Assembly (NCBI GenBank): GCA_024280885.1
Contig: JAJRPF010000048.1
Coordinates: 95,868 to 159,867 of the forward strand
Direction of reading: 5' to 3'
Length of the DNA stretch: 64,000 nt
Source of the DNA: Planctomycetota bacterium
GTDB lineage: Bacteria > Planctomycetota > JAJSAM01 > JAJVHW01
Shown here: positions 1 to 64,000 of the stretch, in pieces
Position numbering within the stretch: the stretch's first letter is position 1
Layout: the number at the start of each line of letters is the position of its first letter
Program-made: the position numbers and the translations under genes
Notes under the pieces: generated by a model
The model's database searches: none
Told to the model about the DNA's origin: nothing
Seen by the model: only the letters and a program-made list of their open reading frames with translations

Positions 1-417
1 GAGGGCTACATGCTCCGCAGTGAGTTGGGCAAACGCGGACTGACCGTGATCGCCGGGCCGTTGCCGAGTGTCACGTCGGGGAGTGGTCCCGACGCCACGG
101 AGACGGCTCTTCGCAACGCGCGCATCCTGCGCGACGCGGGCTGTCGCGTCGTTCTGACGGCCGGCGTCGGCGGCGGCCGCTGGCTGCGCGAGCAGGGCAT
201 GTTCGCGACGCGTTACGGATTTTCGCGCGACGAGGCGTTGGCGGCTCTGACCAGCATTCCCGCAGATCTCTGCGGATTGAAGGATCGCGGGCGGATCACC
301 GAGGGCGCGGCGGCCGACGTGGTTCTCTGGAGCGGCCATCCGATGCTGCCGACGTCGCGCATCTTGCTCGTGGTGGTGGATGGGCACGTCGTCCTCGATC
401 GGACGGCACCGGGGTGA
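1..417 (+). CDS. Amidohydrolase-family protein, C-terminal part (truncated by window start)
   Basis: C-terminal amidohydrolase signature EALAALTSIPADLCGLKDRGRITEGAAADVVLWSGHP...VVVDG; stop overlaps the GTG at 414. Confidence 0.8.
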   Translation, partial: EGYMLRSELGKRGLTVIAGPLPSVTSGSGPDATETALRNARILRDAGCRVVLTAGVGGGRWLREQGMFATRYGFSRDEALAALTSIPADLCGLKDRGRITEGAAADVVLWSGHPMLPTSRILLVVVDGHVVLDRTAPG

Positions 418-431
418 TTGGGAGTAACTCG

Positions 432-1694
432 ATGAAGACGTTGCGTTTTCCGTGGGTGGTCCTCGCGCTCGCCGCAGTCGCGGTGATCACCGTTGCGCCG
501 ACTGCGTCGCGCGCGGCCGATGGCGAGTATGTCATTCAGGCCGGGACGGTCGTCACGATCGACGGCGACATCCTGACCGAAGGCGGCTCGGTCTTCGTCA
601 GCGGGGGCCGCATCGAGGACGTGCAGCCCGGCTACGTCAATCCGTGGGGTGCGACCGTGCAGAAGCACGAGACCGCTTGGCTCATGCCGGGACTTGTCGA
701 AGCGCACAGCCAGGGCGGGCTGTGGCGCGGCACGAACGAGCGCGCGCCGGATACTCCGTTCGTCTCTGTCCTCGACGGCCTCGATCCTCTGAACGACTAC
801 TTCACCGATCTGCTTCGCGACGGCGTCACGACGGTGTTCGTTGTGCCGGGCGATCAGACTCTTCTCGGTGGTCAAGGCATGGTGATCAAGCCGGTCGGGC
901 GCACAGCGGAAGAGATGATCGTGCGTCGCGACGCCGGTCTGAAGATCGCGCTCGCACCCCGTCGTGGAACGAGTCGCATGGCGCAGCTTGCAGAACTGCG
1001 GCGCGCGCTGACGTTGGCGCGCGGGGCGGAGGCACTGGAGGTTACGTCGGACCCCGATGACCCCGCGCGCAGTGCACGGCAGGTTGCGATGTCGGCGCTG
1101 CTCGAGGGACGTCTCCCGGCGGTCATGACCTGCGTGGCGCCGGTCGATGTCGTGAATGCGTTTGCGATCATGGATGAGTTCGGCCTCACGGGTTTCATCC
1201 GGCTGGGCAGCAAGAGCCGACGCGCGTTGCCGCTCCTCGCTGAGCGCGGCGTGCCCTGCATCCTGCCGGACGACATCGAGCCGCTCGAGACCGACGCCGA
1301 GACGGGGAAGTCCGAGCGGCGCTACCTGGCGGCGGAGTGCAAGGCGGCGGGCGTGCCCGTCGTGATCCAGGCGAACGAAGCATCGGGCTACGGGATGCGC
1401 TCACTCTGGTATCAGGCGGCCGTCGCGGTCTCCCAGGGACTCACGCGCGCCGAGGCGCTGCGCGCGGTGTCGCTTGCGCCAGCGCGTGTGCTCGGTGTCG
1501 AGGACCGTGTCGGATCGATCACGAAGGGCAAGGACGCCAATCTGGTCCTCTGGTCCGGCGATCCACTCGACCCCGCGTCGCATGTTGATCTGGCGTGGAT
1601 CGAGGGCGACGCCGTCTACGACCGCACGAAGGACCGCAAGCTCGTGCGTCTGCTCGACGGCGTCGCCGGTAGTCGTCCGGCGGAGGGCCGCTGA
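432..1694 (+). CDS. Secreted amidohydrolase-family protein, degenerate metal site
   Basis: Signal peptide MKTLRFPWVVLALAAVAV..ASRA; PGLVEAHSQ (HxH reduced to HxQ), GVTT, VGSITKGKDANLVLWSGDP; GGGAG RBS before ATG 432 (alternative GTG 414). Confidence 0.85.
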   Translation: MKTLRFPWVVLALAAVAVITVAPTASRAADGEYVIQAGTVVTIDGDILTEGGSVFVSGGRIEDVQPGYVNPWGATVQKHETAWLMPGLVEAHSQGGLWRGTNERAPDTPFVSVLDGLDPLNDYFTDLLRDGVTTVFVVPGDQTLLGGQGMVIKPVGRTAEEMIVRRDAGLKIALAPRRGTSRMAQLAELRRALTLARGAEALEVTSDPDDPARSARQVAMSALLEGRLPAVMTCVAPVDVVNAFAIMDEFGLTGFIRLGSKSRRALPLLAERGVPCILPDDIEPLETDAETGKSERRYLAAECKAAGVPVVIQANEASGYGMRSLWYQAAVAVSQGLTRAEALRAVSLAPARVLGVEDRVGSITKGKDANLVLWSGDPLDPASHVDLAWIEGDAVYDRTKDRKLVRLLDGVAGSRPAEGR

Positions 1695-4369
1695 TGCGAG
1701 GTCTGGCAGCCACACGGCTCCGATTGTCTGGGCCGAGAACGCCGCGTCGCATGACCAGCCGACTCGCGTTCGCGCTGGTCGGGATGGCCACGGCGTTGGC
1801 AGTCGGATCCCCGACACTGCGCGCGGCTGACGAGGGCTCGCTCTATGTGACCGCCGGAACAGTCCACACCGGCGCGGGCGAGACGTTCCGACCGGGCGCG
1901 GTCTCTATCGTTGACGGCCGCATCGTCGCCGTGGGCAGCCCGGATAGTGTCGCGCCGCCCGCGGGCGCGCAGCGCATCGAGGCGGGGCCCGGCGCGGTGG
2001 TCATCCCCGGATTGGTCGCCGCATGGACGCAGCATGTCTCGGCGGATGGCACCGATCCGGCGAGTTTGGCTCCCGATGTTCGCGCGGTCGACGGCTATGA
2101 CTTCACCGTCGATGAAGCGCCGCTACTCGCGGGCGGTGTCACGACCGTCGTCGTCTCGCCTGGTGTGACGCAGGTTGTGCCGGGGCGCGCGGCGGTCGTG
2201 AAGACCGCGGGCGCCTCGCGTAAGACGCGTCTCCTTCTCGCCGAGGCCGGTTTGGCCGTCGGCATCGGCGACGGCGTGCAGAAACCTCTGCCTCTCATGG
2301 ACCCGCCTGATGCGCCGGATGCCGCGCTCAACCCGATCCTGCCGCATCGAAGTCAATTGCCGGTGACGCGTGCGGGTTCCATTCTGCTGCTGCGCGAATT
2401 GCTCGGTAGCGCGTCGGACGGCTATGTCGCCGATGTCGCTGCCGGGCGCGTGCCACTCTTCGTCGCCGCTTCGTCTGCTGGCGACATCGAAGCGGCACTC
2501 GCCTTCGCGGGCGAGACGGGCGTGAAGGCGACGCTCGTCGGGGCGCTCGAAGCTGGAACGATGCGGAGCGAGATTGCCGCCGCTGGCGTGCCAGTCGTGC
2601 TCGCCTGGCCCGGTCGCCCCGGACGCGTCACGGCGTCGACGAGTGCCGAGGTCGAAGCGGTGAGGGCGCGCGCGCGCTCGAACGCGGCAGTGCTCGCACG
2701 GGCCGGTGTTCCGTTCGCGTTGACGGTCGCTTCCGACGCGGATCTGCCGCACCTGCTCTTCGTCGTCGCGTCCGCTGCGCGCGAGGGACTGGACGCGACG
2801 GCAGCGCTCGCGTCGGTCACGTCGTCGGCTGCGCGCATCGCCGGAGTTGCGGATCGCGTCGGCGAGTTGGCGGCCGGCCGCGATGGCGATCTCGTCATCC
2901 TCACGGGCGAGCCCACCGATCTGCGCGCGGTCCCCATCACCACAGTCGTCGACGGTCGCGTGGTCTGGGAACACAAGCGCGGGACGACCACGGTGATCGT
3001 TCGCGCAGCCGAGGTTCACGTCGGTGACGGCACGGTACTCTCGCCTGGCGAGGTCGCGTTCGAGGGCGATCGCATCGTCGAGGTCGGCCACACCGTCGGC
3101 GTTCCGCCGGGAGCGCGCGTGATCGATCTGGGCCGTGGCGCCGTGATGCCCGGAATGATCGACGCGTACTCGCACGCCGGGTTGGCCGGTCCCGGCGGCA
3201 GCGTCGCGACGGATCTCACGACGGCGATGAGCGCGTCGAAGGCCGTGGACCCAAAGGACGCCTCGTTCGCGCTTCTCTCGGCCGAGGGCATCACGACGAT
3301 CCTCGCCGTGCCGGGTGGCAATGGTCGTGTCAACGGCCGCGCCTCGGTCGTGAAGACGGCGGGCGAATGGCCGGGCCGCCGCGTGGTGCTCGTCGATGCC
3401 GGGATGGTGATGCGACTGACGGGCGAAAGAGATCTGAAGAGCGCCAAGGGCCAGCTCACGAGTGCGCTCAAGAAGGCGCGCGGTTACCGCTCCGCGTTCG
3501 AGAAGTACGAGAAGGACAAGAAGGCGTACGACGAGTGGAAGAAGAAGCACGACGCCGAGGTCGCGAAGAAGGCCGCTGAGGACAAGAAGAAGGCTGAGGT
3601 AGCGAAGAAGGCGGCCGAGGCGAAGAAGAAGGCGGAAGCGGACAAGAAGGACGACGAGAAGAAGGACGGGGAGAAGAGCGTCGGCGCGCCGGACGAAGAG
3701 AAGAAGGACGGCAAGGACGAAGCCAAAAAGCCGGCGGTGAAGTCGGAGAAGAAGGCGGAGAAGAAGCCCGCGAAGAAGGAAGCGGACAAGGAAGAGCCGC
3801 GCAAGCCGAAGATTGACGAGGCGATGGAGGGCTGGGCCGCGGTACTTGACGGCAAGGCGCCGATCCTGGTTCGCGCGCGCACGGTCGAGGAGATCCGCGC
3901 AGCGCTCGACACGCTTGGCAAGGAGAAGATCGGCAAGGATGCGATCCGGATCATCGTGGTCGGCGCCGACGACGCGCGCCGCATGCGCTCGGCCCTCACG
4001 AAGGCGAGCGCCGGCGTGATCGCGAGCCCGAGCGTGCTCGTGCGCGACCGCGATGGCGACGTCAACTTGTTGCGCGATCTCTCCCTCTCTCGTCTGTCGT
4101 CAGCGGTCGGCAGCGACTCGTATCTCGGTGGCCATGAACTTCACGACCTGCTTGCGTTCGCCGTGCGCACGGGGCTCTCGCCCTCGGCGGCCGTGAAGCT
4201 CGTCACCGGCGACGCGGCGGCGCTGCTTGGTGTCGCGGATCGCGTCGGGACTCTCGCGCCCGGCAAGGACGCAGACATCGTGCTGCTGAGTGCGCCGCCC
4301 TTCGCTCCGGGTTCGAACGTCGTTTCCGTCTACGTGAGTGGCGAGGAGGTGCGACGTGATCCTCGTTAG
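1694..4369 (+). CDS. Secreted double-domain amidohydrolase-family protein with Lys/Glu-rich insertion
   Basis: Two amidohydrolase repeats (PGLVAAWTQH...GRDGDLVIL; PGMIDAYSH...GKDADIVLL); K/E/A low-complexity stretch ~3490-3810; TGATG coupling to upstream gene. Confidence 0.85.
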   Translation: MRGLAATRLRLSGPRTPRRMTSRLAFALVGMATALAVGSPTLRAADEGSLYVTAGTVHTGAGETFRPGAVSIVDGRIVAVGSPDSVAPPAGAQRIEAGPGAVVIPGLVAAWTQHVSADGTDPASLAPDVRAVDGYDFTVDEAPLLAGGVTTVVVSPGVTQVVPGRAAVVKTAGASRKTRLLLAEAGLAVGIGDGVQKPLPLMDPPDAPDAALNPILPHRSQLPVTRAGSILLLRELLGSASDGYVADVAAGRVPLFVAASSAGDIEAALAFAGETGVKATLVGALEAGTMRSEIAAAGVPVVLAWPGRPGRVTASTSAEVEAVRARARSNAAVLARAGVPFALTVASDADLPHLLFVVASAAREGLDATAALASVTSSAARIAGVADRVGELAAGRDGDLVILTGEPTDLRAVPITTVVDGRVVWEHKRGTTTVIVRAAEVHVGDGTVLSPGEVAFEGDRIVEVGHTVGVPPGARVIDLGRGAVMPGMIDAYSHAGLAGPGGSVATDLTTAMSASKAVDPKDASFALLSAEGITTILAVPGGNGRVNGRASVVKTAGEWPGRRVVLVDAGMVMRLTGERDLKSAKGQLTSALKKARGYRSAFEKYEKDKKAYDEWKKKHDAEVAKKAAEDKKKAEVAKKAAEAKKKAEADKKDDEKKDGEKSVGAPDEEKKDGKDEAKKPAVKSEKKAEKKPAKKEADKEEPRKPKIDEAMEGWAAVLDGKAPILVRARTVEEIRAALDTLGKEKIGKDAIRIIVVGADDARRMRSALTKASAGVIASPSVLVRDRDGDVNLLRDLSLSRLSSAVGSDSYLGGHELHDLLAFAVRTGLSPSAAVKLVTGDAAALLGVADRVGTLAPGKDADIVLLSAPPFAPGSNVVSVYVSGEEVRRDPR

Positions 4370-5636
4370 TCGTTTCGCGGGATTTGTCGCCGCGGCGCTC
4401 GCGCTCACTGCGCTCGGGGCCCTGGCGCTGCAGCCTGGGTTCGCCCGCCCGGCCGAGGACGCCGACGCGTTGATCCCCGGGCGCATGGCTATCCGCGCTG
4501 GGCGTGTCATCCCGGTCGTCGGGGCGCCGATCGACGACGGCGTCGTTCTCATTCGCGACGGAAAGATCGAGGCGGTCGGTCCCGCGTCCAAGATCAGCAT
4601 CCCGCAGGGCTACGAACTCCGGCACTATCCGCGCGGGTTCGTGACGCCTGGCTGGGTCGAGTTACACGCGCATGTCGCGGGCACCGACTTGAACGACATG
4701 GTCTACCCGACGAACCCGGAGCTGCGGAACCTCGACAACATCGTTCCAGACAATCGTCAGCTGCGCGCGGCGCGCGCAGGCGGTGTCACGACGATGCTCT
4801 TCATCCCTGGTTCAGGGACGAATATCTCGGGCTTTGGCACGCTGGTGAAGACGGCTGGCGCGACGGTCGAAGAGATGACCATTCGCTTCCCGGGCGCCAT
4901 GAAAGTCGCGCAGCTCGGCAATCCCGAACGCCGCGTGGGCGACGTGGGTGCGACCACGATGGGGATGAATCATCTCATCCGCGCGCGCATGCAGGAGGCC
5001 AAGCGTTATGCCGCGACGTGGCAGCGCTGGGAGCAGGAACAAACCGGCGAACCACCGCAGCGCGACGAGCGTCTCGAGAACTTCCGCGGCCTCTTCGCGC
5101 ATGAGTTCCCCGTCATCGTGCACACGGTCTGGGTGAACGGCATCGAGGCGACGAAGCGCCTCCTGCACGACGAGCTGGGGCTGGACGTCATCCTCACGCA
5201 CGCGACATTTGACGCGTACAAGGCGGCGGATGTGATCGCGGAGGCCGGGATGGCCGTCAACATCGGGCCGCGCTTGATTCACTACGAACCGGAGAGTCGC
5301 CGCGTCCTCGGCATCCCGCAGCTCTGGAAGGCAGCGGGCTGCGACAACCTCTCGCTCTGCACCGATTGCCCTGTGATCCCCGCCGAGGAACTGACGACGC
5401 AGGCATCCATGGCCGTCCGCTTCGGTCTCGACGAGACGGTTGCGCTGGAGGCGATCTCGATCGTGCCGGCGCGCCAGGTCGGGATGGGTGATCGACTGGG
5501 GTCGCTTGAGCCGGGTAAGGACGCAGACATCGTGGTGCGCGACGGTCCGCCGTTGGACATCCGCTCCGCCGTTCTCTTGACGATCGTCAACGGCAAGAAC
5601 GTCTACGATGTGAAGATCGACCGGAGGCTCTTCTGA
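4356..5636 (+). CDS. Secreted metal-dependent amidohydrolase, apparently catalytically intact
   Basis: GAGGAGG RBS then GTG 4356; signal peptide; ELHAH, MKVA (Lys), VHTV, THAT and TDCP give all expected ligands; GSLEPGKDADIVV. Confidence 0.88.
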   Translation: MILVSRFAGFVAAALALTALGALALQPGFARPAEDADALIPGRMAIRAGRVIPVVGAPIDDGVVLIRDGKIEAVGPASKISIPQGYELRHYPRGFVTPGWVELHAHVAGTDLNDMVYPTNPELRNLDNIVPDNRQLRAARAGGVTTMLFIPGSGTNISGFGTLVKTAGATVEEMTIRFPGAMKVAQLGNPERRVGDVGATTMGMNHLIRARMQEAKRYAATWQRWEQEQTGEPPQRDERLENFRGLFAHEFPVIVHTVWVNGIEATKRLLHDELGLDVILTHATFDAYKAADVIAEAGMAVNIGPRLIHYEPESRRVLGIPQLWKAAGCDNLSLCTDCPVIPAEELTTQASMAVRFGLDETVALEAISIVPARQVGMGDRLGSLEPGKDADIVVRDGPPLDIRSAVLLTIVNGKNVYDVKIDRRLF

Positions 5637-6883
5637 TGCGCGGGAGGCTTCTCTGCGGGCTGCTCTCGCTTGCCTTCTTCGCGAGTGCAGCGATCGCCGA
5701 CGAGGCCCTTCCGTCCGGCGACTTCGCGCTGACGGGCTGCCGTGTGATCCCTGGTGAAGGCGACGTCATCGAGGATGCTGCGGTCGTCGTGAAGGACGGC
5801 ATGATCGTCACCGTGGGCAAGCGTGCCGACGTGGAGCTTCCGCGCGGAGTGCAGGTCGTGGACGCCGTGGGGAAGGTCCTGACACCGGCCTTCGTTCACG
5901 CGGGGACGCGACTCGGATTACGCGGCAGCGGTGGCGGCGGTTCCACGACGATCGATCCTGTGAAGACCGTCATCGACGAGTTGAACCCGTGGCTCGACGG
6001 CAATCGCTGGTCGGCGTCCAACGGCTTCGGGACGCTGGGGCTGATTCCCGGAACCGGCATGATCGGCGGCGTTGGTGCAGCGGTGCGTTCCGCGGCCGAT
6101 GATGTCGAGTCGATGGTGCGCCGCGAGAAGACGCTTCTGCGCGTCGATGTCACTCCGGGTGCGCGCTTCATCAGTACGCTCGCGGGGCAGCTCTCGATCG
6201 CGCGCAAGGACCTCGACAAGCACGCGAAATGGAAGCGTGATCACGCGAAGTGGGAGACCGACAAGAAGAAGGCTGAGGCGGAGAAGGAGAAGCTCCCCAA
6301 GGAGCCGAAGGAGCCGACGCTCTCCGAGAGCCGGGCCGCATATCACGCCGTGCTGCGCGGCGAGATGGCGCTCTATTGCCGTGTCAGTTCGTCGGCCGAC
6401 GTGACGTCACTCGCCGAGGCGCTGGCCGACGAGCGCGTGCGCGGCGACGACCTGCGGCTCTATTGCCTCGTTGTTGGCAGTGCGTATCGCGGCGCCGACG
6501 AGCTGCTCGACCTCGGTGCGACGTGCGTTGTCAGCGCGGCGATGACATCGTGGCCCGGCACGAATCAGACGATCTGCCCCGCTGTCTACCTGCGCAACGC
6601 AGGGCTGCCGGTCGTTCTCATTCCGCGCTCGGACACGCGCGCCGGACTGCTCAACTACACATTGGATATCGCGAGCGTCGTCGAGGCCGGCTTCCCCGTC
6701 GACGAGGTGTGGCCGGCCGTGACTTCCGGCCCGGCCGATCTACTCGGTGTCGGAGACGTCGCCGGTCGCATCGCGAAGGACCACCACGCGGACCTCGTGC
6801 TTTGGGACGGCGATCCGTTGCTTCCGACGACGCGTATCGAGCGTGTCTGGATCGCGGGCGAACCCGTGGAGGACGCACGATGA
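5636..6883 (+). CDS. Secreted amidohydrolase-family protein, degenerate metal site
   Basis: Signal peptide; PAFVHAGTRLG in place of PGxIDxHxH; GRIAKDHHADLVLWDGDP; TGATG coupling. Confidence 0.85.
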   Translation: MRGRLLCGLLSLAFFASAAIADEALPSGDFALTGCRVIPGEGDVIEDAAVVVKDGMIVTVGKRADVELPRGVQVVDAVGKVLTPAFVHAGTRLGLRGSGGGGSTTIDPVKTVIDELNPWLDGNRWSASNGFGTLGLIPGTGMIGGVGAAVRSAADDVESMVRREKTLLRVDVTPGARFISTLAGQLSIARKDLDKHAKWKRDHAKWETDKKKAEAEKEKLPKEPKEPTLSESRAAYHAVLRGEMALYCRVSSSADVTSLAEALADERVRGDDLRLYCLVVGSAYRGADELLDLGATCVVSAAMTSWPGTNQTICPAVYLRNAGLPVVLIPRSDTRAGLLNYTLDIASVVEAGFPVDEVWPAVTSGPADLLGVGDVAGRIAKDHHADLVLWDGDPLLPTTRIERVWIAGEPVEDAR

Positions 6884-8136
6884 GGCGCCGCTCGTTCCTG
6901 ATTGTCGCGTTGGTCGCCATGCTGTCCGCCCTAATCGTCGGCGCCCCGATGGCGTCGCGCGCACAGGAGAGTGGCAAACGTCGACCGAGTGGCGAGCGTG
7001 TGCTGGCGATCGTCGGCGGCGACGTCTACGTCGGCAACGGTGTCGTCTATCGCAGGGGCACCGTGCTCTGTCGCGGGGGCAAGATCGAGGCAGTCGGCCC
7101 CGCGCTGATCGTGCCCGAGGGAGCGCGCGTCATCGACGCCACCGGCCAGCGCGTGCTCCCCGGCTTCGTCGCGCCGAGGGGCGGCAACTTCGGCGTGCGG
7201 CGCGGACGACCTCGCGGCGGCGAGAAATTCGGCGATTGTCTCGATGCCGACGGTATGACCGCGGAACTCGCGCTCGCGTCAGGCATCACCACGTACTACG
7301 CCGCCGGCCGTTCGCGCGCGATCTCCTTTGACCAGACCGCGATCATCAAGCCCGCGCACCGGGCGCCGGAACTGATGATGGTGAAGGAGCCGGCCGCCCT
7401 CGAACTCGGATGGGCAACGGCGAGCATTTCGGATCGCGGGTCACTGCGCACCAAACTCGACGCGGCACGAAAGTGGATCGTGGCGGGCAAGAAGGGGCGC
7501 GCCCCCGCGACGTCGAGCACCATCGCGGCCCTCTCGCGCGACATCCCGGTGCGCATTCGCGCCCAGACTCGCGCCCAGATTCTCGACGCCATCGCGCTCG
7601 CCAAGGCCTACGACTTCCGGCTCGTTCTCGATGACGCACACGAGGCGTGGACCGTTGCGGCGGAAGTTGCTGCGTCGGGAGCAATCGTCGTTGTCCAGCC
7701 GCGCACCCGTCGCTGGCCCTCGACCGGCGCCGAGGACTCGTCGGGATCGACGATCGAGTGCGCAGCGATCCTTGAGAAGGCCGGTGCCCGCTTCTGCGTC
7801 CTGCCGCCCGGCGGCTTCGGCGGCCGCGGCGAGGGCATTGCACTCGGTGGGATCGTCGGTCGCGACATGCTGACGTATCCGCTCGAGGCCGCCTTTGCGA
7901 TCCGCGGTGGAGCCAGTGTCGATGCCGCTCTGCGCGCCATCACGTTGACCGCGGCCGAGGCGCTCGGCATCGAGCATCGCGTCGGCTCGCTCGAACGCGG
8001 GAAGGACGCTGACATCGTGATCTATCCCGGAGACCCGTTCGACTATCGGGTCATGCCGGAGACGACGATCGTGTCGGGACGCGTGCTCTACGAGCGCACG
8101 AAGAGCACGCTCTTCGGCCATCTGCCACCGCGCTGA
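6880..8136 (+). CDS. Secreted amidohydrolase-family protein, degenerate metal site
   Basis: ATGA overlap; MRRRSFLIVALVAML signal (twin-Arg-like); PGFVAPRGG lacks HxH; GITT; VGSLERGKDADIVIYPGDP. Confidence 0.85.
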   Translation: MRRRSFLIVALVAMLSALIVGAPMASRAQESGKRRPSGERVLAIVGGDVYVGNGVVYRRGTVLCRGGKIEAVGPALIVPEGARVIDATGQRVLPGFVAPRGGNFGVRRGRPRGGEKFGDCLDADGMTAELALASGITTYYAAGRSRAISFDQTAIIKPAHRAPELMMVKEPAALELGWATASISDRGSLRTKLDAARKWIVAGKKGRAPATSSTIAALSRDIPVRIRAQTRAQILDAIALAKAYDFRLVLDDAHEAWTVAAEVAASGAIVVVQPRTRRWPSTGAEDSSGSTIECAAILEKAGARFCVLPPGGFGGRGEGIALGGIVGRDMLTYPLEAAFAIRGGASVDAALRAITLTAAEALGIEHRVGSLERGKDADIVIYPGDPFDYRVMPETTIVSGRVLYERTKSTLFGHLPPR

Positions 8137-8177
8137 TATGGGCGATCACGTGCGCCCGACGACTGCGCCGAACGCCC

Positions 8178-9305
8178 ATGAGTGACGATCGCCTGGACCT
8201 CGTCTCGACGTGGGTCCGTGTTCTCTCACTGCGCACGCGTCTGCTGCGCTGGTACGACCAGGAGAAGCGCGAGTTGCCGTGGCGCACGACGCGCGATCCG
8301 TACCACGTGCTCGTGAGCGAGTTGATGTTGCAGCAGACGCGTGTGGACGTCGTCCTGCCCTATTTCGAACGCTGGATCGTGCGCTGGCCGACCGTCGGCG
8401 ACCTCGCACAGGCGGACGAGGACGAGGTTCTCGCGGCATGGTCCGGGCTCGGCTACTACCGGCGTGCGCGTTCGCTCTTGGCCGTCGCGCAGGCGGTCGT
8501 CGCCGATCACGGCGGGCAGATCCCCGCGGATCCGGCGGCGTTGCGCGAGTTGCCCGGCATTGGTCCCTACACCGCGGCGGCGATCGCATCGATCGCGTTC
8601 GACGTTCCCGTGGCGGTCGTCGACGGCAACGTCGAGCGCGTGCTCTGCCGACTGCTCGCGGATACACGCGATCCGTCGGCCGCCCGCAGGCGAACGGTCG
8701 AGGAGGCGGCGCGGCGCCTGATGACGGGCATGTCGGACGACGATCCGGACGCCGTGCCGCCGCCCGATGGGTTGCGCCCTGCCGACTGGAATCAGGCGCT
8801 GATGGAACTCGGCGCGCTGGTCTGTGTGCCGCGCGAACCGAAGTGTCCGCTTTGTGCGTGGCAGCGCTCGTGCATCGGTTTCCGCTCCGGTCTCGCCGCC
8901 GAGTTGCCGCGCAAGAAAGCGAAGAAGCCCACGCGTGAGGTTGCGCTGCGCATGGCCGTCGTACGGCGCGGCGACGCGTTCCTGCTCGTGCAACGCGCCG
9001 AGCGTTCGTTGCTCTCCGGAATGTGGGAGTTGCCGACCACCGACGAGGGCGGAACCGTTGCAGACCTGCGCGCGGTCGTGGCCGGATTGATCGACGTGTC
9101 GGTCGATCTGTCGCGCGAGCCCGTCCGCACGTTCCGGCACACCATCACGGATCGTCGGATCACGGTCGAAGTCCATACTGCGGTGATCGCTGCGGCGGGC
9201 GATGCGGTCGCCGAGGAACGTCCCGGCATTGCGTGGACCACACGCAGCGACCTGCGCGATTTCGGCGTCTCGTCGATGACCCGCAAGGCGCTGGCGCGTC
9301 CGTAG
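8178..9305 (+). CDS. mutY: A/G-specific adenine glycosylase
   Basis: RELPWR..DPYHVLVSELMLQQT, WSGLGYYRRAR, HhH LPGIGPYTA, VDGNVERV, 4Fe-4S C-x6-C-x2-C-x5-C, C-terminal NUDIX-like domain. Confidence 0.96.
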   Translation: MSDDRLDLVSTWVRVLSLRTRLLRWYDQEKRELPWRTTRDPYHVLVSELMLQQTRVDVVLPYFERWIVRWPTVGDLAQADEDEVLAAWSGLGYYRRARSLLAVAQAVVADHGGQIPADPAALRELPGIGPYTAAAIASIAFDVPVAVVDGNVERVLCRLLADTRDPSAARRRTVEEAARRLMTGMSDDDPDAVPPPDGLRPADWNQALMELGALVCVPREPKCPLCAWQRSCIGFRSGLAAELPRKKAKKPTREVALRMAVVRRGDAFLLVQRAERSLLSGMWELPTTDEGGTVADLRAVVAGLIDVSVDLSREPVRTFRHTITDRRITVEVHTAVIAAAGDAVAEERPGIAWTTRSDLRDFGVSSMTRKALARP

Positions 9306-9358
9306 TTCCGCGCTGGGGAGGTTCGCGAGACTGCGCGCGGCATCCCGTGTGATCCTGG

Positions 9359-9628
9359 TCAGTCCGACGCCTCGCGCCGCTTTCGCCGCCAGAGTCGCGC
9401 TGCGAGCGAGGCGGGGAAGACATTCACGTGGCCGAGTACGAAAATTGGCACGAGCACGATGATGAGCAACGTACCGCCCGGTCGCTCGTGTAGACGTTCG
9501 CGGAGCCACCACGCTAGGCCGAGCGCTTCCACCCCAGCGAGAGCCCAGAAGACGCGCCAGAAGAGGACTCTGTCACCGCGCACGCCCACGCGTTCGGCCT
9601 TCGCGTTTGCTGACTTCGGCGGTCGCAC
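9359..9628 (-). CDS. Small membrane protein (2 predicted TM segments)
   Basis: 89-aa ORF with two hydrophobic stretches; TAGAGT box 6 nt upstream of GTG. Confidence 0.55.
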   Translation of the reverse strand: MRPPKSANAKAERVGVRGDRVLFWRVFWALAGVEALGLAWWLRERLHERPGGTLLIIVLVPIFVLGHVNVFPASLAARLWRRKRREASD

Positions 9629-9674
9629 GGGCGCACTCTACCGCGCTGGATTGTCGATCGCCTGCGCGCTTGGT

Positions 9675-10493
9675 TCAATCGGTCGTTCGCGGGCCCGGAC
9701 GCAGGCTCTTCTTGCGCTTCGCGTGACGTTCGGGGCGCGTGCGATCGCGTTCGCGCAGGTAGGCGACGTATGCGTCCATCTCCGCCGCGGCTTCTCGTCG
9801 CCATGCGTCGCCCAGATCGGCGACCCGCCGGCAGGACGTCGCGTATGCGTCGAATAACCGCTCTCCGAGCGAAGCTTCTCCGCCCTGCTTGGTCGTTGAG
9901 CCGATGAGGAGCGCGAGGTCCTTCCGGACGCCTTCGCGAGACCACTCGGCGTAGCGTGGAAGGTCGATGATCCACGTCGATCCATCGTCGGCTGGGACGA
10001 AGTTGCGGAGCGCGGCATCTCCGTGGACGAAGCCCGCATCGTGCACTGTGGCGAGCGCCGCGATGGCACGCAGCGGCCACTCCGATCGTTCGTCCTTCAG
10101 GAAGCGCGTGTGTGCATTGCGGCCGCGGACGCACTCCGTGACCACGATTGCGCATCCCCGCGGCATCACGCGCGGCTGCTCTCCGAAGAGCAGGATCTGC
10201 GGCACGTGCAGGCCAGCTTGCAGGAAGCGTCGATAGCCGCGGCCTTCGGAGACCGCGCGGCCCGGACGCAGGCGCTTGCCGAGCGGTTGGTCGGGGCGCC
10301 GAAACTCGGCCTTCACGTACGCCTTGCCACCGCGTGGGCGCTCGACGCGCACGCCCACGCGGTCGCCGGGGGTCTCGAGAATCCGATCGATGATGCCGCG
10401 CGCCTCGTCCTCCTGGCAGTCGCCCTCGAGGCGCAACGCGAAGCCGTGGTAGCGCAGGCGGCGTGTGGTCGAAGGGTCGCTCTCGTCGCTCAT
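9675..10493 (-). CDS. Lipopolysaccharide kinase (Kdo/WaaP/InaA-like) family protein
   Basis: YVKAE (catalytic Lys), HGDAALRNFV catalytic loop, WIIDL; start 10493 or 10502. Confidence 0.75.
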   Translation of the reverse strand: MSDESDPSTTRRLRYHGFALRLEGDCQEDEARGIIDRILETPGDRVGVRVERPRGGKAYVKAEFRRPDQPLGKRLRPGRAVSEGRGYRRFLQAGLHVPQILLFGEQPRVMPRGCAIVVTECVRGRNAHTRFLKDERSEWPLRAIAALATVHDAGFVHGDAALRNFVPADDGSTWIIDLPRYAEWSREGVRKDLALLIGSTTKQGGEASLGERLFDAYATSCRRVADLGDAWRREAAAEMDAYVAYLRERDRTRPERHAKRKKSLRPGPRTTD

Positions 10494-10521
10494 CGTCCCC
10501 AACGCTCGCTGAATCTCTCCG

Positions 10522-10547
10522 GATCACCAAGTGCCGATCACCAAGTG
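10522..10547. repeat. Direct repeat GATCACCAAGTG x2 (14-bp period) in divergent promoter region
   Basis: Exact 12-mers at 10522-10533 and 10536-10547 between the kinase gene and kbl. Confidence 0.6.
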
Positions 10548-10629
10548 TGCGTCGCGCCGTCCGCGTACGCTCCTGCGGTCGCCGCCGCCTCGCTGATATC
10601 CTCAGAGGCCCGACAAGGAGGTCAGCACG

Positions 10630-11823
10630 ATGTTCGGAAGCGCCAAGGGCCATATCCAGGGAACGTTGGACGAGATTCGCGAGGGCGGTCTCTGGAAGAA
10701 CGAGCGAGTCATCACGACGCCACAGGATGCCGACATCGGCGTGACCGGTCGCGAGGGCACCGTCACCAATTTCTGCGCCAACAACTATCTCGGATTGGGC
10801 AACCATCCGCGGCTCGTCCAGGCGTCGAAGGACGCCGTGGATCGGTGGGGTTTTGGCCTCTCGTCCGTGCGCTTCATTTGCGGTACGCAGGTTGCCCACA
10901 AGGACCTCGAAGAGAAGATCGCGGAGTACCTCGGCTTCGAGGACACGATCCTCTACGCGGCATGCTTCGACGCCAACGGCGGTCTCTTCGAGACGCTGCT
11001 GACCAAGGAAGACGCGATCATCAGCGACGCGCTAAACCACGCGTCGATCATCGATGGGATCCGCCTCTGCAAGGCCGAGCGCCATCGCTTCGACCACATG
11101 GACATGGCGTCCCTCGAAGAGAAGCTGAAGGCGACGCAGGACAAACGCATGCGTCTGATCTCGACGGACGGCGTGTTCTCGATGGATGGCGACATCGCAC
11201 CGCTCGCGGCGATCGTCGAACTCGCTGAGAAGTACGACGCGATGGTCCATGTGGACGAGTGCCACGCGACCGGTTTCGTCGGTGCGAACGGTCGCGGCAC
11301 GCCCGAGCATTGCGGCGTCGAGGGCAGGATCGACATCGTCACGAGCACGCTCGGCAAGGCCCTCGGCGGTGCGTCCGGCGGGTTCACCGTGGCGCCACGC
11401 GAGATCGTCGATCTCCTGCGCCAGCGCAGTCGTCCGTATCTGTTCAGCAACACGGTCGCGCCGTCGATCGTCGGTGCCTCGATCGAGTGCTTGGCGATGC
11501 TCTCCGAGACGAATGAGCTGCGCGAGAAGCTCGTCGCGAACACGGCACGCTTCCGCGAGGGCATGACGTCGGCGGGCTTCGACATCCGCCCGGGCGCCCA
11601 TCCGATCGTCCCGGTGATGCTCGGCGACGCGCGCCTCGCGTCCGGCATGGCCGACGACCTCCTCGACGAGGGCATCTACGTCATCGGCTTCAGCTTCCCA
11701 GTCGTCCCCCGCGGCCAGGCCCGCATCCGCGTGCAGGTCTCGGCAGCGCACGAGACGAGTCACATCGACCACGCCATCGACGCCTTCACCCGAGTGGGCC
11801 GCAAGCACGGCGTGGTGCGGTGA
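10630..11823 (+). CDS. kbl: Glycine C-acetyltransferase (2-amino-3-ketobutyrate CoA ligase)
   Basis: [33 protein letters not shown] lysine [19 protein letters not shown]; AAGGAGG RBS. Confidence 0.97.
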
Positions 11824-11864
11824 GTCGTCACGGCGCGTGCTGACGCACGCGCCGTGACGACTCA
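11821..11864. terminator. Perfect 20-bp hairpin overlapping the kbl stop codon
   Basis: TGAGTCGTCACGGCGCGTGC-TGAC-GCACGCGCCGTGACGACTCA followed by TTCTTG. Confidence 0.7.
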
Positions 11865-11865
11865 T

Positions 11866-12160
11866 TCTTGCGTTTGTGCCGACTCCGTCGGCACGCGGTG
11901 TCTCGTTTGGGTCGCCTCCGGCTCCCCGCTCGGTTTCGCTCGCATGTTCGGCTTCGATCGCGGCTCCGACTGCTTCAACTGGGCGTGCGACTGGAGTTCG
12001 CTGCCTCGCATCGGGCCGTGACCTCGACGTGTCAGTGCGCGCGACTCAAGTGCGGGTTTCGCAGGCGGAATCCACTCCCTGTTCCTCACCGCGAGCGTCA
12101 CGCCGCGAGCGGAGCTCACGGCCCGCCACTCGCTCTCGTCTTCGGCGTTCTCGTCGGGCG
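11866..12160. repeat. Dispersed structured intergenic repeat, copy A
   Basis: Core 11936-12133 aligns without gaps to 32734-32931 and 35968-36165. Confidence 0.9.
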
Positions 12161-12567
12161 TCCGTCGCCGGTTCCTCGCCTGGCGTGTCTCATTGACCCG
12201 ATTGGGTGCGCACGCTCTAGCCATCCCACAGACCCGGTCTGGGGCGTTGTCTGGCTCCGCCGTCTCGTTCCTCGATCGACGGAGCGGGGACCGAGAAGCG
12301 ACCTCGCGGAAACGCCCCGCCGTCCCCGGTCGGCGGCGGAGCGACGATGTCTCTCGTCGGGGCCAGGTGGCCCGCCGACGCCCGGGTACGATCCCCACCC
12401 CGCGGCCCTCTCCGAATTCGACAACGCGCTCCGTGCTTGGCATGTGGCGGGGCAGCGAGCGCGCGTGTTCGAGCCGGGCGGGTCCCCACCGACCGAGCAC
12501 GATCCAAGAACGGGCCCGCCGCCATGGCCGAGCGGAACCTGAGCGAGGCGGGAACGCCTTCCCCGCG

Positions 12568-13623
12568 CTACTCGGCCGGGCCCGCCATTGCGTGCGCGCG
12601 GGTCTTCACCTTGTCGAGCTTGACCCGGACGCCGTTCTTCTCCGGGTCGTCGGTGCTGTCTTCGATGATCTCGGAGAGGACGACCTTGGGATCGCCCTCT
12701 CCACCGAAGTAGAAGCGTTGGACCTTTGCCGTGTCCTTCTTGCCCTTCTTGATCGGAGCGCGGAAGAGCACGACGGGCGAGTAGATGTCGCACTTTGCGA
12801 ACTGCGCCTTCACGAACTTTCCGGCCTCACTGTGGGTGACTTCCAGGCGGCTGGACTGGATCTTGCACGCGTCGAAGATGAGGCTCTTGCGCCAGTTGCG
12901 GATGGCGCAGAGAGCGCCGCTGACGCGGGTCGAGCGCACGACGATCTCGTTGGCGCCGCTGACGTCGAGACCGCCCTTCAGCCCGACTCGGTTGACGTGG
13001 GGCTCGCAGCGCCTGTTCTGGCCCTGGCCGCAACCGCGGACGTTGACTTTGACCTTGTTGTCGGTGGCTCCATCCGGCGGGACGATCGCGATCTTGATCG
13101 GCGTCTCGGCGCAGACGGACGAGAGTTCCACGGAGCCCGAGGCAACGCGGACATCAAGGAGCGCGCCGCGAACGAAGTCGAAGAGCTCAAGGAAGAGATG
13201 GCCGTTGATCGAGACGTCTTTCGGTGACTTCACGCCGCCGCCCTCGAAAATGGCCATGTCCATGTGGACTTCCTTGAAGTCCGCCTGCGGCTCGACTGTG
13301 ACGTTCTCGAAGACGACCTCGCGCCCCCCCACCCCGTGGACGACGAGAGTCCCGACGACCTCGATCGTGGCATCGGGTCCGCGGCCGATGATCCGGATGT
13401 CGTTGAGGATCGTGACCTCGATGCCTGCCGGAATCTGCACGCGGCCTTCGATGTAGTAGACGGCCCCGTCCTTGCGCAAGATCGCCGTCCTGTCCACCGG
13501 CAGTGGCAGCGCCTCCGGAGCGGCTTCGGCGGGCGTGCTCGGCGCGATGCAGATCGCTACGCAAATGACACCCACGGCCAACCCAAATGCGCGGATCGCC
13601 CGACCCATGCTCTGTCTCAGCAT
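12568..13623 (-). CDS. Secreted hypothetical protein (possible beta-helix)
   Basis: 351 aa, GAGGGAGG RBS, signal peptide, beta-strand-rich periodic sequence. Confidence 0.7.
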   Translation of the reverse strand: MLRQSMGRAIRAFGLAVGVICVAICIAPSTPAEAAPEALPLPVDRTAILRKDGAVYYIEGRVQIPAGIEVTILNDIRIIGRGPDATIEVVGTLVVHGVGGREVVFENVTVEPQADFKEVHMDMAIFEGGGVKSPKDVSINGHLFLELFDFVRGALLDVRVASGSVELSSVCAETPIKIAIVPPDGATDNKVKVNVRGCGQGQNRRCEPHVNRVGLKGGLDVSGANEIVVRSTRVSGALCAIRNWRKSLIFDACKIQSSRLEVTHSEAGKFVKAQFAKCDIYSPVVLFRAPIKKGKKDTAKVQRFYFGGEGDPKVVLSEIIEDSTDDPEKNGVRVKLDKVKTRAHAMAGPAE

Positions 13624-13766
13624 CGCGTCCTCCCTCTCCTCGGCGCGGGCTCGTGAGCCCGCATCGCCAGTCTACGGGAGCAGGGCGCTGTGCGGGACGC
13701 AGACTCGCTTCGCTGCGAGGTGCACCAGCGATGGGGCAGACGGCGTCGGTCCCCTACACTGTGCGC

Positions 13767-16700
13767 ATGCGCCATCGATTCCCTCTCCGCGCCGTCACGA
13801 CGGCCTTCGCTCTCGCTCTCTTCGCGGCCTCGCCCGCGCTGGCGGACGAGTACACCGTGGATACCTTCGTTGGGGGATATCAGGCTCCCGGAGGATCATC
13901 GACGCAGGTGATCGGACCGAACGAGGACGACACCACGGCGGGGATCACGCTGCCGTTCGCGTTCTCGTACTTCGGTCGGGTCTTCGACCGAGCATCTGTG
14001 TGCTCCAACGGTTGGGTCGCGTTCGGTTCCTCGTCGGCGACCACATCGGTCAACCCGGCGCTCCCCGCGACCGCGGTTCCGAATGCGGTGTTGGCTCCTC
14101 TCTGGGATGACCTCGCGACCGCCGCGGGCAGCGTCCGCTCGTTCGTCGAGGGTTCGGCGCCGACGCGCGTCTTCGTCATCGACTGGGACAGTGTCGAGTC
14201 GTTCGATGGATCGGCCACCGGTCTCTCGTTCCAGGTGCGGCTGCACGAAGACTCGGGCGTGGTGGAGTTCGCGTATGCGGCGGGCGGGGCGTACACCTCT
14301 CTCTCGTACACCGCGTCCTTGGAAGACCCGTCGGGCACGATCGCGTTCAGCGCGGCGGGGTCCGGCAACTCGCAGAGTGGCGCGCCTGCCGCCGACGCGC
14401 GCTTCACGCCGCGCGAAGTCGTCGTCACGGGGCGCGTCCTGCGCGATCGGCCGGTTGCCGACGAGACGGGTCTCGGCAACTCGACGGAGTTGGGCCTCGC
14501 GGTCGAGGGCGCGACAGTGCGCCTCGTGCGCGAGGATACGGGCGACGTTAGCGCGACGGCGATCACCGCGGCCGACGGTTCCTTCGCGTTGCGCGGTCTG
14601 GGCATCGATGCGCCGACGACGCTCGCTGTCGATCTGCTGACGACGGGTGACGGGGCGCGCGTTGCCTCGAGCGGAGGCTCGGAGTACAGCCACCGCATCG
14701 CAGCGACGATTGCGGCTGCCGCAAGCACGGTGCTGTCCGACGTCACGTTGGATGACGCAGTCGATGCCGACGATCCGCCCTTCCGGCGTGCGCTGAACGT
14801 TCATCAGGCCCTCGAGCGCGGGTATCGCGTCGCGCGGGCTGCGGCCATCGTGGCGGGGCAGGCGAGTCCGCCGAAGAGTGCGGAGTTCATTCCACGGTTG
14901 ACCGCGACGTGGTCGATCGGTGCGACCCCCGCCGGCGGCACGGCGTATGCCCCTGTCGCGGGGGTGAGTGGTGCGACGCTCTTCGTCTCCGACGCCACCG
15001 CCAATCCCGACGCCTACGATGACGACGTTCTCTTGCGCGAGTACGCCCTCCATGTGTTGGCGACGATTTCCGTCTCGCCCGGGGCCGTTCCACTGCCGCG
15101 CGGATTCTCGGTCGGGACCACCACCGAGTTCGCTTGGGCGCAGGGTTTCGGTTTCTGGTTCGCGTGCAGTGTCCAGGAACGTGACGTCTTCATCGACACG
15201 ACCTCTGCGTCGACAGCGATGGTCTTCGATCTGGAGGCGCCTCCGACGGGGGTCCTGGTCGAGACGTTCCCTGCCGCAGTCGCGGGCTCACTATGGGATC
15301 TTGTCGATCCGGCCGACGAGGTCACGGACGAGTTCCCGGGGACGACGGGGCCTTCGCCTTCGACGTTCCAGGACATCTTCACCACCATCGATCGTCAACT
15401 GGATGCGGTGCCCGAGGGTGGGTCCGCGTTCACCATCCGCGACTTCTTCACGAGTTTCGGTGACGCGGGCACCCCGGAAGGCGCCACCGCGCGGCGTCAG
15501 ATGGCGCGCGCGTTCATTCATCTGGGGACGCTCCCGGACGATGGAGCGGAGCCCGACGACCGCATCGACGAGGCCACCCTCGGCGGTGCTCCGGGAGTGA
15601 AGCTCCTCGGGCGCCGCATCTCGCCGGACAACTCCGACGTCCTGCGGCTTGACGTGGCGGGCCCGGATCCGCAGACCGTCGTGATCGCGCTGACACAGAC
15701 GACCGATGTGGATCTTTCGCTCCTGCTCCTGGGTGCCTCCGGCGGCCTCATCGACTTCGCGACGAACGTCGACGAGATCGGAGACGCTCGGGCGACGCTG
15801 CGCGTCGAACCGTCAGCGCCGCTGCCGCCGGGGACCTACTTCGTGCGCGTTGACGCGGGTACTGGCAATGGGGTCACCGGCGACTACGCCGTCTCGATTT
15901 TCAATCCGCTCGTTGTCGGGGGCGTCGACGCGCTTGAGTGGACCGAAGGCGTTCCACTGAAGGAGGACTTCCCGGCCAAGGGGGGGATCTCGCCATTCAC
16001 GTACACGACGTCGACGGGCGGCGCGCCGGGGCTGGTCCTCGCCGAGGACGGTTCGCGCATCACCGGAACCCCCACGCAGGCGGGTGAGTTCACGATCGAC
16101 GTCGCGGTCGCGGACGACGCCGCGCCCATCAATCGCGTTGCGCGCATGGTGCCGTTCGTCATCAACCCAGCTCTGGCGATCCGCCCGTTCTTCGCCGTTG
16201 CGGCGGAGCGCACCATCTCGCGTGTCCTCGGCACGGGTGGCACCGACCCGGAGTGGACCCCCGAGTTGCAACCCGGCGGCGATCTTCTGCTGGTCGGAGG
16301 CGCCCGCCTGACACTCACGGGCGCAACCGGCGCGCCCCGCACCTTCGGGATGGCCGCGCGTGCTGACGACGCCGTCGGCGCCATGCTGCCCCTGGCTCCC
16401 GTACAGGTCGTCGTGACGCGCGATTTCTTCGACGCGGACGGAGCGACCATCCCGGTTGCCGGCCCGTTCGGCTACTACTTGGACGCGCTCAAGGGGAGCG
16501 AGATCTCCGTCGTGCTGCGCTTCAAGGGAACCGGCGAGCGGCCGGAGGTGATTGGCTTCATCGACGACGCTGGCACGCCGCTACTCGGTGAGTCCACCGT
16601 CGTCACTTCCGGACGCAAGTTGAAGTTCAGTGGCCCGCTGCTGCGCGCGACAGGGCGCTACCACATGCTGCTCGACCCGAAGGGCTTCGTCGGTACTGTG

Positions 16701-17069
16701 GACGTCAAAGTGGAGGTCACGCCGCCGCGGAAGGCGCAGGGCGAACACGCCATCCAGCCAGCGGATACGGTTGTCGAGGTCCCCGTTGACGTCCTCGCCG
16801 GTGCGACGGTGAAGATCGTCTTGCGGCGCTCGCAGGCCCCGTCTTCGCTGGAGCCGACGGTGAGCGAGATCGAGGGCCCGGACGGCAATCTGCTCGCCCT
16901 CCCCACAGAGCGCCGCCGTCGGCGTGGACGCGAGGCGGTGCTCGTCTTCGAGGCACCGGCGTCGGGGCGCTACCTGCTGCGCTTCACGGGGCGGGACGGC
17001 ACATCGGGCCCGCTCTTCTACAAGGTTCGCGTGCGCACACCCCGCAAGGCGCGGCTCGTCCTCGACTGA
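13767..17069 (+). CDS. Large secreted modular protein: nidogen-like N-domain, degenerate zinc-peptidase domain, PPC/Ig-like domains
   Basis: Signal MRHRFPLRAVTTAFALALFAASPALA; ITLPFAFSYFG..SNGWVAFG..APLWDDL; DDDVLLREYALH..AWAQG..SLWDLVD; ITGTPTQAGEF Ig repeat. Confidence 0.8.
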   Translation: MRHRFPLRAVTTAFALALFAASPALADEYTVDTFVGGYQAPGGSSTQVIGPNEDDTTAGITLPFAFSYFGRVFDRASVCSNGWVAFGSSSATTSVNPALPATAVPNAVLAPLWDDLATAAGSVRSFVEGSAPTRVFVIDWDSVESFDGSATGLSFQVRLHEDSGVVEFAYAAGGAYTSLSYTASLEDPSGTIAFSAAGSGNSQSGAPAADARFTPREVVVTGRVLRDRPVADETGLGNSTELGLAVEGATVRLVREDTGDVSATAITAADGSFALRGLGIDAPTTLAVDLLTTGDGARVASSGGSEYSHRIAATIAAAASTVLSDVTLDDAVDADDPPFRRALNVHQALERGYRVARAAAIVAGQASPPKSAEFIPRLTATWSIGATPAGGTAYAPVAGVSGATLFVSDATANPDAYDDDVLLREYALHVLATISVSPGAVPLPRGFSVGTTTEFAWAQGFGFWFACSVQERDVFIDTTSASTAMVFDLEAPPTGVLVETFPAAVAGSLWDLVDPADEVTDEFPGTTGPSPSTFQDIFTTIDRQLDAVPEGGSAFTIRDFFTSFGDAGTPEGATARRQMARAFIHLGTLPDDGAEPDDRIDEATLGGAPGVKLLGRRISPDNSDVLRLDVAGPDPQTVVIALTQTTDVDLSLLLLGASGGLIDFATNVDEIGDARATLRVEPSAPLPPGTYFVRVDAGTGNGVTGDYAVSIFNPLVVGGVDALEWTEGVPLKEDFPAKGGISPFTYTTSTGGAPGLVLAEDGSRITGTPTQAGEFTIDVAVADDAAPINRVARMVPFVINPALAIRPFFAVAAERTISRVLGTGGTDPEWTPELQPGGDLLLVGGARLTLTGATGAPRTFGMAARADDAVGAMLPLAPVQVVVTRDFFDADGATIPVAGPFGYYLDALKGSEISVVLRFKGTGERPEVIGFIDDAGTPLLGESTVVTSGRKLKFSGPLLRATGRYHMLLDPKGFVGTVDVKVEVTPPRKAQGEHAIQPADTVVEVPVDVLAGATVKIVLRRSQAPSSLEPTVSEIEGPDGNLLALPTERRRRRGREAVLVFEAPASGRYLLRFTGRDGTSGPLFYKVRVRTPRKARLVLD

Positions 17070-17096
17070 TCGCACTTCGCGCTCTACCTTCCACTT

Positions 17097-18371
17097 GTGA
17101 ACAACTCAGAGCTCACTCTCACCGCGGACGACTCGCCCGAGTTCTGCGGTCCCGAGCACTTGGCGCGCGCCGTGCAGATGTCGCGGAGGTGGGATGCGGC
17201 CGAGGCCACCGAGGGCAAGCTGACGAAAGAGGGTCTGACCCGAATTGTCGAACTCTGCTACCGCGTGAGTCTCTCGACCGAGGAGGGGCGCCACCCGCGC
17301 TTCACCGTGTTCGTTCCCGGTCCCGCCGCCGAACGCCATCTGCGATTGGTCGCGCGCTTCGAGCCGCCGATCCTGCTCTCCGCGCAGACGCTGCGCCGCC
17401 TCGTTCCCTCGATTCCTGCGGGCGCACACGCGCTCTGCGTCGAACAGCGCGGCGATGAACATGTCGCCACCGGAGTTCTCTCGCTGCGCGATGCGACGGA
17501 CGTTCCGCAACTCGGCCGCCCCGCCGTGTCATTCGGCCTGGGCCTGCCCGGCCTGACCCTGCGAGTGGACGGTCCCGGGCAGGCGCGCGCGACCGAGAAG
17601 GGATTGACGTGGGAGTTGCACACGGGCCACGTCAAGCCCGTGTCGCACTACGCCATCTTGCGCGCGGTCCAGGATTGGTTCTCGCTGCTTGCGCTCTGGC
17701 TCGTCCGGGACTACCGCGACGAGGAGGGCGCCGAGGCGCTGCGCGAGCGCGAGGGACTCGGGGATCCGGCTCTCGTCTTCGACAGCGTGTGGTCGTACGT
17801 CCTTGCGATCACGATCGCCGGTGGCCACGGCGGTGCATTCGCGATCATTCCGGATGACGACGAGACGTCGCTGGTGCTGAAGTATCGGGCCTCGGGGATC
17901 AATCTCTTCGAAACCGTTCTCGGGTACTGGCGCGCCTGCTTTGACAGTTCGCTCATCACCGAGGCATCGTTGCTCGAGCGCCGTGCGGCGCGCTGGGAGG
18001 CGTCGAAGCGGTCGATGTACTCGTCGGCGCAGGCACTGGCGCATCTCGCAAACGTCGATGGTTGCGTTGTCCTGAACTCGCGGCTGCGCGTGCTCGGTTT
18101 CGGCGCGGAGATCCGCGTCCCGGAAGAGGACGTGGCGCACAGCACGTGCATCGACGCCGATCCCTTCACGTTGAAGAAGCGCGGCGACGTCGACCTGCAG
18201 CAATTCGGGACGCGGCACAGGTCGGCATATCGATTGGCGGCGAAGCGGCCGGGAACCATCGTCTTCGTCGTCTCGCAGGATCGGGATCTGCGCGTCTTCT
18301 ACGGACGTCGCGACAAGCCCGGCGAGGTTTGCCTGTGGCAGTCGCTCGGTGCGTGGATGGCTGGAGTCTGA
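17097..18371 (+). CDS. Diadenylate-cyclase (DisA_N/DAC) domain protein with DACNV-type N-terminal region
   Basis: VDGCVVL (DGA motif), FGAEI, GTRHRSA (RHR motif), VVSQD; N-terminal VSLSTEEGRHPRF. Confidence 0.82.
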   Translation: MNNSELTLTADDSPEFCGPEHLARAVQMSRRWDAAEATEGKLTKEGLTRIVELCYRVSLSTEEGRHPRFTVFVPGPAAERHLRLVARFEPPILLSAQTLRRLVPSIPAGAHALCVEQRGDEHVATGVLSLRDATDVPQLGRPAVSFGLGLPGLTLRVDGPGQARATEKGLTWELHTGHVKPVSHYAILRAVQDWFSLLALWLVRDYRDEEGAEALREREGLGDPALVFDSVWSYVLAITIAGGHGGAFAIIPDDDETSLVLKYRASGINLFETVLGYWRACFDSSLITEASLLERRAARWEASKRSMYSSAQALAHLANVDGCVVLNSRLRVLGFGAEIRVPEEDVAHSTCIDADPFTLKKRGDVDLQQFGTRHRSAYRLAAKRPGTIVFVVSQDRDLRVFYGRRDKPGEVCLWQSLGAWMAGV

Positions 18372-18427
18372 CACGCGCCACGCGCGCCCGGATGTCAGAC
18401 ACTCGCCTCATCTTGCGTCGCTTCCGA

Positions 18428-20482
18428 TCAGCGCTCCTTCACGCCGTGGTCGATCTCGCGCGGCGGCGGTTCGCCGCCCTCGCCAACGAGGTAGTGCTCC
18501 ATCCAGCGCATGAGTCGGAGTGAGTAGTCCAGCCGCGACGCCGCGCGGCGGTTGCCGTGGCCCTCGCCGGGGTAGAGCACGAGCCGGACGGGCGTTTTTC
18601 CCAGCACCTTCAGGTAGCGATAGAGCTCGAGGGATTGACTCGGGTGGACACGCGTGTCGTTCTTCCCGTGCATGATCAGAATGGGTGTTCGACCCTTCTC
18701 CGCGTGGTAGATCGGACTGCGCTCCAGGAAGAGCTTCCAGTCCTCCCACGGACGGACGCGGTAGTGGACGAGGTTCATCTCGTCGGGGATGTCGGTCGTG
18801 CCCGCGAACGAGATCTGGTCCGAGATACCAACACTCATCACGGCGGCCGCGAAGTGTTCGGAGAGTGCTGTGGCGCACCACGCCGATGCGTATCCGCCGT
18901 ACGAACCGCCGGTGACGCCGACCTTCTTCTCATCGACGAGACCGGTCGCGACGAGGTGTTTCACACCGTCCACGAGGTCGTCGAACTCGCGTCCGCCCAT
19001 GTCGCCGTGATCGAGCATGGAGAACTCGACACCGCGTCCGGTGCTCGCGCGGTAGTTCGGGTAGAAGACCGCGAAGCCACGCGCGGCAAGGGCTTGCCCG
19101 CCGCTGGCATACCACGTCATCCAGCCGTCGCGCTGATGCGACTCGGGGCCACCGTGGACGACCATGACGAGCGGATAGCGGGTCCCTGGTTTCTCATCGA
19201 GTGGTCGGATCAGAATGCCCTGTAGCTTCAGCCCGTCGCGCGCCTCGAATTCGACGACTTCCTGCGTAGCGAGACGACGTGTTGCGAGCCACTCGTTCGA
19301 GTTGGTGAGACGCACGCCGACGAGCCCGTCGCGCGTGGCCCGGAACACCTCGTCCGGGTGCTCACGCGACGCTCCGCGCAGCGCAAGTACGTCGCCGTCG
19401 CGACTGACGGAGAGTGACGTGACGGCGACACCCTCAATCGCTCCGGCGCGTTCAATGCGATCCGGACCGATGGACAATTCGCTGATGTGGGTCTTCACTC
19501 CGCGGTCCCAGAGGAAGAGCACGGTTGTCGCGTCGGTCCACGCTGCGGAGCGCACATGGCGGTCGTCGCTCGCGACCAATTCGGTCGACGTGCCCGTTGC
19601 CGATTCGACGATCATGAGACGTCCCGGCGCCGGGTCGTGAATGTCGCGCGCCGCGATCAGCGCGATGTGCTTCCCGTCAGGGCTCCAGACATGTCCACCC
19701 AGTTTGCCCTCCGTCTCGACGCTCGCGGTCACGGTGCCGCTTCGCGTCTCGACGACGGTCAGGCGGCGGCGCATGTAGGCGTCGTCGATCAACGGAGAAG
19801 GTTGCAACGTCAGAGCGAGATGCGCGCCGTCCGGAGAGAAGAGCGGATCGGACGGAACCCCCGGTAGGTCCACTGCTCGCGGCTTCGCATCCACTTCCGT
19901 GACGTCTACGAGCCACAGTCGCGTTGGGCGACGGTCTTCCTCGTAGATCTCCGCGTCGAAGCCGCGCTTCTTCCGCTTCTGGACCTGCTTGTCCTCCGCG
20001 CCCGCGGAGAGGAAGGCGACCGTCTTACCGTCGGGCCCCCACGAGTACGCGCCGACGCCGTCGTCGAACGCGAGGACGCGGCGGGCCTCGCCACCCGTGA
20101 CGTCGATGACGTAGAGCGATTGATGCGTGTCAGCGCCACGCTTGGTCGTGAACGAGATACGCCCCGCATCTACCCATTGGATCCCGCCGACGTTCACCTT
20201 GCCCGTGACGAAGCCACGGCTCGCACCGCCCGCGTCCACGACGTGCAACTCCGACCAGGCGCCGCCGTCGTCCTCGGTGTCGAGGTCACGCGGGATGCTG
20301 AGCGTGTACGCGATCAGTGCGCCGTCCGGTGAGATGGCGGTCTCGCGAACGCTGCGCAGGCGCGCAACATCGTGCGCGGTCAGCCCCTTCGGCGTTTCCT
20401 GCGCGCGCGCCTCCTGCGCCGACAGGGCGACGCAAACGAGCGCTGCGACTGCCGTAGCCATCCAGCTGATCCGTAGTGACAT
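18428..20482 (-). CDS. S9 family (prolyl oligopeptidase-like) serine peptidase, secreted
   Basis: Signal peptide, beta-propeller SPDG repeats, VHGGP, GGSYGG, D-TRV, EGHG. Confidence 0.93.
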   Translation of the reverse strand: MSLRISWMATAVAALVCVALSAQEARAQETPKGLTAHDVARLRSVRETAISPDGALIAYTLSIPRDLDTEDDGGAWSELHVVDAGGASRGFVTGKVNVGGIQWVDAGRISFTTKRGADTHQSLYVIDVTGGEARRVLAFDDGVGAYSWGPDGKTVAFLSAGAEDKQVQKRKKRGFDAEIYEEDRRPTRLWLVDVTEVDAKPRAVDLPGVPSDPLFSPDGAHLALTLQPSPLIDDAYMRRRLTVVETRSGTVTASVETEGKLGGHVWSPDGKHIALIAARDIHDPAPGRLMIVESATGTSTELVASDDRHVRSAAWTDATTVLFLWDRGVKTHISELSIGPDRIERAGAIEGVAVTSLSVSRDGDVLALRGASREHPDEVFRATRDGLVGVRLTNSNEWLATRRLATQEVVEFEARDGLKLQGILIRPLDEKPGTRYPLVMVVHGGPESHQRDGWMTWYASGGQALAARGFAVFYPNYRASTGRGVEFSMLDHGDMGGREFDDLVDGVKHLVATGLVDEKKVGVTGGSYGGYASAWCATALSEHFAAAVMSVGISDQISFAGTTDIPDEMNLVHYRVRPWEDWKLFLERSPIYHAEKGRTPILIMHGKNDTRVHPSQSLELYRYLKVLGKTPVRLVLYPGEGHGNRRAASRLDYSLRLMRWMEHYLVGEGGEPPPREIDHGVKER

Positions 20483-20576
20483 CGATCCTCCCGTGTCACC
20501 GGTCGGGCGACACGGGAGATGGTAGCGCACACGTCGATCGTGGAACCGACCGGCTTTCCAGCTCGGCTACTTGGGA

Positions 20577-21107
20577 CTACTTGGGCTTGTCGACCTGGAC
20601 CCAGTAGACGTCGCCACCGTCGTAGACCTTCTCCCACCACGATCCCTTGCAATAGAAGTACGACACACCGTCAACGCGCTCGGTCTTCGTGCAGTTCATC
20701 CCTTGCCAGTCGGAGACGTAGATGACCTGCGCGTTGCGCCGGCGATGCCACCGGACGGGACGGTGAGCCGGCGGACGCACGCCGGGCCTGTGACCCGGTG
20801 GGCGAGTGCCTGGTCGATGTCCGGCACCGGGCACGTGATCCGCGCTCGGACGGTTGGATCGACCGCTCGCGCGCGTGCCACGGCCACTTGCGCGCGCTCG
20901 ATTGCGCTTGGTCGAGCCACTGGCTGCCGGACCACGGCGCGTCGTCGAGCGGCCCGAACTCCGAGCGGCGGGACTCGCGCGTCCTCCCCCGCGAGCTCCG
21001 CCGCCGCCCCCGCCCCCGCGCGAGAACGCGACATCAGGGATCAACATGACCGTGCAGATCGCGACGACCGTGAGTACGAGCACACTTGATGCATTCGGTT
21101 TCGTCAT
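20577..21107 (-). CDS. Secreted Gly/Arg/Pro-rich protein with Cys-pair C-terminal domain (DUF6515-like)
   Basis: Signal peptide, RGGGGGG, HRPG repeats, C..VDGVSYFYC..W..Y.GG.V.W; next to a DUF2092 gene. Confidence 0.6.
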   Translation of the reverse strand: MTKPNASSVLVLTVVAICTVMLIPDVAFSRGGGGGGGARGGGRASPAARSSGRSTTRRGPAASGSTKRNRARASGRGTRASGRSNRPSADHVPGAGHRPGTRPPGHRPGVRPPAHRPVRWHRRRNAQVIYVSDWQGMNCTKTERVDGVSYFYCKGSWWEKVYDGGDVYWVQVDKPK

Positions 21108-21111
21108 CGGA

Positions 21112-21912
21112 CTACTCCTCGTCCTGCGTCTGGATGTCGGCGAAACGAATGCGCTCGGTGCCTGCCGGTGGCTGGAAGACAAAGGTCGATGACGGCGGTT
21201 TGGGCGCCATGTTCCAATCGCGGAAGTCGGCCCGGAACTGCGGTTGCCCCGGCTCCTCGCGATAGCTGATCACGATTCTCTGGATCAGCGGCTGATCCGA
21301 CTTCGAGATCCAGATCTGGTAATCGGCATAGCTGCTCCGAGCTGCCACCTGATCGCAGACGACACCAGCAACCGACGAGTCGCCGACGAGGAAGCACGAG
21401 CGTAGATCTGCGCCGAGTTCCGCGCCCACATCACTCGTGTAGAGGTCACTGAGCGGGACCGTGATCCCCAATTCGTGGATGAGGAATGCGATGCTGTCGT
21501 CGAGATTTCCGGGTTGGCTCGTGCGCGCGTAGATCTCGTGCGTCGGCGAGTAGACCCAGATGTCGTTGCCGTCGAAGACGACTACCGCCCGCTTCCCGTC
21601 GCGGCGCTGCGTCTCGAAACGAGCGCGGTTCGGCCGGCGGATGACGGCCTCGCGGATCGAGCCGAACTCGATTTTCTGGCCGTTGGTCTGCACCACATCG
21701 AAGCCCGTGTCGGCGGTGACGCTGAACGTGTCGGTGTCTCTGAGGAGCGTCACCGCGCGCTTCAGAACTGCGAGTGCGTCGTCGTCGATTGTCTCGACGA
21801 GCGGCGCGACGTCGTGCTCCGCCTCCGGTTTCTGATCCTCTTTTGTCTTGCAACCGAGAGCGACCCCGACCAACGCCAAGACTGCGCCCACTGATACGAC
21901 CGTACGGTTCAT
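21112..21912 (-). CDS. DUF2092 family (LolA-like) lipoprotein
   Basis: Lipobox ALGC; GQKIEFG..RRPNR..FDG..PLSDL..DYQIWI..PQF..F.DWN. Confidence 0.82.
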   Translation of the reverse strand: MNRTVVSVGAVLALVGVALGCKTKEDQKPEAEHDVAPLVETIDDDALAVLKRAVTLLRDTDTFSVTADTGFDVVQTNGQKIEFGSIREAVIRRPNRARFETQRRDGKRAVVVFDGNDIWVYSPTHEIYARTSQPGNLDDSIAFLIHELGITVPLSDLYTSDVGAELGADLRSCFLVGDSSVAGVVCDQVAARSSYADYQIWISKSDQPLIQRIVISYREEPGQPQFRADFRDWNMAPKPPSSTFVFQPPAGTERIRFADIQTQDEE

Positions 21913-21979
21913 GTTGGCCTCCTGAGCCCGCATGGTAGACCAACGTGCCAGCGAACGTGCACGCGGTTGAGCGGGCCTG

Positions 21980-22678
21980 TTAGCGGGAGGCGCGCTCGAG
22001 GGCGGCCAACTTGCGCCCCAGGGCTTCGCGCATGCGGGTGACACATTGCCCGAAGAGCTCGTCGCGCGCCCGGCGCACATCGTCGTCCTCGGCGACCACG
22101 GAGCTCGTGACGCGCAGTTCGAAGCGATCATCGAAGGTCGTGTAGATCAGGCCGTTGCGGACGTCTCGGACGACGGCGCGCACGGTGAGCTGCACGTCGT
22201 TCTCCTCGGTCGGGACGAAGAACATCGGGACGATGAGGAGCTTCAGGAAGCCCCATCCGTTCGTGTCGTTGCGCACGGTTTCGCGTCGCAGTATCGAGAG
22301 TTGCAGATCCGCCTGATGCCCGGAGGCCTCGCGCCGTAGCTGCTCCGCCGTCGATCCGAGGGGGATCTCGAGGGAGACGACGTCCTCGTACGTCTCGGAG
22401 TCCTCCGCGAGCCCGTTGACCGCCTGAACGAGACGCCGATGGCCGTGCTCCTCGTCTCGTTGCGTGACGTCCGCGACCGCCAGTTTCGCGGGAAGCCGGA
22501 CTTGCATCCGCTTCGAGAACTCCTGTGCTTCGACGTCGCCGAAGATCTCGCGTTCGGCCTGGACGAGGGCGCGCGTCTGCATGGGCGTGTCCATCGGCAC
22601 CGTGGCGCAGCCGGGAGCGAGCGCCGCGATTCCGAGCAGAGGGATTGCCAGCGCGAGGCCGCGTTTCGGGATCATCAT
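21980..22678 (-). CDS. Lipoprotein (rhombotarget-lipoprotein-like)
   Basis: Lipobox APGC; RLPAKLAVA..LLIVPMFFVP..VRDVRNGLIY. Confidence 0.6.
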   Translation of the reverse strand: MMIPKRGLALAIPLLGIAALAPGCATVPMDTPMQTRALVQAEREIFGDVEAQEFSKRMQVRLPAKLAVADVTQRDEEHGHRRLVQAVNGLAEDSETYEDVVSLEIPLGSTAEQLRREASGHQADLQLSILRRETVRNDTNGWGFLKLLIVPMFFVPTEENDVQLTVRAVVRDVRNGLIYTTFDDRFELRVTSSVVAEDDDVRRARDELFGQCVTRMREALGRKLAALERASR

Positions 22679-22729
22679 CGGGGGTACCTCTTCTCTCGTT
22701 GCTTTGCGTGTCTGTCTACGTGCGGGTGC

Positions 22730-23782
22730 CTACTTATGGGCACCGGGAGTGGGGGCCGAGACGACCACGACGGCCACTCTGCTCAACTTCAATTCCAGCT
22801 CGCGGAGTCGCTCGCTCTTGGCGCGCTCGGCCGTTCGTGCGGCGTCGAGGGCGGACTCGATCCCGCGCGCTTCTGCGGCGGCGCCGACGAGTTCGATGAC
22901 GCGTTTGCGTAGCACGTGGATCTCGGGCTCGAGGGCGGCCCGCCGGGCTTCGAGCCCGACCGTCTCGACTTCCAGGTCGAATGCGGTGCGGCGTACGTCG
23001 TCGAGCGCTGGAGCTTTTTTCTGGGCTTCCGTGAGCGCGTCGCGGAGCGCCTCCAGAGTCGCACGCATCGCGCTGGCTTCGTCCGCGTCACGCCACTCCT
23101 TCGAGTCCAGCTTGCGTTCGATCTCGTCGGCTCGCCGGCGGATCTGCTCCACTTCGGCGGCCCGTTCGGCCGCGGCTTGTGTGGCGAGCAACCGCCGTGC
23201 AGCGACGGCGAGATCGACGCGCGTCCGCGCGAGATCCGACGCGGCCTCGCGCAGGCGATCGACCGACATCTTGTGTTCGGTGGCGACGTCGCCCCACCGC
23301 TTGCGATGTACTGTTGCGCGGACATCGGCCTCGAGAGCGCGACGAGCGGACGCGTCGGCCGATGCCCTCTGTCCCAGAAGTGAACGCTCTCTCCAGCCCG
23401 CGAGACGCTCGGCGACATCGGCCTCGATGATCTCCAACAGACGTGCGGCGAGCGCCTGTGCCGACACGGACTCCGAGGGAACGGGAGTGGTGGGCGCGAT
23501 GCTGACGCGCACCGTGGCTTCCCCGGGAAGTGGCGCGCTCACGACGAATTCCGAGTGCTCGACCACCGCGTCGAATGCGCCGTATCTCTGCGTGTCCCAG
23601 CGATCCCCTTTCGCGAGGTGCGCCCAACCGCGTCTCACGGTCATCGGCAGGGACTCGAGGTCCTGTAGCGCACCCGCGTCGTTGCTCGTGAAGCGGATCG
23701 TGAACGTGCTGACGGTCTCTTCCGCGAATGCCGGGACGGAGATCGCCATGAGCGCGACCAGAGCGAGTGGCGCGATCCTCAT
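22730..23782 (-). CDS. Secreted coiled-coil protein
   Basis: Signal peptide; long Ala/Glu/Arg heptad region; ATGA coupling to anti-sigma gene. Confidence 0.7.
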   Translation of the reverse strand: MRIAPLALVALMAISVPAFAEETVSTFTIRFTSNDAGALQDLESLPMTVRRGWAHLAKGDRWDTQRYGAFDAVVEHSEFVVSAPLPGEATVRVSIAPTTPVPSESVSAQALAARLLEIIEADVAERLAGWRERSLLGQRASADASARRALEADVRATVHRKRWGDVATEHKMSVDRLREAASDLARTRVDLAVAARRLLATQAAAERAAEVEQIRRRADEIERKLDSKEWRDADEASAMRATLEALRDALTEAQKKAPALDDVRRTAFDLEVETVGLEARRAALEPEIHVLRKRVIELVGAAAEARGIESALDAARTAERAKSERLRELELKLSRVAVVVVSAPTPGAHK

Positions 23783-24432
23783 CGGGCGTCACTCCATGTC
23801 GCGGAGACCAGCAGAGCGCGCGCCTCGCGGGCCGCCGACGTCCCGGGGAAGCGGTCGATCACGCCCTGCACGCGCACCCGCGCTGCATCCGCTCCGACGG
23901 TCCACGCGCGCACTTGCGCCGCCGCCAGCGCGCCGGTGGCGAGGAGCTCCCGCCCATCGTCCTGGGACTCGGACCCGGCGGTGTCCCGCAGGCGTTCCGC
24001 ACGGGCGAGAAGTGACTGCAACTCGGCCTGCGGTCCCGTCGGATGGACGTGAGTGTCTGCGTGTGAGTCTGCGACGTTGGCAACGCTTCCGACATCGGTC
24101 GGGACGTCCTGCGACGGACTTGACAGCAGGTAGAGCGCCAAGAAGAGCGCGGCCGCAGCCGCGAGCCCACCGCCCGCAAGCCATCTCCGGCGCCTCGGGT
24201 GGCGGCGCTTGAGCGGTGCGACCGGTTGCAACTCCGCGGCGGGCACGCGAGACCATCGCCCCGTGTCGGACAGGCCACCGAGCGCGTAGTCGAGCGCGGC
24301 TTCCGACCTCCCGATCGCCATCCGGCACGGCGCGCACTCGGTGAGGTGCTCGATGACGTCGATCGCCTGCTCCGGCGTCAGTTCGCCGTCGATGAGTTCG
24401 AGGAGTTCACGGTCATCAGGACAGGAGGTCAT
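23779..24432 (-). CDS. Anti-sigma factor (zf-HC2) with TM helix
   Basis: CPDDRELLELIDGEL..EHLTECAPC (HxxxCxxC), TM segment, follows the ECF sigma gene. Confidence 0.85.
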   Translation of the reverse strand: MTSCPDDRELLELIDGELTPEQAIDVIEHLTECAPCRMAIGRSEAALDYALGGLSDTGRWSRVPAAELQPVAPLKRRHPRRRRWLAGGGLAAAAALFLALYLLSSPSQDVPTDVGSVANVADSHADTHVHPTGPQAELQSLLARAERLRDTAGSESQDDGRELLATGALAAAQVRAWTVGADAARVRVQGVIDRFPGTSAAREARALLVSATWSDAR

Positions 24433-24985
24433 CGAGGGCCTCCCTGAGACGACGGCGGGCATGGAAGAGACGTGTCCGCACTGTCGCAGCGGGTACGTGG
24501 AGTCGGCGTCCGATCTCCGCGGAGTCGAGTCCCCCGTGCCCGCCGTGATAGCGGAGCCTAAATGCCTCGGCGAGCAGCGGCGGGAGCCGGTCGACGGCGT
24601 CCGCGAGTCGCTCGCGCAGCTCGCGGCGCTCCGCGGCGAGTTCGGGCGGCGGTTCACGCCCGGAGGGCTCGTCCGAGAGGGCCTCGTCCGTGCGCCGTCG
24701 GCGCAACTCGGAGATCGCCGTGTTGACTGCGATCCGGTGCAGCCAGGTCGTGAACGCGGCGTCCCCGCGAAACCGTGCGAAGCCGCGGACGGCCTTGAGT
24801 CGCACGTCCTGGACCAGATCGTCGAGGCGTCCGCGCGGCCCGAGCATCTGGACGAGCAGCCCGCGCACCCTCCCCTCGTGCCGTGTCAGCAATTCTCCCA
24901 GCGCCGCGCGGTCACCCGCGACCGCCTCGGCCACCAGTGCCTCGTCCTCGCCGGGCCTGCGATCCACGGAATGGCTCCTCTGCAC
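24416..24985 (-). CDS. ECF-family RNA polymerase sigma factor
   Basis: DDLVQDV..FRGDAAFTTWLHRIAVN (region 2); EIGRRLHVPAATVRTRLFHARRRL (region 4). Confidence 0.93.
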   Translation of the reverse strand: MQRSHSVDRRPGEDEALVAEAVAGDRAALGELLTRHEGRVRGLLVQMLGPRGRLDDLVQDVRLKAVRGFARFRGDAAFTTWLHRIAVNTAISELRRRRTDEALSDEPSGREPPPELAAERRELRERLADAVDRLPPLLAEAFRLRYHGGHGGLDSAEIGRRLHVPAATVRTRLFHARRRLREALDDLLS

Positions 24986-25078
24986 GTCCCCTTGGACGCT
25001 CGCGTGCAGAGAGTGTTCACAGCCTTTGTCGAGTTCCTGTCATGGGCATCGGAGGCAGGTCCAACCCGTCACGCGTTC

Positions 25079-25564
25079 TCATGCGGGCGGTGGGGAAGGG
25101 AGTACTCCCGGATGGACCATCCACTCAAGTGACCAGCGATCGCCCTCGCCTGTCAACGCCACCATCGTTCCGGTGCGGAAGAGCAGATCCGCGCCGTCGC
25201 GACGATCGTCGAGCAGCAGGCCGGCCACGATGGCCACGAGTGGCAGATGCGTGACGACGAGCAGTGAGCGCTCCTCGGACCGGAAGAGCTCCGCCGCCGC
25301 GCTCGGGGAGTCGCCCGGCGTCAGGCCGACGATCTGCCGTACCCCGCCCGCAGGCTGGATCGCCCTCGCGAGCACCTCCGCCGTCTGCTGCGCGCGTAGG
25401 ACCCCGCTGTGCAGCACCTCATCGACGCCATCGGTGCCATTCAGTGCGCGCGGCAGAAATGCAGCGAGTCGCCGCGCCTGGTCGCGACCGATCTCGCTCA
25501 GCGGCCGCGCCGCATCCTCGATCGGGTGAACGGCGTCGCAGTGGCGTGTCAGGTAGAGCGTCAT
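25079..25564 (-). CDS. sixA: Phosphohistidine phosphatase SixA family
   Basis: LYLTRHCDA, RPLSEIG, HSGVLRAQQTAE, VTHLP. Confidence 0.85.
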   Translation of the reverse strand: MTLYLTRHCDAVHPIEDAARPLSEIGRDQARRLAAFLPRALNGTDGVDEVLHSGVLRAQQTAEVLARAIQPAGGVRQIVGLTPGDSPSAAAELFRSEERSLLVVTHLPLVAIVAGLLLDDRRDGADLLFRTGTMVALTGEGDRWSLEWMVHPGVLPSPPPA

Positions 25565-25602
25565 CCCGACCACTCTACGTCTTCTAATCGGCAGTCGCCC
25601 GT

Positions 25603-27006
25603 TCAGCGCTTCTCGCGGGTCCGGGTCAGGTCCTTGCGCCCGAGGTAGTACTCTGCGCCCCAGGCAGCCCATTCCGCTTCGAGGGTCGCCAGGTCTGTTC
25701 CGACGGCTGCGGCGATCGCGTCCGGCGCCACCTTGTGAACGCGGCCTCGCAGTCCGCGGACAGCCTTCCAGATCGCCGGCAGCGACGTCGTATGCCGATC
25801 CGCCAGGAAGTCCATGATGGAGATGTACTGCGCGTAGCGCTTCGAGGGCGCGCCGCTCTTCGCGAAGAGTTCCGCGAACGGCACGAACAGCCCCTTGCCC
25901 TCGGACCAAGCCTCGAAGAGCCCCACGAAATCGACGGTCGCCGCCGATCCCGGGTAGAGCCGCAGTTGCACCGCGTTGGCGAGCCCTTCCTGAAGCCAGT
26001 TCCCGGAGCTCGTCACGCCGAGCAGTTGGCGGATCGCAGTGTGAGTCGCCTCGTGGACGAATGTCGGACGATCCCAACCGTGCTCAGCGCTCCATGAACT
26101 CGCCGCGACGTCGAGTGCCGCGAGACCCGCGGCGCGCGGTGGCGCGATCCCGATCCCGAAATGAGTACCCAATCGCTTGATGTACGCGCTGAACTGCTCT
26201 CGGGTCTCGAATACGATGAGCGGCGCTCGGCTCCCGAGTGTTCCGTCTACGCCGTAGACGTCGCGCAGGACGCTGAGCCCCTCGTCGCAACGCGCCAGCA
26301 ACTCGCCGGCCGCCGCGGCATCGAAGCCCTTCGCATTCGTGAGCAGTAGAAAGCGCTCGTTCTTGTGTGTCCTACCGTCGCCGTCCGGGAACGCGATCTG
26401 CATGCGATCGGCGACCGTCGGCTCCGCGCTCGCTTCCGCCCGCTTCCCCGGGACGAGCGCGATGTCGTCGATCGTCACGCTCCCGGGGGTGGCGTCCCAC
26501 CGGAACAACACGAGATCGATCCGTGAGAAGTCACAGACCTGGTCGGTCGTGTCGTCGCGGAAGTCGCGCAGCGGAAGGACGACCTCGCGCCAATCGCCAG
26601 GCTCCAGCGTGAAGCGCCGCAGCCGCGCGGCCGGTCCCGGCGCGCGATAGGCCATCACGCGCATCGCGACGGGTGCGTCGGCTTCGACCTTTGCGTGGAA
26701 GACCAGTGCGTCGAACGAACGCCAGTCGCTGACACTGACGTCATGGCGCGCGTAGCCGATGCGTCCGTTGCGCGGTTCGCCCTTCGCCACGAAACGTAGC
26801 GCGCGTCCGCCACTCGGGGTGGCACCGTCTTCGACGCCCGTCTCCGCAAGCGAGAGCCCGCCGAACTTCCAGCCGTCACTCGGCTCGCCCGTCTCGAAGT
26901 CGAGCAACACGGTTCGATCCTCGGCAACGGCCGGCGTGGCGAGCAGCAATGCCGACGCGCCTGCGAATAGCAGCGCCCGCCCGCGTCTCCTCATGTCTCT
27001 GCCCAT
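25603..27006 (-). CDS. Secreted zinc metallopeptidase (MA clan) with N-terminal carbohydrate-binding-like domain
   Basis: Signal peptide; LLDFE..DWRSFDALVF CBM-like region; intact HEATH and WLQEGLA. Confidence 0.78.
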   Translation of the reverse strand: MGRDMRRRGRALLFAGASALLLATPAVAEDRTVLLDFETGEPSDGWKFGGLSLAETGVEDGATPSGGRALRFVAKGEPRNGRIGYARHDVSVSDWRSFDALVFHAKVEADAPVAMRVMAYRAPGPAARLRRFTLEPGDWREVVLPLRDFRDDTTDQVCDFSRIDLVLFRWDATPGSVTIDDIALVPGKRAEASAEPTVADRMQIAFPDGDGRTHKNERFLLLTNAKGFDAAAAGELLARCDEGLSVLRDVYGVDGTLGSRAPLIVFETREQFSAYIKRLGTHFGIGIAPPRAAGLAALDVAASSWSAEHGWDRPTFVHEATHTAIRQLLGVTSSGNWLQEGLANAVQLRLYPGSAATVDFVGLFEAWSEGKGLFVPFAELFAKSGAPSKRYAQYISIMDFLADRHTTSLPAIWKAVRGLRGRVHKVAPDAIAAAVGTDLATLEAEWAAWGAEYYLGRKDLTRTREKR

Positions 27007-27172
27007 CGCACCACGCTACCACATCGCCCGCATCCCGCTCGGCGCGGCAGTTTCGATCAGGACCGGCGCAGCCGGACCGATCGCCCTTCCTCGCATCCGT
27101 GCCCCGTATCGAAGAGACGTTCGCCGCGCTTCGCTCCACGATCGGGGCGCCTTCTGCGATGATGGCAGCGAG

Positions 27173-27826
27173 ATGCCGAGTACGCGAACCAGGTTGGTGA
27201 TGGGAATGGTCGTTGCGGCGTTTGCGTTCGCCACCGGGTGTTCGCTGTCGCCGCCGCCGCGTGTCGACGAGTCCCCTGACGTCTCCGCGAAGGTGTCGGA
27301 ACCGCCGGTCGCAGTGACTGCGGGCGACAGCTCGACTTCAGACGAGCGCGCGAGCGAGAGCGCCGGATCCGACGCCGCCGGGAACGTCCGGCTCGAGTTG
27401 TGCGTCGAGAGCCAATTCGCGTCGGCGCGTGCGCCAGGGTCGGATCCGCGGGTTCCTCAGCAGGTCACCGTGTTTCCCGGAACGGTCTGCGTTCAGGTCG
27501 TTGTTAGCGCAGTCGTCGGCATCGACGACCGCGCGTCGTTTTCCCCAGCGCCGCCCGCCATCGCGATTCTCACCGCCGATGGAGAACCGCACGCTCAGCT
27601 CACTGCGGACGTCCGAGTGGAGCCGGTCGTGGGTTTCGATGGTGTTGTCGATGGCGGCGATCCAGAGGTGACGCGCGTCGCTCTCCACGCGAGTTTCGGC
27701 GTGGAGATCGCGGGCTTCGATCCACTCGCGACGCCCGAGCGCGTGCAGCTTCGCGCGACGTACCACGGCTTCGAAACGACTCTGTGGGTCGTGCTCGTAC
27801 CGATGTTCTCCGCCGAACGTCGCTAG
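27173..27826 (+). CDS. Hypothetical lipoprotein
   Basis: Lipobox FATGC after a hydrophobic segment. Confidence 0.6.
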   Translation: MPSTRTRLVMGMVVAAFAFATGCSLSPPPRVDESPDVSAKVSEPPVAVTAGDSSTSDERASESAGSDAAGNVRLELCVESQFASARAPGSDPRVPQQVTVFPGTVCVQVVVSAVVGIDDRASFSPAPPAIAILTADGEPHAQLTADVRVEPVVGFDGVVDGGDPEVTRVALHASFGVEIAGFDPLATPERVQLRATYHGFETTLWVVLVPMFSAERR

Positions 27827-27938
27827 CGCCTGACCGCTGAACGCGCCGCGACGCCCGTCGGGCGTGCCTGACACGTTAGGCCTGTCGGAGTCGTGGGATA
27901 TGTTTCTCCCGTTCGCTGCCCGGCAGTGGTGGACGCGT

Positions 27939-29318
27939 ATGACTGAACTGCTTCAACCCATTCCGCTCGCAGCACTTATGACTGGTATTGTCATGGGCGT
28001 GGTCGCCGCTTGGATGGTCTCGTCCGCCCGGCTGCGCGCGGCGGTTGCGCTGTCCACGGGGCTCGCGCGGGCCGAAGCGGAGACGCGCGCGGGAGTCGCC
28101 GAGGCCGCGTGCGCGGCCGAGCGGGAGCGCCGGGAGCACGCCGAGGCCGAGGCGTCGCGCGCACGCGATCGTTCAGCGTCGCTCTCGCATGAGCTCGCCG
28201 TGGCCGAGGAGCGGGCGGAGCATCTCGCCGCGCGTGGGCGCGAGCGCGAGGGCTTTCTCGAGGACGCGCGCCGACAACTCGAGGCCACCTTCGGCACGCT
28301 GGCCGCGTCAGCGCTCGAGGCCAGTAATCGGCGCTTCTTGGAGCTTGCCGAGCAGCGTCTTGCGTCCGCTCGCGAGGGCGCGCAGGCGGATCTCGATACG
28401 CGTCGGCAGCAGATCGAGTCGCTGGTGGGGCCGCTGCGCGAGACGCTCGGACGGCTTGAGACGCGAACGGCCGAGGTGGAGCGGGCACGTGTCGATGCGT
28501 ATGCCCGTCTGGATCGTCAGGTGGAGATCCTGGCGACGGCTGCAGGCGACCTCGGCGAGCGCACGACGAGCCTGGTGACGGCGTTGCGCGGCACGCGCAC
28601 GCGTGGTCGCTGGGGCGAGATCGCGCTTCGCAACGTCGTCGAAATCGCTGGCATGACCGAGCACTGTGACTTCGAGGAGCAGGCGACGACCGCAGACGGG
28701 CGTCGGCCGGATCTGACGGTACGGCTCCCCGGGGGGCGGCTGATCGCGGTCGATGCGAAGGCGCCGCTCGACGCCTACATGGATGCCTGCGACGCGGCGA
28801 CGGAGAAGGAGCGCCGCGCAGCGCTGGATCGCCACGTCGCGGCGTTGCGTTCGCATGTGCGGGACCTCGCGTCGCGCGGTTACGCCGACGCGCTGTCAGG
28901 CGACGTGGATCTCGTCGTACTCTTCCTCCCCGGGGAGCCGTTCCTGGGGGCGGCGTTCGCGCATGCGCCGGAACTGCAGGTCGAAGCGCTGCGCTCGCGC
29001 GTGCTGGTGGCGACACCCGCGACGCTGGTCGCGCTCCTGCGCACCGTCGCGATCTACTGGCAGCAACGCGACGTGGCGCAGAACGCCGAGGCCATCGCCG
29101 CGACGGCACGCGAACTCTACGAGCGGGGCGTCGCGTTCGGTGAGCACCTCGAGCGCATCGGTACGGGGCTGCGTCAGGCTGTGGGCGCGTACGACCGGGC
29201 GGTCGGCTCATTCGAACGGCGTTTCGTGCCCATGGCCCGGCGGCTCGAGGAACTGCATGTCGCGGACCACGCGCGGCGTCAACTGGAACCACCGACAGCC
29301 GTCGATGCGCGTCCGTAG
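27939..29318 (+). CDS. rmuC: DNA recombination protein RmuC
   Basis: N-terminal TM and coiled coil; RGRWGEIAL, RPDL.V.LPGG, VDAKAPL, FLPGE, ATPATL. Confidence 0.93.
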   Translation: MTELLQPIPLAALMTGIVMGVVAAWMVSSARLRAAVALSTGLARAEAETRAGVAEAACAAERERREHAEAEASRARDRSASLSHELAVAEERAEHLAARGREREGFLEDARRQLEATFGTLAASALEASNRRFLELAEQRLASAREGAQADLDTRRQQIESLVGPLRETLGRLETRTAEVERARVDAYARLDRQVEILATAAGDLGERTTSLVTALRGTRTRGRWGEIALRNVVEIAGMTEHCDFEEQATTADGRRPDLTVRLPGGRLIAVDAKAPLDAYMDACDAATEKERRAALDRHVAALRSHVRDLASRGYADALSGDVDLVVLFLPGEPFLGAAFAHAPELQVEALRSRVLVATPATLVALLRTVAIYWQQRDVAQNAEAIAATARELYERGVAFGEHLERIGTGLRQAVGAYDRAVGSFERRFVPMARRLEELHVADHARRQLEPPTAVDARP

Positions 29319-29352
29319 CACGCCCCCGAGAGCACGAACGGCAGCGTCGGCG

Positions 29353-29880
29353 TCAGCGGAGCGCGAGCGGGAAGCGGGCCTTCTTCGTCCAGCGCTTCCG
29401 GTGACTGGTCATGAGCCACGCCTCGCGCACCCGCGCGTCGAGCGGCAGACCGTGGCCGATCCCGGCCTCTACGCGATTCATCAGCACGAGATCGAGACGC
29501 TCGCGGCGGTCCGCAATGGTCAGGTGCGGCACGACGTCGTCGAAGCGCCCGCTGTAGGGCGGGTAGTCGGGATAGAGCTCGACCAATTTCCCGATCATGC
29601 GCCGGATCGGCCGATCAGGTGTGGGGGCGAGGTAGACCACCCCGGGGAAGCGCGCCAGGTTCGGGAAGCGGAGCGAGAAGCCGCGTGTCTTCGCGAAGTG
29701 GAGGCGGAGTTCCTCGATCGTCTGTGCCGTGATCTTGGCCCGTGGGATGAATGGATAGACGAGTGTGATATGCGCGGGCACGCCAGCGGTTGCAGACGGG
29801 TCATAGAGCGATCGCCACTCGCCGACGAGCTCCTCTGCTTCCGGAATCGGGATCAGCAGCGCGCTCTCACCCTCGGCCAT
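29353..29880 (-). CDS. 2H phosphoesterase (2'-5' RNA ligase superfamily)
   Basis: Two HxT motifs: PAHITL and PHLTI. Confidence 0.85.
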   Translation of the reverse strand: MAEGESALLIPIPEAEELVGEWRSLYDPSATAGVPAHITLVYPFIPRAKITAQTIEELRLHFAKTRGFSLRFPNLARFPGVVYLAPTPDRPIRRMIGKLVELYPDYPPYSGRFDDVVPHLTIADRRERLDLVLMNRVEAGIGHGLPLDARVREAWLMTSHRKRWTKKARFPLALR

Positions 29881-30018
29881 TCTGTGCGTCCCTCCGCCTT
29901 CCCAGGCCGGGAGATCATCGCCGCGACGTGCCATGGAGCCAAATGGTTCGCGCCGAATAAGTTCATGGGGCCGAGGACGAGCGAGGCGGAGCGGGGCAAG
30001 ACCGAGCGTCGCCGCTCT

Positions 30019-30684
30019 TCAATGCGGATAGAGCGCTTCGACGAGGCCGGAGACTCCCAGCTCCTTGATCGTGATCAATACGCGTGCGCGCCGAGCCGAG
30101 AAGGGGCGACCGAGTGCGACATCGACGTGCGCACGGCCCGGGACTTCGAAGCGGCGCAACCCCAGCGTCTCGGCCACGGATGGCGAGACCAAGAGCGGGC
30201 CGCGAAAGTCCGGGTCGAGGAGAACGGCAGCCGTGGTCGCGGCGGAGCCGTCCGGGGCAGAGATGCGAACGAGCAGCGATCCACCTGCCTCGGCCGCGAC
30301 GCGCTTCGCTCCGCGCGTGAGGATTGCGCTGCCGCGCGCGTCGCGACGGAGCGTCAGGCCGAGCTTTGTGGCGAACTCGCGGCCGGCGATGAGGGCGGAT
30401 GCGGGGAGGTACGCCATCCGAGGGCGCGTGTCGCCGGCCTCCGCAGGCTCAAAAACGTACCTATGTGGCGCCAGAGGAGCGATCTGATGCGCCTCTTCCA
30501 TCGAGCCTGCTGGCGAGGCCTCACCGTCCGCGATGGCGATCCACGCGGCGTCGGCGGGCCACAAGGCCCTCGTCACCACGGCATCGTCGAGTGAGCGCGC
30601 CGTCGCTACGCGATCAGCCTGGGACACGCACCCACCAGATAGCGTGAGTGCGAGCGTGAGCAGGATCGTGAAACGAGCGTTCAT
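30019..30684 (-). CDS. Lipoprotein, possibly degenerate retropepsin-like fold
   Basis: Lipobox SGGC; VLLDPDFRGPLLVSPSVAETLGL resembles LxDTGF..L.LP..A..LGL. Confidence 0.55.
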   Translation of the reverse strand: MNARFTILLTLALTLSGGCVSQADRVATARSLDDAVVTRALWPADAAWIAIADGEASPAGSMEEAHQIAPLAPHRYVFEPAEAGDTRPRMAYLPASALIAGREFATKLGLTLRRDARGSAILTRGAKRVAAEAGGSLLVRISAPDGSAATTAAVLLDPDFRGPLLVSPSVAETLGLRRFEVPGRAHVDVALGRPFSARRARVLITIKELGVSGLVEALYPH

Positions 30685-30980
30685 GGAGAGGTCGCGCCAC
30701 TCTCGCGTGCGCTTGTCATCGCCTCGTCGCGGCGCGCGGCGAATACGTCGTGCTCGCGCTCGCCGCAGATCGACGCCGTTCCGGCCGCCACGGCAATCTG
30801 AACGGCATGGACGGGGATGAACAGCACCCACCAGCCGAGCGCGAAGAGGGCGACCTCGATGCCGAGCACGATGCCGAAGGCCGTGAGCTCGTTCGCGTAG
30901 GCCAGGCCCGCGCCGGGGATCACCGCCGAGAGGGCGGCGGCGAGGGCCGGATCACGGCGACGGGCGGTTGCGGACTGCAT
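30681..30980 (-). CDS. Small TM2-like membrane protein
   Basis: DPALAAALSAVIPGAGLAY motif, hydrophobic; ATGA coupling to the lipoprotein gene. Confidence 0.7.
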   Translation of the reverse strand: MQSATARRRDPALAAALSAVIPGAGLAYANELTAFGIVLGIEVALFALGWWVLFIPVHAVQIAVAAGTASICGEREHDVFAARRDEAMTSARESGATSP

Positions 30981-31135
30981 GCGGCAGAGGATATCGCCTC
31001 CGGGGCGTGCGCGCCCGCGTAGGCTCAGGGTTATCCTGTCACTACGTGCGGCGCAATTCGCGGGGGTGTTCGACCGTCCAAGCCCACGCAGTCAACTCAG
31101 AAGCTACGACTCGTCACCAATGAGGATCCCCACCC

Positions 31136-32683
31136 ATGCGGAAGTCCGTGCTGTTGATCTCGCTGGCCGCCATCGCAAGCGTGGGCCTCTTCGCACGCGG
31201 TAGCCGCGGCGGGGACGATCTCCAGAAGCGCTATCGGCTCAGGCGAATCAGCGGAGCGACCAGCATGGCGTCGCCCGCCAAAGCGCTCCTCGAGAGCACC
31301 GAGGACTGCCCGCTCGCTGCCGGGGTTCCCGAGGCCATCGGCCCGAATTTCGACCCCGATCTCTATGACGAGATCAGCATCGCAGGCAACGGCCGACTTG
31401 TCGCGTATGCGACCCAGACCGCGCAGCTCCCGATCCCCGGGATGCGCGTGATCGTGATCCAGCGCGAGGGGGGCGACGCCGAGACCGTCAGCGAGGGCTC
31501 GGGCGAGAACGATCAGCCATCGATCGACCTCGACAAGCTCGGGAGCCGCCTGGCGTTCCGTGGTCCCGGGGGATCTCGCGGCGCCGACACCGACATCTAC
31601 GTACGGACCGTCACGCGTCGCGGCAACGGCCTGGGCGGCGAGTTCCCGACCACCGAGACGACGAACCTCACTGACATCGGGAATGGCAACAGCACATTCG
31701 CGAGCTATCCCTCTCTGACGGCGCGCACGCTCGTAACCGAGATCGATGGCTCAGGGATCACGTTCATCGAGCGCGACGCACGTCTCGCGTTCATTTCCGA
31801 TGGCGACTTCGACAAGGACCAGCGCCGTCCCAACCACGCCGATCCCGGCCACAACGAAGAGAACGTCGAGCAACTCTTCATCTGGCGAGAGAAGGACCGC
31901 CGCTTCACGCAGGCAACGCGCAATACGGATCCAGACGTCCGCATGGCCCGGCCCTCGATCTCCGGCAACGGCAAGTTGGTCGCGTTCGAGTGCACGGCGG
32001 ATCTCGTTCCCGACGCGACGAACCCCCGCGACGCGACGCAGGTCGGCAATCCGGACAACGTACGACAGATCTACCTCTGGCGTCGCACGCGGAAGGGACA
32101 GTCGATTATCCAGCTGACGTTCGGAGACCGTGCCTCATACGCTCCGCGCATCGCCGCGAACGGCAGTCAAGTGCTCTTCTGCTCGCGCGCGGATCTGGTC
32201 CCCGGCGGCAATCCCGAGGGCAACTACGAGATCTTCCGCCACCGCCGTGGCACGCGCGCCGCCCGTCGCCTGGCGCAGCTGACGCAGACCCCCGAGGGCG
32301 AGAACGTCCTTCCGCGACCGACGCGCAGCCCTGGGCGTTTCGTGTTCTATTCCACTGCGGCCCCGCCCGCCGGCGGAGCGACGTTCGGTCTCGGACCGCG
32401 GCAGTGTGGCCCGACAGCGTTGCTCTGGACGCGCGGGCGGGTGCGACTCGTCGGTGGGTTGCTCGATCTGGAGCAGATCGGGAACGCGCCGAACCTGATC
32501 TTCGTCGGCCCGCCAGCGGCGACCTTCGCTTCGAAGATTCACTTCGCGACCAACGATCCGCAACTGGACCCACCACCGTTGCGTGACGACGACGACGATC
32601 CGACCAACGATCCGCCGTCGCCCGGCACGGCCGGTCCGACGCAGCTCCACCTGGCGCGGGCTACGCGCTTCGCGCGCCGGTGA
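31136..32683 (+). CDS. Secreted TolB-like (PD40) beta-propeller protein
   Basis: Signal peptide; repeats ISIAGNGRLVAY, PSISGNGKLVAFE, PRIAANGSQVLF, NPEGNYEIF. Confidence 0.8.
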   Translation: MRKSVLLISLAAIASVGLFARGSRGGDDLQKRYRLRRISGATSMASPAKALLESTEDCPLAAGVPEAIGPNFDPDLYDEISIAGNGRLVAYATQTAQLPIPGMRVIVIQREGGDAETVSEGSGENDQPSIDLDKLGSRLAFRGPGGSRGADTDIYVRTVTRRGNGLGGEFPTTETTNLTDIGNGNSTFASYPSLTARTLVTEIDGSGITFIERDARLAFISDGDFDKDQRRPNHADPGHNEENVEQLFIWREKDRRFTQATRNTDPDVRMARPSISGNGKLVAFECTADLVPDATNPRDATQVGNPDNVRQIYLWRRTRKGQSIIQLTFGDRASYAPRIAANGSQVLFCSRADLVPGGNPEGNYEIFRHRRGTRAARRLAQLTQTPEGENVLPRPTRSPGRFVFYSTAAPPAGGATFGLGPRQCGPTALLWTRGRVRLVGGLLDLEQIGNAPNLIFVGPPAATFASKIHFATNDPQLDPPPLRDDDDDPTNDPPSPGTAGPTQLHLARATRFARR

Positions 32684-32689
32684 GCCGAT

Positions 32690-32958
32690 GGCGCGTTGTT
32701 GCGTTGGGGTCGCCTCCGGCTCCTCGCTCGCTCTCGCTCGCATGTTCGGCTTCGGTCGCAGCTCCGGCTGCTTCAACTGGGGCTGCGCTCGGAGCTCGTT
32801 GCCTCGCATCGGGTCGGAGACTCGACGTGGAAGTTGGCGCGTCGCATGGGTGGGTCTCGCAGGCGGAATCCGCTCTGTCAGCCTCACCGCGAGTGTCACG
32901 CCGTGAGCGGAGCTCACGGCCCGCCACTCGCTCTCGTTTCTGGCGTTGTCGTGGGGGG
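32690..32958. repeat. Dispersed structured intergenic repeat, copy B
   Basis: Core 32734-32931; about 83% identical to copy A and 86% to copy C by hand count. Confidence 0.9.
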
Positions 32959-33058
32959 GGGCCTCTCTCGCGCCTGCCATGCCAGCGGCGCCGCGTTCCG
33001 TCCGAACTCCTCTCCCCAATCAATCTCCTCTCCCTGATCAACCGAGCGGGTGTGCGGC

Positions 33059-33165
33059 GTCGAAGTAGCGTGCCTGGCTCAATTTTCTCGGCGCGGCGAC
33101 GAGTCGCGCCCTCGTCCATCTGAGTCACCGCGCCGAAAAATCTGAGCCTGGCACGGTATTTCGAC
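33059..33165. repeat. Long imperfect inverted repeat (42-bp arms, 23-nt loop)
   Basis: 33059-33100 versus reverse complement of 33124-33165: 35/42 matches, no gaps. Confidence 0.8.
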
Positions 33166-33378
33166 CCCTCGACGAGTCGCGATCCATCCTGACCCATCTC
33201 CCCATCTTCATCTCCATCCCCTCGCCACCTCCCAGACCGGGGACGGCTCTCGGTCCTCTCACCAACTCTCCTCCACCACGCCGCTCGCCGTCCGTCTCGT
33301 CGTGCCCGGCTCGAAAGGGCCCGGAAGCTGACCCGGTCAGACCGCTCTCCCGTCGCGGCGTACCGTAGGATGGCCTGG

Positions 33379-35898
33379 ATGCGCATTGCCTCACGCTTCG
33401 TCGCCCTCTTTGTCTTCACCGCACTCCTGGGCGTCAGCCCCATTCGAGCGGATGACGATGGCGGGGATGCTCCGCCGCCCGATGAGGCGGTCGTTGACGA
33501 TCCGGCCGCGGTTGAGCGTCGGAAGCGTCTGGAACTCGATGATCGGCGCGAGAAACTGCCCGACTCGGCGCAGCCGGCCATGGTGTTGCTCGATGACTTT
33601 CGCGACCGCGAGTTTCGCGTCTGGTCGTCGCTGCGAGACGCCGTCGTCCTGCACGGAGTCGCGGCGCTCCCCGCGCTCGAGATCGCACTTGAGGAACTCG
33701 ATTGGGAGACGCGCGCGTTTGCGGCTTCTTGCCTAGCTCTGCTCGGGGAACGCTCCACCGCGGCTGCGCTCGGTGATGCGTACCACGCCGAGAAGAAGTT
33801 CACCGAGGCGCGTCGGCAGTACGTTCTCGCGATCGCGGCGTTGGGCGCGAAGTCGTCGAAGGAACTCCTCCTCGAAGCGGCTGGCGAGGAGTCCTCCGGT
33901 ATTCGACTGGCGGCCGTGCGGGGACTGGGCGCTCTCGGCGATCCGGAGCTTGCCGACTTCCTGCGCGGCTTCGTCGACGACGAGGATCTCGACATCCGCT
34001 ACGAGGCGCGCGGCAGTCTTGCGGCACTCGGTGATGAGGCGGTGGTTGCCAGCCTGCTCGCGGAGACCAAAGGACTCGTGTCCTCGCGCCAGTTGCAGCG
34101 CGTGCCGTCGCTCGAGACCGAAGACAATGGCGATCGGTACTCGCACTACCTGCTCGGGCTCGCGTTGGCGCGGGCGCCGCGCGAAGCGGCCGACAAGATT
34201 CTCGTCGCCGCGCTGACGGCCTCAAAACCGTACGCCCACAAGGACTTCCTGCGCATGGGCGTCGCCGAGGGGCTCGGTCGCCGCGCGGCGGGCGGCGAGG
34301 CGCCGCACCCCAAACTCGCCTCGGGCATCGCGCACAAGAAGAACGAGGTGCGCGTCGCATGCAGCTACGGAGCTGGTTGGGCACGTGCTCCGGAACTCGT
34401 GCCGAGGCTCGTCAAGGCGCTCGGCGACAGTCAACTCGACGTGCGGCACAACGCTGTCATGGCGCTCGGTCGAATTGGCGGTGACGGCGCCGCGAGCGCG
34501 CTGGCGAAGGCATCGAAAGACAAGGCTGGAGAGATCCGCATCAGCGCCGTGCGCGCCATGTCAGCAGTGCCGGGCGCTGTGACGACCAAGGCGCTGATCG
34601 GCACCCTTCGCGACAAGAAGTACATGGTGCGCGTGATGGCCGCGCGAGCGTTGCGCTACCGGACGCAGGAAGCGGGCGTCCTCTCTGGTTTGCTGCGTTC
34701 CGCGCGCGACTCGGATTACGGAGTTCGCGAGCAGGCGCTCGCTGCCCTCGCACATCATCCCGTCGGTGACGACGTCGTGGAGGCGCTGGTCTCCGCGCTC
34801 AGTGATCGCGACTTCGGCGTTCGTACCAACGGGAGCCTTGGTCTCGCGAAAATCGTGGAACACTGCGAAGCCGCCAAGGCGGCTCCCGTCGCGGCGCGTA
34901 GCGTGTCGCTCTATCTCTCGGCCGACACCACGCGCGAAGAGAAGGGCATGCTCGAGTACCTCGACGCGGCACGCGCTTCCGGTTGCGTTCTTCCGCTGAT
35001 CAGCGGTCTTGAGAGCGACACGTTGGAGACGCGCGTCCGGGCGAATAGGGCGCTGATGACCGTTGGTGAGACGTCGCGCAACTTCAAGCCGGAGGCGTCG
35101 GCAGACGATCGTGCGAAGGCTGTGAAGCGGTGGCGCGAGTGGTGGGCGAGTCGGGCTGATGATCTGCCTGCTCGTGGCTCCCGCGCGCGGGCAGCGATCA
35201 CGGGCAAGCTCTCGGAGGCCGCGCGCGATCTGAAGTGGAAGGGTCTCGACATCGCCTTGCTCTTCGACTCGACGGGGTCGATGGCGGGCCTCATCCGCGC
35301 CGCGAAGCAACGCACTGATGAGATCATCCACGAGCTTCATGGCTTGCTGCCCAGCTTGCGCGTCAGCGTCTTCACGTACCGCGACTACGGCGACAGCTAC
35401 GTCTGGTATGGCACCCCGCTCACGTTCGACACGTCGAAGCTCGCGGGCTTCCTGCAGAACGCGACGCACGGTCAAGGCGGGGACATCCCGGAGGCGGTCT
35501 TCGAGACCACGAAGAACGCAATGGAACGCCTCGATTGGCGTCCCGAAGCCCACAAGGTCGTGGTCTACGCCGGTGACGCGCCGCACCATCCAGAGTCGAA
35601 CGGCGTCTTCATGGAGACGATCCGCAACTTCTGTACGCCCGAGAATAATGGGGTCCTGCACGCGATATTCACCGACACGAATCGCCGCTCGCTGGACATC
35701 AAGACACGTAAGAAGCGGGCGGACTTCTCGAAGGTCACCTCGCCCTTCTTCGAACGCTACAAGGAGACAGCGGCTGTCGGCCGCGGCAAGGCTGTTCTGC
35801 TCGACGACGAGAGCGCGCTCATCAAGGACTTGCTCGTGCTGACGTTCGGCGAGACGTTCCGCGCGGACATCGAGAACCTGCTGGATTTCGAGTACTGA
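33379..35898 (+). CDS. Secreted HEAT-repeat protein with C-terminal VWA domain
   Basis: Signal peptide; many D....VR..A..AL HEAT repeats; DIALLFDSTGSM MIDAS, YRDYGD, GGDIPEAV, GDAPHH; start 33379 (or 33370). Confidence 0.9.
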   Translation: MRIASRFVALFVFTALLGVSPIRADDDGGDAPPPDEAVVDDPAAVERRKRLELDDRREKLPDSAQPAMVLLDDFRDREFRVWSSLRDAVVLHGVAALPALEIALEELDWETRAFAASCLALLGERSTAAALGDAYHAEKKFTEARRQYVLAIAALGAKSSKELLLEAAGEESSGIRLAAVRGLGALGDPELADFLRGFVDDEDLDIRYEARGSLAALGDEAVVASLLAETKGLVSSRQLQRVPSLETEDNGDRYSHYLLGLALARAPREAADKILVAALTASKPYAHKDFLRMGVAEGLGRRAAGGEAPHPKLASGIAHKKNEVRVACSYGAGWARAPELVPRLVKALGDSQLDVRHNAVMALGRIGGDGAASALAKASKDKAGEIRISAVRAMSAVPGAVTTKALIGTLRDKKYMVRVMAARALRYRTQEAGVLSGLLRSARDSDYGVREQALAALAHHPVGDDVVEALVSALSDRDFGVRTNGSLGLAKIVEHCEAAKAAPVAARSVSLYLSADTTREEKGMLEYLDAARASGCVLPLISGLESDTLETRVRANRALMTVGETSRNFKPEASADDRAKAVKRWREWWASRADDLPARGSRARAAITGKLSEAARDLKWKGLDIALLFDSTGSMAGLIRAAKQRTDEIIHELHGLLPSLRVSVFTYRDYGDSYVWYGTPLTFDTSKLAGFLQNATHGQGGDIPEAVFETTKNAMERLDWRPEAHKVVVYAGDAPHHPESNGVFMETIRNFCTPENNGVLHAIFTDTNRRSLDIKTRKKRADFSKVTSPFFERYKETAAVGRGKAVLLDDESALIKDLLVLTFGETFRADIENLLDFEY

Positions 35899-35930
35899 CG
35901 CGGGGGGCGCGCGGAGCGCGTCGGCCGCGT

Positions 35931-36192
35931 CCTTGATTTTGTGGCGACTCCGTCGCCACCCCTCGCTTCGCTCGGGTGTTCGGCTTCGGTCGCGGCTCCG
36001 GCTGCTTCAACCGGGGCTGCGTTCGGCGTTCGCTGCCGCGCATTGGGTCGGAGACTCGCCGTGGAAGTTGGCGCGTCGCATGGGCGGGTTTCGCAGGCGG
36101 AATCCCCTCCCTTCACCTCACCGCGAGTGTCACGCTGCGTGCTCCGCACACAGCCCGCCACTCGCTGTCGTTTCCGGCGTCGTCGTTGCGGG
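35931..36192. repeat. Dispersed structured intergenic repeat, copy C
   Basis: Core 35968-36165; left hairpin GTGGCGAC-TCC-GTCGCCAC matches copy A GTGCCGAC-TCC-GTCGGCAC. Confidence 0.9.
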
Positions 36193-36486
36193 GTGTCTCG
36201 CGGCCCGACTCGGGCGTGTTGGCCCACTCCTCGCCGTCGCAACTACCCCCCGAACCGTCCGCCCGAGACCGACCCGACCAGATCAGAACAGACCGTGTCC
36301 TCCGCCGCAGCCAGGCCACCTGCGGGGCGGCGTATTGCGCCCCTCGCCGCGCCTTGCGTCAGCCCTTGGAGCATTCCCCGTTCTTGCCGCCGTCTGGGAA
36401 GTCGTCGGTTGCCAGCCGGGCGATCACGGTCGTGAGTGCGACGATCCCGGCGAGACTTGGGATAGACGTCGGAGCGTTCGCGATGC

Positions 36487-37167
36487 TCAGCGCCAGCGGA
36501 TCTTGACGGTCTCGTATCCGAATGATCGGAGCAGTGCTTCGATGGAACGCTCCGCACTGGATTTCGCTCGCTCCAGTATCCCGCCATCGAGTGCCGCGTC
36601 GCGCAGGGAAGCCTCCGCCTCCTGGCGCGCACGCGACTCGAGGCCCTCCTTGCGCTTCGCGAGTACGTCGGTGTTGCGCGTGTGCACGTACGTGCGTTCG
36701 TTGTCGAGATCCGTTGTGAGGATCTCTGGCGGCGGGAGGGTCATGCGGATCGTGCGCGTCGCGGGGTCGGCGCGAACATCGTCCTCGCGCAGTTTCGAGA
36801 GGTCGACCCCCGCCGTGATGTCGGCGGCCGCGACGAGCAGGATGGCATCGTTCGACTTCACCCAGCCCCAGAAGCGACTCTGCTCCTCGCTGAGGTCGAT
36901 GACGCGCTCGATGTGGAAGCTGGTCGTCTCCAGTCGCGAGAGCTCGCGCACTGCGGTGACCACGCTCGGTTGGGCGCGGATCGTCGTCGTCTCGTTCGAC
37001 TCTCGAAGCGCGCCGAAGAGGCCGAAGCCCGCGCTCACAACCGCCCCCCCGAAGAACGCGACGCCGGCGAGAACCGCCACCAGCAGCGTGATCAGGAGGC
37101 CTCGAACCCAGGTCGGTTTCCCACTCTCGGCTGGAGCGTCGGGCGCGGACGTGCTCTCGTGTGTCAT
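36487..37167 (-). CDS. DUF4230 family membrane-anchored protein
   Basis: N-terminal TM; VRELSRLET, AGVDLSKL, LPPPEI, ALDGGILERA. Confidence 0.85.
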   Translation of the reverse strand: MTHESTSAPDAPAESGKPTWVRGLLITLLVAVLAGVAFFGGAVVSAGFGLFGALRESNETTTIRAQPSVVTAVRELSRLETTSFHIERVIDLSEEQSRFWGWVKSNDAILLVAAADITAGVDLSKLREDDVRADPATRTIRMTLPPPEILTTDLDNERTYVHTRNTDVLAKRKEGLESRARQEAEASLRDAALDGGILERAKSSAERSIEALLRSFGYETVKIRWR

Positions 37168-37178
37168 GGTGTGAGAGA

Positions 37179-37262
37179 GTAACCGGAGAGGCCTCGGTCA
37201 CGTTCGCAGCGGAGCTGCGGCTGCGCTGGTTCTTGCGGAATGTCGGCGGCGGCGTTGTGGTT
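37179..37262 (+). promoter_or_regulatory. Candidate ECF-sigma promoters upstream of the Cys-repeat lipoprotein
   Basis: GTAACC-N16-CGTT (37179-37204) and GGAAT-N18-GTT (37237-37262). Confidence 0.3.
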
Positions 37263-37319
37263 GAGGTTCCAGGAGGCCGCGCCAGCGGGCGTAGCAACAC
37301 AAACAGAAGGACAACGCAG

Positions 37320-37664
37320 ATGACGGACAAGAAGCTCTTTGGCGCACTCCGTGCCACCACGTTGGCAGCGCTGTGCGCAGGCGGATTCGTACTCGCGACG
37401 GCCGGCTGCAGCGCCGAATCAGAAGGCGGTCCTGAGGCTGGTGGAGAGACACCGGCCGACGTGGGCGGCGAGAAATCCTGCTCTGGCGACATGGGCGGCG
37501 AGAAGTCGTGTGGCGACTCGATGGGGGCCGACAAGGCGGACGGCGAGAAGTCGTACGGCGACCAGATGGACGGCGAGAAATCGTGTGGCGACAGCATGGG
37601 TGGCGACAAGGCTGGCGACAAGGCGGATGGCGAGAAGTCATGCGGGGAGAAAAGCTGCGGCTGA
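37320..37664 (+). CDS. Low-complexity lipoprotein with six GEKS[C/Y][G/S] repeats; putative MNIO-type RiPP metallophore precursor
   Basis: AGAAGGA RBS; lipobox ATAGC; GEKSCS, GEKSCG, GEKSYG, GEKSCG, GEKSCG, EKSCG-stop; 114 aa. Confidence 0.75.
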   Translation: MTDKKLFGALRATTLAALCAGGFVLATAGCSAESEGGPEAGGETPADVGGEKSCSGDMGGEKSCGDSMGADKADGEKSYGDQMDGEKSCGDSMGGDKAGDKADGEKSCGEKSCG

Positions 37665-37697
37665 TTTCGCCAATAGAGCCTGCGGAGCCTATTTCGT

Positions 37698-37728
37698 CCC
37701 GGCCTGAGTGATTTCCGCTCAGGCCGGG
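37698..37728 (+). terminator. Hairpin after the Cys-repeat gene
   Basis: CCCGGCCTGAGTG-ATTTC-CGCTCAGGCCGGG, 13-bp stem with one G-U; no U-tract. Confidence 0.55.
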
Positions 37729-37765
37729 GCCCGTCCCCTCCGCCTCCGCCGAAAAGAGGTCCATC

Positions 37766-38128
37766 GTGCGCGATGAAGCGCAGGCCCTGCTTGCTGCCAA
37801 CCATTCATTCTATTCTGCGTTTGCCGAAGGCGACGTCGGTCGCATGGAGAACCTCTGGGCCGAGGACGTCAACGTCGCGTGTAGTCATCCAGGCGCTGGT
37901 CCGCTGCACGGCCGATCGGTGGTGATGCAGACCTGGAACGAGATCCTGCAGAGCGGCGGCGCGCCGGGCATTCATGCCGATGACGCGAAGGCTGTGCTTC
38001 TCGGCGAGGCTGGCTTCGTGACGTGCATGGAGTGCATCGGCGATGCCCGCTTGGTCGCGACGAATGTCTTCGTGCGCGAGTCCGGGCGCTGGCGCATGGT
38101 TCACCATCAGGCGGGCGCCGAGAGCTGA
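37766..38128 (+). CDS. SnoaL/NTF2-like protein
   Basis: AANHSFYSAF..WA..CSHPG..LHGR..ATNVF..WRMVHHQA. Confidence 0.85.
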   Translation: MRDEAQALLAANHSFYSAFAEGDVGRMENLWAEDVNVACSHPGAGPLHGRSVVMQTWNEILQSGGAPGIHADDAKAVLLGEAGFVTCMECIGDARLVATNVFVRESGRWRMVHHQAGAES

Positions 38129-38138
38129 CAGCCGGGGA

Positions 38139-39665
38139 TCAGCGCGGCGTCACGGGCGCAACGACGCGACCGGGATCCACGTCGAAGTCTTCGTCGCGGA
38201 TCGGAAGCGGCGGCACGGCACGACCAGTGACCCAGCCGTAGGGATTGTCGAGCGCCTCGATCGTGTACTCGTAGTGCCCGTCCACGTAGTTCGGGTCGGG
38301 CACGAAGCGCAGGTCCCCGCGCTTGACGTGCTGCGTGAGCTGGCTGTCTTCCTGGCGCAGGTAGAACTCCACCCATGGGGCCGTCGGCGATTGTGCCGCC
38401 GTGAGCGCGCCGCGTGTCCCGCGCTTCACATGCCCGCTCCAGAGCAAGTACTCGTTCTTGCGCCCTGAACTGAACTGGCGACCCGCGTCGTCCGTCTGAC
38501 GCGCCGAGAAGAGCTTGCCCACCGAGAGCCGTCCGCGGGCCATCGCCTTCCACGCCCAGTAGCCATCGATCGGCTCCTTGCGGCGCTTGTCGCGGAACGC
38601 GTTGGAGAGCATCCAGCGAAGGTTCCAGGTGTGTTGATCCGTGAGCGTGTTGCCGCGATCGTCGAGTGAGAAGTACTCGATGATGCGGAACCAGACCCGC
38701 AGCGGCGCTGGACTGCCTGCAACTGATGACGCGGGCAGGAAGATCATCTTCCCGTCGAGCACTTGACGCACCCAGCGTCGCGCATCGCCGTTCGCGCCTC
38801 CGAATGCCGCCCGATCCTCGGCTAGTAGCGCGTCGCGCAGCGCCTTCGGTTGTTGCCTGAGCCCGCCACGATCTGTGGCGCGGAGTAGGGCACGGTCCGG
38901 CACGTGGAAGGTGTGCCGACCCTTCGCGAGATACGTGCAGCGCTTCGCACTACCCTGCGGGACGGTTGACTCCTGGCGCACGTCGAGCCAGCGGACCGGG
39001 ACGCGCTCCTTTCCGATCCCGTCCGGGTGGAAGAGCGGGGCACGCGGCCGAAAGATGATCGTCCGCAGCGTCGGGAACTCGCTCCCGGTTGTGTCGTTGA
39101 CGGGGACGAGGCAGCGCTCCCCACCGCGCTCGTCCAGCCCACGCAAGATGCGGCGCGGTTTGGAGGAGGGGGCGACGCCAGTGGAGCGCCCGGCGCCGTA
39201 CGCGAACGTGATCTCATCCGCGCGCTCGTGGAGTTGGAGTTGCACCCGTCCGTCGTCGCTCGACCACTCGATGACGAAGCGTCGCGCCGGAGCTTGTCCA
39301 TCCGTCCACGTGTGGACCGTTCGTTCCTCGGCGTGCGCTTGCCAGAGTGGTGCGATCGCGCCGTCGACACCGCCACCAAGAATGGGAAGGCGCGCCGGTT
39401 GCGCGACATCGAGAGACGCCGTCGCACCGAGCACGACGAACCCGTGCATCGAGATACCCACGTCGGTGTACGGCTCACCGAAGTAGCGAAACCGGAATGG
39501 GATCTCGACGCGCGCACTCGGAGTGTTGCCGTCGAACGTGACCGGCGCGGCGAGCGGTGGCCGAGGGAGCAAGGCGCCGTCGCCTTCTCGCTCCGTGTAC
39601 CCCTGCGCAGCCGCCGGCGCGGCGAGTGCGAAGAGCATGCACGAGGCCAGCAGGAGCGTCCCCAC
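38139..39665 (-). CDS. Secreted protein with nidogen-like N-domain and unrecognised C-terminal domain (start uncertain)
   Basis: LFALAAPAAAQ signal cleavage; IPFRFRYFG..HGFVVLG..IAPLW..GQAPARRFVIEW, homologous to the N-terminus of the 13767 gene. Confidence 0.7.
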   Translation of the reverse strand: MGTLLLASCMLFALAAPAAAQGYTEREGDGALLPRPPLAAPVTFDGNTPSARVEIPFRFRYFGEPYTDVGISMHGFVVLGATASLDVAQPARLPILGGGVDGAIAPLWQAHAEERTVHTWTDGQAPARRFVIEWSSDDGRVQLQLHERADEITFAYGAGRSTGVAPSSKPRRILRGLDERGGERCLVPVNDTTGSEFPTLRTIIFRPRAPLFHPDGIGKERVPVRWLDVRQESTVPQGSAKRCTYLAKGRHTFHVPDRALLRATDRGGLRQQPKALRDALLAEDRAAFGGANGDARRWVRQVLDGKMIFLPASSVAGSPAPLRVWFRIIEYFSLDDRGNTLTDQHTWNLRWMLSNAFRDKRRKEPIDGYWAWKAMARGRLSVGKLFSARQTDDAGRQFSSGRKNEYLLWSGHVKRGTRGALTAAQSPTAPWVEFYLRQEDSQLTQHVKRGDLRFVPDPNYVDGHYEYTIEALDNPYGWVTGRAVPPLPIRDEDFDVDPGRVVAPVTPR

Positions 39666-39879
39666 AACACGGATCTGGTCGATTCTCGTCGAAGCGCGAC
39701 CGGAGTCCGAGACCGTGATCGCGCACGAGAAACTCGCGCCTGCGGCGAACCCATCCGCGTCAGCCAGAATCGTGACCAAAGTTACTCTCGTCTCTTCGCA
39801 TAGGACTATGGATGGTACCTGAGGCTCGTTCCGCCCCGGTTCCTTGTTCCCGCCGCCTGGCGGCCTCTCGGGGTGACAG

Positions 39880-40620
39880 TTGAAGTTCCCACGTCTCGCA
39901 ATCGCCGTCGGCATCCTTTCAGCCTGTTTGGCGGCCCCGGCCGCCGCGGGCACCATTAGCGACTACGGTACGTATCGCATCAACAACCACCCGGATGGTG
40001 GTGCGGCTGCGCCCTTCTATGGCTTGCGCCTCGACGGTCTCCTCGACGGGGATCAGAATAAGACGTTCACCTTCGACTTCGATGACACGGCGAACGGTGC
40101 CGCCATGTTCCTGACCTACTCGAACAGCGGTTCAGGCAATGAACTCCGCATCTTCGGCAACGCATGGGGTGGCCGGGACGTGGGCTCGACGTACCAGGAC
40201 CCTCAGTTGTGGGCTATCGATTTCACATACGTCAGCGTGACCAATGCGACGGGCGACGACGATCTCTGGATCGCGTCCGGCGCCACGCCGGGTGGCGGTA
40301 CGATCCGGGCCGCTGACCTCAGCGGGCCGATCACCGAACTCAAGGCGTTCGCCGGAAATCACCCGTACTACTTCCGCCTCGGCGACGAGGACGATGACTC
40401 CGGTCATCGCATGACGGGCGGCATCACTGGATGGGGCTGGATGAATCACGCCACTCCCGGAGCCGGGACGAGCCTCGACACGCACCTCTACTCGTCAGAC
40501 TGGCTGTTCACCGTCAATCCTGTGGCCGTGCCACTCCCGCCGTCGGCCTGGATGGGCGTCGGACTCCTCGGCGCGCTCGGACTCGTGCGACTGCGCCGCC
40601 GGCGTGCCCCCGCCATCTGA
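39880..40620 (+). CDS. VPLP-CTERM (PEP-CTERM-like) exosortase-sorted protein
   Basis: Signal peptide; C-terminal VPLPPSAWMGVGLLGALGLVRLRRRR. Confidence 0.85.
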   Translation: MKFPRLAIAVGILSACLAAPAAAGTISDYGTYRINNHPDGGAAAPFYGLRLDGLLDGDQNKTFTFDFDDTANGAAMFLTYSNSGSGNELRIFGNAWGGRDVGSTYQDPQLWAIDFTYVSVTNATGDDDLWIASGATPGGGTIRAADLSGPITELKAFAGNHPYYFRLGDEDDDSGHRMTGGITGWGWMNHATPGAGTSLDTHLYSSDWLFTVNPVAVPLPPSAWMGVGLLGALGLVRLRRRRAPAI

Positions 40621-40832
40621 CGGTCTGAAGCGAGTCCGCCGCGCCCATGCGTGGAGCAGCAACCTCCGTGAAGAGAGCGCTGCCACGGGGCGAGATTCGC
40701 CTGCCGACGGTCCGATCAACGATCGACCGGCAGCGTGAGATCCTTAGATCTCCGGGACCGGTACCGAAGTTCTGCGAACGTCGGAGCGCCTCGATCGTTC
40801 GTAGGGGCGTCGGGTATCAGCATGTCGCGGTC

Positions 40833-40876
40833 TCACTCCGTCACGTCACTCCGTCACGTCACTCCGTCACGTCACT
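40833..40876. repeat. Tandem 13-mer TCACTCCGTCACG x3.4
   Basis: Exact units at 40833, 40846 and 40859, partial unit at 40872. Confidence 0.85.
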
Positions 40877-40986
40877 GTGCCGTTACGGCGCCTGGCGTGA
40901 GCGCACAGAATGCCATGGAACGTTCTGTGCGGGAGTGCATCGAAACAGATGCGATCGGCATGCGCGTAGCCGGCGGGAGGATCACG

Positions 40987-42111
40987 ATGCGCACTTCGTT
41001 CAGACTCTTCATCGGGTTATCCATGCTCTTCACACTCGGCGTTGCGGGCGCGGAGGAGACTTCGGACGTCCCTCTCCCGGAGACGATCCCGGAAGCGGTC
41101 GAGGTGAAGCGGGAGCGTGTTCGGCGCGCGTCGCTGAAGCGTGCGCTGATCTGGTTGGACACGAGCCAGAACGAGAATGGATCGTGGGGCAAGAAGCACA
41201 CGTACGCGGTGACCGGACTCGCGTGTCTCGCATTTCTCGCCGCGCAGGATGAGCCGTTCTTCGGCAAGCGCAACGCGGCGCTCAAACGCGGTCTCGAGTT
41301 CCTGCTCGCGCAGCAGAAGGACGGTGTCTTCCCCAAGCAGGGGCATACGTGGATCCATGGGCAGGGCTTCGCGACTCTGGCGCTCTCGGAGGCGCGCGGC
41401 CGCTCGCTGCTGACGGAGACCGCAGTGGAACTCGATGCGGCTCTGCTGACCGATGTGGTCGTCAAGGCGGCGTCCGCGATCGCTAGCAATCAGTCCGCCT
41501 CGGGCGGCTGGTGGTACACGCAAGGCGATCGGAAGAACCACGAGGGTTCCACCACCGTCTGCGCCGTACAGGCGCTCGTGTCAGCGAGCAACTATGGCCT
41601 GACTGTCGATCAGGCCGTCCTCGACAACGGCTTCGAATACCTGAAGCGCTGCCAGAATCCGGATGGGGGCTTCGACTACAAGGAGGGGCCCGGGACCGCG
41701 AGCATGAAGGAAGGCACCGCCGCCGGCGTGTCCACGCTCGCTCTCGTGAAGCGCTTCGACTACGCCGTCATGCTCGAGGGTGTGAAGTTCCTGGAGACGA
41801 TCGGCACGGCTGGACTCAGCCGCGAGCGCTTTCCCTTCTACGGCCACTTCTACGCGTCGATGGGCATGCGCCTCTTCGGCGAAGAGATGTCCGAGGAAGC
41901 GCGCGTCGCGCCCTACATTGCCGCCGCGCACGCAGCCGTGATGGCCTGGCAGGAAGAGAACGGGTCCTGGGCAGAGCGCGGCTGGATGAAGGGCAGCAGC
42001 CCCGAAGGCAGCGCCTACTCAACCGCGTTCGCCGCGCTCGTGCTTGCCGTGCCGGAGGGGCGTCTATCCATCTTCCGGCGCGATCCGCCCGCGCTGCCGC
42101 AAGCGAAGTGA
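40987..42111 (+). CDS. Secreted prenyltransferase/squalene-oxidase-repeat protein
   Basis: QW-type repeats SQNENGSW, NQSASGGWWY, CQNPDGGFDY, WQEENGSW. Confidence 0.88.
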   Translation: MRTSFRLFIGLSMLFTLGVAGAEETSDVPLPETIPEAVEVKRERVRRASLKRALIWLDTSQNENGSWGKKHTYAVTGLACLAFLAAQDEPFFGKRNAALKRGLEFLLAQQKDGVFPKQGHTWIHGQGFATLALSEARGRSLLTETAVELDAALLTDVVVKAASAIASNQSASGGWWYTQGDRKNHEGSTTVCAVQALVSASNYGLTVDQAVLDNGFEYLKRCQNPDGGFDYKEGPGTASMKEGTAAGVSTLALVKRFDYAVMLEGVKFLETIGTAGLSRERFPFYGHFYASMGMRLFGEEMSEEARVAPYIAAAHAAVMAWQEENGSWAERGWMKGSSPEGSAYSTAFAALVLAVPEGRLSIFRRDPPALPQAK

Positions 42112-42145
42112 AACGACTGCCGCAGGCGAAGGCGCCGCGGGCCGC

Positions 42146-43141
42146 CTACTTACACTTGTCGTAGACGGACGGCGCGCGGTCCGACACTGCCGGAGCGGCG
42201 TTGCGCCGCACGCGGACGAACATGAACGGCGCGAAGTCCTGGCACAGACTGGAGTTCAGCCCGCCGGAACACGCGAACTGAAAGCAGCCGAAGCGCTGCC
42301 GCCAGGAGACATGGAGCTGGTCGAGTGTGTCCGTGACATTCAGGAGCTCGACCTTCTGCTCGTGGACCTGATTCACGAGTCCCATGAAGATCCCGATGAC
42401 CATGTCTTGATTGAAGTCCACGACAGGTCGAGAGTTGAAACTGGGGAAGATGGCCTTGTCGTAGAGCGTCATCCACTCGCTGTCGGTGCGCGCCACCATG
42501 ACGGTTGGCTGCAGCACTTGGCTCCCCTGGCCGCTCGTGAGGATCGCGAACACCAGGCTGCCCTGCGCGACCGGGACGGGCGATGGCGGCTGCACCGGAG
42601 GTCCGATCGCGACTCCCGGCGGTAGCGACGCCCACGTTGTGGAACCGCCGCGGCGACGCTCATCGAAGACCACCACGTCGTCAGCGAGTGCCGTGCCAAC
42701 TTCAATCGAACAGGTCACTCGCTTGGGTCCGCCAGCGCGTAGGGCGCCCGCATTCGCGCCACGCACGTCCAGGCTGAGGCGGCCGTTGATCGAATCGAGC
42801 TTCAGCTTCGTGCGAACACCGTTGACCTTGGTCCGGAGGCGCCACACTCCCTTGCGGAGCTTGAATCCGCCGCGGCTGTCGTCGCCGGTCGGTGAGTGCG
42901 CCGCGGCGACGAAAGCACCGATCTTGATCTGCAAGCCCACAAGTTGCGGATCGAACGCAGCCAGAGTTCTCTGGTCCGTGACCACGCCGCGGAGCTTCAC
43001 GGCGTGACTCGGAACGCCCCTGCGCGTGATGCGGAACACGACACGTGCTCGATCCACGGTGAGGCCTTCAGCGTGCGCGATGCGCGGGCAACCTGTAATG
43101 GCGACTGCGCACGCAATCGCGAGGAGTGTCTTCCGTCCCAT
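42146..43141 (-). CDS. Secreted protein with PrcB-like C-terminal domain
   Basis: Signal peptide; VARTDSEW..L..RPVVDFNQDMVIGIFMG. Confidence 0.7.
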   Translation of the reverse strand: MGRKTLLAIACAVAITGCPRIAHAEGLTVDRARVVFRITRRGVPSHAVKLRGVVTDQRTLAAFDPQLVGLQIKIGAFVAAAHSPTGDDSRGGFKLRKGVWRLRTKVNGVRTKLKLDSINGRLSLDVRGANAGALRAGGPKRVTCSIEVGTALADDVVVFDERRRGGSTTWASLPPGVAIGPPVQPPSPVPVAQGSLVFAILTSGQGSQVLQPTVMVARTDSEWMTLYDKAIFPSFNSRPVVDFNQDMVIGIFMGLVNQVHEQKVELLNVTDTLDQLHVSWRQRFGCFQFACSGGLNSSLCQDFAPFMFVRVRRNAAPAVSDRAPSVYDKCK

Positions 43142-43262
43142 CGCCTCATCATGAGGGAAGCCGCGCTTCCGTCACCCCGGATGTCGCCGCGGATTGAGCA
43201 ACCGACCGGGCCGCGCGCCTGTTCACCTGAGACGACCACCGCCACACGAGAAGGAGCGCAGC

Positions 43263-44213
43263 ATGTCGCGAGACGCAATCGAAGCCGAGATCACACTGGA
43301 TGAGAGCTCTCTGGTCCCCGGCGAGCGTGCGACGCTGCGCTTTCGGATGACCGCACGCGAGAGCGTTCGTATTCGCGGCGCCCACGTGAGCTTCGCCGGG
43401 TTCGAGGAGACGAAGGCGGTCTACACCTCATCGAACGGCAAGACCACGACGACGCACACGGCCACGGAGCGCAACTCGCTGGTCGAGGCGAGAAAGACGT
43501 TCAAGGGCCAGGCTCCCGCCGGCTTCCTCCACAACCTCGCTGACGGTGCGAAGACGCTACTCGGCGGCGGCGAGCACGAGGAGCTGCCGCGTGGCAGTCA
43601 TGACGTAGTGCTCGAAGTGGATCTCCCCGCGGACCTGCCGGAGTCGTTCAAGGCGAAGAAGATCCGTGTCGCCTACGAGGCCTCGGTCCATCTCGACATC
43701 CCTGCTGGGCGCGACTTCCGACAGACCGTCACATTCGATGTACCGTCCGCGGCGAGCGACGAGACACCTGAGTTGGAAGCGTTGACGATCCGGTACCCGG
43801 AGGACTCGGGGCGCGGCTTCTTCGACTCCGTGTTCGGCCCAGACGTCTCGATGCGTGTCAATCTCACCACCACGGTCATCGCGCGCGGCGGTCGGCTCTC
43901 TGGCGAACTTGAGGTGCGATTTAAGGACAAGCCGCCGACGATCAAGGCCGTCGTCTGTTCTCTGATCCGGCGTGAGAAGAGTGAGGCGCGTGGTCATCGC
44001 GACGGTCACGCGGAGACACTCGTCAGCGAGCGTCTCCCGCAGCGAGAGAGTACGTCGAACAGTCTCTTCGTTGCATTCGAAGTACGTGTCCCAGATGAGA
44101 TGATCGCCGACCGCAGTGGTGCGAAGTTCACGCTCTCGCACGAACTCGCGGTATCGCTTGACGTGCCGTGGGCGAAGGACCCCACGATTCGAATTCCGAT
44201 CGTCGTCGTCTGA
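43263..44213 (+). CDS. Arrestin-fold (SpoOM/alpha-arrestin-like) protein, two domains
   Basis: GAAGGAG RBS; IRGAHVSFAGFEET..LPRGSHDVVLEVDLPADLPESF..VAYEASVHLDIP; second domain ends LAVSLDVPWAKDPTIRIPIVV. Confidence 0.7.
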   Translation: MSRDAIEAEITLDESSLVPGERATLRFRMTARESVRIRGAHVSFAGFEETKAVYTSSNGKTTTTHTATERNSLVEARKTFKGQAPAGFLHNLADGAKTLLGGGEHEELPRGSHDVVLEVDLPADLPESFKAKKIRVAYEASVHLDIPAGRDFRQTVTFDVPSAASDETPELEALTIRYPEDSGRGFFDSVFGPDVSMRVNLTTTVIARGGRLSGELEVRFKDKPPTIKAVVCSLIRREKSEARGHRDGHAETLVSERLPQRESTSNSLFVAFEVRVPDEMIADRSGAKFTLSHELAVSLDVPWAKDPTIRIPIVVV

Positions 44214-44222
44214 CGCGGGCCG

Positions 44223-47135
44223 CTACTCGAGGTTCTTCTGCGTCAGCGTACCCGTGACTTCGAGGGCGTCATCGACCCTGTCCGTGTCGGTGCCCGGTCC
44301 ACCGTCGGCCAGTACGTCCTCGCCAGCGAAACTGTTCATCACGATTTCGTCGTCGCCTGGGCCGGTCTTCACGGTGACATTGTTAAGGTCCCCACCCTCG
44401 AAGAGGACGAAGTCCGGGGCCTTCCCGGTCTTCACGGTGATGCTCCCGTTCCCCTCCTCGAAGCCGCAATCGCGGAACGTCACGCGAGCTGACAACGAGG
44501 AGTTCGCCCGGATCTTGATGTCGCCCTCATCGAACTCCTGGCGGGTGAAACTGATCGTGTCGAGGCCGCCCTTCGCCTTGATCGACGCACCGAGGAACAT
44601 CCCGCCATCGGACGCGACGAACTCAAGACTGCCCTTTCCGCGGAGCTTCAACTCCTCCAAGAAGCAGTTCCTGAACTTGATCTTGTTGAAGTCGCCCACC
44701 TCTGCGGTTCCTGTCGTCTTGATATTCGTCAGGCCGTCGATGGACGAGTCTCCGAAGAGCGCGCTACAACCCCGCTTCCCGGTTTGGAGGATCAGGCCAC
44801 CGTCGTCGATCTCGATGTCGTCGGCGAGGATCTGAATCGCTTCACAGCGCTTCGCCCGGATCACGAGCGCGCCCTTCTCGTGGCGGTTCTCCTGAAGCGT
44901 GATCTGGTCGAGGATGTCGCGTCCGGGATCGATCGTCAGTGTGTCTGTGAAGCTCGATCTCCGTACCGTCAGCAGGTCGAATTCGTTCCCGCCGCGGAGC
45001 GTCGTCGTGTGCATGTCGCAGGCGATGAGTTGGACCGTGCTGTCGAAGCTGCCGCCGCTTTGGATCAATGTCCGTCCGTCGGCTCCTGTGCCGGCGAGTT
45101 CGATCAGCGACTTCCCATCGCCGCCCCGGATCGAGAGGTTGCGCGTGAAGAAGCAATCGTCGATGTCCACGCGCTCGAAGACTCCGTTGCCGGTCGTGAT
45201 CCGCGTCGAGCCAGCGATCTCGACCTCGTTCATGATCAGCGTGTCCGAGCCAGCTCCCATGTCGATCGAAAGGTTGCGCCCGACGTCCTGCCCGCTGGCC
45301 CTGTCTCCCGCAGGGTCGCTCGACGTGAACACCACGCGATCGTCGCCCGGCCCCATGCGGATCTTCACGCCCTTCGGTGCATCGAACTCGAATTCGCGCT
45401 CCTCGTCGTTGATCGACGTCCCCTCCCCGGGCCGGACGAAGAACACGCCGCCGCCGTCGCCCTCGATCGTGATTGAGCACCCTTCCTTGCCGCCGCGGAT
45501 GTCGAGACTTCCGCCGCGCACGCTCACCTTGACGTCGCAGAGCTCCGGAGGTGGCTCGAGCCGCACTCCGTAGATCCCGTTGGCAACGTCGCCGGTGCCG
45601 CCCCCCTTCAGGATCACGATCAATTCACCGTTGTCGCGGAAGCGTGTCGCGTGGCCGTCGATGCCGGGCCCGGTGAGTGGAGGCAGTCGCGGATTCGTGC
45701 TGGCGATGGCGACGACTCGTGCCTCTCCACCGTCGGCCGTCGCGACCATGTCGCGTGCCTCCAACGCGACGCGCATCAGCCCCGGCTCATCCTTGTCCTC
45801 GATCAGAACGGCCTCGCCGGTGCTGATATGAGGGGTGAGGACGACCTCTGCAGCGATGCGGCCCGACGAGTTCACGTGTACGGACTGGAGCGTCTTGACG
45901 GTTGTCATCTGCACGCCGTTCTGGAACTCCATCCCCTCGAAGATGACGACCTGCAGTTTCGTGTCCGCCGCGGGGTCGTAGCGCCACGCGCTCTCGCGAT
46001 CGACGATCACGACCTTGTTTCCGTCGCACGCGGCGACTCGGACCTCTCCGGTCGCCATCTGCGTGAACGTCGCGCCGCGGTGCGTGTCGCCTGTACGGAT
46101 GACGGGCGCGCCGGGGGCGTTGGTGTCGTAGACCGCCCAGCCCTCCAGCGCGCCTGTGAGGGGCACGCTGTACGCCGCATCCAACTTGCCTCCCTTGACG
46201 CCGCGCACGGACGCGCTGGGGGCGCCGAAGAACGGACCGGGGATCGTCGTGCCCGGAACGCCGGGTGCGTCGTCGCCCTGACGTGCGAGCAGCGTGAGAC
46301 TGCCGCCGGGGACCCGTGAGAGGATGGCCGTGCGGTTCGCTCCGAAACCAAAGTCGCCTGGTGCGCGGAACCCCGCTTGGACGATGAGCGCCCCATCGCT
46401 CGATACCGATGTCGGCAGAAAGTTTCCCGAGTACATGTTTCCGCCTCCGCCCGGGAGGGACGTCGCGTCGCGAGCGAGTTCGACGACCTGTGAGGCCGCG
46501 TCCTTACCGACGAGCAGCGAGAAGAGCTTGTCGGCCTCGCCCTCCGTCGAGACTCGGAGCCCCGCGGCCGCGTAGACGAAATCGTCGTGGACGAATGGCT
46601 CCCCGAGGCCCGTCAACACGGCGCCACTGCCGAGTGCGGCCCTTCCATTGAGAGCCTCTCGCAAGGAGAGACTGGACGCGGATCCGAGCGCCGAGCGCAC
46701 TGCCGGAACGCCTGGTGAGGACTCCCGCACAGAGAACGCCACGCGTCCCGAGCGCGGGAAGAACACGCGATCCACGGCGTCGATCACGCGCGCCGGATCG
46801 CTCGCCCCGGACGACGTGCGCATCGCAGTCCCTTCGCGTAGCACCAGTGAGATCGGTCCAGCTTCCGTCGTGCCGACATCTACAGCGAACCAGGTCTGTT
46901 GACCGGGGAAGGGCACCGTCGGGCCATTGGAGATGAGCCCCTCGAAGAGTAGACGCCCGGCTTCGCTAACTCCCACGAGCGTCAGGTATCGAACAGTTTG
47001 TCCATCGGCGAGTTGGTCCGCCTCGTTCTCTCCGGGAGCCACGAGCAGCCGCGCGCTCCCCTCGCCGCCGGTGGCGGTCGAAGCGAGGTATCCGAACGCC
47101 GTGACCGCGAGCAGGGCAAGTTGAGCGGTGCGCAT
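44223..47135 (-). CDS. Large secreted protein: propeller-like repeats plus C-terminal beta-helix
   Basis: Signal peptide; LLARQGDDAPG and VNSSGRIAAE repeats; I.MG.G.D beta-roll repeats. Confidence 0.75.
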   Translation of the reverse strand: MRTAQLALLAVTAFGYLASTATGGEGSARLLVAPGENEADQLADGQTVRYLTLVGVSEAGRLLFEGLISNGPTVPFPGQQTWFAVDVGTTEAGPISLVLREGTAMRTSSGASDPARVIDAVDRVFFPRSGRVAFSVRESSPGVPAVRSALGSASSLSLREALNGRAALGSGAVLTGLGEPFVHDDFVYAAAGLRVSTEGEADKLFSLLVGKDAASQVVELARDATSLPGGGGNMYSGNFLPTSVSSDGALIVQAGFRAPGDFGFGANRTAILSRVPGGSLTLLARQGDDAPGVPGTTIPGPFFGAPSASVRGVKGGKLDAAYSVPLTGALEGWAVYDTNAPGAPVIRTGDTHRGATFTQMATGEVRVAACDGNKVVIVDRESAWRYDPAADTKLQVVIFEGMEFQNGVQMTTVKTLQSVHVNSSGRIAAEVVLTPHISTGEAVLIEDKDEPGLMRVALEARDMVATADGGEARVVAIASTNPRLPPLTGPGIDGHATRFRDNGELIVILKGGGTGDVANGIYGVRLEPPPELCDVKVSVRGGSLDIRGGKEGCSITIEGDGGGVFFVRPGEGTSINDEEREFEFDAPKGVKIRMGPGDDRVVFTSSDPAGDRASGQDVGRNLSIDMGAGSDTLIMNEVEIAGSTRITTGNGVFERVDIDDCFFTRNLSIRGGDGKSLIELAGTGADGRTLIQSGGSFDSTVQLIACDMHTTTLRGGNEFDLLTVRRSSFTDTLTIDPGRDILDQITLQENRHEKGALVIRAKRCEAIQILADDIEIDDGGLILQTGKRGCSALFGDSSIDGLTNIKTTGTAEVGDFNKIKFRNCFLEELKLRGKGSLEFVASDGGMFLGASIKAKGGLDTISFTRQEFDEGDIKIRANSSLSARVTFRDCGFEEGNGSITVKTGKAPDFVLFEGGDLNNVTVKTGPGDDEIVMNSFAGEDVLADGGPGTDTDRVDDALEVTGTLTQKNLE

Positions 47136-47251
47136 GGGGTCTCCTCAGGGGGCAGTAGACTCTGAATTCGGACGCGCTGCCATCAGGGAAGATCGACATC
47201 CGCCGCGGGGTCAGACACCGAATCCGGGCCTGACGACCCGCGGGCGGTCCG

Positions 47252-48649
47252 CTACACGCTGTGGATCTGGAACCCGTGGACCGCTTCCGCGGCTTCCATC
47301 ACCGCTTCGGGCAACGTCGGGTGCGCGTGGATCGTCGCAGCGATGTCCTCGACGCGCGCGGCCATCTCGATAGCGAGCGTACCTTCGGCGATGAGCTCCG
47401 TCGCATCCGGACCGACGATGTGCACTCCGAGCACGACGTCGGTCTTCTTGTCGACGACGACCTTCGCGAAGCCCTCGGCTTCGACTAGCGAGAGAGCGCG
47501 CCCGTTCGCGCTGAATGGGCTTCTGCCGACTGCGACGTCGTAGCCGGCTTCCTTCGCCTGCGCTTCCGTCATGCCGACGGACGCGATCTCCGGGTCGGTG
47601 AAGATGACGGCTGGCACGACGCGATAGTCGCACGCACTCGGCAGTCCGCAGATGACCTCGGCGGCGACGCAGCCCTCGCGGCTGGCCTTATGCGCGAGCA
47701 TCGGCTGCCCCGCGACGTCACCGATGGCGTACACATGCGCGGTGGTCGTCTTGCGCTGCTCGTTCACGACGATGAAGCCGTGATCGTCCACCTGCACCCC
47801 GATCTCCGCGAGTCCGAGGGCCTCGGAGTTCGGGCGTCGGCCGACCGTGCTGAGGATCCAATCGGCCTCGATCGTCTCGTGGCCCTTCTTCGTCTTGATC
47901 GAGACGACGACGCCATCTTCGGTCTTCTCGAAGCTCTCGGCGAACGACGACAGATACGTCTTCACCTTCTTCTTCTTGAGCGAACGCGCGACCACCTTGA
48001 CGAGCTCCGGGTCCTGCCCCGGCAGAAGAGAAGCGGTCGCCTCGACGACCACGATCTCGACACCGAGATTGCGCAGGAATGTCCCGATCTCAAGACCGAT
48101 GTAGCCGCCGCCGATCACGAGCACCTTCTTCGGCATCGTGTCGAGGGCGAGAGCTTCGGTCGAGCCCTTGACGTACGTGCCATCGACGGGGAAGGGCTTC
48201 AGCTCGATGGGGCGCGAGCCGGTCGCGATGATCACGTCGCCCGCCTCGATCTCCTCGGTGCCGCCGTCCGCCAGATCGACGTGGAGCTTGGTCGGGGAGA
48301 GGAAGCGCGCCTCGCCCGCCACATGCTCGATCTTGTGGTGCTTGAAAAGGAAGCCGACGCCGCCCGTCAGCCGCTCGACGATCTTCTGCTTCCACGCGAC
48401 GAGCTTCTGCATGTCCACGGAGACGTCACCGACCGTGATGCCCATCTCAGGGAACGTCTTCTGCGTCTTGAGCACCGACTTGCCGGCGTTGATCATTGCC
48501 TTCGACGGAATGCAGCCGACGTTGAGGCAGACACCGCCGATGAACTCGCGCTCGACACAGATCACGCTCTTGCCGTGCTGCGCGGCGCGAATGGCTGCCA
48601 CATACCCGCCGGGCCCGGCTCCGATGACGACGACGTCGGCCTTCTTCAT
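47252..48649 (-). CDS. lpdA: Dihydrolipoyl dehydrogenase (E3)
   Basis: GAGPGGY, GGVCLNVGCIPSK, GGGYIGLE, HAHPTLPE. Confidence 0.97.
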   Translation of the reverse strand: MKKADVVVIGAGPGGYVAAIRAAQHGKSVICVEREFIGGVCLNVGCIPSKAMINAGKSVLKTQKTFPEMGITVGDVSVDMQKLVAWKQKIVERLTGGVGFLFKHHKIEHVAGEARFLSPTKLHVDLADGGTEEIEAGDVIIATGSRPIELKPFPVDGTYVKGSTEALALDTMPKKVLVIGGGYIGLEIGTFLRNLGVEIVVVEATASLLPGQDPELVKVVARSLKKKKVKTYLSSFAESFEKTEDGVVVSIKTKKGHETIEADWILSTVGRRPNSEALGLAEIGVQVDDHGFIVVNEQRKTTTAHVYAIGDVAGQPMLAHKASREGCVAAEVICGLPSACDYRVVPAVIFTDPEIASVGMTEAQAKEAGYDVAVGRSPFSANGRALSLVEAEGFAKVVVDKKTDVVLGVHIVGPDATELIAEGTLAIEMAARVEDIAATIHAHPTLPEAVMEAAEAVHGFQIHSV

Positions 48650-49105
48650 GGTCTCTGCTCCGTTCAGGGAATCGTGGACGCGCGCACATCCGGACGCAGA
48701 TCCGGAACGACCGAGCATGCTACGTCGGGCGACCTGATCCCTGAACGGAACGCGGGGAGCGGCCGCGAGTCAACACCCGCGCGCCGGCGCGATGTCGGGG
48801 AGTCCTATAGCCTGGTGGCCGGTCTCGACGACCTTCCGTGCCTTGGGCTCGGCGGGAAGCGCCCGGAGCGTGGCGAGAAGGGCGAGTGAGAGCGTCAACG
48901 GCCGCCGACGCGGTTCGCGATGATCCGGCATGTGGGCCTCCGTGGTGGGGAGCCCTTGCCGGTCCCCAACCCATCGATGGGACGGCGCCGCGAGCGGCCG
49001 ACACCCTCGCAACACGCGTCCTCCAGCAGACGTGGGCCACTCGTAACGCCCGTGCCCGCGCCGCGCCTCGTCCGCGTGGGGCACGCTGCGTGCGAAGTGA
49101 TCCGC

Positions 49106-50555
49106 ATGAGCCGGGTGCGCATCGGATTGCTGACCGTCGCGGCCGCCGCTCTCGGCGGCGCGTCGGGTGCGCTCTCCGTGGCACATGCCGAACTGCCCGT
49201 GGCCGCGTCGGACGGGCGTTACGCCCTCGCCCCTCGCGCGGTGTGCGGTGTGCGGCGTGCGCTCGGTCACTCGCGAGCGTGTGCGCATGCCAGCTCTTGC
49301 GGTTGTGGAGGACACGGCACTCGCCGTGGTATCGCCGTCGAGCGAAGAGCAACCGCACGACGCTCTGACCAGTTGGCCGGGTCCACCGATCGAGGTGCGC
49401 GTCGTACACGGCGTGACAGGCGACACGGTGAGCCTCGCTGGCGTCGCGATCGCGGAGCGGCGCATCCCTCAGGGGCAGCCGTCGATGGCAGGACCCGTGC
49501 CGATGACCCGCGACGGCTCGCACTTCCGGCTCGACGTGAGCCCCACGTACCTCGACGACACCTCGGGCTTCACGTTCATCGTCGATCCACCGCGGGCCTT
49601 GCTCGTCGGCACCGACGAGGCCATCGAGCGCACGTACGTTCGCGTCAGCCCGTTCGCGCGTCGACTGCGCGCGACGGTTCCCTTGCGTCGCGCGACCGAG
49701 GTCGATCTCGACGCGCGCTGGGAGGACGGACGTCGAATCCGCGGCGGCCGCGGCGAGTTCTCGGTGTCCATCGGCGGGCGGACGTACGAAGTTCCGAGCC
49801 GCGCTCCTCGGCGTGTCGCGATCCCCTATCTGCTCGGTGAGAGCGTCTACACATATGCGAAGGTCGGCCGCACCTGGGCGGATGTGACGACTCCGCTCCT
49901 CTCGTACGCGCCACACCTCGACGTTGTTCTTCGCGTTCCACGCAAGCTCTCCGATTGCGATGACTTGTACGGTGGGTACCGCGCGCCCAGTGGCTCGGTC
50001 AGGGGGTGCGGCGGTCCCGCCCCAGACCTGCCGGCCGGAATGGCTGTTCTCGACCTGCGTGTGCTTCTGCGCGACGGGCGGCCCGCCGCGGGTGCCTGGG
50101 TCCGTGTGCGCGACGGATCCGACCGACGCGCCTACGGACGCACCCGCGTCGATGCCGAGGGGCGCGCGTTCTTCGGCCGACTCGGCGCGGGTACGTACTC
50201 GATCGAGATCGAGGCCGTCGGCATGGTCCCGATCACGGCCACCGCGGATCTCGAAGACGGTGAGCATCCGGTCCTGCACCTGATCGAGCCCATCGGTGAC
50301 ACGGCCGAGATCACCGTTCTGAACGCTCGCGGTATGCGGCTACCGTTCGCGCGCGTCGAAGTGGACAGCGACTACGTCGGGCTGGCTCCCGGGGGCGTCC
50401 AACTGCTCGACCACTTCACCGGAACGGACGGCATCTGTCGTGTCGAGCGCATGCCCGATCAGAAGACGGGCGTCGTCGCGCGATGGGCCGGCCGCTCCGG
50501 CACGGCGACCTGGATACCGGGCGAGCCCCTGACGATCACGATCCCAGAGCGGTGA
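49106..50555 (+). pseudogene. Secreted carboxypeptidase-regulatory-like-domain protein, frameshifted by a 7-bp tandem duplication
   Basis: Signal peptide MSRVRIGLLTVAAAALGG..AHA is in a different frame from the body (DGRPAAGAWV..TRVDAEGRAFFGRLGAGTYSIEIEA); GTGTGCG duplicated at 49241-49254. Confidence 0.7.
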
Positions 50556-50970
50556 CCATGTCGTGCCCGCGCGCCCACTCGGGTGGCGCGCACTCCGACA
50601 CGTGCGTCGTGCGGTCGAAGGGGATGTGGACGACTTGGTTCACGTACTCTTCCGCGCTGCTTGCTTCGGCGACGGCGAGGAGGTCGTCGATCAGTACGTG
50701 CGGGGCGCGGGCCTCCGCCACGATGATGAGTCCCGACATCGTCTCCCCGGTTGCGGTTCGGTCGTGCGCCGCCGCGGTCATCGTACGGATGTCATGGGAG
50801 AGCACAATACGACCGAGACTTGCGGCCCACGCGAGCACTCCCGGATCGTCGAGGCCACTGCGACCGGCATCGACTACGCGGATCGCGTCGAACTCTTGAT
50901 CCCGGCTGCGCAGCGCGCGCAGGAGAGGACCGTTGAAGTTCTCGTCGGTGACGAAGCGCGGCCTGGTCAT
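50536..50970 (-). CDS. DUF5615 PIN-like toxin (VapC45-like)
   Basis: RFVTDEN, GLDDPGVLAWA..GRIVLSHD; ATGA-coupled to DUF433 gene. Confidence 0.85.
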   Translation of the reverse strand: MTRPRFVTDENFNGPLLRALRSRDQEFDAIRVVDAGRSGLDDPGVLAWAASLGRIVLSHDIRTMTAAAHDRTATGETMSGLIIVAEARAPHVLIDDLLAVAEASSAEEYVNQVVHIPFDRTTHVSECAPPEWARGHDMVTALGS

Positions 50971-51314
50971 TTGCTGCGCTGCGCGAGCATCAGGTCCCGG
51001 CGCGCGATCAGCCGGGCACGCAATTCTGCGTTGCCCGGCCCCGCTTCGGCTTGCGCCCTGAGTTCGTCGCCGATTCGCCGGGCCTCGATGAGGTATGCAT
51101 CGGCCTGCTCGCGGTGGCGGAAGTACCAGGCCAGTACTGCGTGGACGTCGGCGACCGCGAGCGTCGGAAATCGTTCGACGATCCCCTGGACAGTGGCGCC
51201 GTCCTGGTACTTCCAGAGCACCATCTCCAGCGCGATGCGTGTCGGGCCAACGCGGACGGCACCGTCGGTGTCGATGCGGATGGGGAGTGCGAGCGGTTCG
51301 AGGTCGAGCGTCAT
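50967..51314 (-). CDS. DUF433 antitoxin
   Basis: GAVRVGPTRIALEMVL..GATVQGIVERFPTLAVADVHAVLAWY. Confidence 0.88.
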   Translation of the reverse strand: MTLDLEPLALPIRIDTDGAVRVGPTRIALEMVLWKYQDGATVQGIVERFPTLAVADVHAVLAWYFRHREQADAYLIEARRIGDELRAQAEAGPGNAELRARLIARRDLMLAQRSK

Positions 51315-51446
51315 GCAGAGAGCATAGCATCCCGAACAGTGGCGCGATTCGGCGCGCAGGTTCCGTTCCTGTCGGAGCCCCACGCGGAGCCCACGCCGCT
51401 TCGGAGAGATCATGGCGGCGAGTCGTCCCGTATGCTGTCGTGTGCC

Positions 51447-52397
51447 ATGCTGAGAACTCTGCTTGCCGTTGCGATCCTGGGTACGACTCTCTTCCCGGGT
51501 GCGGTCGCGAACGCCGCCGAGGACGCGAGCGGCGACACGATGAGCGTACGCCGGATGCGGGCCAAGCCGAGGCGTGCCACGCGAATGGAGACGGTCTACC
51601 GGCTCCGTCTGAATCTCCGGATCCAGCCGACCGCAGAGCTTCTCGCGTTCGATCCCAAGCGCGACGAGATCGGTGTCCAACTCGGACTCAGGCTCTTGGC
51701 GGACTCGGCGACCGGTGGTCGTCGCGCGGCCCTGCGGCGTCGCGCCAAACTCGTCACGTACTGGAAGCGAAGTGCGCGCGGTCGCGTGAGTGTCAGGTTG
51801 AACCTTCGTAGCGGACGCTGCCGCGTTGTCGCCCGAAACGTCGCGTCTGTCACGGGGTGGTACGGCGACGATGGCACCGTCGCAACGCTCACCGTCGGCG
51901 ACGTCCGGTATCACGCGAACTTTCGACCAGAGTACGACTTCGGCGATGGGAAGCGAGCCGGGTGGTACCTCTTCGACGGCGCGCCGGGCGACGCTGTGCC
52001 ACCCCCGCCAGAGCCGGGGGAACAACTCTCGTTTCGGCGCATAGTCAGCGAGTTCAGCAGCGGGCGCAGTGGGGGGGCGGAGGAGTTTCGCGAGGCCAGA
52101 TCGTTCGCCGATCGATGGCAGCGGCACGGGCACCCTGGGGAACAGCTTCCGTTCGTGGACTTTGAGACCGAAACAGCGTTCTACGTCAACCTCGGCGGTC
52201 GCGCAGATTACGGCTACCTGGTGGAGGTGACCGCAGTGATCGCGCGGCCCACCGGGTTGGAAATCCAGTTCACCGAACTCGTGCCGTGCGGTGGTTCTGG
52301 CCAAGGATCGAGCACCGCCTTCGCACTGATCGCGGTAGAGCGAACCGACACGAGCGTGGTCATCGTGTCCCGAACTGCCCAGCGCTGCAGGGACTGA
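51447..52397 (+). CDS. Secreted protein with PrcB-like C-terminal domain (paralog of 42146-43141)
   Basis: Signal peptide; LPFVDFETETAFYVNLGGRADYGYLVEV. Confidence 0.72.
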   Translation: MLRTLLAVAILGTTLFPGAVANAAEDASGDTMSVRRMRAKPRRATRMETVYRLRLNLRIQPTAELLAFDPKRDEIGVQLGLRLLADSATGGRRAALRRRAKLVTYWKRSARGRVSVRLNLRSGRCRVVARNVASVTGWYGDDGTVATLTVGDVRYHANFRPEYDFGDGKRAGWYLFDGAPGDAVPPPPEPGEQLSFRRIVSEFSSGRSGGAEEFREARSFADRWQRHGHPGEQLPFVDFETETAFYVNLGGRADYGYLVEVTAVIARPTGLEIQFTELVPCGGSGQGSSTAFALIAVERTDTSVVIVSRTAQRCRD

Positions 52398-52427
52398 ACT
52401 CCCCGCTCGCGTGGCGCGGGGCTCTCG

Positions 52428-53723
52428 TCAGAGGGGGAACTCGCCCTCGGCTGTCTGGCCCTCTTCGAAGAAGGGGCGGACGTCTTCGAGCTGCTCGGTG
52501 AGGCAGTCGAGCGGCGTCGCGTAGACGTCGGCGATCAGCGTCTCGAGCGCGGGCGGGGCGGCCTTCTCGGCTTCCTTGATCTCGGCGGAGATCAACTCGC
52601 TCTGCGCCTCGTTCGCCGCGGCTTCCTTGGCGTCGTCCCAGATCCCGCGCGTCTCGAGGTAGAGCCGCATGCGGTCGATCGGGTCCTTCTTCTCCCACGG
52701 TTCGACTTCGGCCGGATCGCGGTAGACCGTGGGGTCGTCGCTGCTGCTGTGGCCCTGGCGGCGGTAGGTGACGAGTTCAAGGAACGTCGGGCCGTCGCCG
52801 CTCCGTGCGCGTTCGACAGCCTGGCGTGTGGCGGCGACGACGGCGAGGATGTCGTTGCCGTCGACGCGCACGCCGGGGATGCCGTAGCCGCGCGCTTTGA
52901 CAGCGATCGTCGGTGACGCTGTCTGGTCCTTGACGGGGACCGAGATCGCCCAATGGTTGTTCTGGCAGATGAGAACGACCGGGCACTTCCAGACGCCGGC
53001 GAACGTCATCGCAACGTGGAAATCGTGTTCGCTTGTCGCGCCGTCGCCCATGTACGCCAGGACGATGCTGCCGTCGTCGCGGATCTGCGCGGCGCGCGCG
53101 GCGCCGACGGCCTGCGGGACCTGCGTCGCGATGGGGCTACTCAGCGAGACGTGGTTCGCCGCGCGAAAGCTGAAGTGCATGGGCTGCTGATGGCCCTTTT
53201 GCTCGTCGTGGCTATTGCCCATGAGCTGGGCGATATAGCGACTGACGGGCATGCCGCGCATCAGTGCGGCGCCGCCCTCGCGCAACGCGGGAAAGAGCCA
53301 GTCGTCTGCGCCGATACACGCGCTACTGCCGACTGTCGCCGCTTCCTGGCCGGTGGACGTGCCGTAGAACGCGATGCGGCCTTGGCGCTGTAGTCGCAGG
53401 CAACGCGTGTCGAGATTGCGGATGAGGAGCATCTGCTCGTAGAGCGCGATCGCCTCGGCGTCGCTGAGCCCCGGATCGCGCGTCGGGTCTGCCGTGCCGT
53501 CTTCGCGCAGGACGGTGTAGAGGCCGAGGTCCGCGGCCATTCCGGGTCCGGCAGGCGCTGACGTCTCGACTGCATCTGCTTCCGGCATCGCTTCCGGCAC
53601 CATCTCCGGCACCGACTCCGGCTCCGTGACCGGATCCACGACATCTGGCACCAGTGCGTCCTTCGCCGGTGGCTCGGCGTCGGCATCCGGAAACAGGAAC
53701 GGTGCGCTGCCCTCGCTCGCCAT
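52428..53723 (-). CDS. 2-oxoacid dehydrogenase E1 alpha subunit (second copy, acidic N-terminal extension)
   Basis: LQRQGRIAFY, GDGATS..QNN TPP motif, HSSSDDP. Confidence 0.93.
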   Translation of the reverse strand: MASEGSAPFLFPDADAEPPAKDALVPDVVDPVTEPESVPEMVPEAMPEADAVETSAPAGPGMAADLGLYTVLREDGTADPTRDPGLSDAEAIALYEQMLLIRNLDTRCLRLQRQGRIAFYGTSTGQEAATVGSSACIGADDWLFPALREGGAALMRGMPVSRYIAQLMGNSHDEQKGHQQPMHFSFRAANHVSLSSPIATQVPQAVGAARAAQIRDDGSIVLAYMGDGATSEHDFHVAMTFAGVWKCPVVLICQNNHWAISVPVKDQTASPTIAVKARGYGIPGVRVDGNDILAVVAATRQAVERARSGDGPTFLELVTYRRQGHSSSDDPTVYRDPAEVEPWEKKDPIDRMRLYLETRGIWDDAKEAAANEAQSELISAEIKEAEKAAPPALETLIADVYATPLDCLTEQLEDVRPFFEEGQTAEGEFPL

Positions 53724-53724
53724 T

Positions 53725-55050
53725 CTAGAGCTCCAGCATGAGGCGTCGCGGGTCCTGCAGGAGCGCAGCGACGTGGTTCATGAAGTACGCGCCCGTCGCG
53801 CCGTCGTTCATGCGGTGATCGATGGAGATCGACAGGTACATGATCTCGCGGATCACGATCTCGCCATCGACGACCCACGGCTTCTTGCGGATGGCGTGGA
53901 CGCCGAGGATCGCGGCTTCGGGGTAGTTGATGACCGGCGTCGCGAACAACCCGCCGATGTTCCCGGCGTTGGTGATCGTGAACGTGCCGTCCTGCAAGTC
54001 GGCGAGCTTCGCCTTGCCGTCGCGCGCGTCGGCGGCAACGCGTGTGATCTCGGCGGCGAGTTGCACGATCGTCAGATGATCGACGCCCTTGGCGACGGGG
54101 ACCATGAGCCCGTTGTCGGTGTCCACCGCGATACCGAAGTTCTGGTAGTGCTTGACCACGAACTCCTGGCGCGCGTCGTCGGTCAGGCCGTTGAGCGTCG
54201 GGAAGCGCTTGAGCGCACTCGACACGGCTTTCATGATGAACGGCAGGTACGTGAGCTTCGCGCCCATCTCGGCGGCGTCGCTCTTCAGCGCGCTGCGCAT
54301 CGCGACGAGGTCCGTGACGTCGAGCTCTTCCACGTAGGTGAAGTGCGCCGCCGTGGACTTCGAGATGTGCATCTTCTCGGCGATCTTCTTGCGCACGCCC
54401 TTGATCGGGATGCGCGTCTCGCTCTCGCCCGGTGGGATGGTCGGGAGCTTGATCGGCGTGGGCGCGGCGATGGGCGCTGGCGTCGCTGCCGTCGTGGGCG
54501 CGTCGGCCGCCGGAGCACCAGCCACTGCGGCCGCGTAGGCCTCGATGTCGTTCGCCGTCACGCGACCGGCGTCGCCGTTGCCGCGGATCCGCTCGATGTC
54601 CACACCGGCCGTGCGCGCGAGCTTGCGTGTGTAGGGCGTAGCGAGCGCGCGCTGTCCCGCGGGGCGCTCGATCTCGAGTGCCGAGACGGCACTCGCGGCG
54701 GGCGCGGGTGCGGCTGCGACGGGCGCCGCTTCTGCGACCGCGGCAGCCGGCTCGTCGTCATCCTCGTCGTGGTCGCCGTGCTGGGCGACCGTCGGGATGT
54801 GCGCGCCCTCGGCTGGCTCGATCGTGAGCAACGTGGCGCCGACCGGCGTGACGACGCCCTCGGCGGCCAGGATCGAGACGACCGTGCCGGGCAGTGGGCA
54901 GGGGATCTCGACGGTGGCTTTGTCGGTCATGACCTCGCAGAGAATGTCGTCCTCGGCGACGACGTCACCCTCGCTGACCTTCCACTCGACGACCTCGCCT
55001 TCGGCGACGCCCTCTCCGATGTCGGGAAGCGGGAACTCGAAAAGACTCAC
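53725..55050 (-). CDS. Dihydrolipoamide acyltransferase (E2)
   Basis: Lipoyl domain LPDIGEG..MTDKATVE; E3-binding ATPYTRKLA; catalytic DHRMNDG; GGAG RBS before GTG. Confidence 0.95.
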   Translation of the reverse strand: MSLFEFPLPDIGEGVAEGEVVEWKVSEGDVVAEDDILCEVMTDKATVEIPCPLPGTVVSILAAEGVVTPVGATLLTIEPAEGAHIPTVAQHGDHDEDDDEPAAAVAEAAPVAAAPAPAASAVSALEIERPAGQRALATPYTRKLARTAGVDIERIRGNGDAGRVTANDIEAYAAAVAGAPAADAPTTAATPAPIAAPTPIKLPTIPPGESETRIPIKGVRKKIAEKMHISKSTAAHFTYVEELDVTDLVAMRSALKSDAAEMGAKLTYLPFIMKAVSSALKRFPTLNGLTDDARQEFVVKHYQNFGIAVDTDNGLMVPVAKGVDHLTIVQLAAEITRVAADARDGKAKLADLQDGTFTITNAGNIGGLFATPVINYPEAAILGVHAIRKKPWVVDGEIVIREIMYLSISIDHRMNDGATGAYFMNHVAALLQDPRRLMLEL

Positions 55051-55083
55051 GGCGATCTCCTGCTCTCTCTGTTGCTCTCTTTG

Positions 55084-55109
55084 GTGCACGCTCAGTGTGC
55101 ACGCTCAGT
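55084..55109. repeat. Tandem 13-mer GTGCACGCTCAGT x2 between E1beta and E2
   Basis: Exact adjacent copies 55084-55096 and 55097-55109. Confidence 0.75.
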
Positions 55110-55134
55110 CGTCTGCTGCGGACTCGTCGCTTGG

Positions 55135-56112
55135 CTACGCGTAGTTGAACGCGCGCTCGACGGCGGCCAACGTGCGCTTCGGGTCCGGCATGTAGACGTG
55201 CTCGAGTGCGTAGGGGAACGGCGTGTCGAAGCCGGTCACGCGCAGGATCGGCGCGCGCAGACTGTCGATCGCCCGCTCGGCCACGGTCGCCGCGATCTCG
55301 CCGCCGAAGCCGCCGGTGCGAGGCGCCTCGTGCAGGATGACCAGGCGACCGGTCTTGCGCACGGAGTCGAGGACGCACTCGCGATCCCACGGGAAGATCG
55401 TGCGCAGGTCGATGACCTCGACGTCGATGTCCTTCTTCGCGGCGGCCTTCGCCGTCTTGTTGGCGACGTGCGTCATCGCGCCCCATGCGACGAGCGTCAC
55501 GTCGGCGCCTTCGCGAGCGATGCGCGCCTTGCCGATCGGCACGACGTAGTCGCCCTCCGGGACCTCGCCCTTCACCGAGCGATAGATCGCCTTCGGCTCG
55601 AGGAACATGACCGGGTCGCCGTGGCGGATCGATGCGAGGAGCAAACCCTTCGCGTCGTGCGGCGTCGCGGGCATCACAACCGTCAGCCCCGGTGTGTGTG
55701 TGAAGTACGCCTCGGACGACTGCGAGTGGTAGTGACCACCGCGGATGCCGCCGCCGTAGGGGCTGCGGATCACCATCGGGCACGTGAACTGACCGCCCGA
55801 GCGGTAGCGCATCTTGGCCGCCTCCGAGACGATCTGATCGAAGCCCGGATAGATGAAGTCCAGGAACTGGATCTCGGCGACCGGCTTCATGCCGTAGAGC
55901 GCCATGCCGATGGCCGTGCCGATGATCCCGCTCTCGGCAAGAGGGGTGTTCATCACGCGCTTGTCGCCGTACTTGGCGAGCAGGCCCTCGGTCGCGCGGA
56001 ACACGCCGCCGAGCGTCGCGATGTCCTCGCCGAGGACCACCACGTCCTTGTCGCGGCCCATCTCCTGGTGCAGTGCCGAGTTCACGGCCTGCAATACGGT
56101 CATCTCGGCCAT
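55135..56112 (-). CDS. 2-oxoacid dehydrogenase E1 beta subunit
   Basis: GEDI..GGVFRAT, NTPLAESGIIG, EIQF, HSQS, FLEPK. Confidence 0.96.
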   Translation of the reverse strand: MAEMTVLQAVNSALHQEMGRDKDVVVLGEDIATLGGVFRATEGLLAKYGDKRVMNTPLAESGIIGTAIGMALYGMKPVAEIQFLDFIYPGFDQIVSEAAKMRYRSGGQFTCPMVIRSPYGGGIRGGHYHSQSSEAYFTHTPGLTVVMPATPHDAKGLLLASIRHGDPVMFLEPKAIYRSVKGEVPEGDYVVPIGKARIAREGADVTLVAWGAMTHVANKTAKAAAKKDIDVEVIDLRTIFPWDRECVLDSVRKTGRLVILHEAPRTGGFGGEIAATVAERAIDSLRAPILRVTGFDTPFPYALEHVYMPDPKRTLAAVERAFNYA

Positions 56113-56209
56113 CGTGGCTCTCTCCGGTTGTCAGTCGTCCGATTGTCGTTCAGTCAGTTCGTCGCCCGGCTCGATATCGCGAACCGGACGCTTGGCAGCG
56201 CATGCGGTG

Positions 56210-57358
56210 CTACAGCGGGAACTCGGCGCCGCTCGTGTCCTCGCGGACCTCGCCGCCTTCGAAGGCGACCAGGAAGTCGGATTGCTCTCTCAGAATATCG
56301 GGCATCTTGGCGTAGACGTCCTCGAAGAGCGATTCGAGCGTCGGCTTCTCGACCTGTTCGTTGCGCTTGAACGAGGCGAGCACGATCTCAGCGCACTCCT
56401 CCTCGATCCCTTTCACCTCGTCCTCGGTCATCACACCGGTGCCGGTCAGGTAGCGCCGGAAGCGGGCGATCGGATCGCGCCGCTGCCACTCCTCGCGCTC
56501 GCCGGCCGGCTGGTAGACCGTCGGATCGTCCGACGAGCTGTGCGGCCCCATCCGGTAGCTCATCGCCTCGATGAAGACCGGCCCGTTGCCAGCGCGCGCG
56601 TGCTCGACGGCGCTGCGCGTGGCCTGTGCGACCGCGAGCACGTCGTTGCCGTCCACCCGCATCGCGGGCATGCCGTAGCCGATGGCCTTCTCGGCGAGGT
56701 TGCGCGCCGCGCACTGCTGCTCGAAGGGGGTCGAGATCGCCCAGCGGTTGTTGTTGCAGAAGAAGATGACCGGAGCCTTCCACACGCCAGCGAAGTTCAT
56801 GCCCGTGTGGAAGTCGTTGGTCGAGGACGAGCCGTCACCGAAGTACGTGACGGCGACCTTCTTCTCGCCCCTGATCTGCATGGCGCGCGCGGTGCCGACG
56901 GCCTGCACGACCTGCGTGCCGAGCGGCGATGAAACCGAGACCCAGTTGATCTCGCTCATCGTGTAGTGGACCGGCATCTGTCGGCCGCGGCCGTTGTCGT
57001 CGCGGTTGCCGAAGAGGTTCGCCACCATCTGGTCGAGTTCGGCGCCGCGCCAGAGCGCGGTCCCGGGCACCCGGTAGTGCGGGAACATCCAGTCGTCGTC
57101 TTCGAAGCAGTACGCGCTGCCGATCTGGAGGGCCTCTTCGCCGAAGCTCGGAAGGTAGAAGCCGAGGCGACCCTGCCGCTGGTAGCGCATGCCACGCTCG
57201 TCGAGCGCGCGCGTCAGCGTCATGACCCGGTGCATCCGCAGGAGATCGTCTTCCGGGATGTCGTGGCTGACGCTCGTCGGATCTTCGTCGAACGTCGGCA
57301 GGACGCTCAGGACGTCGGCCTCGCCGGGCGTGGATTCGAAGAGGGCGCTATCGGCCAT
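56210..57358 (-). CDS. 2-oxoacid dehydrogenase E1 alpha subunit (first copy)
   Basis: YQRQGRLGFY, RQMPVHY, GDGSSS..NNN TPP motif, HSSSDDP; AGGAGG RBS. Confidence 0.95.
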   Translation of the reverse strand: MADSALFESTPGEADVLSVLPTFDEDPTSVSHDIPEDDLLRMHRVMTLTRALDERGMRYQRQGRLGFYLPSFGEEALQIGSAYCFEDDDWMFPHYRVPGTALWRGAELDQMVANLFGNRDDNGRGRQMPVHYTMSEINWVSVSSPLGTQVVQAVGTARAMQIRGEKKVAVTYFGDGSSSTNDFHTGMNFAGVWKAPVIFFCNNNRWAISTPFEQQCAARNLAEKAIGYGMPAMRVDGNDVLAVAQATRSAVEHARAGNGPVFIEAMSYRMGPHSSSDDPTVYQPAGEREEWQRRDPIARFRRYLTGTGVMTEDEVKGIEEECAEIVLASFKRNEQVEKPTLESLFEDVYAKMPDILREQSDFLVAFEGGEVREDTSGAEFPL

Positions 57359-57497
57359 GGGCAGGGAGCCTCCTGGAAAAACGCCCGTCCTGACCGGAGG
57401 GGGACCGGGAGGCTCGGGCGAGCCCCCGAAGGTAGCTATCCGATGCGGGCCGCCCAAGCCTTCCCGGCTCCGGGCGCACGCTCTAGCCTCGTAGGCG

Positions 57498-58076
57498 ATG
57501 GATGATTCAAAGTACTGTGAGGCGTGCGGGAAAGCGGCCTCTGCCGACGCGCAATTCTGCGGTGGTTGCGGTCGCGCATTCCCGGGATTCGAGCCTGCAG
57601 CCGAGCCCGCGATCCCCGTACGCGCGGGTTCCGGGGCCGTCGCGCCCCCTGTCCCGGAGGGCGCGTCGGGGCCCGAGAAGGAGCTCTTCGATCTCCGCCC
57701 GCTCGCGGTGCGTGGCTTCGGCGAGTTGCTGCTCTGTGTGCTCACGGTCGGGCTCGCCTGGCTCGTGCTCTGGCTGATGCGGCGTTGGACGCGCTATCGC
57801 ATCACGGACCAGCGCATCGAGGTGCAGACCGGTGTCCTGGACCGGCGCCGCGAGGCCATCGAACTCTTCCGCGTGCAGGACTTCGAGATCCAGGAGCCAC
57901 TCTTCTTGCGCCTGCGCGATGCCGGCAGCCTGGTCATCCGCTCGATGGACCCCGCCGAGGGCGAGATCGTGCTCGCTGCCGTCCCCGGCGTTCAGGAGGT
58001 CTACGAGACGATGCGCCGAACGTCGATCGACCAGCGCGCGCTCCACCGCGTCCGCCTGCTTGAGGGCATGGAGTAG
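57498..58076 (+). CDS. Zinc-ribbon plus bacterial PH-domain membrane protein
   Basis: YCEACG..AQFCGGCG; TM segment; TRYRITDQRI..GVL..IELFRVQD. Confidence 0.85.
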   Translation: MDDSKYCEACGKAASADAQFCGGCGRAFPGFEPAAEPAIPVRAGSGAVAPPVPEGASGPEKELFDLRPLAVRGFGELLLCVLTVGLAWLVLWLMRRWTRYRITDQRIEVQTGVLDRRREAIELFRVQDFEIQEPLFLRLRDAGSLVIRSMDPAEGEIVLAAVPGVQEVYETMRRTSIDQRALHRVRLLEGME

Positions 58077-58106
58077 CGCGGGAGCGCAGACTCTCGGAAC
58101 GCAGCT

Positions 58107-59513
58107 TCACGCCGCGGCCGAGTCTCCGGCTGCGGCCGCCGCCTCTTCTGCCGCTTCGAGCTCGGCCTCGGTCGGGTGGCGGTGGACGCGCACCTTCAGG
58201 ATCGCCTTCTCGTTCGCCTCGACGATCGTGATCACGACGCCGAACGCATCGAGGGTCTCGCCACGACGTGGGATGCGCTCCAGCTCGTCGAGGAGCAGCC
58301 CGGCGACCGTGCGGTGATTGGGAATGTCGGTCCCCAGCGCTTCGTTGACCTCGTTCACCTCGATGCGGGCATCGCAGACGATCTCGTTCTCGGCCACGCG
58401 CTGGATATCGTCGGCGTCGGCGAGATCGCCCTCGTCGATGATCTCGCCGACGATCTCCTCGATCACGTCTTCGAGCGTGACGAGCCCGACCGTCTCGCCG
58501 TACTCCCCGACCACGATCGCAAGCGGCTGTGTGCGCCGTTGCAGCGCGACCATCAGGTCGTCGGCGGGCATGGTCTCGGGCACGAAGAACGCCTTGAAGC
58601 AGACGCGCGCGTCCGTCAGCTTGACCGAGTCGTGATCCCGCGCCAACTCCAGCAGCGCGTCGGAGCGATCCAGTACGCCCACGATCTCGTCCCGCTGTTC
58701 ACGGTAGATCGGGATGCGCGAGCGTGTGATCTCGGCGATCTTCTCGGCGATCTCCCCGAGCGTCTGATCGGCCTCGAGAGTGACCATCTCCACGCGCGGG
58801 GTCATCACGTCTTCCGCCGTGATGTCGTTCAACCGGAAGATGCGCTGGATCATCTCGCTCTCGTCTTCCTCGATTGCGCCTTGCTCCCCGGCAAGGTCGG
58901 TGAGCCGCGTGATCTCTTCTTCCGATGTCACGTGGCCTGCCCCGGTGCGCAAGAAGCGCTTCTGCGCAAGCCCTGCGAGCCAGATCACCGGCGAGAGCGC
59001 CGTCTGCAGGAAGCGGATCGCGGGGGCCGTCAGTCGGCACACGACCACGTTGTGTTGCTCGCCGTACGTCTTCGGGACGATCTCGCCCGCCAGGATTACG
59101 ACGAGCGTGAGTAACCCGAAGAAGACGCCCGATGCAATCGCGACGGCATTCGTGAAGTGCGTCGCGACCCACGTGTTGAAGAGCATGCCGGTCAGGCCGG
59201 AGCCGGCGATGTTTGCGATGTTGTTGACGACGACGATCGTCGCGAGCGGCTTTGCGAAATCGAGGCGCATGCGTCCGGCCAGGCGATCCAGTCGATGCTG
59301 GTCCTCGGACATCGAGTGGGCGCGCGCCGTCGGGAGCGAGAGGAAGGCCGCCTCGGTCATCGACGCAAGGGCTGACATCGCCAGCATGATGAATGCGGCG
59401 ACAAGGACCGGCCAGAGCTCAAGCCACATATCGAGGCTTGAACTTTGCGCGATCAAGGTCAGGTGAGCCGACGTCCCCGCCGGCCCAATACTACTTCCGA
59501 GGATCTCGTCCAT
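58107..59513 (-). CDS. Hemolysin/CNNM (DUF21-CBS-CorC) transporter-associated protein
   Basis: [48 protein letters not shown]; start could be later. Confidence 0.92.
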
Positions 59514-59672
59514 GGTTGCCCGAAGGCGCCCTCATCCTACACGTCCCGATCGACGTCTGTTCGATTCCGGCGAGATTGATCCGCCAAAAACGCAATTCGC
59601 CAGCAGTGCGGCCAGCAACCCGCGTGGATGTTGGCCTGCCCGGGCGCTGCGGGACGCTCGAGTCACGGATCC

Positions 59673-60623
59673 TCAACGCGCGTCCTCCGACGCCGCGGGC
59701 GGCGCTGGCAGGTCCGTGAGGACCACTGGGTCGGTCGGGATCGCTCGGAGTTGATATCGACCGACCAAGTCTCGGGCCGTGAGCCGCTCGCCTGGCCTTG
59801 CGAGCCCGGCCGACCACGCCAGCCAGCCGACGAGCGCTTCTGCCGTGACGCCGTCGGCTCGCAATTGCGCGACGCGCGTGTCGCCGTGGCGCTTCGCGAG
59901 TCGCCGCCCATCCTCACCCACGACGAGGGAGACGTGGACGTACGCGGGCGTCGGCAATCTGAGCGCCCGCTGGAGCAAGATCTGACGCGCTGTACTCGGG
60001 AGCAGATCGTCTCCGCGCATGACGAGATCAACACCGGTCTCGGCGTCATCCACCACCGTCGCCAGTTGGTAGGCCGCCATTCCGTTGGCGCGCCGGATCG
60101 GGAAGTCGCCGGTCTCGAGCGACGGGTTGAAGCTCTGCGGCCCGCGCAGCAAGTCGTGGAATATGACAGCGTCGGGCGGCGTTCGAAAACGCAGCGCTGC
60201 GTCTCGACCGGTCTGGGCGTGAGCATCCTCGTAGGACGCAAAGCGGCCATCGCACGTGCCCGGATAGCGCGCCCCGTCACTGCCATGGGGCGCACTCGCA
60301 GCCCGTTCGATCTCGCGCCGGCTGCAGACGCACGGGAACGCGAGCCCGGCATCGAGCAGTCGCTGCGCCGCCGCCTCGTACGTGTTCGACCGTTCGCTCT
60401 GGACGAGCACGCCCTCGTCGCTGTCCCAATCGAGGCCCAGCCAGAGCAGGTCGTCGCGCGCCTGCTCGGCTGCTCCCGTCTTGACCCGCGGCCCGTCAAG
60501 ATCGTCGTCGCGGTAGAGCACGACGCCCCCCGCGGCGCGCGCGTGCGCCCAGTTGAGCAGGAACGTCCGCGCGTTCCCCACGTGCAGGGCACCGGTTGGG
60601 CTCGGGGCGAGGCGCGTGCGCAC
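59673..60623 (-). CDS. gluQ: tRNA glutamyl-Q(34) synthetase
   Basis: RLAPSPTGALHVGN, CVCSR, YQLATVVDD, RGDDL, RLAKRH; lacks the anticodon-binding domain; adjacent to queF. Confidence 0.9.
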   Translation of the reverse strand: MRTRLAPSPTGALHVGNARTFLLNWAHARAAGGVVLYRDDDLDGPRVKTGAAEQARDDLLWLGLDWDSDEGVLVQSERSNTYEAAAQRLLDAGLAFPCVCSRREIERAASAPHGSDGARYPGTCDGRFASYEDAHAQTGRDAALRFRTPPDAVIFHDLLRGPQSFNPSLETGDFPIRRANGMAAYQLATVVDDAETGVDLVMRGDDLLPSTARQILLQRALRLPTPAYVHVSLVVGEDGRRLAKRHGDTRVAQLRADGVTAEALVGWLAWSAGLARPGERLTARDLVGRYQLRAIPTDPVVLTDLPAPPAASEDAR

Positions 60624-60631
60624 GGCGGGCG

Positions 60632-60970
60632 CTACGCGGACGCCTCGTGCGTGCAGCGGACGTTGGTCGAGATGCCACCGCGCGCAGTGAATTCACCGGT
60701 CACGGTCATGCTCCTGGGCGCGAGTGCCTCGACGAGCGTGTCGAGGATCTCGTTCGTGGCGGCCTCGTAGAAGATCCCCTTGTTGCGGTAGCTCTGGAGC
60801 CAGAGCTTGAAGCTCTTGAGCTCGACGCACGCCTTGGCAGGTACGTAGACGACACGGATCGTGCCGAAGTCCGGATGGCCCGTGACGGGGCAGACCGACG
60901 TGAATTCAGGCTGGATGATCTCGATCTCGTAGTCGCGACCGGGGCGGGGATTGTCGAATGTCTCAAGCAT
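60632..60970 (-). CDS. queF: NADPH-dependent preQ0 reductase (type I)
   Basis: [28 protein letters not shown]. Confidence 0.95.
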
Positions 60971-61072
60971 GGCTTAGGTCTCCGCGGCGCATCCTGCGCG
61001 TCCCGCCTTTGCAAGCGGTGGATTCTGTCAGCGATGGATCCCGCCAGCAATCGAATCCAGAGGCGTCACGAA

Positions 61073-61108
61073 CGAAGGCCCACGGGACATTTGTCCCGTA
61101 GGCCTTCG
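61073..61108 (-). terminator. Hairpin downstream of the ferredoxin gene
   Basis: CGAAGGCCCACGGGACA-TT-TGTCCCGTAGGCCTTCG; the single C/A mismatch is a G-U pair on the minus strand. Confidence 0.6.
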
Positions 61109-61143
61109 GCATTTGTGGCCCGACTCTCGTCGGTGTGCGCGCG

Positions 61144-61464
61144 CTACGCGGCGTTGTCGGGGTTGTGCGGCGCCTCGGAGGAGTCGCGCAATTCCCAACC
61201 ATCGGCCTCGGTCGATGCGTTCGGCCACATCTCGGCCGCGGCCTTGTTGTAGTCAGCCCAGTCGGGGGCCTGGTCTTCGGTGTCCACGATCGCGTTGATC
61301 GGGCACTCCGGCAGGCACGCACCGCAGTCGATGCAGGTGTCCGGATTGATGACCATCATGGTGGCGCCTTCGTGGTCGCCGTAGTGCATCGCCTCGACGG
61401 GGCAGACCTCGACGCACGCGCCGTAGCGCTCTCCCATGCACTTTCCGATGATGACGTAGGACAT
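61144..61464 (-). CDS. Ferredoxin (7Fe/FdxA-like)
   Basis: MSYVIIGKC..ACVEVCPV..CIDCGACLPECP; GGGAG RBS. Confidence 0.92.
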   Translation of the reverse strand: MSYVIIGKCMGERYGACVEVCPVEAMHYGDHEGATMMVINPDTCIDCGACLPECPINAIVDTEDQAPDWADYNKAAAEMWPNASTEADGWELRDSSEAPHNPDNAA

Positions 61465-61579
61465 AGCACTCTCCCTGATAGACCGGTTCCCAATCCCTTC
61501 TTGGGGGGCCACCGAAACTAGCGAGGCCCCCGAGGCTCGCCAAATGGATATGGCCAGAACTTCGAATTGAGATCCGGTC

Positions 61580-62386
61580 TCAATTGTCAGGTCGGGTGTG
61601 ACAGGAGTCGTTGCCGCTCGCGAAGCGGTAGATGTGGTGCGTCAGTTCGCCCATCTGTTCCGCAAGTCGGTGGTCGCCACCACCGAGCAAGATGACGTCG
61701 AGATCATCACGCTCGGATGCGTCCGTGAAGTCAATCGTCGCCTGCCAGGGCACCGTCTCGTCGCGGAGCCCGTGGATGATGAGAGTGGGCGTTACAAGTA
61801 GCTCGGCGAGGCGACGCCAGGAATGCCGTGTCCGGTCGTTCAGCACACTTGCGGCCAGCTCCTGACCGGCGAGATGCGGGACGCGCAGGGCGTGCGTTGC
61901 GCCGCCCTCCCACGCTGCCCGCTCGTCGTCCGGCAGTGTCAGCAAGTACCGATCGAGGAAGCCGAACGCAGGCGCGATCAACGCCAGACGATCGCAGAGC
62001 GTCGGGTCCTCGACGGCAGCCCACGCCGCCACGACGCCCCCGAATGACGAGCCGACGAGTGCTCGCCGCGGCGCGTCGCGGAACTCCGGCAGCTCCGCCA
62101 CGCGGCGCACGTCGCCGATCGAACGAGCGACCGTCGTCAGATCAAAGCCTCCGCCCGAGTCGCCGTGCCCCTGCAGATCGAGTGCGATCACCGTCCACCC
62201 GAGCGCCGGGAGCGCGGTGCCCAGTTCCTCGATCTTGCCGCCGCGGCGCCCCGAGCCGAACCCGTGGACGGCGATCAGCGCACCGCAGGGTTCGTCGTCG
62301 ACCGTGCCCGAATCTGCCGTGTAGATGTCCACAGCGAGTTCGACCCCACTCGGGAGCGGGACGCGCGTCGTGCGGCGTTCAGACAT
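61580..62386 (-). CDS. Alpha/beta-fold hydrolase
   Basis: HGFGS, GHGDS, GSSFGG, HGLRDETVP, GDHRL. Confidence 0.9.
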   Translation of the reverse strand: MSERRTTRVPLPSGVELAVDIYTADSGTVDDEPCGALIAVHGFGSGRRGGKIEELGTALPALGWTVIALDLQGHGDSGGGFDLTTVARSIGDVRRVAELPEFRDAPRRALVGSSFGGVVAAWAAVEDPTLCDRLALIAPAFGFLDRYLLTLPDDERAAWEGGATHALRVPHLAGQELAASVLNDRTRHSWRRLAELLVTPTLIIHGLRDETVPWQATIDFTDASERDDLDVILLGGGDHRLAEQMGELTHHIYRFASGNDSCHTRPDN

Positions 62387-63254
62387 CGAGACCCGCGTCG
62401 CGGAGGATGTACTCGATGACGGCGTCCTCGTGATGGGGGCCGATCGTCTCGCAGGCCACGTCGATCAGCTCTTGGTCGGCGTTCGCGACCGCGATCCGTC
62501 GGTGCGCCACGTCGAAGAGCGGCAGGTCGCCGGTCGTGTCCCCGAAGACGACGATCTCGTGGTCGCTGAACTCGTGCCGCTCGAGGAGATCCCGGACGCC
62601 GTTGTCCTTGCCCGCGTCGGTTGCGTGCGCCGTGAGCCAGCGCCAGCCGGGCGAGTAGGCGTTGTCGTAGACGTGGATGGTCATCGCGTCCGGGTGCTCG
62701 TCGCGCAGCGCGGCGGCCACCGCGTCCGTGACGTCGGGTTGCGCCATGACGGTGACGCACGTCACCTGCTCGTCGAAGACCGACGTGAGGTCGCCGACAC
62801 GTCGCAAGCGCGGATCCATGGCTGCGACGCGATCGTCGAGATACCACTGCATCCCGCCGTTCGTGACGACGTCGTAGGACACGTGGTCGCGCGTTCCCGT
62901 CGTGGTCGAAATCCAGGCCGACGTGCCGTGTTGTTTCGCGGTGTCGAGGACGGCCAGGGCAGCGCCCGACGTCATCGCACGCACGCGCAGGTGCGTGCGC
63001 GTCACCATGTCGGTGAGGAGCGCCCCGTGCTGCGCGATCACGGGTAGCGTGAGCCGCAAGTCGCCCAGGATCTCACGGATCGAGTGGGGGTTGCGCGCCG
63101 TCGCGATCGTGAACGGCACGTCGGCCGCCAGCAACCGCTCAAGCCCCGCGCGCGTCGCCGCCGAGAGTCGCGCGTCCGGATCGAGGAGCGTGCCGTCGAG
63201 ATCCGTGATGTAGAGCCGCGGCGCGTTGTCGTCGCTGGACGTGCGCCGCGTCAT
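62379..63254 (-). CDS. Cof-type HAD hydrolase
   Basis: TDLDGTLL, IATAR, K..G, FGDTTGDLPLF. Confidence 0.92.
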   Translation of the reverse strand: MTRRTSSDDNAPRLYITDLDGTLLDPDARLSAATRAGLERLLAADVPFTIATARNPHSIREILGDLRLTLPVIAQHGALLTDMVTRTHLRVRAMTSGAALAVLDTAKQHGTSAWISTTTGTRDHVSYDVVTNGGMQWYLDDRVAAMDPRLRRVGDLTSVFDEQVTCVTVMAQPDVTDAVAAALRDEHPDAMTIHVYDNAYSPGWRWLTAHATDAGKDNGVRDLLERHEFSDHEIVVFGDTTGDLPLFDVAHRRIAVANADQELIDVACETIGPHHEDAVIEYILRDAGLDV

Positions 63255-63724
63255 TTCCGCTCCACGCGCTCCACGAATTTGCGGATCGTGTAGACGCCAC
63301 CCGTGCGGCCCCACCAAACGAAGGCGGCGTCGCCCGTTGCGGCGATGGCGGCCGCGGCGCGCGCCAGCAACCGGCGCCCCTCGCGCCCGCCCGCGCGTCC
63401 GGGCTCGGAGACCGAGAGGAAGATGTGTGTCACATGCTCGCGGAACGGGCCCGAGTTCTTGCCGTCGCCGATCGTCCACGGGAAGTGCGCGCCACCGACG
63501 ACTGCCTCGCCTTCGCGGAATTCCCAGACTTTCTCGGCGTTCGCATCGTCGGTCGTGGGCTCGCGGCGCGATACGACGAGCTTCGGCGCATGCCGGTCGA
63601 ACCATCCCTGGAGCACGGCATCGGGCGGGATCGAGCCGGACTGGAGCGCGACCGCGGCCCACGCGTTGGGCTCGCCGACTCGCGTCGGCGTCGTCAGATC
63701 CAGTGCGCTCGTCGGCTCGGCCAT
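63251..63724 (-). CDS. Hypothetical protein
   Basis: ATGA-coupled to the HAD gene; TAGTTT box 7 nt upstream of ATG. Confidence 0.65.
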   Translation of the reverse strand: MAEPTSALDLTTPTRVGEPNAWAAVALQSGSIPPDAVLQGWFDRHAPKLVVSRREPTTDDANAEKVWEFREGEAVVGGAHFPWTIGDGKNSGPFREHVTHIFLSVSEPGRAGGREGRRLLARAAAAIAATGDAAFVWWGRTGGVYTIRKFVERVERK

Positions 63725-63840
63725 CGCCGGAAAACTACCTCGATCAGGGCCGTGCCCGGCAGACGGAAATGACCCGCTCGCGAACTCTCGGCGCGCAAGT
63801 GCGTCCAAGGGCGCGGAAGACCTGACCAGGAGAGCGACCG

Positions 63841-64000
63841 ATGACCGATGCGAACCAGACACTGAACCGGATCGAAGTAGCGAGCCCCTGCACGCAATCG
63901 TGGGACGCCATGACCGGCGATACCAAGCGTCGCTTCTGCGGCGAGTGCCGCCTGCATGTGCATAACCTCTCGGCGATGACGCAGACGGAGGCGAGCGCGC
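63841..64000 (+). CDS. Partial ORF with Cys-rich N-terminal motif (runs off window end)
   Basis: AGGAG RBS; MTDANQTLNRIEVASPCTQSWDAMTGDTKRRFCGECRLHVHNLSAMT, matching a recurrent SPC..W..M.G....RFC..C...V.NLS motif; absent from the ORF track because it has no stop. Confidence 0.75.
   Translation, partial: MTDANQTLNRIEVASPCTQSWDAMTGDTKRRFCGECRLHVHNLSAMTQTEASA

Follow-up and report, generated by a model that had tools for sequence, protein, structure and literature searches.

Eight overlapping genes on the same strand of a Planctomycetota contig form an array of nine amidohydrolase-fold modules (A0 to A7, with A4 being a fusion of two modules, A4n and A4c; Table 1), among which only one, A5, retains a complete set of metal ligands. 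We favor, with a probability of about 0.55, the reading that they constitute a single operon encoding an amidohydrolase of several subunits in the periplasm, in which A5 (the live module) would be catalytic and the eight modules lacking the full set (dead modules) would be non-catalytic subunits. The window, i.e., the whole stretch of DNA analyzed, comprises 64,000 nucleotides, and six consecutive plus-strand open reading frames, from the 3′ end of A2 to A7, lie in it where a previous sequence-only reading had placed them. The count of at least six paralogs and seven domains made there is correct for the window, but the whole array is larger: as had been guessed, it runs on upstream, with a further 3.6 kb beyond the window start that contain two whole genes (A0 and A1) and the 5′ part of A2. 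No description of a nine-module array was found in the literature searched.

Table 1. Modules of the amidohydrolase array and metal-ligand codons of A5 (position 1 is the first nucleotide of the window; negative positions lie upstream of it).
Feature	Position	Strand	Remarks
A0	-3575..-2085	+	Upstream of window; dead module
A1	-2098..-863	+	Upstream of window; dead module
A2	-866..417	+	Dead module; window part 1..417 = 3′ end, 138 aa
A3	432..1694	+	Dead module; alternative GTG start 414
A4n	1694..2983	+	First, dead module of A4
A4c	2984..4369	+	Second, dead module of A4
A4c insert	3434..3778	+	Lys/Glu-rich; between barrel strands 4 and 5
A5	4356..5636	+	Sole full metal-ligand set; alternative GTG start 4338
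A5 HxH codons (H110, A111, H112)	4665..4673	+	
Other A5 ligand codons	K189 4902-4904; H262 5121-5123; H288 5199-5201; D343 5364-5366	+	
A6	5636..6883	+	Dead module
A7	6880..8136	+	Dead module; last gene of array

The gene junctions were those noticed earlier, namely GTGA at 414–417, TGATG at both 1694 and 5636, and ATGA at 6880. The 14-nt overlap between A5 and A4 holds when translation of A5 begins at the GTG at 4356, a start favored by an AGGAGG 7 nt upstream and by one ortholog that starts there; similarly, the ATG at 432 is a likelier start for A3 than position 414, given the GGGAG in front of it. A4 (1694–4369, 891 aa) harbors its two modules in one frame. Signal peptides, judged by eye from a positive N-terminus, a hydrophobic stretch and an AxA-type site, were seen on the G000 proteins and on A5, A6 and A7 homologs, which suggests a periplasmic location for the array proteins. 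A Tat signal was unsupported, with the RRxFL motif being confined to close A7 orthologs.

Members of the amidohydrolase superfamily combine a (beta/alpha)8 barrel with a composite beta-sandwich, and the ligands of their binuclear centre are an HxH motif after strand 1, a bridging Lys at strand 4, His residues at strands 5 and 6, and an Asp at strand 8. This set was found in full only in A5 (H110, H112, K189, H262, H288 and D343, counted from the 4338 start), where it was invariant across 117 aligned homologs; motif, joint and profile-profile alignments all agreed with the earlier claim that this gene alone keeps the canonical ligands. In the joint alignment, ligands were intact in 18 of 18 A5-type modules versus 0 of 98 other modules, and in 47 of 47 versus 1 of 216 when 35 loci were aligned with hmmalign. 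All six window proteins scored above the gathering thresholds of both Pfam Amidohydro_1 (PF01979) and Amidohydro_3 (PF07969), and A5 alone matched Amidohydro_1 over the whole length of the profile. Among proteins of solved structure, PDB 3OOQ was the closest to A5 (E 1.8e-47, residues 53–423), with all ligand motifs aligned. As the only module with a complete metal-ligand set, A5 is the presumed catalytic subunit; it would belong to the 3OOQ-like clade as a binuclear-metal hydrolase, be the sole catalytic module and probably cleave a peptide-like amide bond.

None of A0, A1, A2, A3, A4n, A4c, A6 and A7 presented the six-ligand set, and pairwise identity among the nine modules was only 23–30%. 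Profile-profile alignment of all eight dead groups to the A5 group (hhalign probability 100%) confirmed the loss, and the motifs that the sequence-only reading had assigned to the HxH position (EAHSQ, AAWTQ, DAYSH, HAGTR and APRGG) do occupy it, HAGTR in A6, which also carries Arg at the Lys position, and APRGG in A7. At the ligand positions of A2, N, R, T, Q, G and G were found. The picture of one intact module amid dead paralogs is therefore backed both by these ligand alignments and by hmmalign over the 35 loci.

With regard to conservation, an array composition that varied across relatives had been named beforehand as a refuting observation; instead, the order A0-A1-A2-A3-A4n~A4c-A5(x1–4)-A6-A7 was kept in 34 of 35 loci of related Planctomycetota genomes, two of these 34 ending at contig edges before A5, and the sole exception (G053) was an A7-type gene alone. 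One-to-one orthologs in the same order and with intact frames were present across many families of the phylum, which makes the array old enough to be common to them. Of the 301 Planctomycetota genomes sampled, 71 carry an A7-type gene, and among the 191 of high quality 52 do; the array would be a conserved, putatively exported system in about a quarter of this sample. A5, A2, A7 and A1 were each separated from the other modules by a single branch (support 100, 97, 100 and 91, respectively), as were the 48 dead array modules (SH-aLRT 93) and, by another branch, the 19 live modules (84). The most conserved module was A5 (mean distance 0.97 versus 1.17–1.73), which also showed the lowest dN/dS against two relatives (0.17–0.23 versus 0.26–0.48 in dead modules), and purifying selection acts on every module of the array. 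A5 occurred in one to four copies per locus, and each dead type stayed single. In a distance-matrix co-evolution test, the control pair, which is fused, did not stand out from the rest.

Neighbors in the array are also found fused. A4n and A4c shared one open frame in all 34 relatives' loci holding A4, and A6 and A7 formed a single frame in G042 (892 aa, with a Lys/Pro-rich linker and without a signal peptide) as well as in two database representatives (P0292 and P0293). Similarly, A0 and A1 were fused in G034, and an A0~A1~A2-like fusion was present in P0351. Among the top 150 A7 relatives, no array-type A5 was fused to an array dead module; the live-dead fusions in this group belong to a sister pair family.

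In this sister system, the live gene came first and the dead gene second in 17 of 17 adjacent pairs examined, and 7 of 16 pairs formed one open frame, these 16 having been chosen from the match list as adjacent double matches and not as a random sample. Among 55 scorable long representatives, 27 were live-dead and five dead-live-dead. The model of the live-dead fusion P0340 showed a confident two-module fold (pLDDT 87.1, pTM 0.88), and in a naturally occurring live-dead fusion the structure that best matched the live module was 3OOQ (TM 0.93, 34% identity). The live modules of sister pairs were placed as sister to A5 (support 72). Both systems share the fold and the live-then-dead order, as in A5 followed by A6; however, the sister system has two modules, or three in dead-live-dead fusions of 1300–1500 aa, often in one chain, compared to the nine of the array. 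No description of live+dead two-module amidohydrolases was found in the literature searched, and the variation of A5 copy number alongside single dead types, the fusions of dead neighbors and this sister system are new observations of the present analysis.

Taken together, the fixed order, the overlapping genes, the fusions of dead neighbors and the sister unit, split or fused and with a pTM of 0.88, favor physical association, and A5 and the dead modules would then lie in one particle. Nine modules, or 10–12 where A5 is multiplied, match no obvious symmetric assembly. A Sec-type signal peptide would direct the export of each protein on its own, with assembly outside the cytoplasm, where every dead module would act as a non-catalytic subunit with a fixed place; the array itself would have been elaborated from the less complex live+dead unit of two modules, which is widespread and belongs to the same family. 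We advance more tentatively, at somewhat less than even odds, a stricter form of this proposal, in which an obligate, position-specific periplasmic hetero-oligomer, grown stepwise from a live+dead unit, would be made up of one to four live paralogs together with eight dead ones, with the dead modules forming a chamber or gate that controls access to the single active site.

The varying copy number of A5 could also mean that it acts alone. In that case, there would be no stable complex, and the dead modules would be separate periplasmic ligand-binders co-regulated with A5, each keeping its barrel pocket for a different substrate or product. A signal peptide (by eye) on each module, the conservation of dead groups despite their deep divergence, the His and Lys retained by A3 and an A5 copy number that varies independently of the dead modules are in line with this explanation. 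We nevertheless consider it unlikely: most orthologous groups are internally variable where the ligands used to be, which indicates that the pocket centre is not tightly constrained, and the fact that eight types stay strictly single-copy and keep their order, together with the neighbor fusions, suits subunits better.

The inserts in some dead barrels raise a further alternative. The AlphaFold2 model of A4, obtained with 12 sequences and containing a long disordered insert, reached a pLDDT of 79.0 and a pTM of only 0.51, so even for this fused A4n/A4c pair the docking lacks confidence; structurally, its modules matched 3OOQ best (TM 0.80). The A4c insert was modelled as one 68-residue helix (residues 562–629) followed by about 50 disordered residues, with pLDDT below 50 at residues 626–676, and A0 and A6 have shorter, Lys/Glu-rich inserts at the same site. 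Such helices might be the spacers of a structural periplasmic or envelope scaffold, with the chemistry of A5 being secondary or remodelling an envelope polymer, which would fit a dead-to-live ratio of 8 to 1 and the lack of conserved catabolic or transport genes nearby (there was no conserved non-amidohydrolase neighbor, any one flanking gene being common to at most 6 of 35 loci). However, neither an anchor nor a lipobox or repeat linking the array proteins to the envelope was seen, and the position of A5 as the most conserved module with the lowest dN/dS argues for catalysis as the core function, which makes a scaffold quite improbable.

It would be more improbable still that the dead modules are enzymes relying on other metal ligation or on a metal-free mechanism, with the operon encoding a battery of nine hydrolases. 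A3 does retain the first of the HxH histidines (EAHSQ) as well as the Lys, although its other His ligands are gone, and modules labelled A3-type by their best HMM had His in 28 of 35 cases and Lys in 29 of 35; Asp or Asn often stands where A5 has D343. Furthermore, the position-1 module of G250 carries all six ligands (hmmalign), and six pair-type live modules have Gln in place of H288, indicating that the site tolerates some change. Against this, no alternative conserved polar set was present at the six ligand positions of the seven remaining types (A0, A1, A2, A4n, A4c, A6 and A7), where Gly, Ala, Val and Arg were common, and none of the dead modules fits Amidohydro_1 over its full length. 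That the dead genes are decaying, functionless duplicates, as their lost catalytic residues and faster evolution than A5 might suggest, is scarcely credible, being contradicted by their intact frames, their one-to-one orthologs in conserved order across many families, their dN/dS of 0.26–0.48 and the old clade formed by each type.

As for known systems, 3OOQ is a structural-genomics entry whose title, ‘amidohydrolase from Thermotoga maritima MSB8’, gives no function, and no paper mentioning it was found in the literature searched. It is a single protein that crystallised with 10 identical chains, whereas the array comprises nine different, putatively exported paralogs, eight of them without the ligands. 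The Lys/Arg carboxypeptidase Cc2672 (3MTW) and the prolidase eah89906 (3FEQ/3N2C) belong to the same superfamily branch as A5; they matched the A5 sequence weakly and, in structure, ranked directly behind 3OOQ for both the A4 modules and the sister live module. Both use an HxH/K/H/H/D type site and, to our knowledge, are homo-oligomers without dead partners.

Eukaryotes offer familiar examples of enzyme complexes in which dead copies of the enzyme are retained, but bacterial examples are rare and small. In the eukaryotic 20S proteasome and in the TRiC chaperonin, the subunit of a homo-oligomer was duplicated into many fixed-position paralogs, of which the proteasome keeps only some catalytic. 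If the proposed complex holds, the array would be a bacterial counterpart of this subunit differentiation in a metabolic hydrolase, and an extreme bacterial case, with eight conserved dead paralog types per live type; its two- and three-module relatives, split or fused, could reveal how such complexity is built up. The proteasome and TRiC are nonetheless eukaryotic and of unrelated fold, and the assembly of the array proteins is a proposed one. In bacteria, a report on the Pseudomonas aeruginosa ATCase-pseudo-dihydroorotase (pDHO) complex describes an inactive amidohydrolase-superfamily protein as an obligatory stoichiometric subunit (PMC7053772). That complex joins one dead type to an unrelated enzyme in the cytoplasm, whereas the array would join eight dead types to a live paralog that shares their fold, predicted to lie outside it.

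More specific assignments of A5 were rejected. Its best NCBIfam match, the Caulobacter-type Xaa-Pro dipeptidase (NF051886), reached 57.3 bits, compared to a cut-off of 500, so that A5 is not a member, and imidazolonepropionase HutI (TIGR01224) reached 34.4 bits versus a cut-off of 298. Source names such as ‘imidazolonepropionase-like amidohydrolase’, which the array proteins bear, are generic. Cultured species with named A5 orthologs (Tautonia plasticadhaerens, Pirellula) make the proposal amenable to testing at the bench.

As the sequence-only reading had suspected, the amidohydrolase array continues upstream of the window, where two whole genes (A0 and A1) and the start of A2 were found on the same strand, with overlapping junctions of the same type as those between the window genes (in order, GTGA, TGATG, a 14-nt overlap, TGATG and ATGA). 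Because A4 holds two modules, named A4n and A4c, the array comprises eight genes, A0 to A7, and nine amidohydrolase-fold modules. Of the two candidate starts of A5, the GTG at 4356 is favoured over 4338, since AGGAGG lies 7 nt upstream of it and a 96%-identical ortholog begins at the corresponding residue. The window is part of contig C59 of the source genome (G000; a 6.3-Mb assembly in 74 contigs), in which no further members of the array family were found besides one pair on contig C8.

Features of the array and its surroundings (window positions; negative values lie upstream of the window)
Feature	Position	Strand	Remark
ORF with PEP-CTERM-like tail (VPLP, hydrophobic stretch, Arg run)	-4898..-4215 (L001:13102-13785)	+	upstream of A0, unrelated
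A0	-3575..-2085	+	whole gene upstream of window
A1	-2098..-863	+	whole gene upstream of window
A2	-866..417	+	start upstream, 3' end in window
ORF (A2 3' end)	1-417	+	ORF scan
ORF (A3)	414/432-1694	+	ORF scan
ORF (A4)	1694-4369	+	ORF scan; 891 aa, two modules
ORF (A5)	4338/4356-5636	+	ORF scan
ORF (A6)	5636-6883	+	ORF scan
ORF (A7)	6880-8136	+	ORF scan
MutY-type glycosylase (HhH-GPD + NUDIX_4)	8178-9305	+	starts 42 nt downstream of A7
Kdo/WaaP-family kinase-like ORF	9675-10502	-	ordinary neighbour
Class I/II aminotransferase	10630-11823	+	ordinary neighbour

With regard to the metal ligands, when the nine modules were aligned with MAFFT, the A5 ligands HAH, K, H, H and D fell opposite non-ligand residues in all eight others, in which the HxH position reads DADSA, DAVTQ, EANGR, EAHSQ, AAWTQ, DAYSH, HAGTR and APRGG; A3 is a partial exception, in that its first His and its Lys are retained. 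When orthologs from 15 relatives were included, the full six-ligand set was present in 18/18 A5-type modules and in 0/98 of the other modules, and profile-profile alignment of each ligand-less (dead) group with the A5 group (probability 100%, E 1.7e-46 to 1.1e-88) gave the same loss. The earlier proposal that only 4356–5636 retains the canonical ligands, and is thus the one live module, is therefore upheld by all of these alignments. Ligands are frequently replaced by Arg, as in 19 of 32 A6-type modules, which have it in place of the second His. Across 35 loci, hmmalign scored the set as intact in all 47 A5-type modules and in 1 of 216 others; this single module occupies position 1 of the array of one relative (G250, L047:5605-6675), and since it shows all six ligands, a second live position may exist in that lineage.

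All six window products scored above the Pfam gathering thresholds of Amidohydro_1 and Amidohydro_3, and among them only the 4338–5636 product (A5) matched Amidohydro_1 end to end. No NCBIfam model came near its cut-off, the best being Xaa-Pro dipeptidase with A5 (57 bits vs 500). Among solved structures, A5 is closest to 3OOQ (E 1.8e-47), an amidohydrolase of Thermotoga maritima that is uncharacterised; nothing was found on it in the accessible literature, nor on tandem or inactive amidohydrolase modules. The characterised enzymes next in closeness are Cc2672 and a prolidase, and by analogy with them a peptide-like substrate for A5 would be no more than a guess. When the dead two-module protein A4 was modelled with AlphaFold2 (pLDDT 79.0, pTM 0.51), 3OOQ was again the best structural match (TM 0.80); the two modules are not confidently docked in this model.

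The source names of the homologs place the system in Planctomycetota, with A5 orthologs named in Tautonia plasticadhaerens and Pirellula, and an A7-type gene (E <= 1e-30) was present in 71 of the 301 genomes sampled from the phylum, or in 52 of 191 when those of high quality alone are counted. Array composition, which by the earlier proposal should be conserved across relatives, was surveyed in 35 loci from 35 relatives, 15 of them reached via A5 matches. The other 20 come from further families of the phylum and were reached via A7 matches, with long contigs preferred. With module-type HMMs, the order A0-A1-A2-A3-A4n~A4c-A5-A6-A7 (the tilde denoting fusion in one chain) was recovered in 34/35 loci, several of them cut by contig ends; the exception (G053) has an A7-type gene alone. 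Positions 0 and 1 hold the most divergent modules, which the HMMs frequently labelled as another dead type. Ratios of dN/dS against two relatives were 0.17–0.23 for A5 and 0.26–0.48 for the dead modules, with dS near saturation. In the tree the module types form old clades, and in a quick IQ-TREE run, with uncertain rooting, one branch (SH-aLRT 93) separated off the 48 dead array modules and another (SH-aLRT 84) the 19 live modules. A model of pair-wise duplication (A0/A2/A4n/A6 vs A1/A3/A4c/A7) is at odds with the tree.

Beyond lineage-specific neighbours, such as a glycosyl-transferase-3-family gene (6/35 loci) and a DegT-type aminotransferase (3/35), no conserved partner genes were found beside the array in the 35 loci. 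The MutY gene downstream is kept in the family and in G008 and is absent in more distant lineages, and the PEP-CTERM-like ORF upstream has no Pfam match and is not kept beside the array in relatives. Our scan detected no sigma-70-like promoter sites, and terminator-like sites were no more frequent than expected by chance. Among sequencing runs listed as matching 1–8136, none was RNA, and five of DNA or unknown type had low shares (0.06–0.14). Export by Tat was considered and is not supported.

The dead types are each single-copy, while the number of A5 copies varies: 23 loci have a single copy, 7 have two, 2 have three and 1 has four. Fusions of neighbours recur: A4n~A4c is in one frame in all 34 loci with A4n; A6~A7 forms one 892-aa frame with a Lys/Pro-rich linker and without a signal peptide in G042, and is also fused in the representative proteins P0292 and P0293; A0~A1 forms a 900-aa frame in G034; and P0351 is an A0~A1~A2-like protein of 1343 aa. 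A seeming A3~A4 fusion in relatives was rejected, the long open frames being upstream read-through in another frame. No fusion of array A5 with array dead modules was seen among the best 150 relatives of A7. Because order is fixed, copies are single and genes overlap, because selection acts on eight ligand-less types, and because neighbours have fused repeatedly, this comparative evidence points to an assembly of several subunits, with adjacent subunits that would be encoded by adjacent genes. When distance matrices were compared for signs of co-evolution (23 genomes, 8 module types), partial correlations were -0.15 to 0.35, and the fused control A4n-A4c, at 0.24, did no better than many other pairs and so was not set apart by this comparison. 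Lys/Glu-rich inserts were observed at the same barrel point in three dead modules, A4c (3434–3778), where one 68-residue helix and a disordered tail are predicted, and, in shorter form, A0 and A6 (about 6215–6300).

The pair on contig C8 (147203–150158, outside the window), in which a live gene with all six ligands is followed 2–3 nt on by a dead paralog, belongs to a smaller sister system. Sixteen more pairs, picked from the match list as adjacent double matches, were found in 12 relatives, all 16 with the same live-then-dead make-up and order; they form a single open frame in 7 and separate genes in 9. Over the 17 pairs including that on C8, the live module reads HHKHHD in 11 and HHKHQD in 6. 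Furthermore, 69 of the best 150 relatives of A7 are proteins of at least 600 aa, and 55 of them could be scored: the order is live-dead in 27, dead-live-dead in 5 and dead-live in 1, a further 8 have a live module and an unscored remainder, and 14 have only dead modules. Since the sister pair occurs both split and fused, a Rosetta-stone argument can be made that in this family the live and the dead module would act as one physical unit. The model of one live-dead fusion, P0340, built with 20 diverse sequences (pLDDT 87.1), has a pTM of 0.88, a high value for two modules in 844 residues, and this implies that the live module packs in a defined way on the dead one in the predicted structure. No solved chain covers both P0340 modules (best query-normalised TM 0.43).

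In eukaryotes, assemblies of many paralogs with few live subunits are known. In Pseudomonas, the ATCase-pseudo-dihydroorotase complex is reported to contain a dead amidohydrolase-superfamily subunit (PMC7053772). In the open literature covered, no description was found of the operon or of live and dead amidohydrolase pairs.

As leads only, the Atlas look-alikes of the fusion proteins have Planctomycetota as their commonest phylum, and Bacteroidota for some forms of roughly 1000 aa. In particular, clusters near P0319 contain multi-amidohydrolase proteins of about 1000–1030 aa, with Bacteroidota as the commonest known phylum, which resemble the planctomycete three-module fusions, and therefore live/dead fusions may exist outside Planctomycetota. 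One A7 homolog bears an Abditibacteriales name.

Follow-up and report, generated by a model that had tools for sequence, protein, structure and literature searches.

Three copies of a dispersed sequence, each following a different gene, are present in a 64,000-nucleotide window (the whole stretch of DNA analysed) from the genome of an uncultured planctomycete (6.3 Mb in 74 contigs; referred to here as G000). Their presence raises the question of whether they derive from a mobile element, from a structured RNA, these being the two proposals of the preliminary description, or from a decayed protein gene. Our best explanation, to which we assign about an even chance of being correct, is a lineage-specific, non-coding, non-autonomous polar mosaic repeat situated at the ends of transcription units.

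Three copies downstream of unrelated genes

The cores of copies A (11936 to 12133), B (32734 to 32931) and C (35968 to 36165) were verified as being 198 nt in length, on the same strand and in a gap-free register. Identities over the 198 nt were 83.3% for A-B and 86.4% for B-C, in agreement with the range of 83 to 86% given in the preliminary description, whereas the A-C identity was lower (80.3%). A repeat search of the window detected likeness running past the core (274 nt at 81%), and comparisons of the window copies with other copies produced blastn E values of 1e-54 to 1e-77, indicating that the similarity is far beyond chance. As had been described, each copy lies just after the stop codon of a plus-strand gene, within intergenic gaps that measured 744, 686 and 588 nt for A, B and C, respectively, and the upstream genes are mutually unrelated. 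The hairpins and the enclosing stem GCGAG(C/T)G/CACTCGC were read directly in the sequence and were also recovered as inverted repeats.

Copy A is preceded by a class I/II aminotransferase gene (10630 to 11823, plus strand; ORF list, our own gene calls and Pfam PF00155, E = 5.8e-62), whose TGA stop codon occupies plus-strand positions 11821 to 11823 and whose orthologues in G001, G003, G002 and G007 terminate at the same stop. A junction hairpin, termed HP0, spans positions 11821 to 11864 of the plus strand, with a perfect 20-bp stem and a 4-nt loop (arms 11821 to 11840 and 11845 to 11864, 100% complementary), such that the left arm opens with the stop codon; this hairpin was not found after the orthologous stop in four of four relatives. 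On the same strand, HP0 is followed by a partial unit start (11865 to 11894), detected with an inverted-repeat search and consisting of the T-rich linker TTCTTGCGTTTG and the 5′ hairpin GTGCCGAC-TCC-GTCGGCAC, and then by a full unit (11895 to 12139; nhmmer and alignment) comprising a variant of the 5′ hairpin, the core and a 3′ hairpin at 12091 to 12133. The terminal tail, beginning TCTCGTCTTCGGCGTTCTCGTCG, extends from 12140 to 12167 (plus strand) and corresponds to profile positions 244 to 271. The covariance-model match to this copy (C59:107761-108006, equivalent to window positions 11894 to 12139) scored 257.7 bits.

Upstream of copy B is a gene for a PD40-repeat protein (31136 to 32683, plus strand; ORF list, own gene calls and Pfam). 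The full unit (32692 to 32937, plus strand), including a 3′ hairpin at 32889 to 32931, matched the covariance model with a score of 252.9 bits (C59:128559-128804) and is followed on the same strand by a tail (32938 to 32965) and by a partner module, M2 (33031 to 33190), a long imperfect palindrome with 45-nt arms at 33056 to 33100 and 33124 to 33168.

Copy C follows a gene for a HEAT-repeat/VWA protein (33370 to 35898, plus strand; ORF list, own gene calls and Pfam) with a TGA stop codon at 35896 to 35898. The C terminus of this protein, IENLLDFEY*, is common to three of four relatives (G003, G007 and G002), and the G001 orthologue ends with IENLLDFAR* at the same stop position. HP0 of this copy (35897 to 35931, plus strand) begins at the second base of the stop codon and has a two-tier stem and a GGA loop (arms 35897 to 35912 and 35916 to 35931, 81% complementary). 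At the orthologous site in G003, convergent stop codons are just 12 nt apart and no hairpin is present. The full unit of copy C (35932 to 36171, plus strand) contains a 5′ hairpin at 35941 to 35959 and a 3′ hairpin at 36120 to 36168, both detected with the inverted-repeat search; its covariance-model match (C59:131793-132038, window positions 35926 to 36171) scored 233 bits, and a tail follows at 36172 to 36199 on the plus strand.

Family size, placement and distribution

The prediction that many copies would be present genome-wide was borne out by 150 blastn matches, 156 nhmmer profile matches at 99 loci and 125 covariance-model matches in G000, with the loci dispersed over 47 of the 74 contigs. 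The unit is ∼245 nt in length and contains, in order, a T-rich start, a 5′ hairpin, a long-range multi-helix core and a 3′ hairpin. Units were found singly or as tandem arrays with up to three full units, plus part-units. Modules corresponding to profile positions 3-75/83, 3-196, 197-243 and the tail (244-271) recur in varying combinations, with the tail being confined to terminal units. A locus reads from the host stop codon through HP0, one to three full units and part-units to the tail and, often, to M2, a palindromic module which is present at 64 loci genome-wide and within 600 nt downstream of 47 of the 99 unit arrays. The tail merges gradually with variable DNA and further repeats, so that the element has no defined 3′ boundary; the left junction shows an inverted, not a direct, copy of the flank.

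The closest dispersed pair of copies exhibited ∼92% identity, the nearest-neighbour median was 88% and the maximum of 97% was due to a tandem pair. Hence, there was no sign of recent spread, and near-identical dispersed copies were not found among the family copies of G000. Conservation along the unit was very uneven, an observation that is equally compatible with selection on individual copies (for an RNA function or protein binding) and with selection on source copies.

Placement was assessed using gene calls from a crude caller built for this analysis. None of the 99 arrays overlapped a called gene, and 78 of the 84 arrays having an upstream gene were co-oriented with it. Almost all of these co-oriented arrays (73 of 78) began no more than 84 nt past the stop codon, the usual distance being ∼40 nt. 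The downstream neighbour was convergent in 43 of 72 cases (60%) as compared to 31% genome-wide (p = 6e-7). Four loci contained two head-to-head arrays, each behind its own gene and 0.3 to 0.9 kb apart, indicating that array orientation tracks the upstream gene and not one replication direction. The repeat is located at transcription-unit 3′ ends. No recurrent neighbouring gene was found, the neighbour proteins being unrelated (largest cluster, 3), and no transposase adjacent to the arrays was detected among the neighbouring proteins in G000.

Several reading frames were open in numerous copies (up to 59 of 86), as might be observed if the family had decayed from a protein gene or were the non-coding terminus of an insertion sequence. 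Open frames are, however, expected at 67% G+C; the arguments previously drawn from non-synonymous substitutions and from stop codons in two frames carry little weight, as a high G+C content opens most frames. Variability did not exhibit a period of three (0.156/0.135/0.157), no frame was open throughout and no array overlapped or abutted a recurrent gene, and we regard an origin from a protein gene or insertion sequence as extremely improbable. Searches of the 64-kb window with Rfam 15 produced no matches at the gathering score, and at E ≤ 1 only miRNA-precursor models matched the hairpins, far under their thresholds. The family is, as proposed, non-coding, structured, multicopy and without a protein of its own.

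A blastn search for the unit in 40 relatives detected nothing real. With the covariance model, the unit was not found in seven other genomes of the family or in nine more of the order, just hairpin-sized matches being detected in one of these 16 genomes, nor was it found by blastn, the only method applied, in 24 further genomes of the phylum. The search for empty sites that had been suggested showed the unit to be lacking at eight orthologous sites in relatives, although these relatives are distant (67 to 83% DNA identity) and loss is formally possible. The stop position was the same in all of the compared relatives, or all but one, at seven of these sites and was common to one of five relatives at the eighth (C1). 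Among the seven stop-conserving sites, a hairpin was seen in G004 alone, at one site, and differed from HP0. Presence/absence polymorphism of the unit was not caught among the genomes compared.

Junction hairpin, fold and proposed mode of spread

The gap between the stop codon and the unit is filled by HP0, a long, mostly locus-specific hairpin with a stem of 14 to 33 bp and with inner hairpin motifs that are common to all junctions. The left arm begins with the stop codon or within the coding end, its most common starting point being the second base of that codon, and the arms also cover TGA stops (34 of 73). In five loci (e.g., C59:265068 and C30:61173), the right arm repeats the final 9 to 21 coding bases in reverse complement. 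Both orientations of the loop occur, with GGA in 17, TCC in 3, TTC in 12 and GAA in 4 of 48 hairpins. The sister genus genome G003 contains at least 72 matches of its own ∼160-nt tandem unit, which is unrelated in sequence to the G000 unit, and in 9 of 18 of these arrays the upstream hairpin contains the stop codon that closes a frame of 120 codons or more; the same junction architecture is, therefore, present in this sister genus with an unrelated unit.

These loci could have arisen without transposition if recombination among hairpin-bearing gene ends, or gene conversion between them, had brought the unit to native terminator hairpins and local slippage had made the arrays, as for a minisatellite-like, MIRU-type repeat spread by homology. 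The presence of arrays and part-units, the likeness of tandem neighbours (mean identity of 89% versus 79% overall) and the failure to find recent identical copies are consistent with such an origin, and the common inner motifs could supply the homology. However, hairpins of at least 14 bp within −30 to +70 of the stop codon were nearly confined to element loci (36 of 73 element-associated genes versus 28 of 4,380 other genes), and a strict scan detected about three stop-overlapping hairpins of the HP0 kind without a unit. Furthermore, native terminators of G000 look unlike HP0, and the orthologous sites in relatives were without such hairpins, save for the different one in G004. An origin from native terminators is, on these findings, improbable.

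The part-units are 5′-complete and 3′-truncated on the plus strand, with recurrent forms (3-75/83 and 3-196) that are followed by a restart at position 3. Together with the inverted copy of the host flank in the HP0 right arm and the observation that tandem neighbours were each other's closest relatives in 7 of 11 pairs, this pattern could reflect addition by a reverse transcriptase, whereby units would be copied from minus-sense RNA onto a folded-back 3′ gene end and target priming, snap-back and template jumping would generate 3′-truncated units, arrays and a target-templated hairpin. This route is rendered very improbable by the detection of one weak RVT_1 gene in G000 and none in G003 (93% complete), despite its analogous family, by the absence of an A-biased or other reverse transcriptase-like error spectrum and by the nature of the 3-196 form, which is a defined module boundary and not a random truncation. 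Moreover, template switching by replicative polymerases explains the hairpins without this enzyme.

Covariation, a suggested check, was above control levels: helix cells were paired in 96.4% of cases as compared to 90.0% in shuffles and 34 to 42% with slid partners, and there were 95 double-change cells versus an expected 38.8 ± 4.9, a level reached by none of 500 shuffles. Double changes fell in both hairpins and in three core helices, and the fold is conserved across units. The paired swaps and flipped loop noted in the preliminary description are, therefore, real and exceed controls but are weak evidence for an RNA gene, as they are a published signature of template switching. Template switching at inverted repeats homogenises and expands the arms and inverts 3-nt spacers, for example from TCC to GGA (PMC8604942, PMC8794818), and PMC13100816 is likewise in line with the pattern seen here. 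In the present family, the signature consists of loops present both ways round and of transversions outnumbering transitions among unit substitutions. Replication template switching probably shapes the hairpins, paired swaps and flipped loop included. It accounts for arm growth and flips, not for the polarity or for the frequency with which arms stop at the stop codon.

The unit may, nonetheless, have a structured-RNA role. If the copies were functional 3′-UTR or read-through modules, whose plus-strand fold would be kept by selection at each locus, they might act as mRNA 3′-end stabilisers, processing platforms, sRNA precursors or protein sponges. The conserved fold with its double changes, the near-invariant blocks among variable ones and an orientation that follows the upstream transcript are all consistent with such modules, as are an excess of G-U-type cells on the plus strand (207 versus 140 on the minus strand), a column pair (58:65) that is G-U in 30 of 32 units and a single-copy fold that is stabler than shuffles (z = −2.6 for the plus strand and −3.7 for the minus strand). 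These z-scores do not, however, favour the plus strand, there is no Rfam relative and the element is missing from the congeneric genome as well as from the other genomes of the taxonomic family, indicating that it has no essential conserved function. The terminal hairpins pair almost solely by Watson-Crick pairing, which, together with the flipping loops, points to a DNA-level process. We consider RNA modules to be an unlikely explanation for the family as a whole.

For the polar mosaic repeat that we prefer, the element would have entered the lineage once it had separated from that of the congeneric genome. Its spread in trans would have depended on strand and hairpins and targeted the coding strand where transcription units end, with an HUH/Y1-type single-strand DNA enzyme being the leading candidate. 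Replication template switching would keep the hairpins perfect, flip their loops and lengthen them outward until they include the stop codon and coding end of the host gene, and only overwriting of the non-coding right arm would survive selection. Once in place, the hairpins could terminate the upstream message, protect its 3′ end or form a block at its stop codon.

Relation to known repeat systems

The ∼245-nt repeat falls among the mosaic intergenic repeats known from other bacteria, as a fresh variant. A BOX-like/BIME-like descriptive class fits, the family being non-coding, modular, variable in module number, intergenic and multicopy. BOX elements of Streptococcus pneumoniae have the structure boxA-boxB(n)-boxC, with boxes of 45 to 59 nt. 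The planctomycete element resembles these in being intergenic, non-coding, modular with a variable internal module count, strongly folded, proteinless, lineage-restricted and present in on the order of a hundred copies, but has no sequence relation to them, an unrelated host, much longer units (∼245 nt), co-orientation with the upstream gene and a tie to the stop codon through a locus-specific hairpin. Mycobacterial interspersed repetitive units (MIRUs) are 40 to 100 bp in length and contain small ORFs coupling translation within operons. Likeness to MIRUs extends to intergenic tandem units along the direction of transcription, ends overlapping the upstream stop codon and a copy number that varies per locus, whereas the ∼245-nt units are non-coding, are mostly at operon ends (60% convergent) and are preceded by a long hairpin.

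REP/REPIN repeats are palindromes of ∼20 to 40 nt, single or in inverted pairs and in either orientation. Membership of this class was rejected for a unit of ∼245 nt that is not palindromic overall and has one orientation in 78 of 84 arrays. A search of G000 with PF01797 detected two Y1-transposase genes, one on C10 with a repeat, M3, on both sides and one on C6 flanked by a 27- to 34-nt inverted repeat. The ∼245-nt unit flanks neither gene, and a RAYT-linked system was rejected. Palindrome-associated transposable elements (PATEs) are derived from IS200/IS605, strand-specific, mobilised in trans and without evident target duplication. As in PATEs, terminal inverted repeats are missing and subterminal hairpins are present in direct orientation (HP0/5′ hairpin at the start and 3′ hairpin at the end), whereas any target duplication would be obscured by the undefined 3′ boundary. 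The planctomycete element differs in its tandem arrays and in having no conserved target tetranucleotide besides the stop codon. A PATE with a cognate TnpA(Y1) was rejected, there being no Y1 gene in G000 with matching element ends, as was orientation by replication direction, in view of the four loci with opposed arrays. The suggested REP/REPIN- or PATE-like membership was, therefore, not upheld. Against the mobile reading, no enzyme is tied to the element and both Y1 genes carry other cognate repeats.

Three further candidates did not fit. Unlike in a classical MITE, no inverted repeat joins the ends of the unit, and the end hairpins are direct homologues of each other. Class C group II introns, which target terminators, have D5/D6 ribozyme domains and an RNA of about 600 nt or more; there was no Intron_gpII or group-II-D1D4 match, and the unit is only 245 nt in length. 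Integron attC sites have R″/R′ core sites (GTTRRRY) in cassette arrays with an integrase nearby, whereas the hairpin ends here are the stop codon and its complement and the loci are on 47 of 74 contigs.

REP/BIME mosaics and GTAG-tagged REPs with RAYT/TIRYT tyrosine transposases are treated by Di Nocera et al. 2013 (PMC3733652), according to whom hairpin repeats form mosaics at transcription-unit ends and favour unidirectional and convergent gene gaps. The planctomycete family shares these features, and G000 likewise has Y1-transposase genes with their own repeats, but the unit is not a short palindrome, its orientation is fixed and the HP0 arms are largely locus-specific. In Escherichia coli, REPs are found within 15 nt of the stop codon (Liang, Rudd and Deutscher, cited in PMC5082802), and ribosome stalling with trans-translation, 3′-end protection and termination are known consequences of these stop-proximal REPs. 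The stable hairpin directly after the stop codon is a functional analogy only: the planctomycete stems are 14 to 33 bp in length, their first base lies at the stop codon or within it, and a large structured unit comes next.

Repeat unit, family and fold

The preliminary description reported three similar 198-nt cores, and these were recovered at 11936-12133 (copy A), 32734-32931 (copy B) and 35968-36165 (copy C) of the window, on one strand and in a register without gaps. Identities over the 198 nt were 83.3% for A-B, 86.4% for B-C and 80.3% for A-C. The hairpins it quoted and their enclosing stem were present in the sequence, as were the paired swaps and the reverse-complemented loop; across the family, loops are common in either orientation. 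Similarity exceeded the core, with a direct-repeat search detecting 274 nt at 81% and a covariance model placing complete plus-strand units at 11894-12139 (A), 32692-32937 (B) and 35926-36171 (C). Each copy is located 3′ of the stop of an unrelated plus-strand gene, encoding a class I/II aminotransferase, a PD40-repeat protein and a HEAT/VWA protein, respectively.

The prediction of many copies genome-wide was borne out. A unit profile built on 81 blastn matches gave 156 matches at 99 loci in this genome (6.3 Mb, 74 contigs, 66.9% G+C), while the covariance model gave 125 matches. A full unit spans profile positions 3-243 and terminal units carry a tail (positions 244-271). Short forms recur (3-196, 3-75/83 and 197-243) and are found in combinations such as [3-80][197-243][3-271]. 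Arrays contain up to three full units plus part-units, the latter being nearly always 5′-complete and 3′-truncated on the plus strand. The 86 full units had a mean identity of 79% and a median nearest-neighbour identity of 88%; dispersed copies did not exceed ∼92%, the maximum of 97% came from two units in tandem, and in 7 of 11 tandem pairs each unit was the best match of the other.

The consensus fold consists of a 5′ hairpin, a long-range multi-helix core and a 3′ hairpin. For 32 units, 96.4% of cells were paired versus 90.0% in column shuffles and 34 to 42% with slid partners. Changes on both sides of a pair occurred in 95 cells as compared to 38.8 ± 4.9 in shuffles, a level reached by none of 500 shuffles. 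Double changes affected 13 of 50 pairs, mostly within the 5′ and 3′ hairpins; as these two hairpins occur as a few discrete types, the number of independent double-change events is far lower than the number of cells. Folding energy singled out neither strand of the unit. G-U-type cells favoured the plus strand (207 versus 140), and hence a functional plus-strand RNA is a live alternative explanation of the unit. Caution is required, as apparently compensatory stem changes and flipped loops can arise in repeats by template switching, without selection on an RNA.

A decayed protein gene and a protein-coding origin in general were excluded, as variability by position modulo three had no periodic pattern (0.156/0.135/0.157) and no reading frame was open across all copies. 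The Rfam comparison proposed earlier yielded no family at the gathering score and, at E ≤ 1, only miRNA-precursor models on the hairpins. Diversity-generating retroelement (DGR)-like A-specific variation was rejected. Of the original interpretation, a non-autonomous repeat was upheld but not membership in REP/REPIN or PATE; the unit is most appropriately classed as a polar mosaic repeat that is non-autonomous, specific to this lineage and located at the ends of transcription units.

Polarity and the stop-codon hairpin

The main new result is the polarity of the unit arrays and their association with a stop-codon hairpin. Gene calls came from a crude caller of our own (4483 genes, 86% coding), and no array among the 99 overlapped any of them. 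Fifteen arrays had no upstream gene because the contig ends there; 78 of the other 84 were co-oriented with the upstream gene (∼93% one polarity), and 73 of these 78 started within 84 nt of the host stop, typically at ∼40 nt. At four loci, two arrays face each other, each 3′ of its own gene, indicating that array orientation tracks the gene and not the replication arm. The downstream neighbour was convergent in 43 of 72 cases versus 31% genome-wide (p = 6e-7).

The ∼40-nt gap between stop and unit is occupied by a long hairpin, termed HP0. A stem of ≥14 bp in the interval from stop −30 to +70 was present for 36 of 73 element-associated genes versus 28 of 4380 others. The most frequent starting point of the HP0 left arm is the stop codon's second base, and some arms begin up to 17 nt inside the coding sequence. 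The inner stem and loop resemble the 3′ hairpin of the unit, the outer stem being largely particular to each locus. Of 126 hairpins recovered by a strict scan of the genome, only ∼3 were stop-anchored with no unit behind them, and native terminators differed in appearance from the stop-anchored hairpins. Terminator-like hairpins of the ordinary kind frequently have GAATCGA ... TCGATTC on their two sides in this genome, suggestive of a terminator working in both directions.

Mismatches in HP0 were of G-U type in 15 instances on the plus strand versus 7 on the minus strand (n = 69 in total), too small a difference to decide between the strands, and loop orientations (n = 48) included GGA (17), TCC (3), TTC (12) and GAA (4). 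TAG stops were enriched at element genes (36 of 73 versus 29% elsewhere; p = 4e-4). Once in place, a 14-33-bp stem beginning at the stop codon would terminate, protect or stall, and effects on termination, mRNA decay or ribosome release would be expected at ∼100 genes. By analogy, HP0 may be likened to Escherichia coli REPs, which, when located ≤15 nt from the stop, cause ribosome stalling and trans-translation (work cited in PMC5082802), and to GTAG REPs, whose termini are described in PMC3733652 as frequently providing TAG stops.

Orthologous sites and the sister-genus unit

Eight sites, namely window copies A, B and C and contig positions C59:265068, C24:73078, C30:61173, C8:40436 and C1:13326, were compared with four to six related genomes per site (67 to 83% DNA identity). 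The unit was absent from the relatives at all eight sites, as judged at site B from a 645-nt shorter gene interval in the sister-genus genome, G003, and at the other sites from the sequences themselves. At seven sites, at most one of the relatives compared differed in its stop position; at the C1 site, a Gly/Arg-rich tail varies in length and the stop position is common to one of five relatives only (G007). No comparable hairpin was detected in the relatives at these eight sites, with the sole exception of G004 at the orthologue of C24:71972-73078. This perfect 23-bp hairpin (L213:1453-1502) begins exactly at the TGA stop and is unrelated in sequence to the hairpin at the same gene in the genome under study; the DNA past it is not high-copy.

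Where the stem reaches into the coding sequence (the C59, C30, C8, C1 and C24 sites), the right arm reads as the coding end in reverse complement. The coding end under the stem is conserved in relatives at four of these loci, C1 being the exception, indicating an ancestral left arm and a right arm derived from it as an inverted copy. A protein search of metagenome contigs with the aminotransferase upstream of copy A found 80 loci (≤68% identity), none with a stop-anchored hairpin; these loci had ordinary terminators 6-40 nt past the stop. Window gene 13731-17069 has its orthologue directly 3′ of the aminotransferase gene in both G001 and G007. The minus-strand gene at window 12568-13608 (346 aa, no Pfam match) has its G007 orthologue elsewhere; the direct adjacency in G001 and G007 indicates that this gene and the repeat island lie within an insertion relative to those genomes.

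No true copy of the unit was detected by blastn among 40 relatives, including a congeneric genome (91% complete), and the covariance model gave hairpin-sized matches only, in one (G003) of 16 other genomes of the order. G003 has its own unrelated tandem unit of ∼160 nt, with at least 72 matches in arrays of up to four units (L148:1500-1700, L150 and L159-L188), that is absent from G001, G002, G004 and G007. These arrays are preceded by a conserved hairpin, GGCACGCCGCGTGC-GNA-GCACGCGGCGTGCC, abutting TGA/TAG stops, and in 9 of 18 the outer left arm contains the stop of a reading frame ≥120 codons long. At least 92 exact 17-mer loci in genome contigs from many phyla were examined with nhmmer and rejected: none was a real copy, only the motif itself matching, and the 17-mer is too short for tracing unit distribution.

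Contigs from four public DNA runs represented related strains with many unit copies and visible tandem joints. Flanking genes were ∼95% alike in the X2 contigs. The contigs stop at the element, unit depth is far above that of the flanks, and no contig across an empty site was found in the four runs. A search for sequencing runs containing this DNA found none from RNA. A limited literature search (planctomycete intergenic palindromic repeats; stop-codon/terminator insertion sites) found no published account of the unit.

Possible origins and co-resident repeats

Mosaic repeats such as REP/BIME, BOX and MIRU are known but, to our knowledge, their choice of site and orientation is mostly unexplained. 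This unit is unusual, in ways open to testing, for its anchoring to the stop codon and for a hairpin templated by the host. One polarity at ∼93% of loci, contact with the stop through a partly host-copied hairpin and recurrence with an unrelated unit in another genus render the question of targeting testable.

Replication template switching at inverted repeats probably produced the paired swaps, the flipped loops and stems growing outward into host sequence. This process is described in PMC8604942, PMC8794818 and PMC13100816 as homogenising arms, extending 5-bp arms to 16 bp in one event, inverting 3-nt spacers (TCC to GGA, GAA to TTC) and exhibiting a transversion bias in bacteria. Selection would tolerate overwriting in the non-coding arm only, which would account for the right arm being the copy. 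Neither the polarity nor the contact with true stop codons is explained by template switching. The idea we favour is that the unit inserts in a strand-specific manner at sites where transcription ends and the coding strand is exposed, possibly through a single-strand DNA enzyme that recognises hairpins and acts in trans.

A broader and rather doubtful suggestion is that this planctomycete family holds an undescribed class of polar gene-end elements, in which trans machinery would insert unrelated structured cargo (∼245 nt here, ∼160 nt in G003) on the coding strand at the last stop codon of a transcription unit, building a hairpin with an outer arm copied from the end of the host gene. Insertion would then be coupled to transcription/translation termination, for example by ssDNA integration into the exposed non-template strand. 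Homology-driven spread of the unit is less likely, as is a reverse-transcriptase mechanism; one weak reverse transcriptase match was detected in the genome and none in G003, and a link of the unit to this single gene was rejected.

Proteins flanking the arrays formed no family (largest cluster, three members), and a cis transposase or recurrent neighbour gene was rejected on this clustering. A Y1 transposase flanked by the unit had been sought, but both Y1 genes of this genome are flanked by other repeats. The first (C6:33854-34927, 357 aa) has 27-34-nt inverted repeats at its flanks (33760-33870 and 34900-34990) and single-copy orthologues of 358-366 aa in G001, G002, G003 and G007. A motif similar to these repeats, CACAGACC(C/G)GGTC...GGGGC, occurs 3′ of copy A at window 12225-12250, and single copies of the repeat are often found 60-130 nt past unit arrays. 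The second (C10:48958-49548, 196 aa) has repeat module M3 on both sides in the same orientation (C10:48218-48880 and 49581-49679), which is a RAYT/REP-like arrangement.

M3 is a ∼95-nt repeat also present downstream of copy A (window 12300-12393; 100 profile matches), where it adjoins M4, a dispersed repeat of ∼100 nt (12417-12513; 70 profile matches). Neither is associated with unit arrays, with 3 of 100 and 5 of 70 matches, respectively, near one. M2 is a long imperfect palindrome at window 33031-33190 (45-nt arms, 82% complementary; 64 loci). Of the 99 unit arrays, 47 had an M2 copy within 600 nt on the downstream side, and M2 is likely a partner module or co-resident element.

Direct-repeat searching also detected a plus-strand 72-nt segment present five times in window 1480-8023 (63-72% alike, spaced by ∼1.2-2.7 kb), apparently a motif conserved among paralogous genes in tandem. 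A further direct repeat at window 37463-37612, with a 15/30-nt period (GGCGAGAA(A/G)TC(G/C)TG...), lies in or beside a small plus-strand ORF and is probably a coding peptide repeat.
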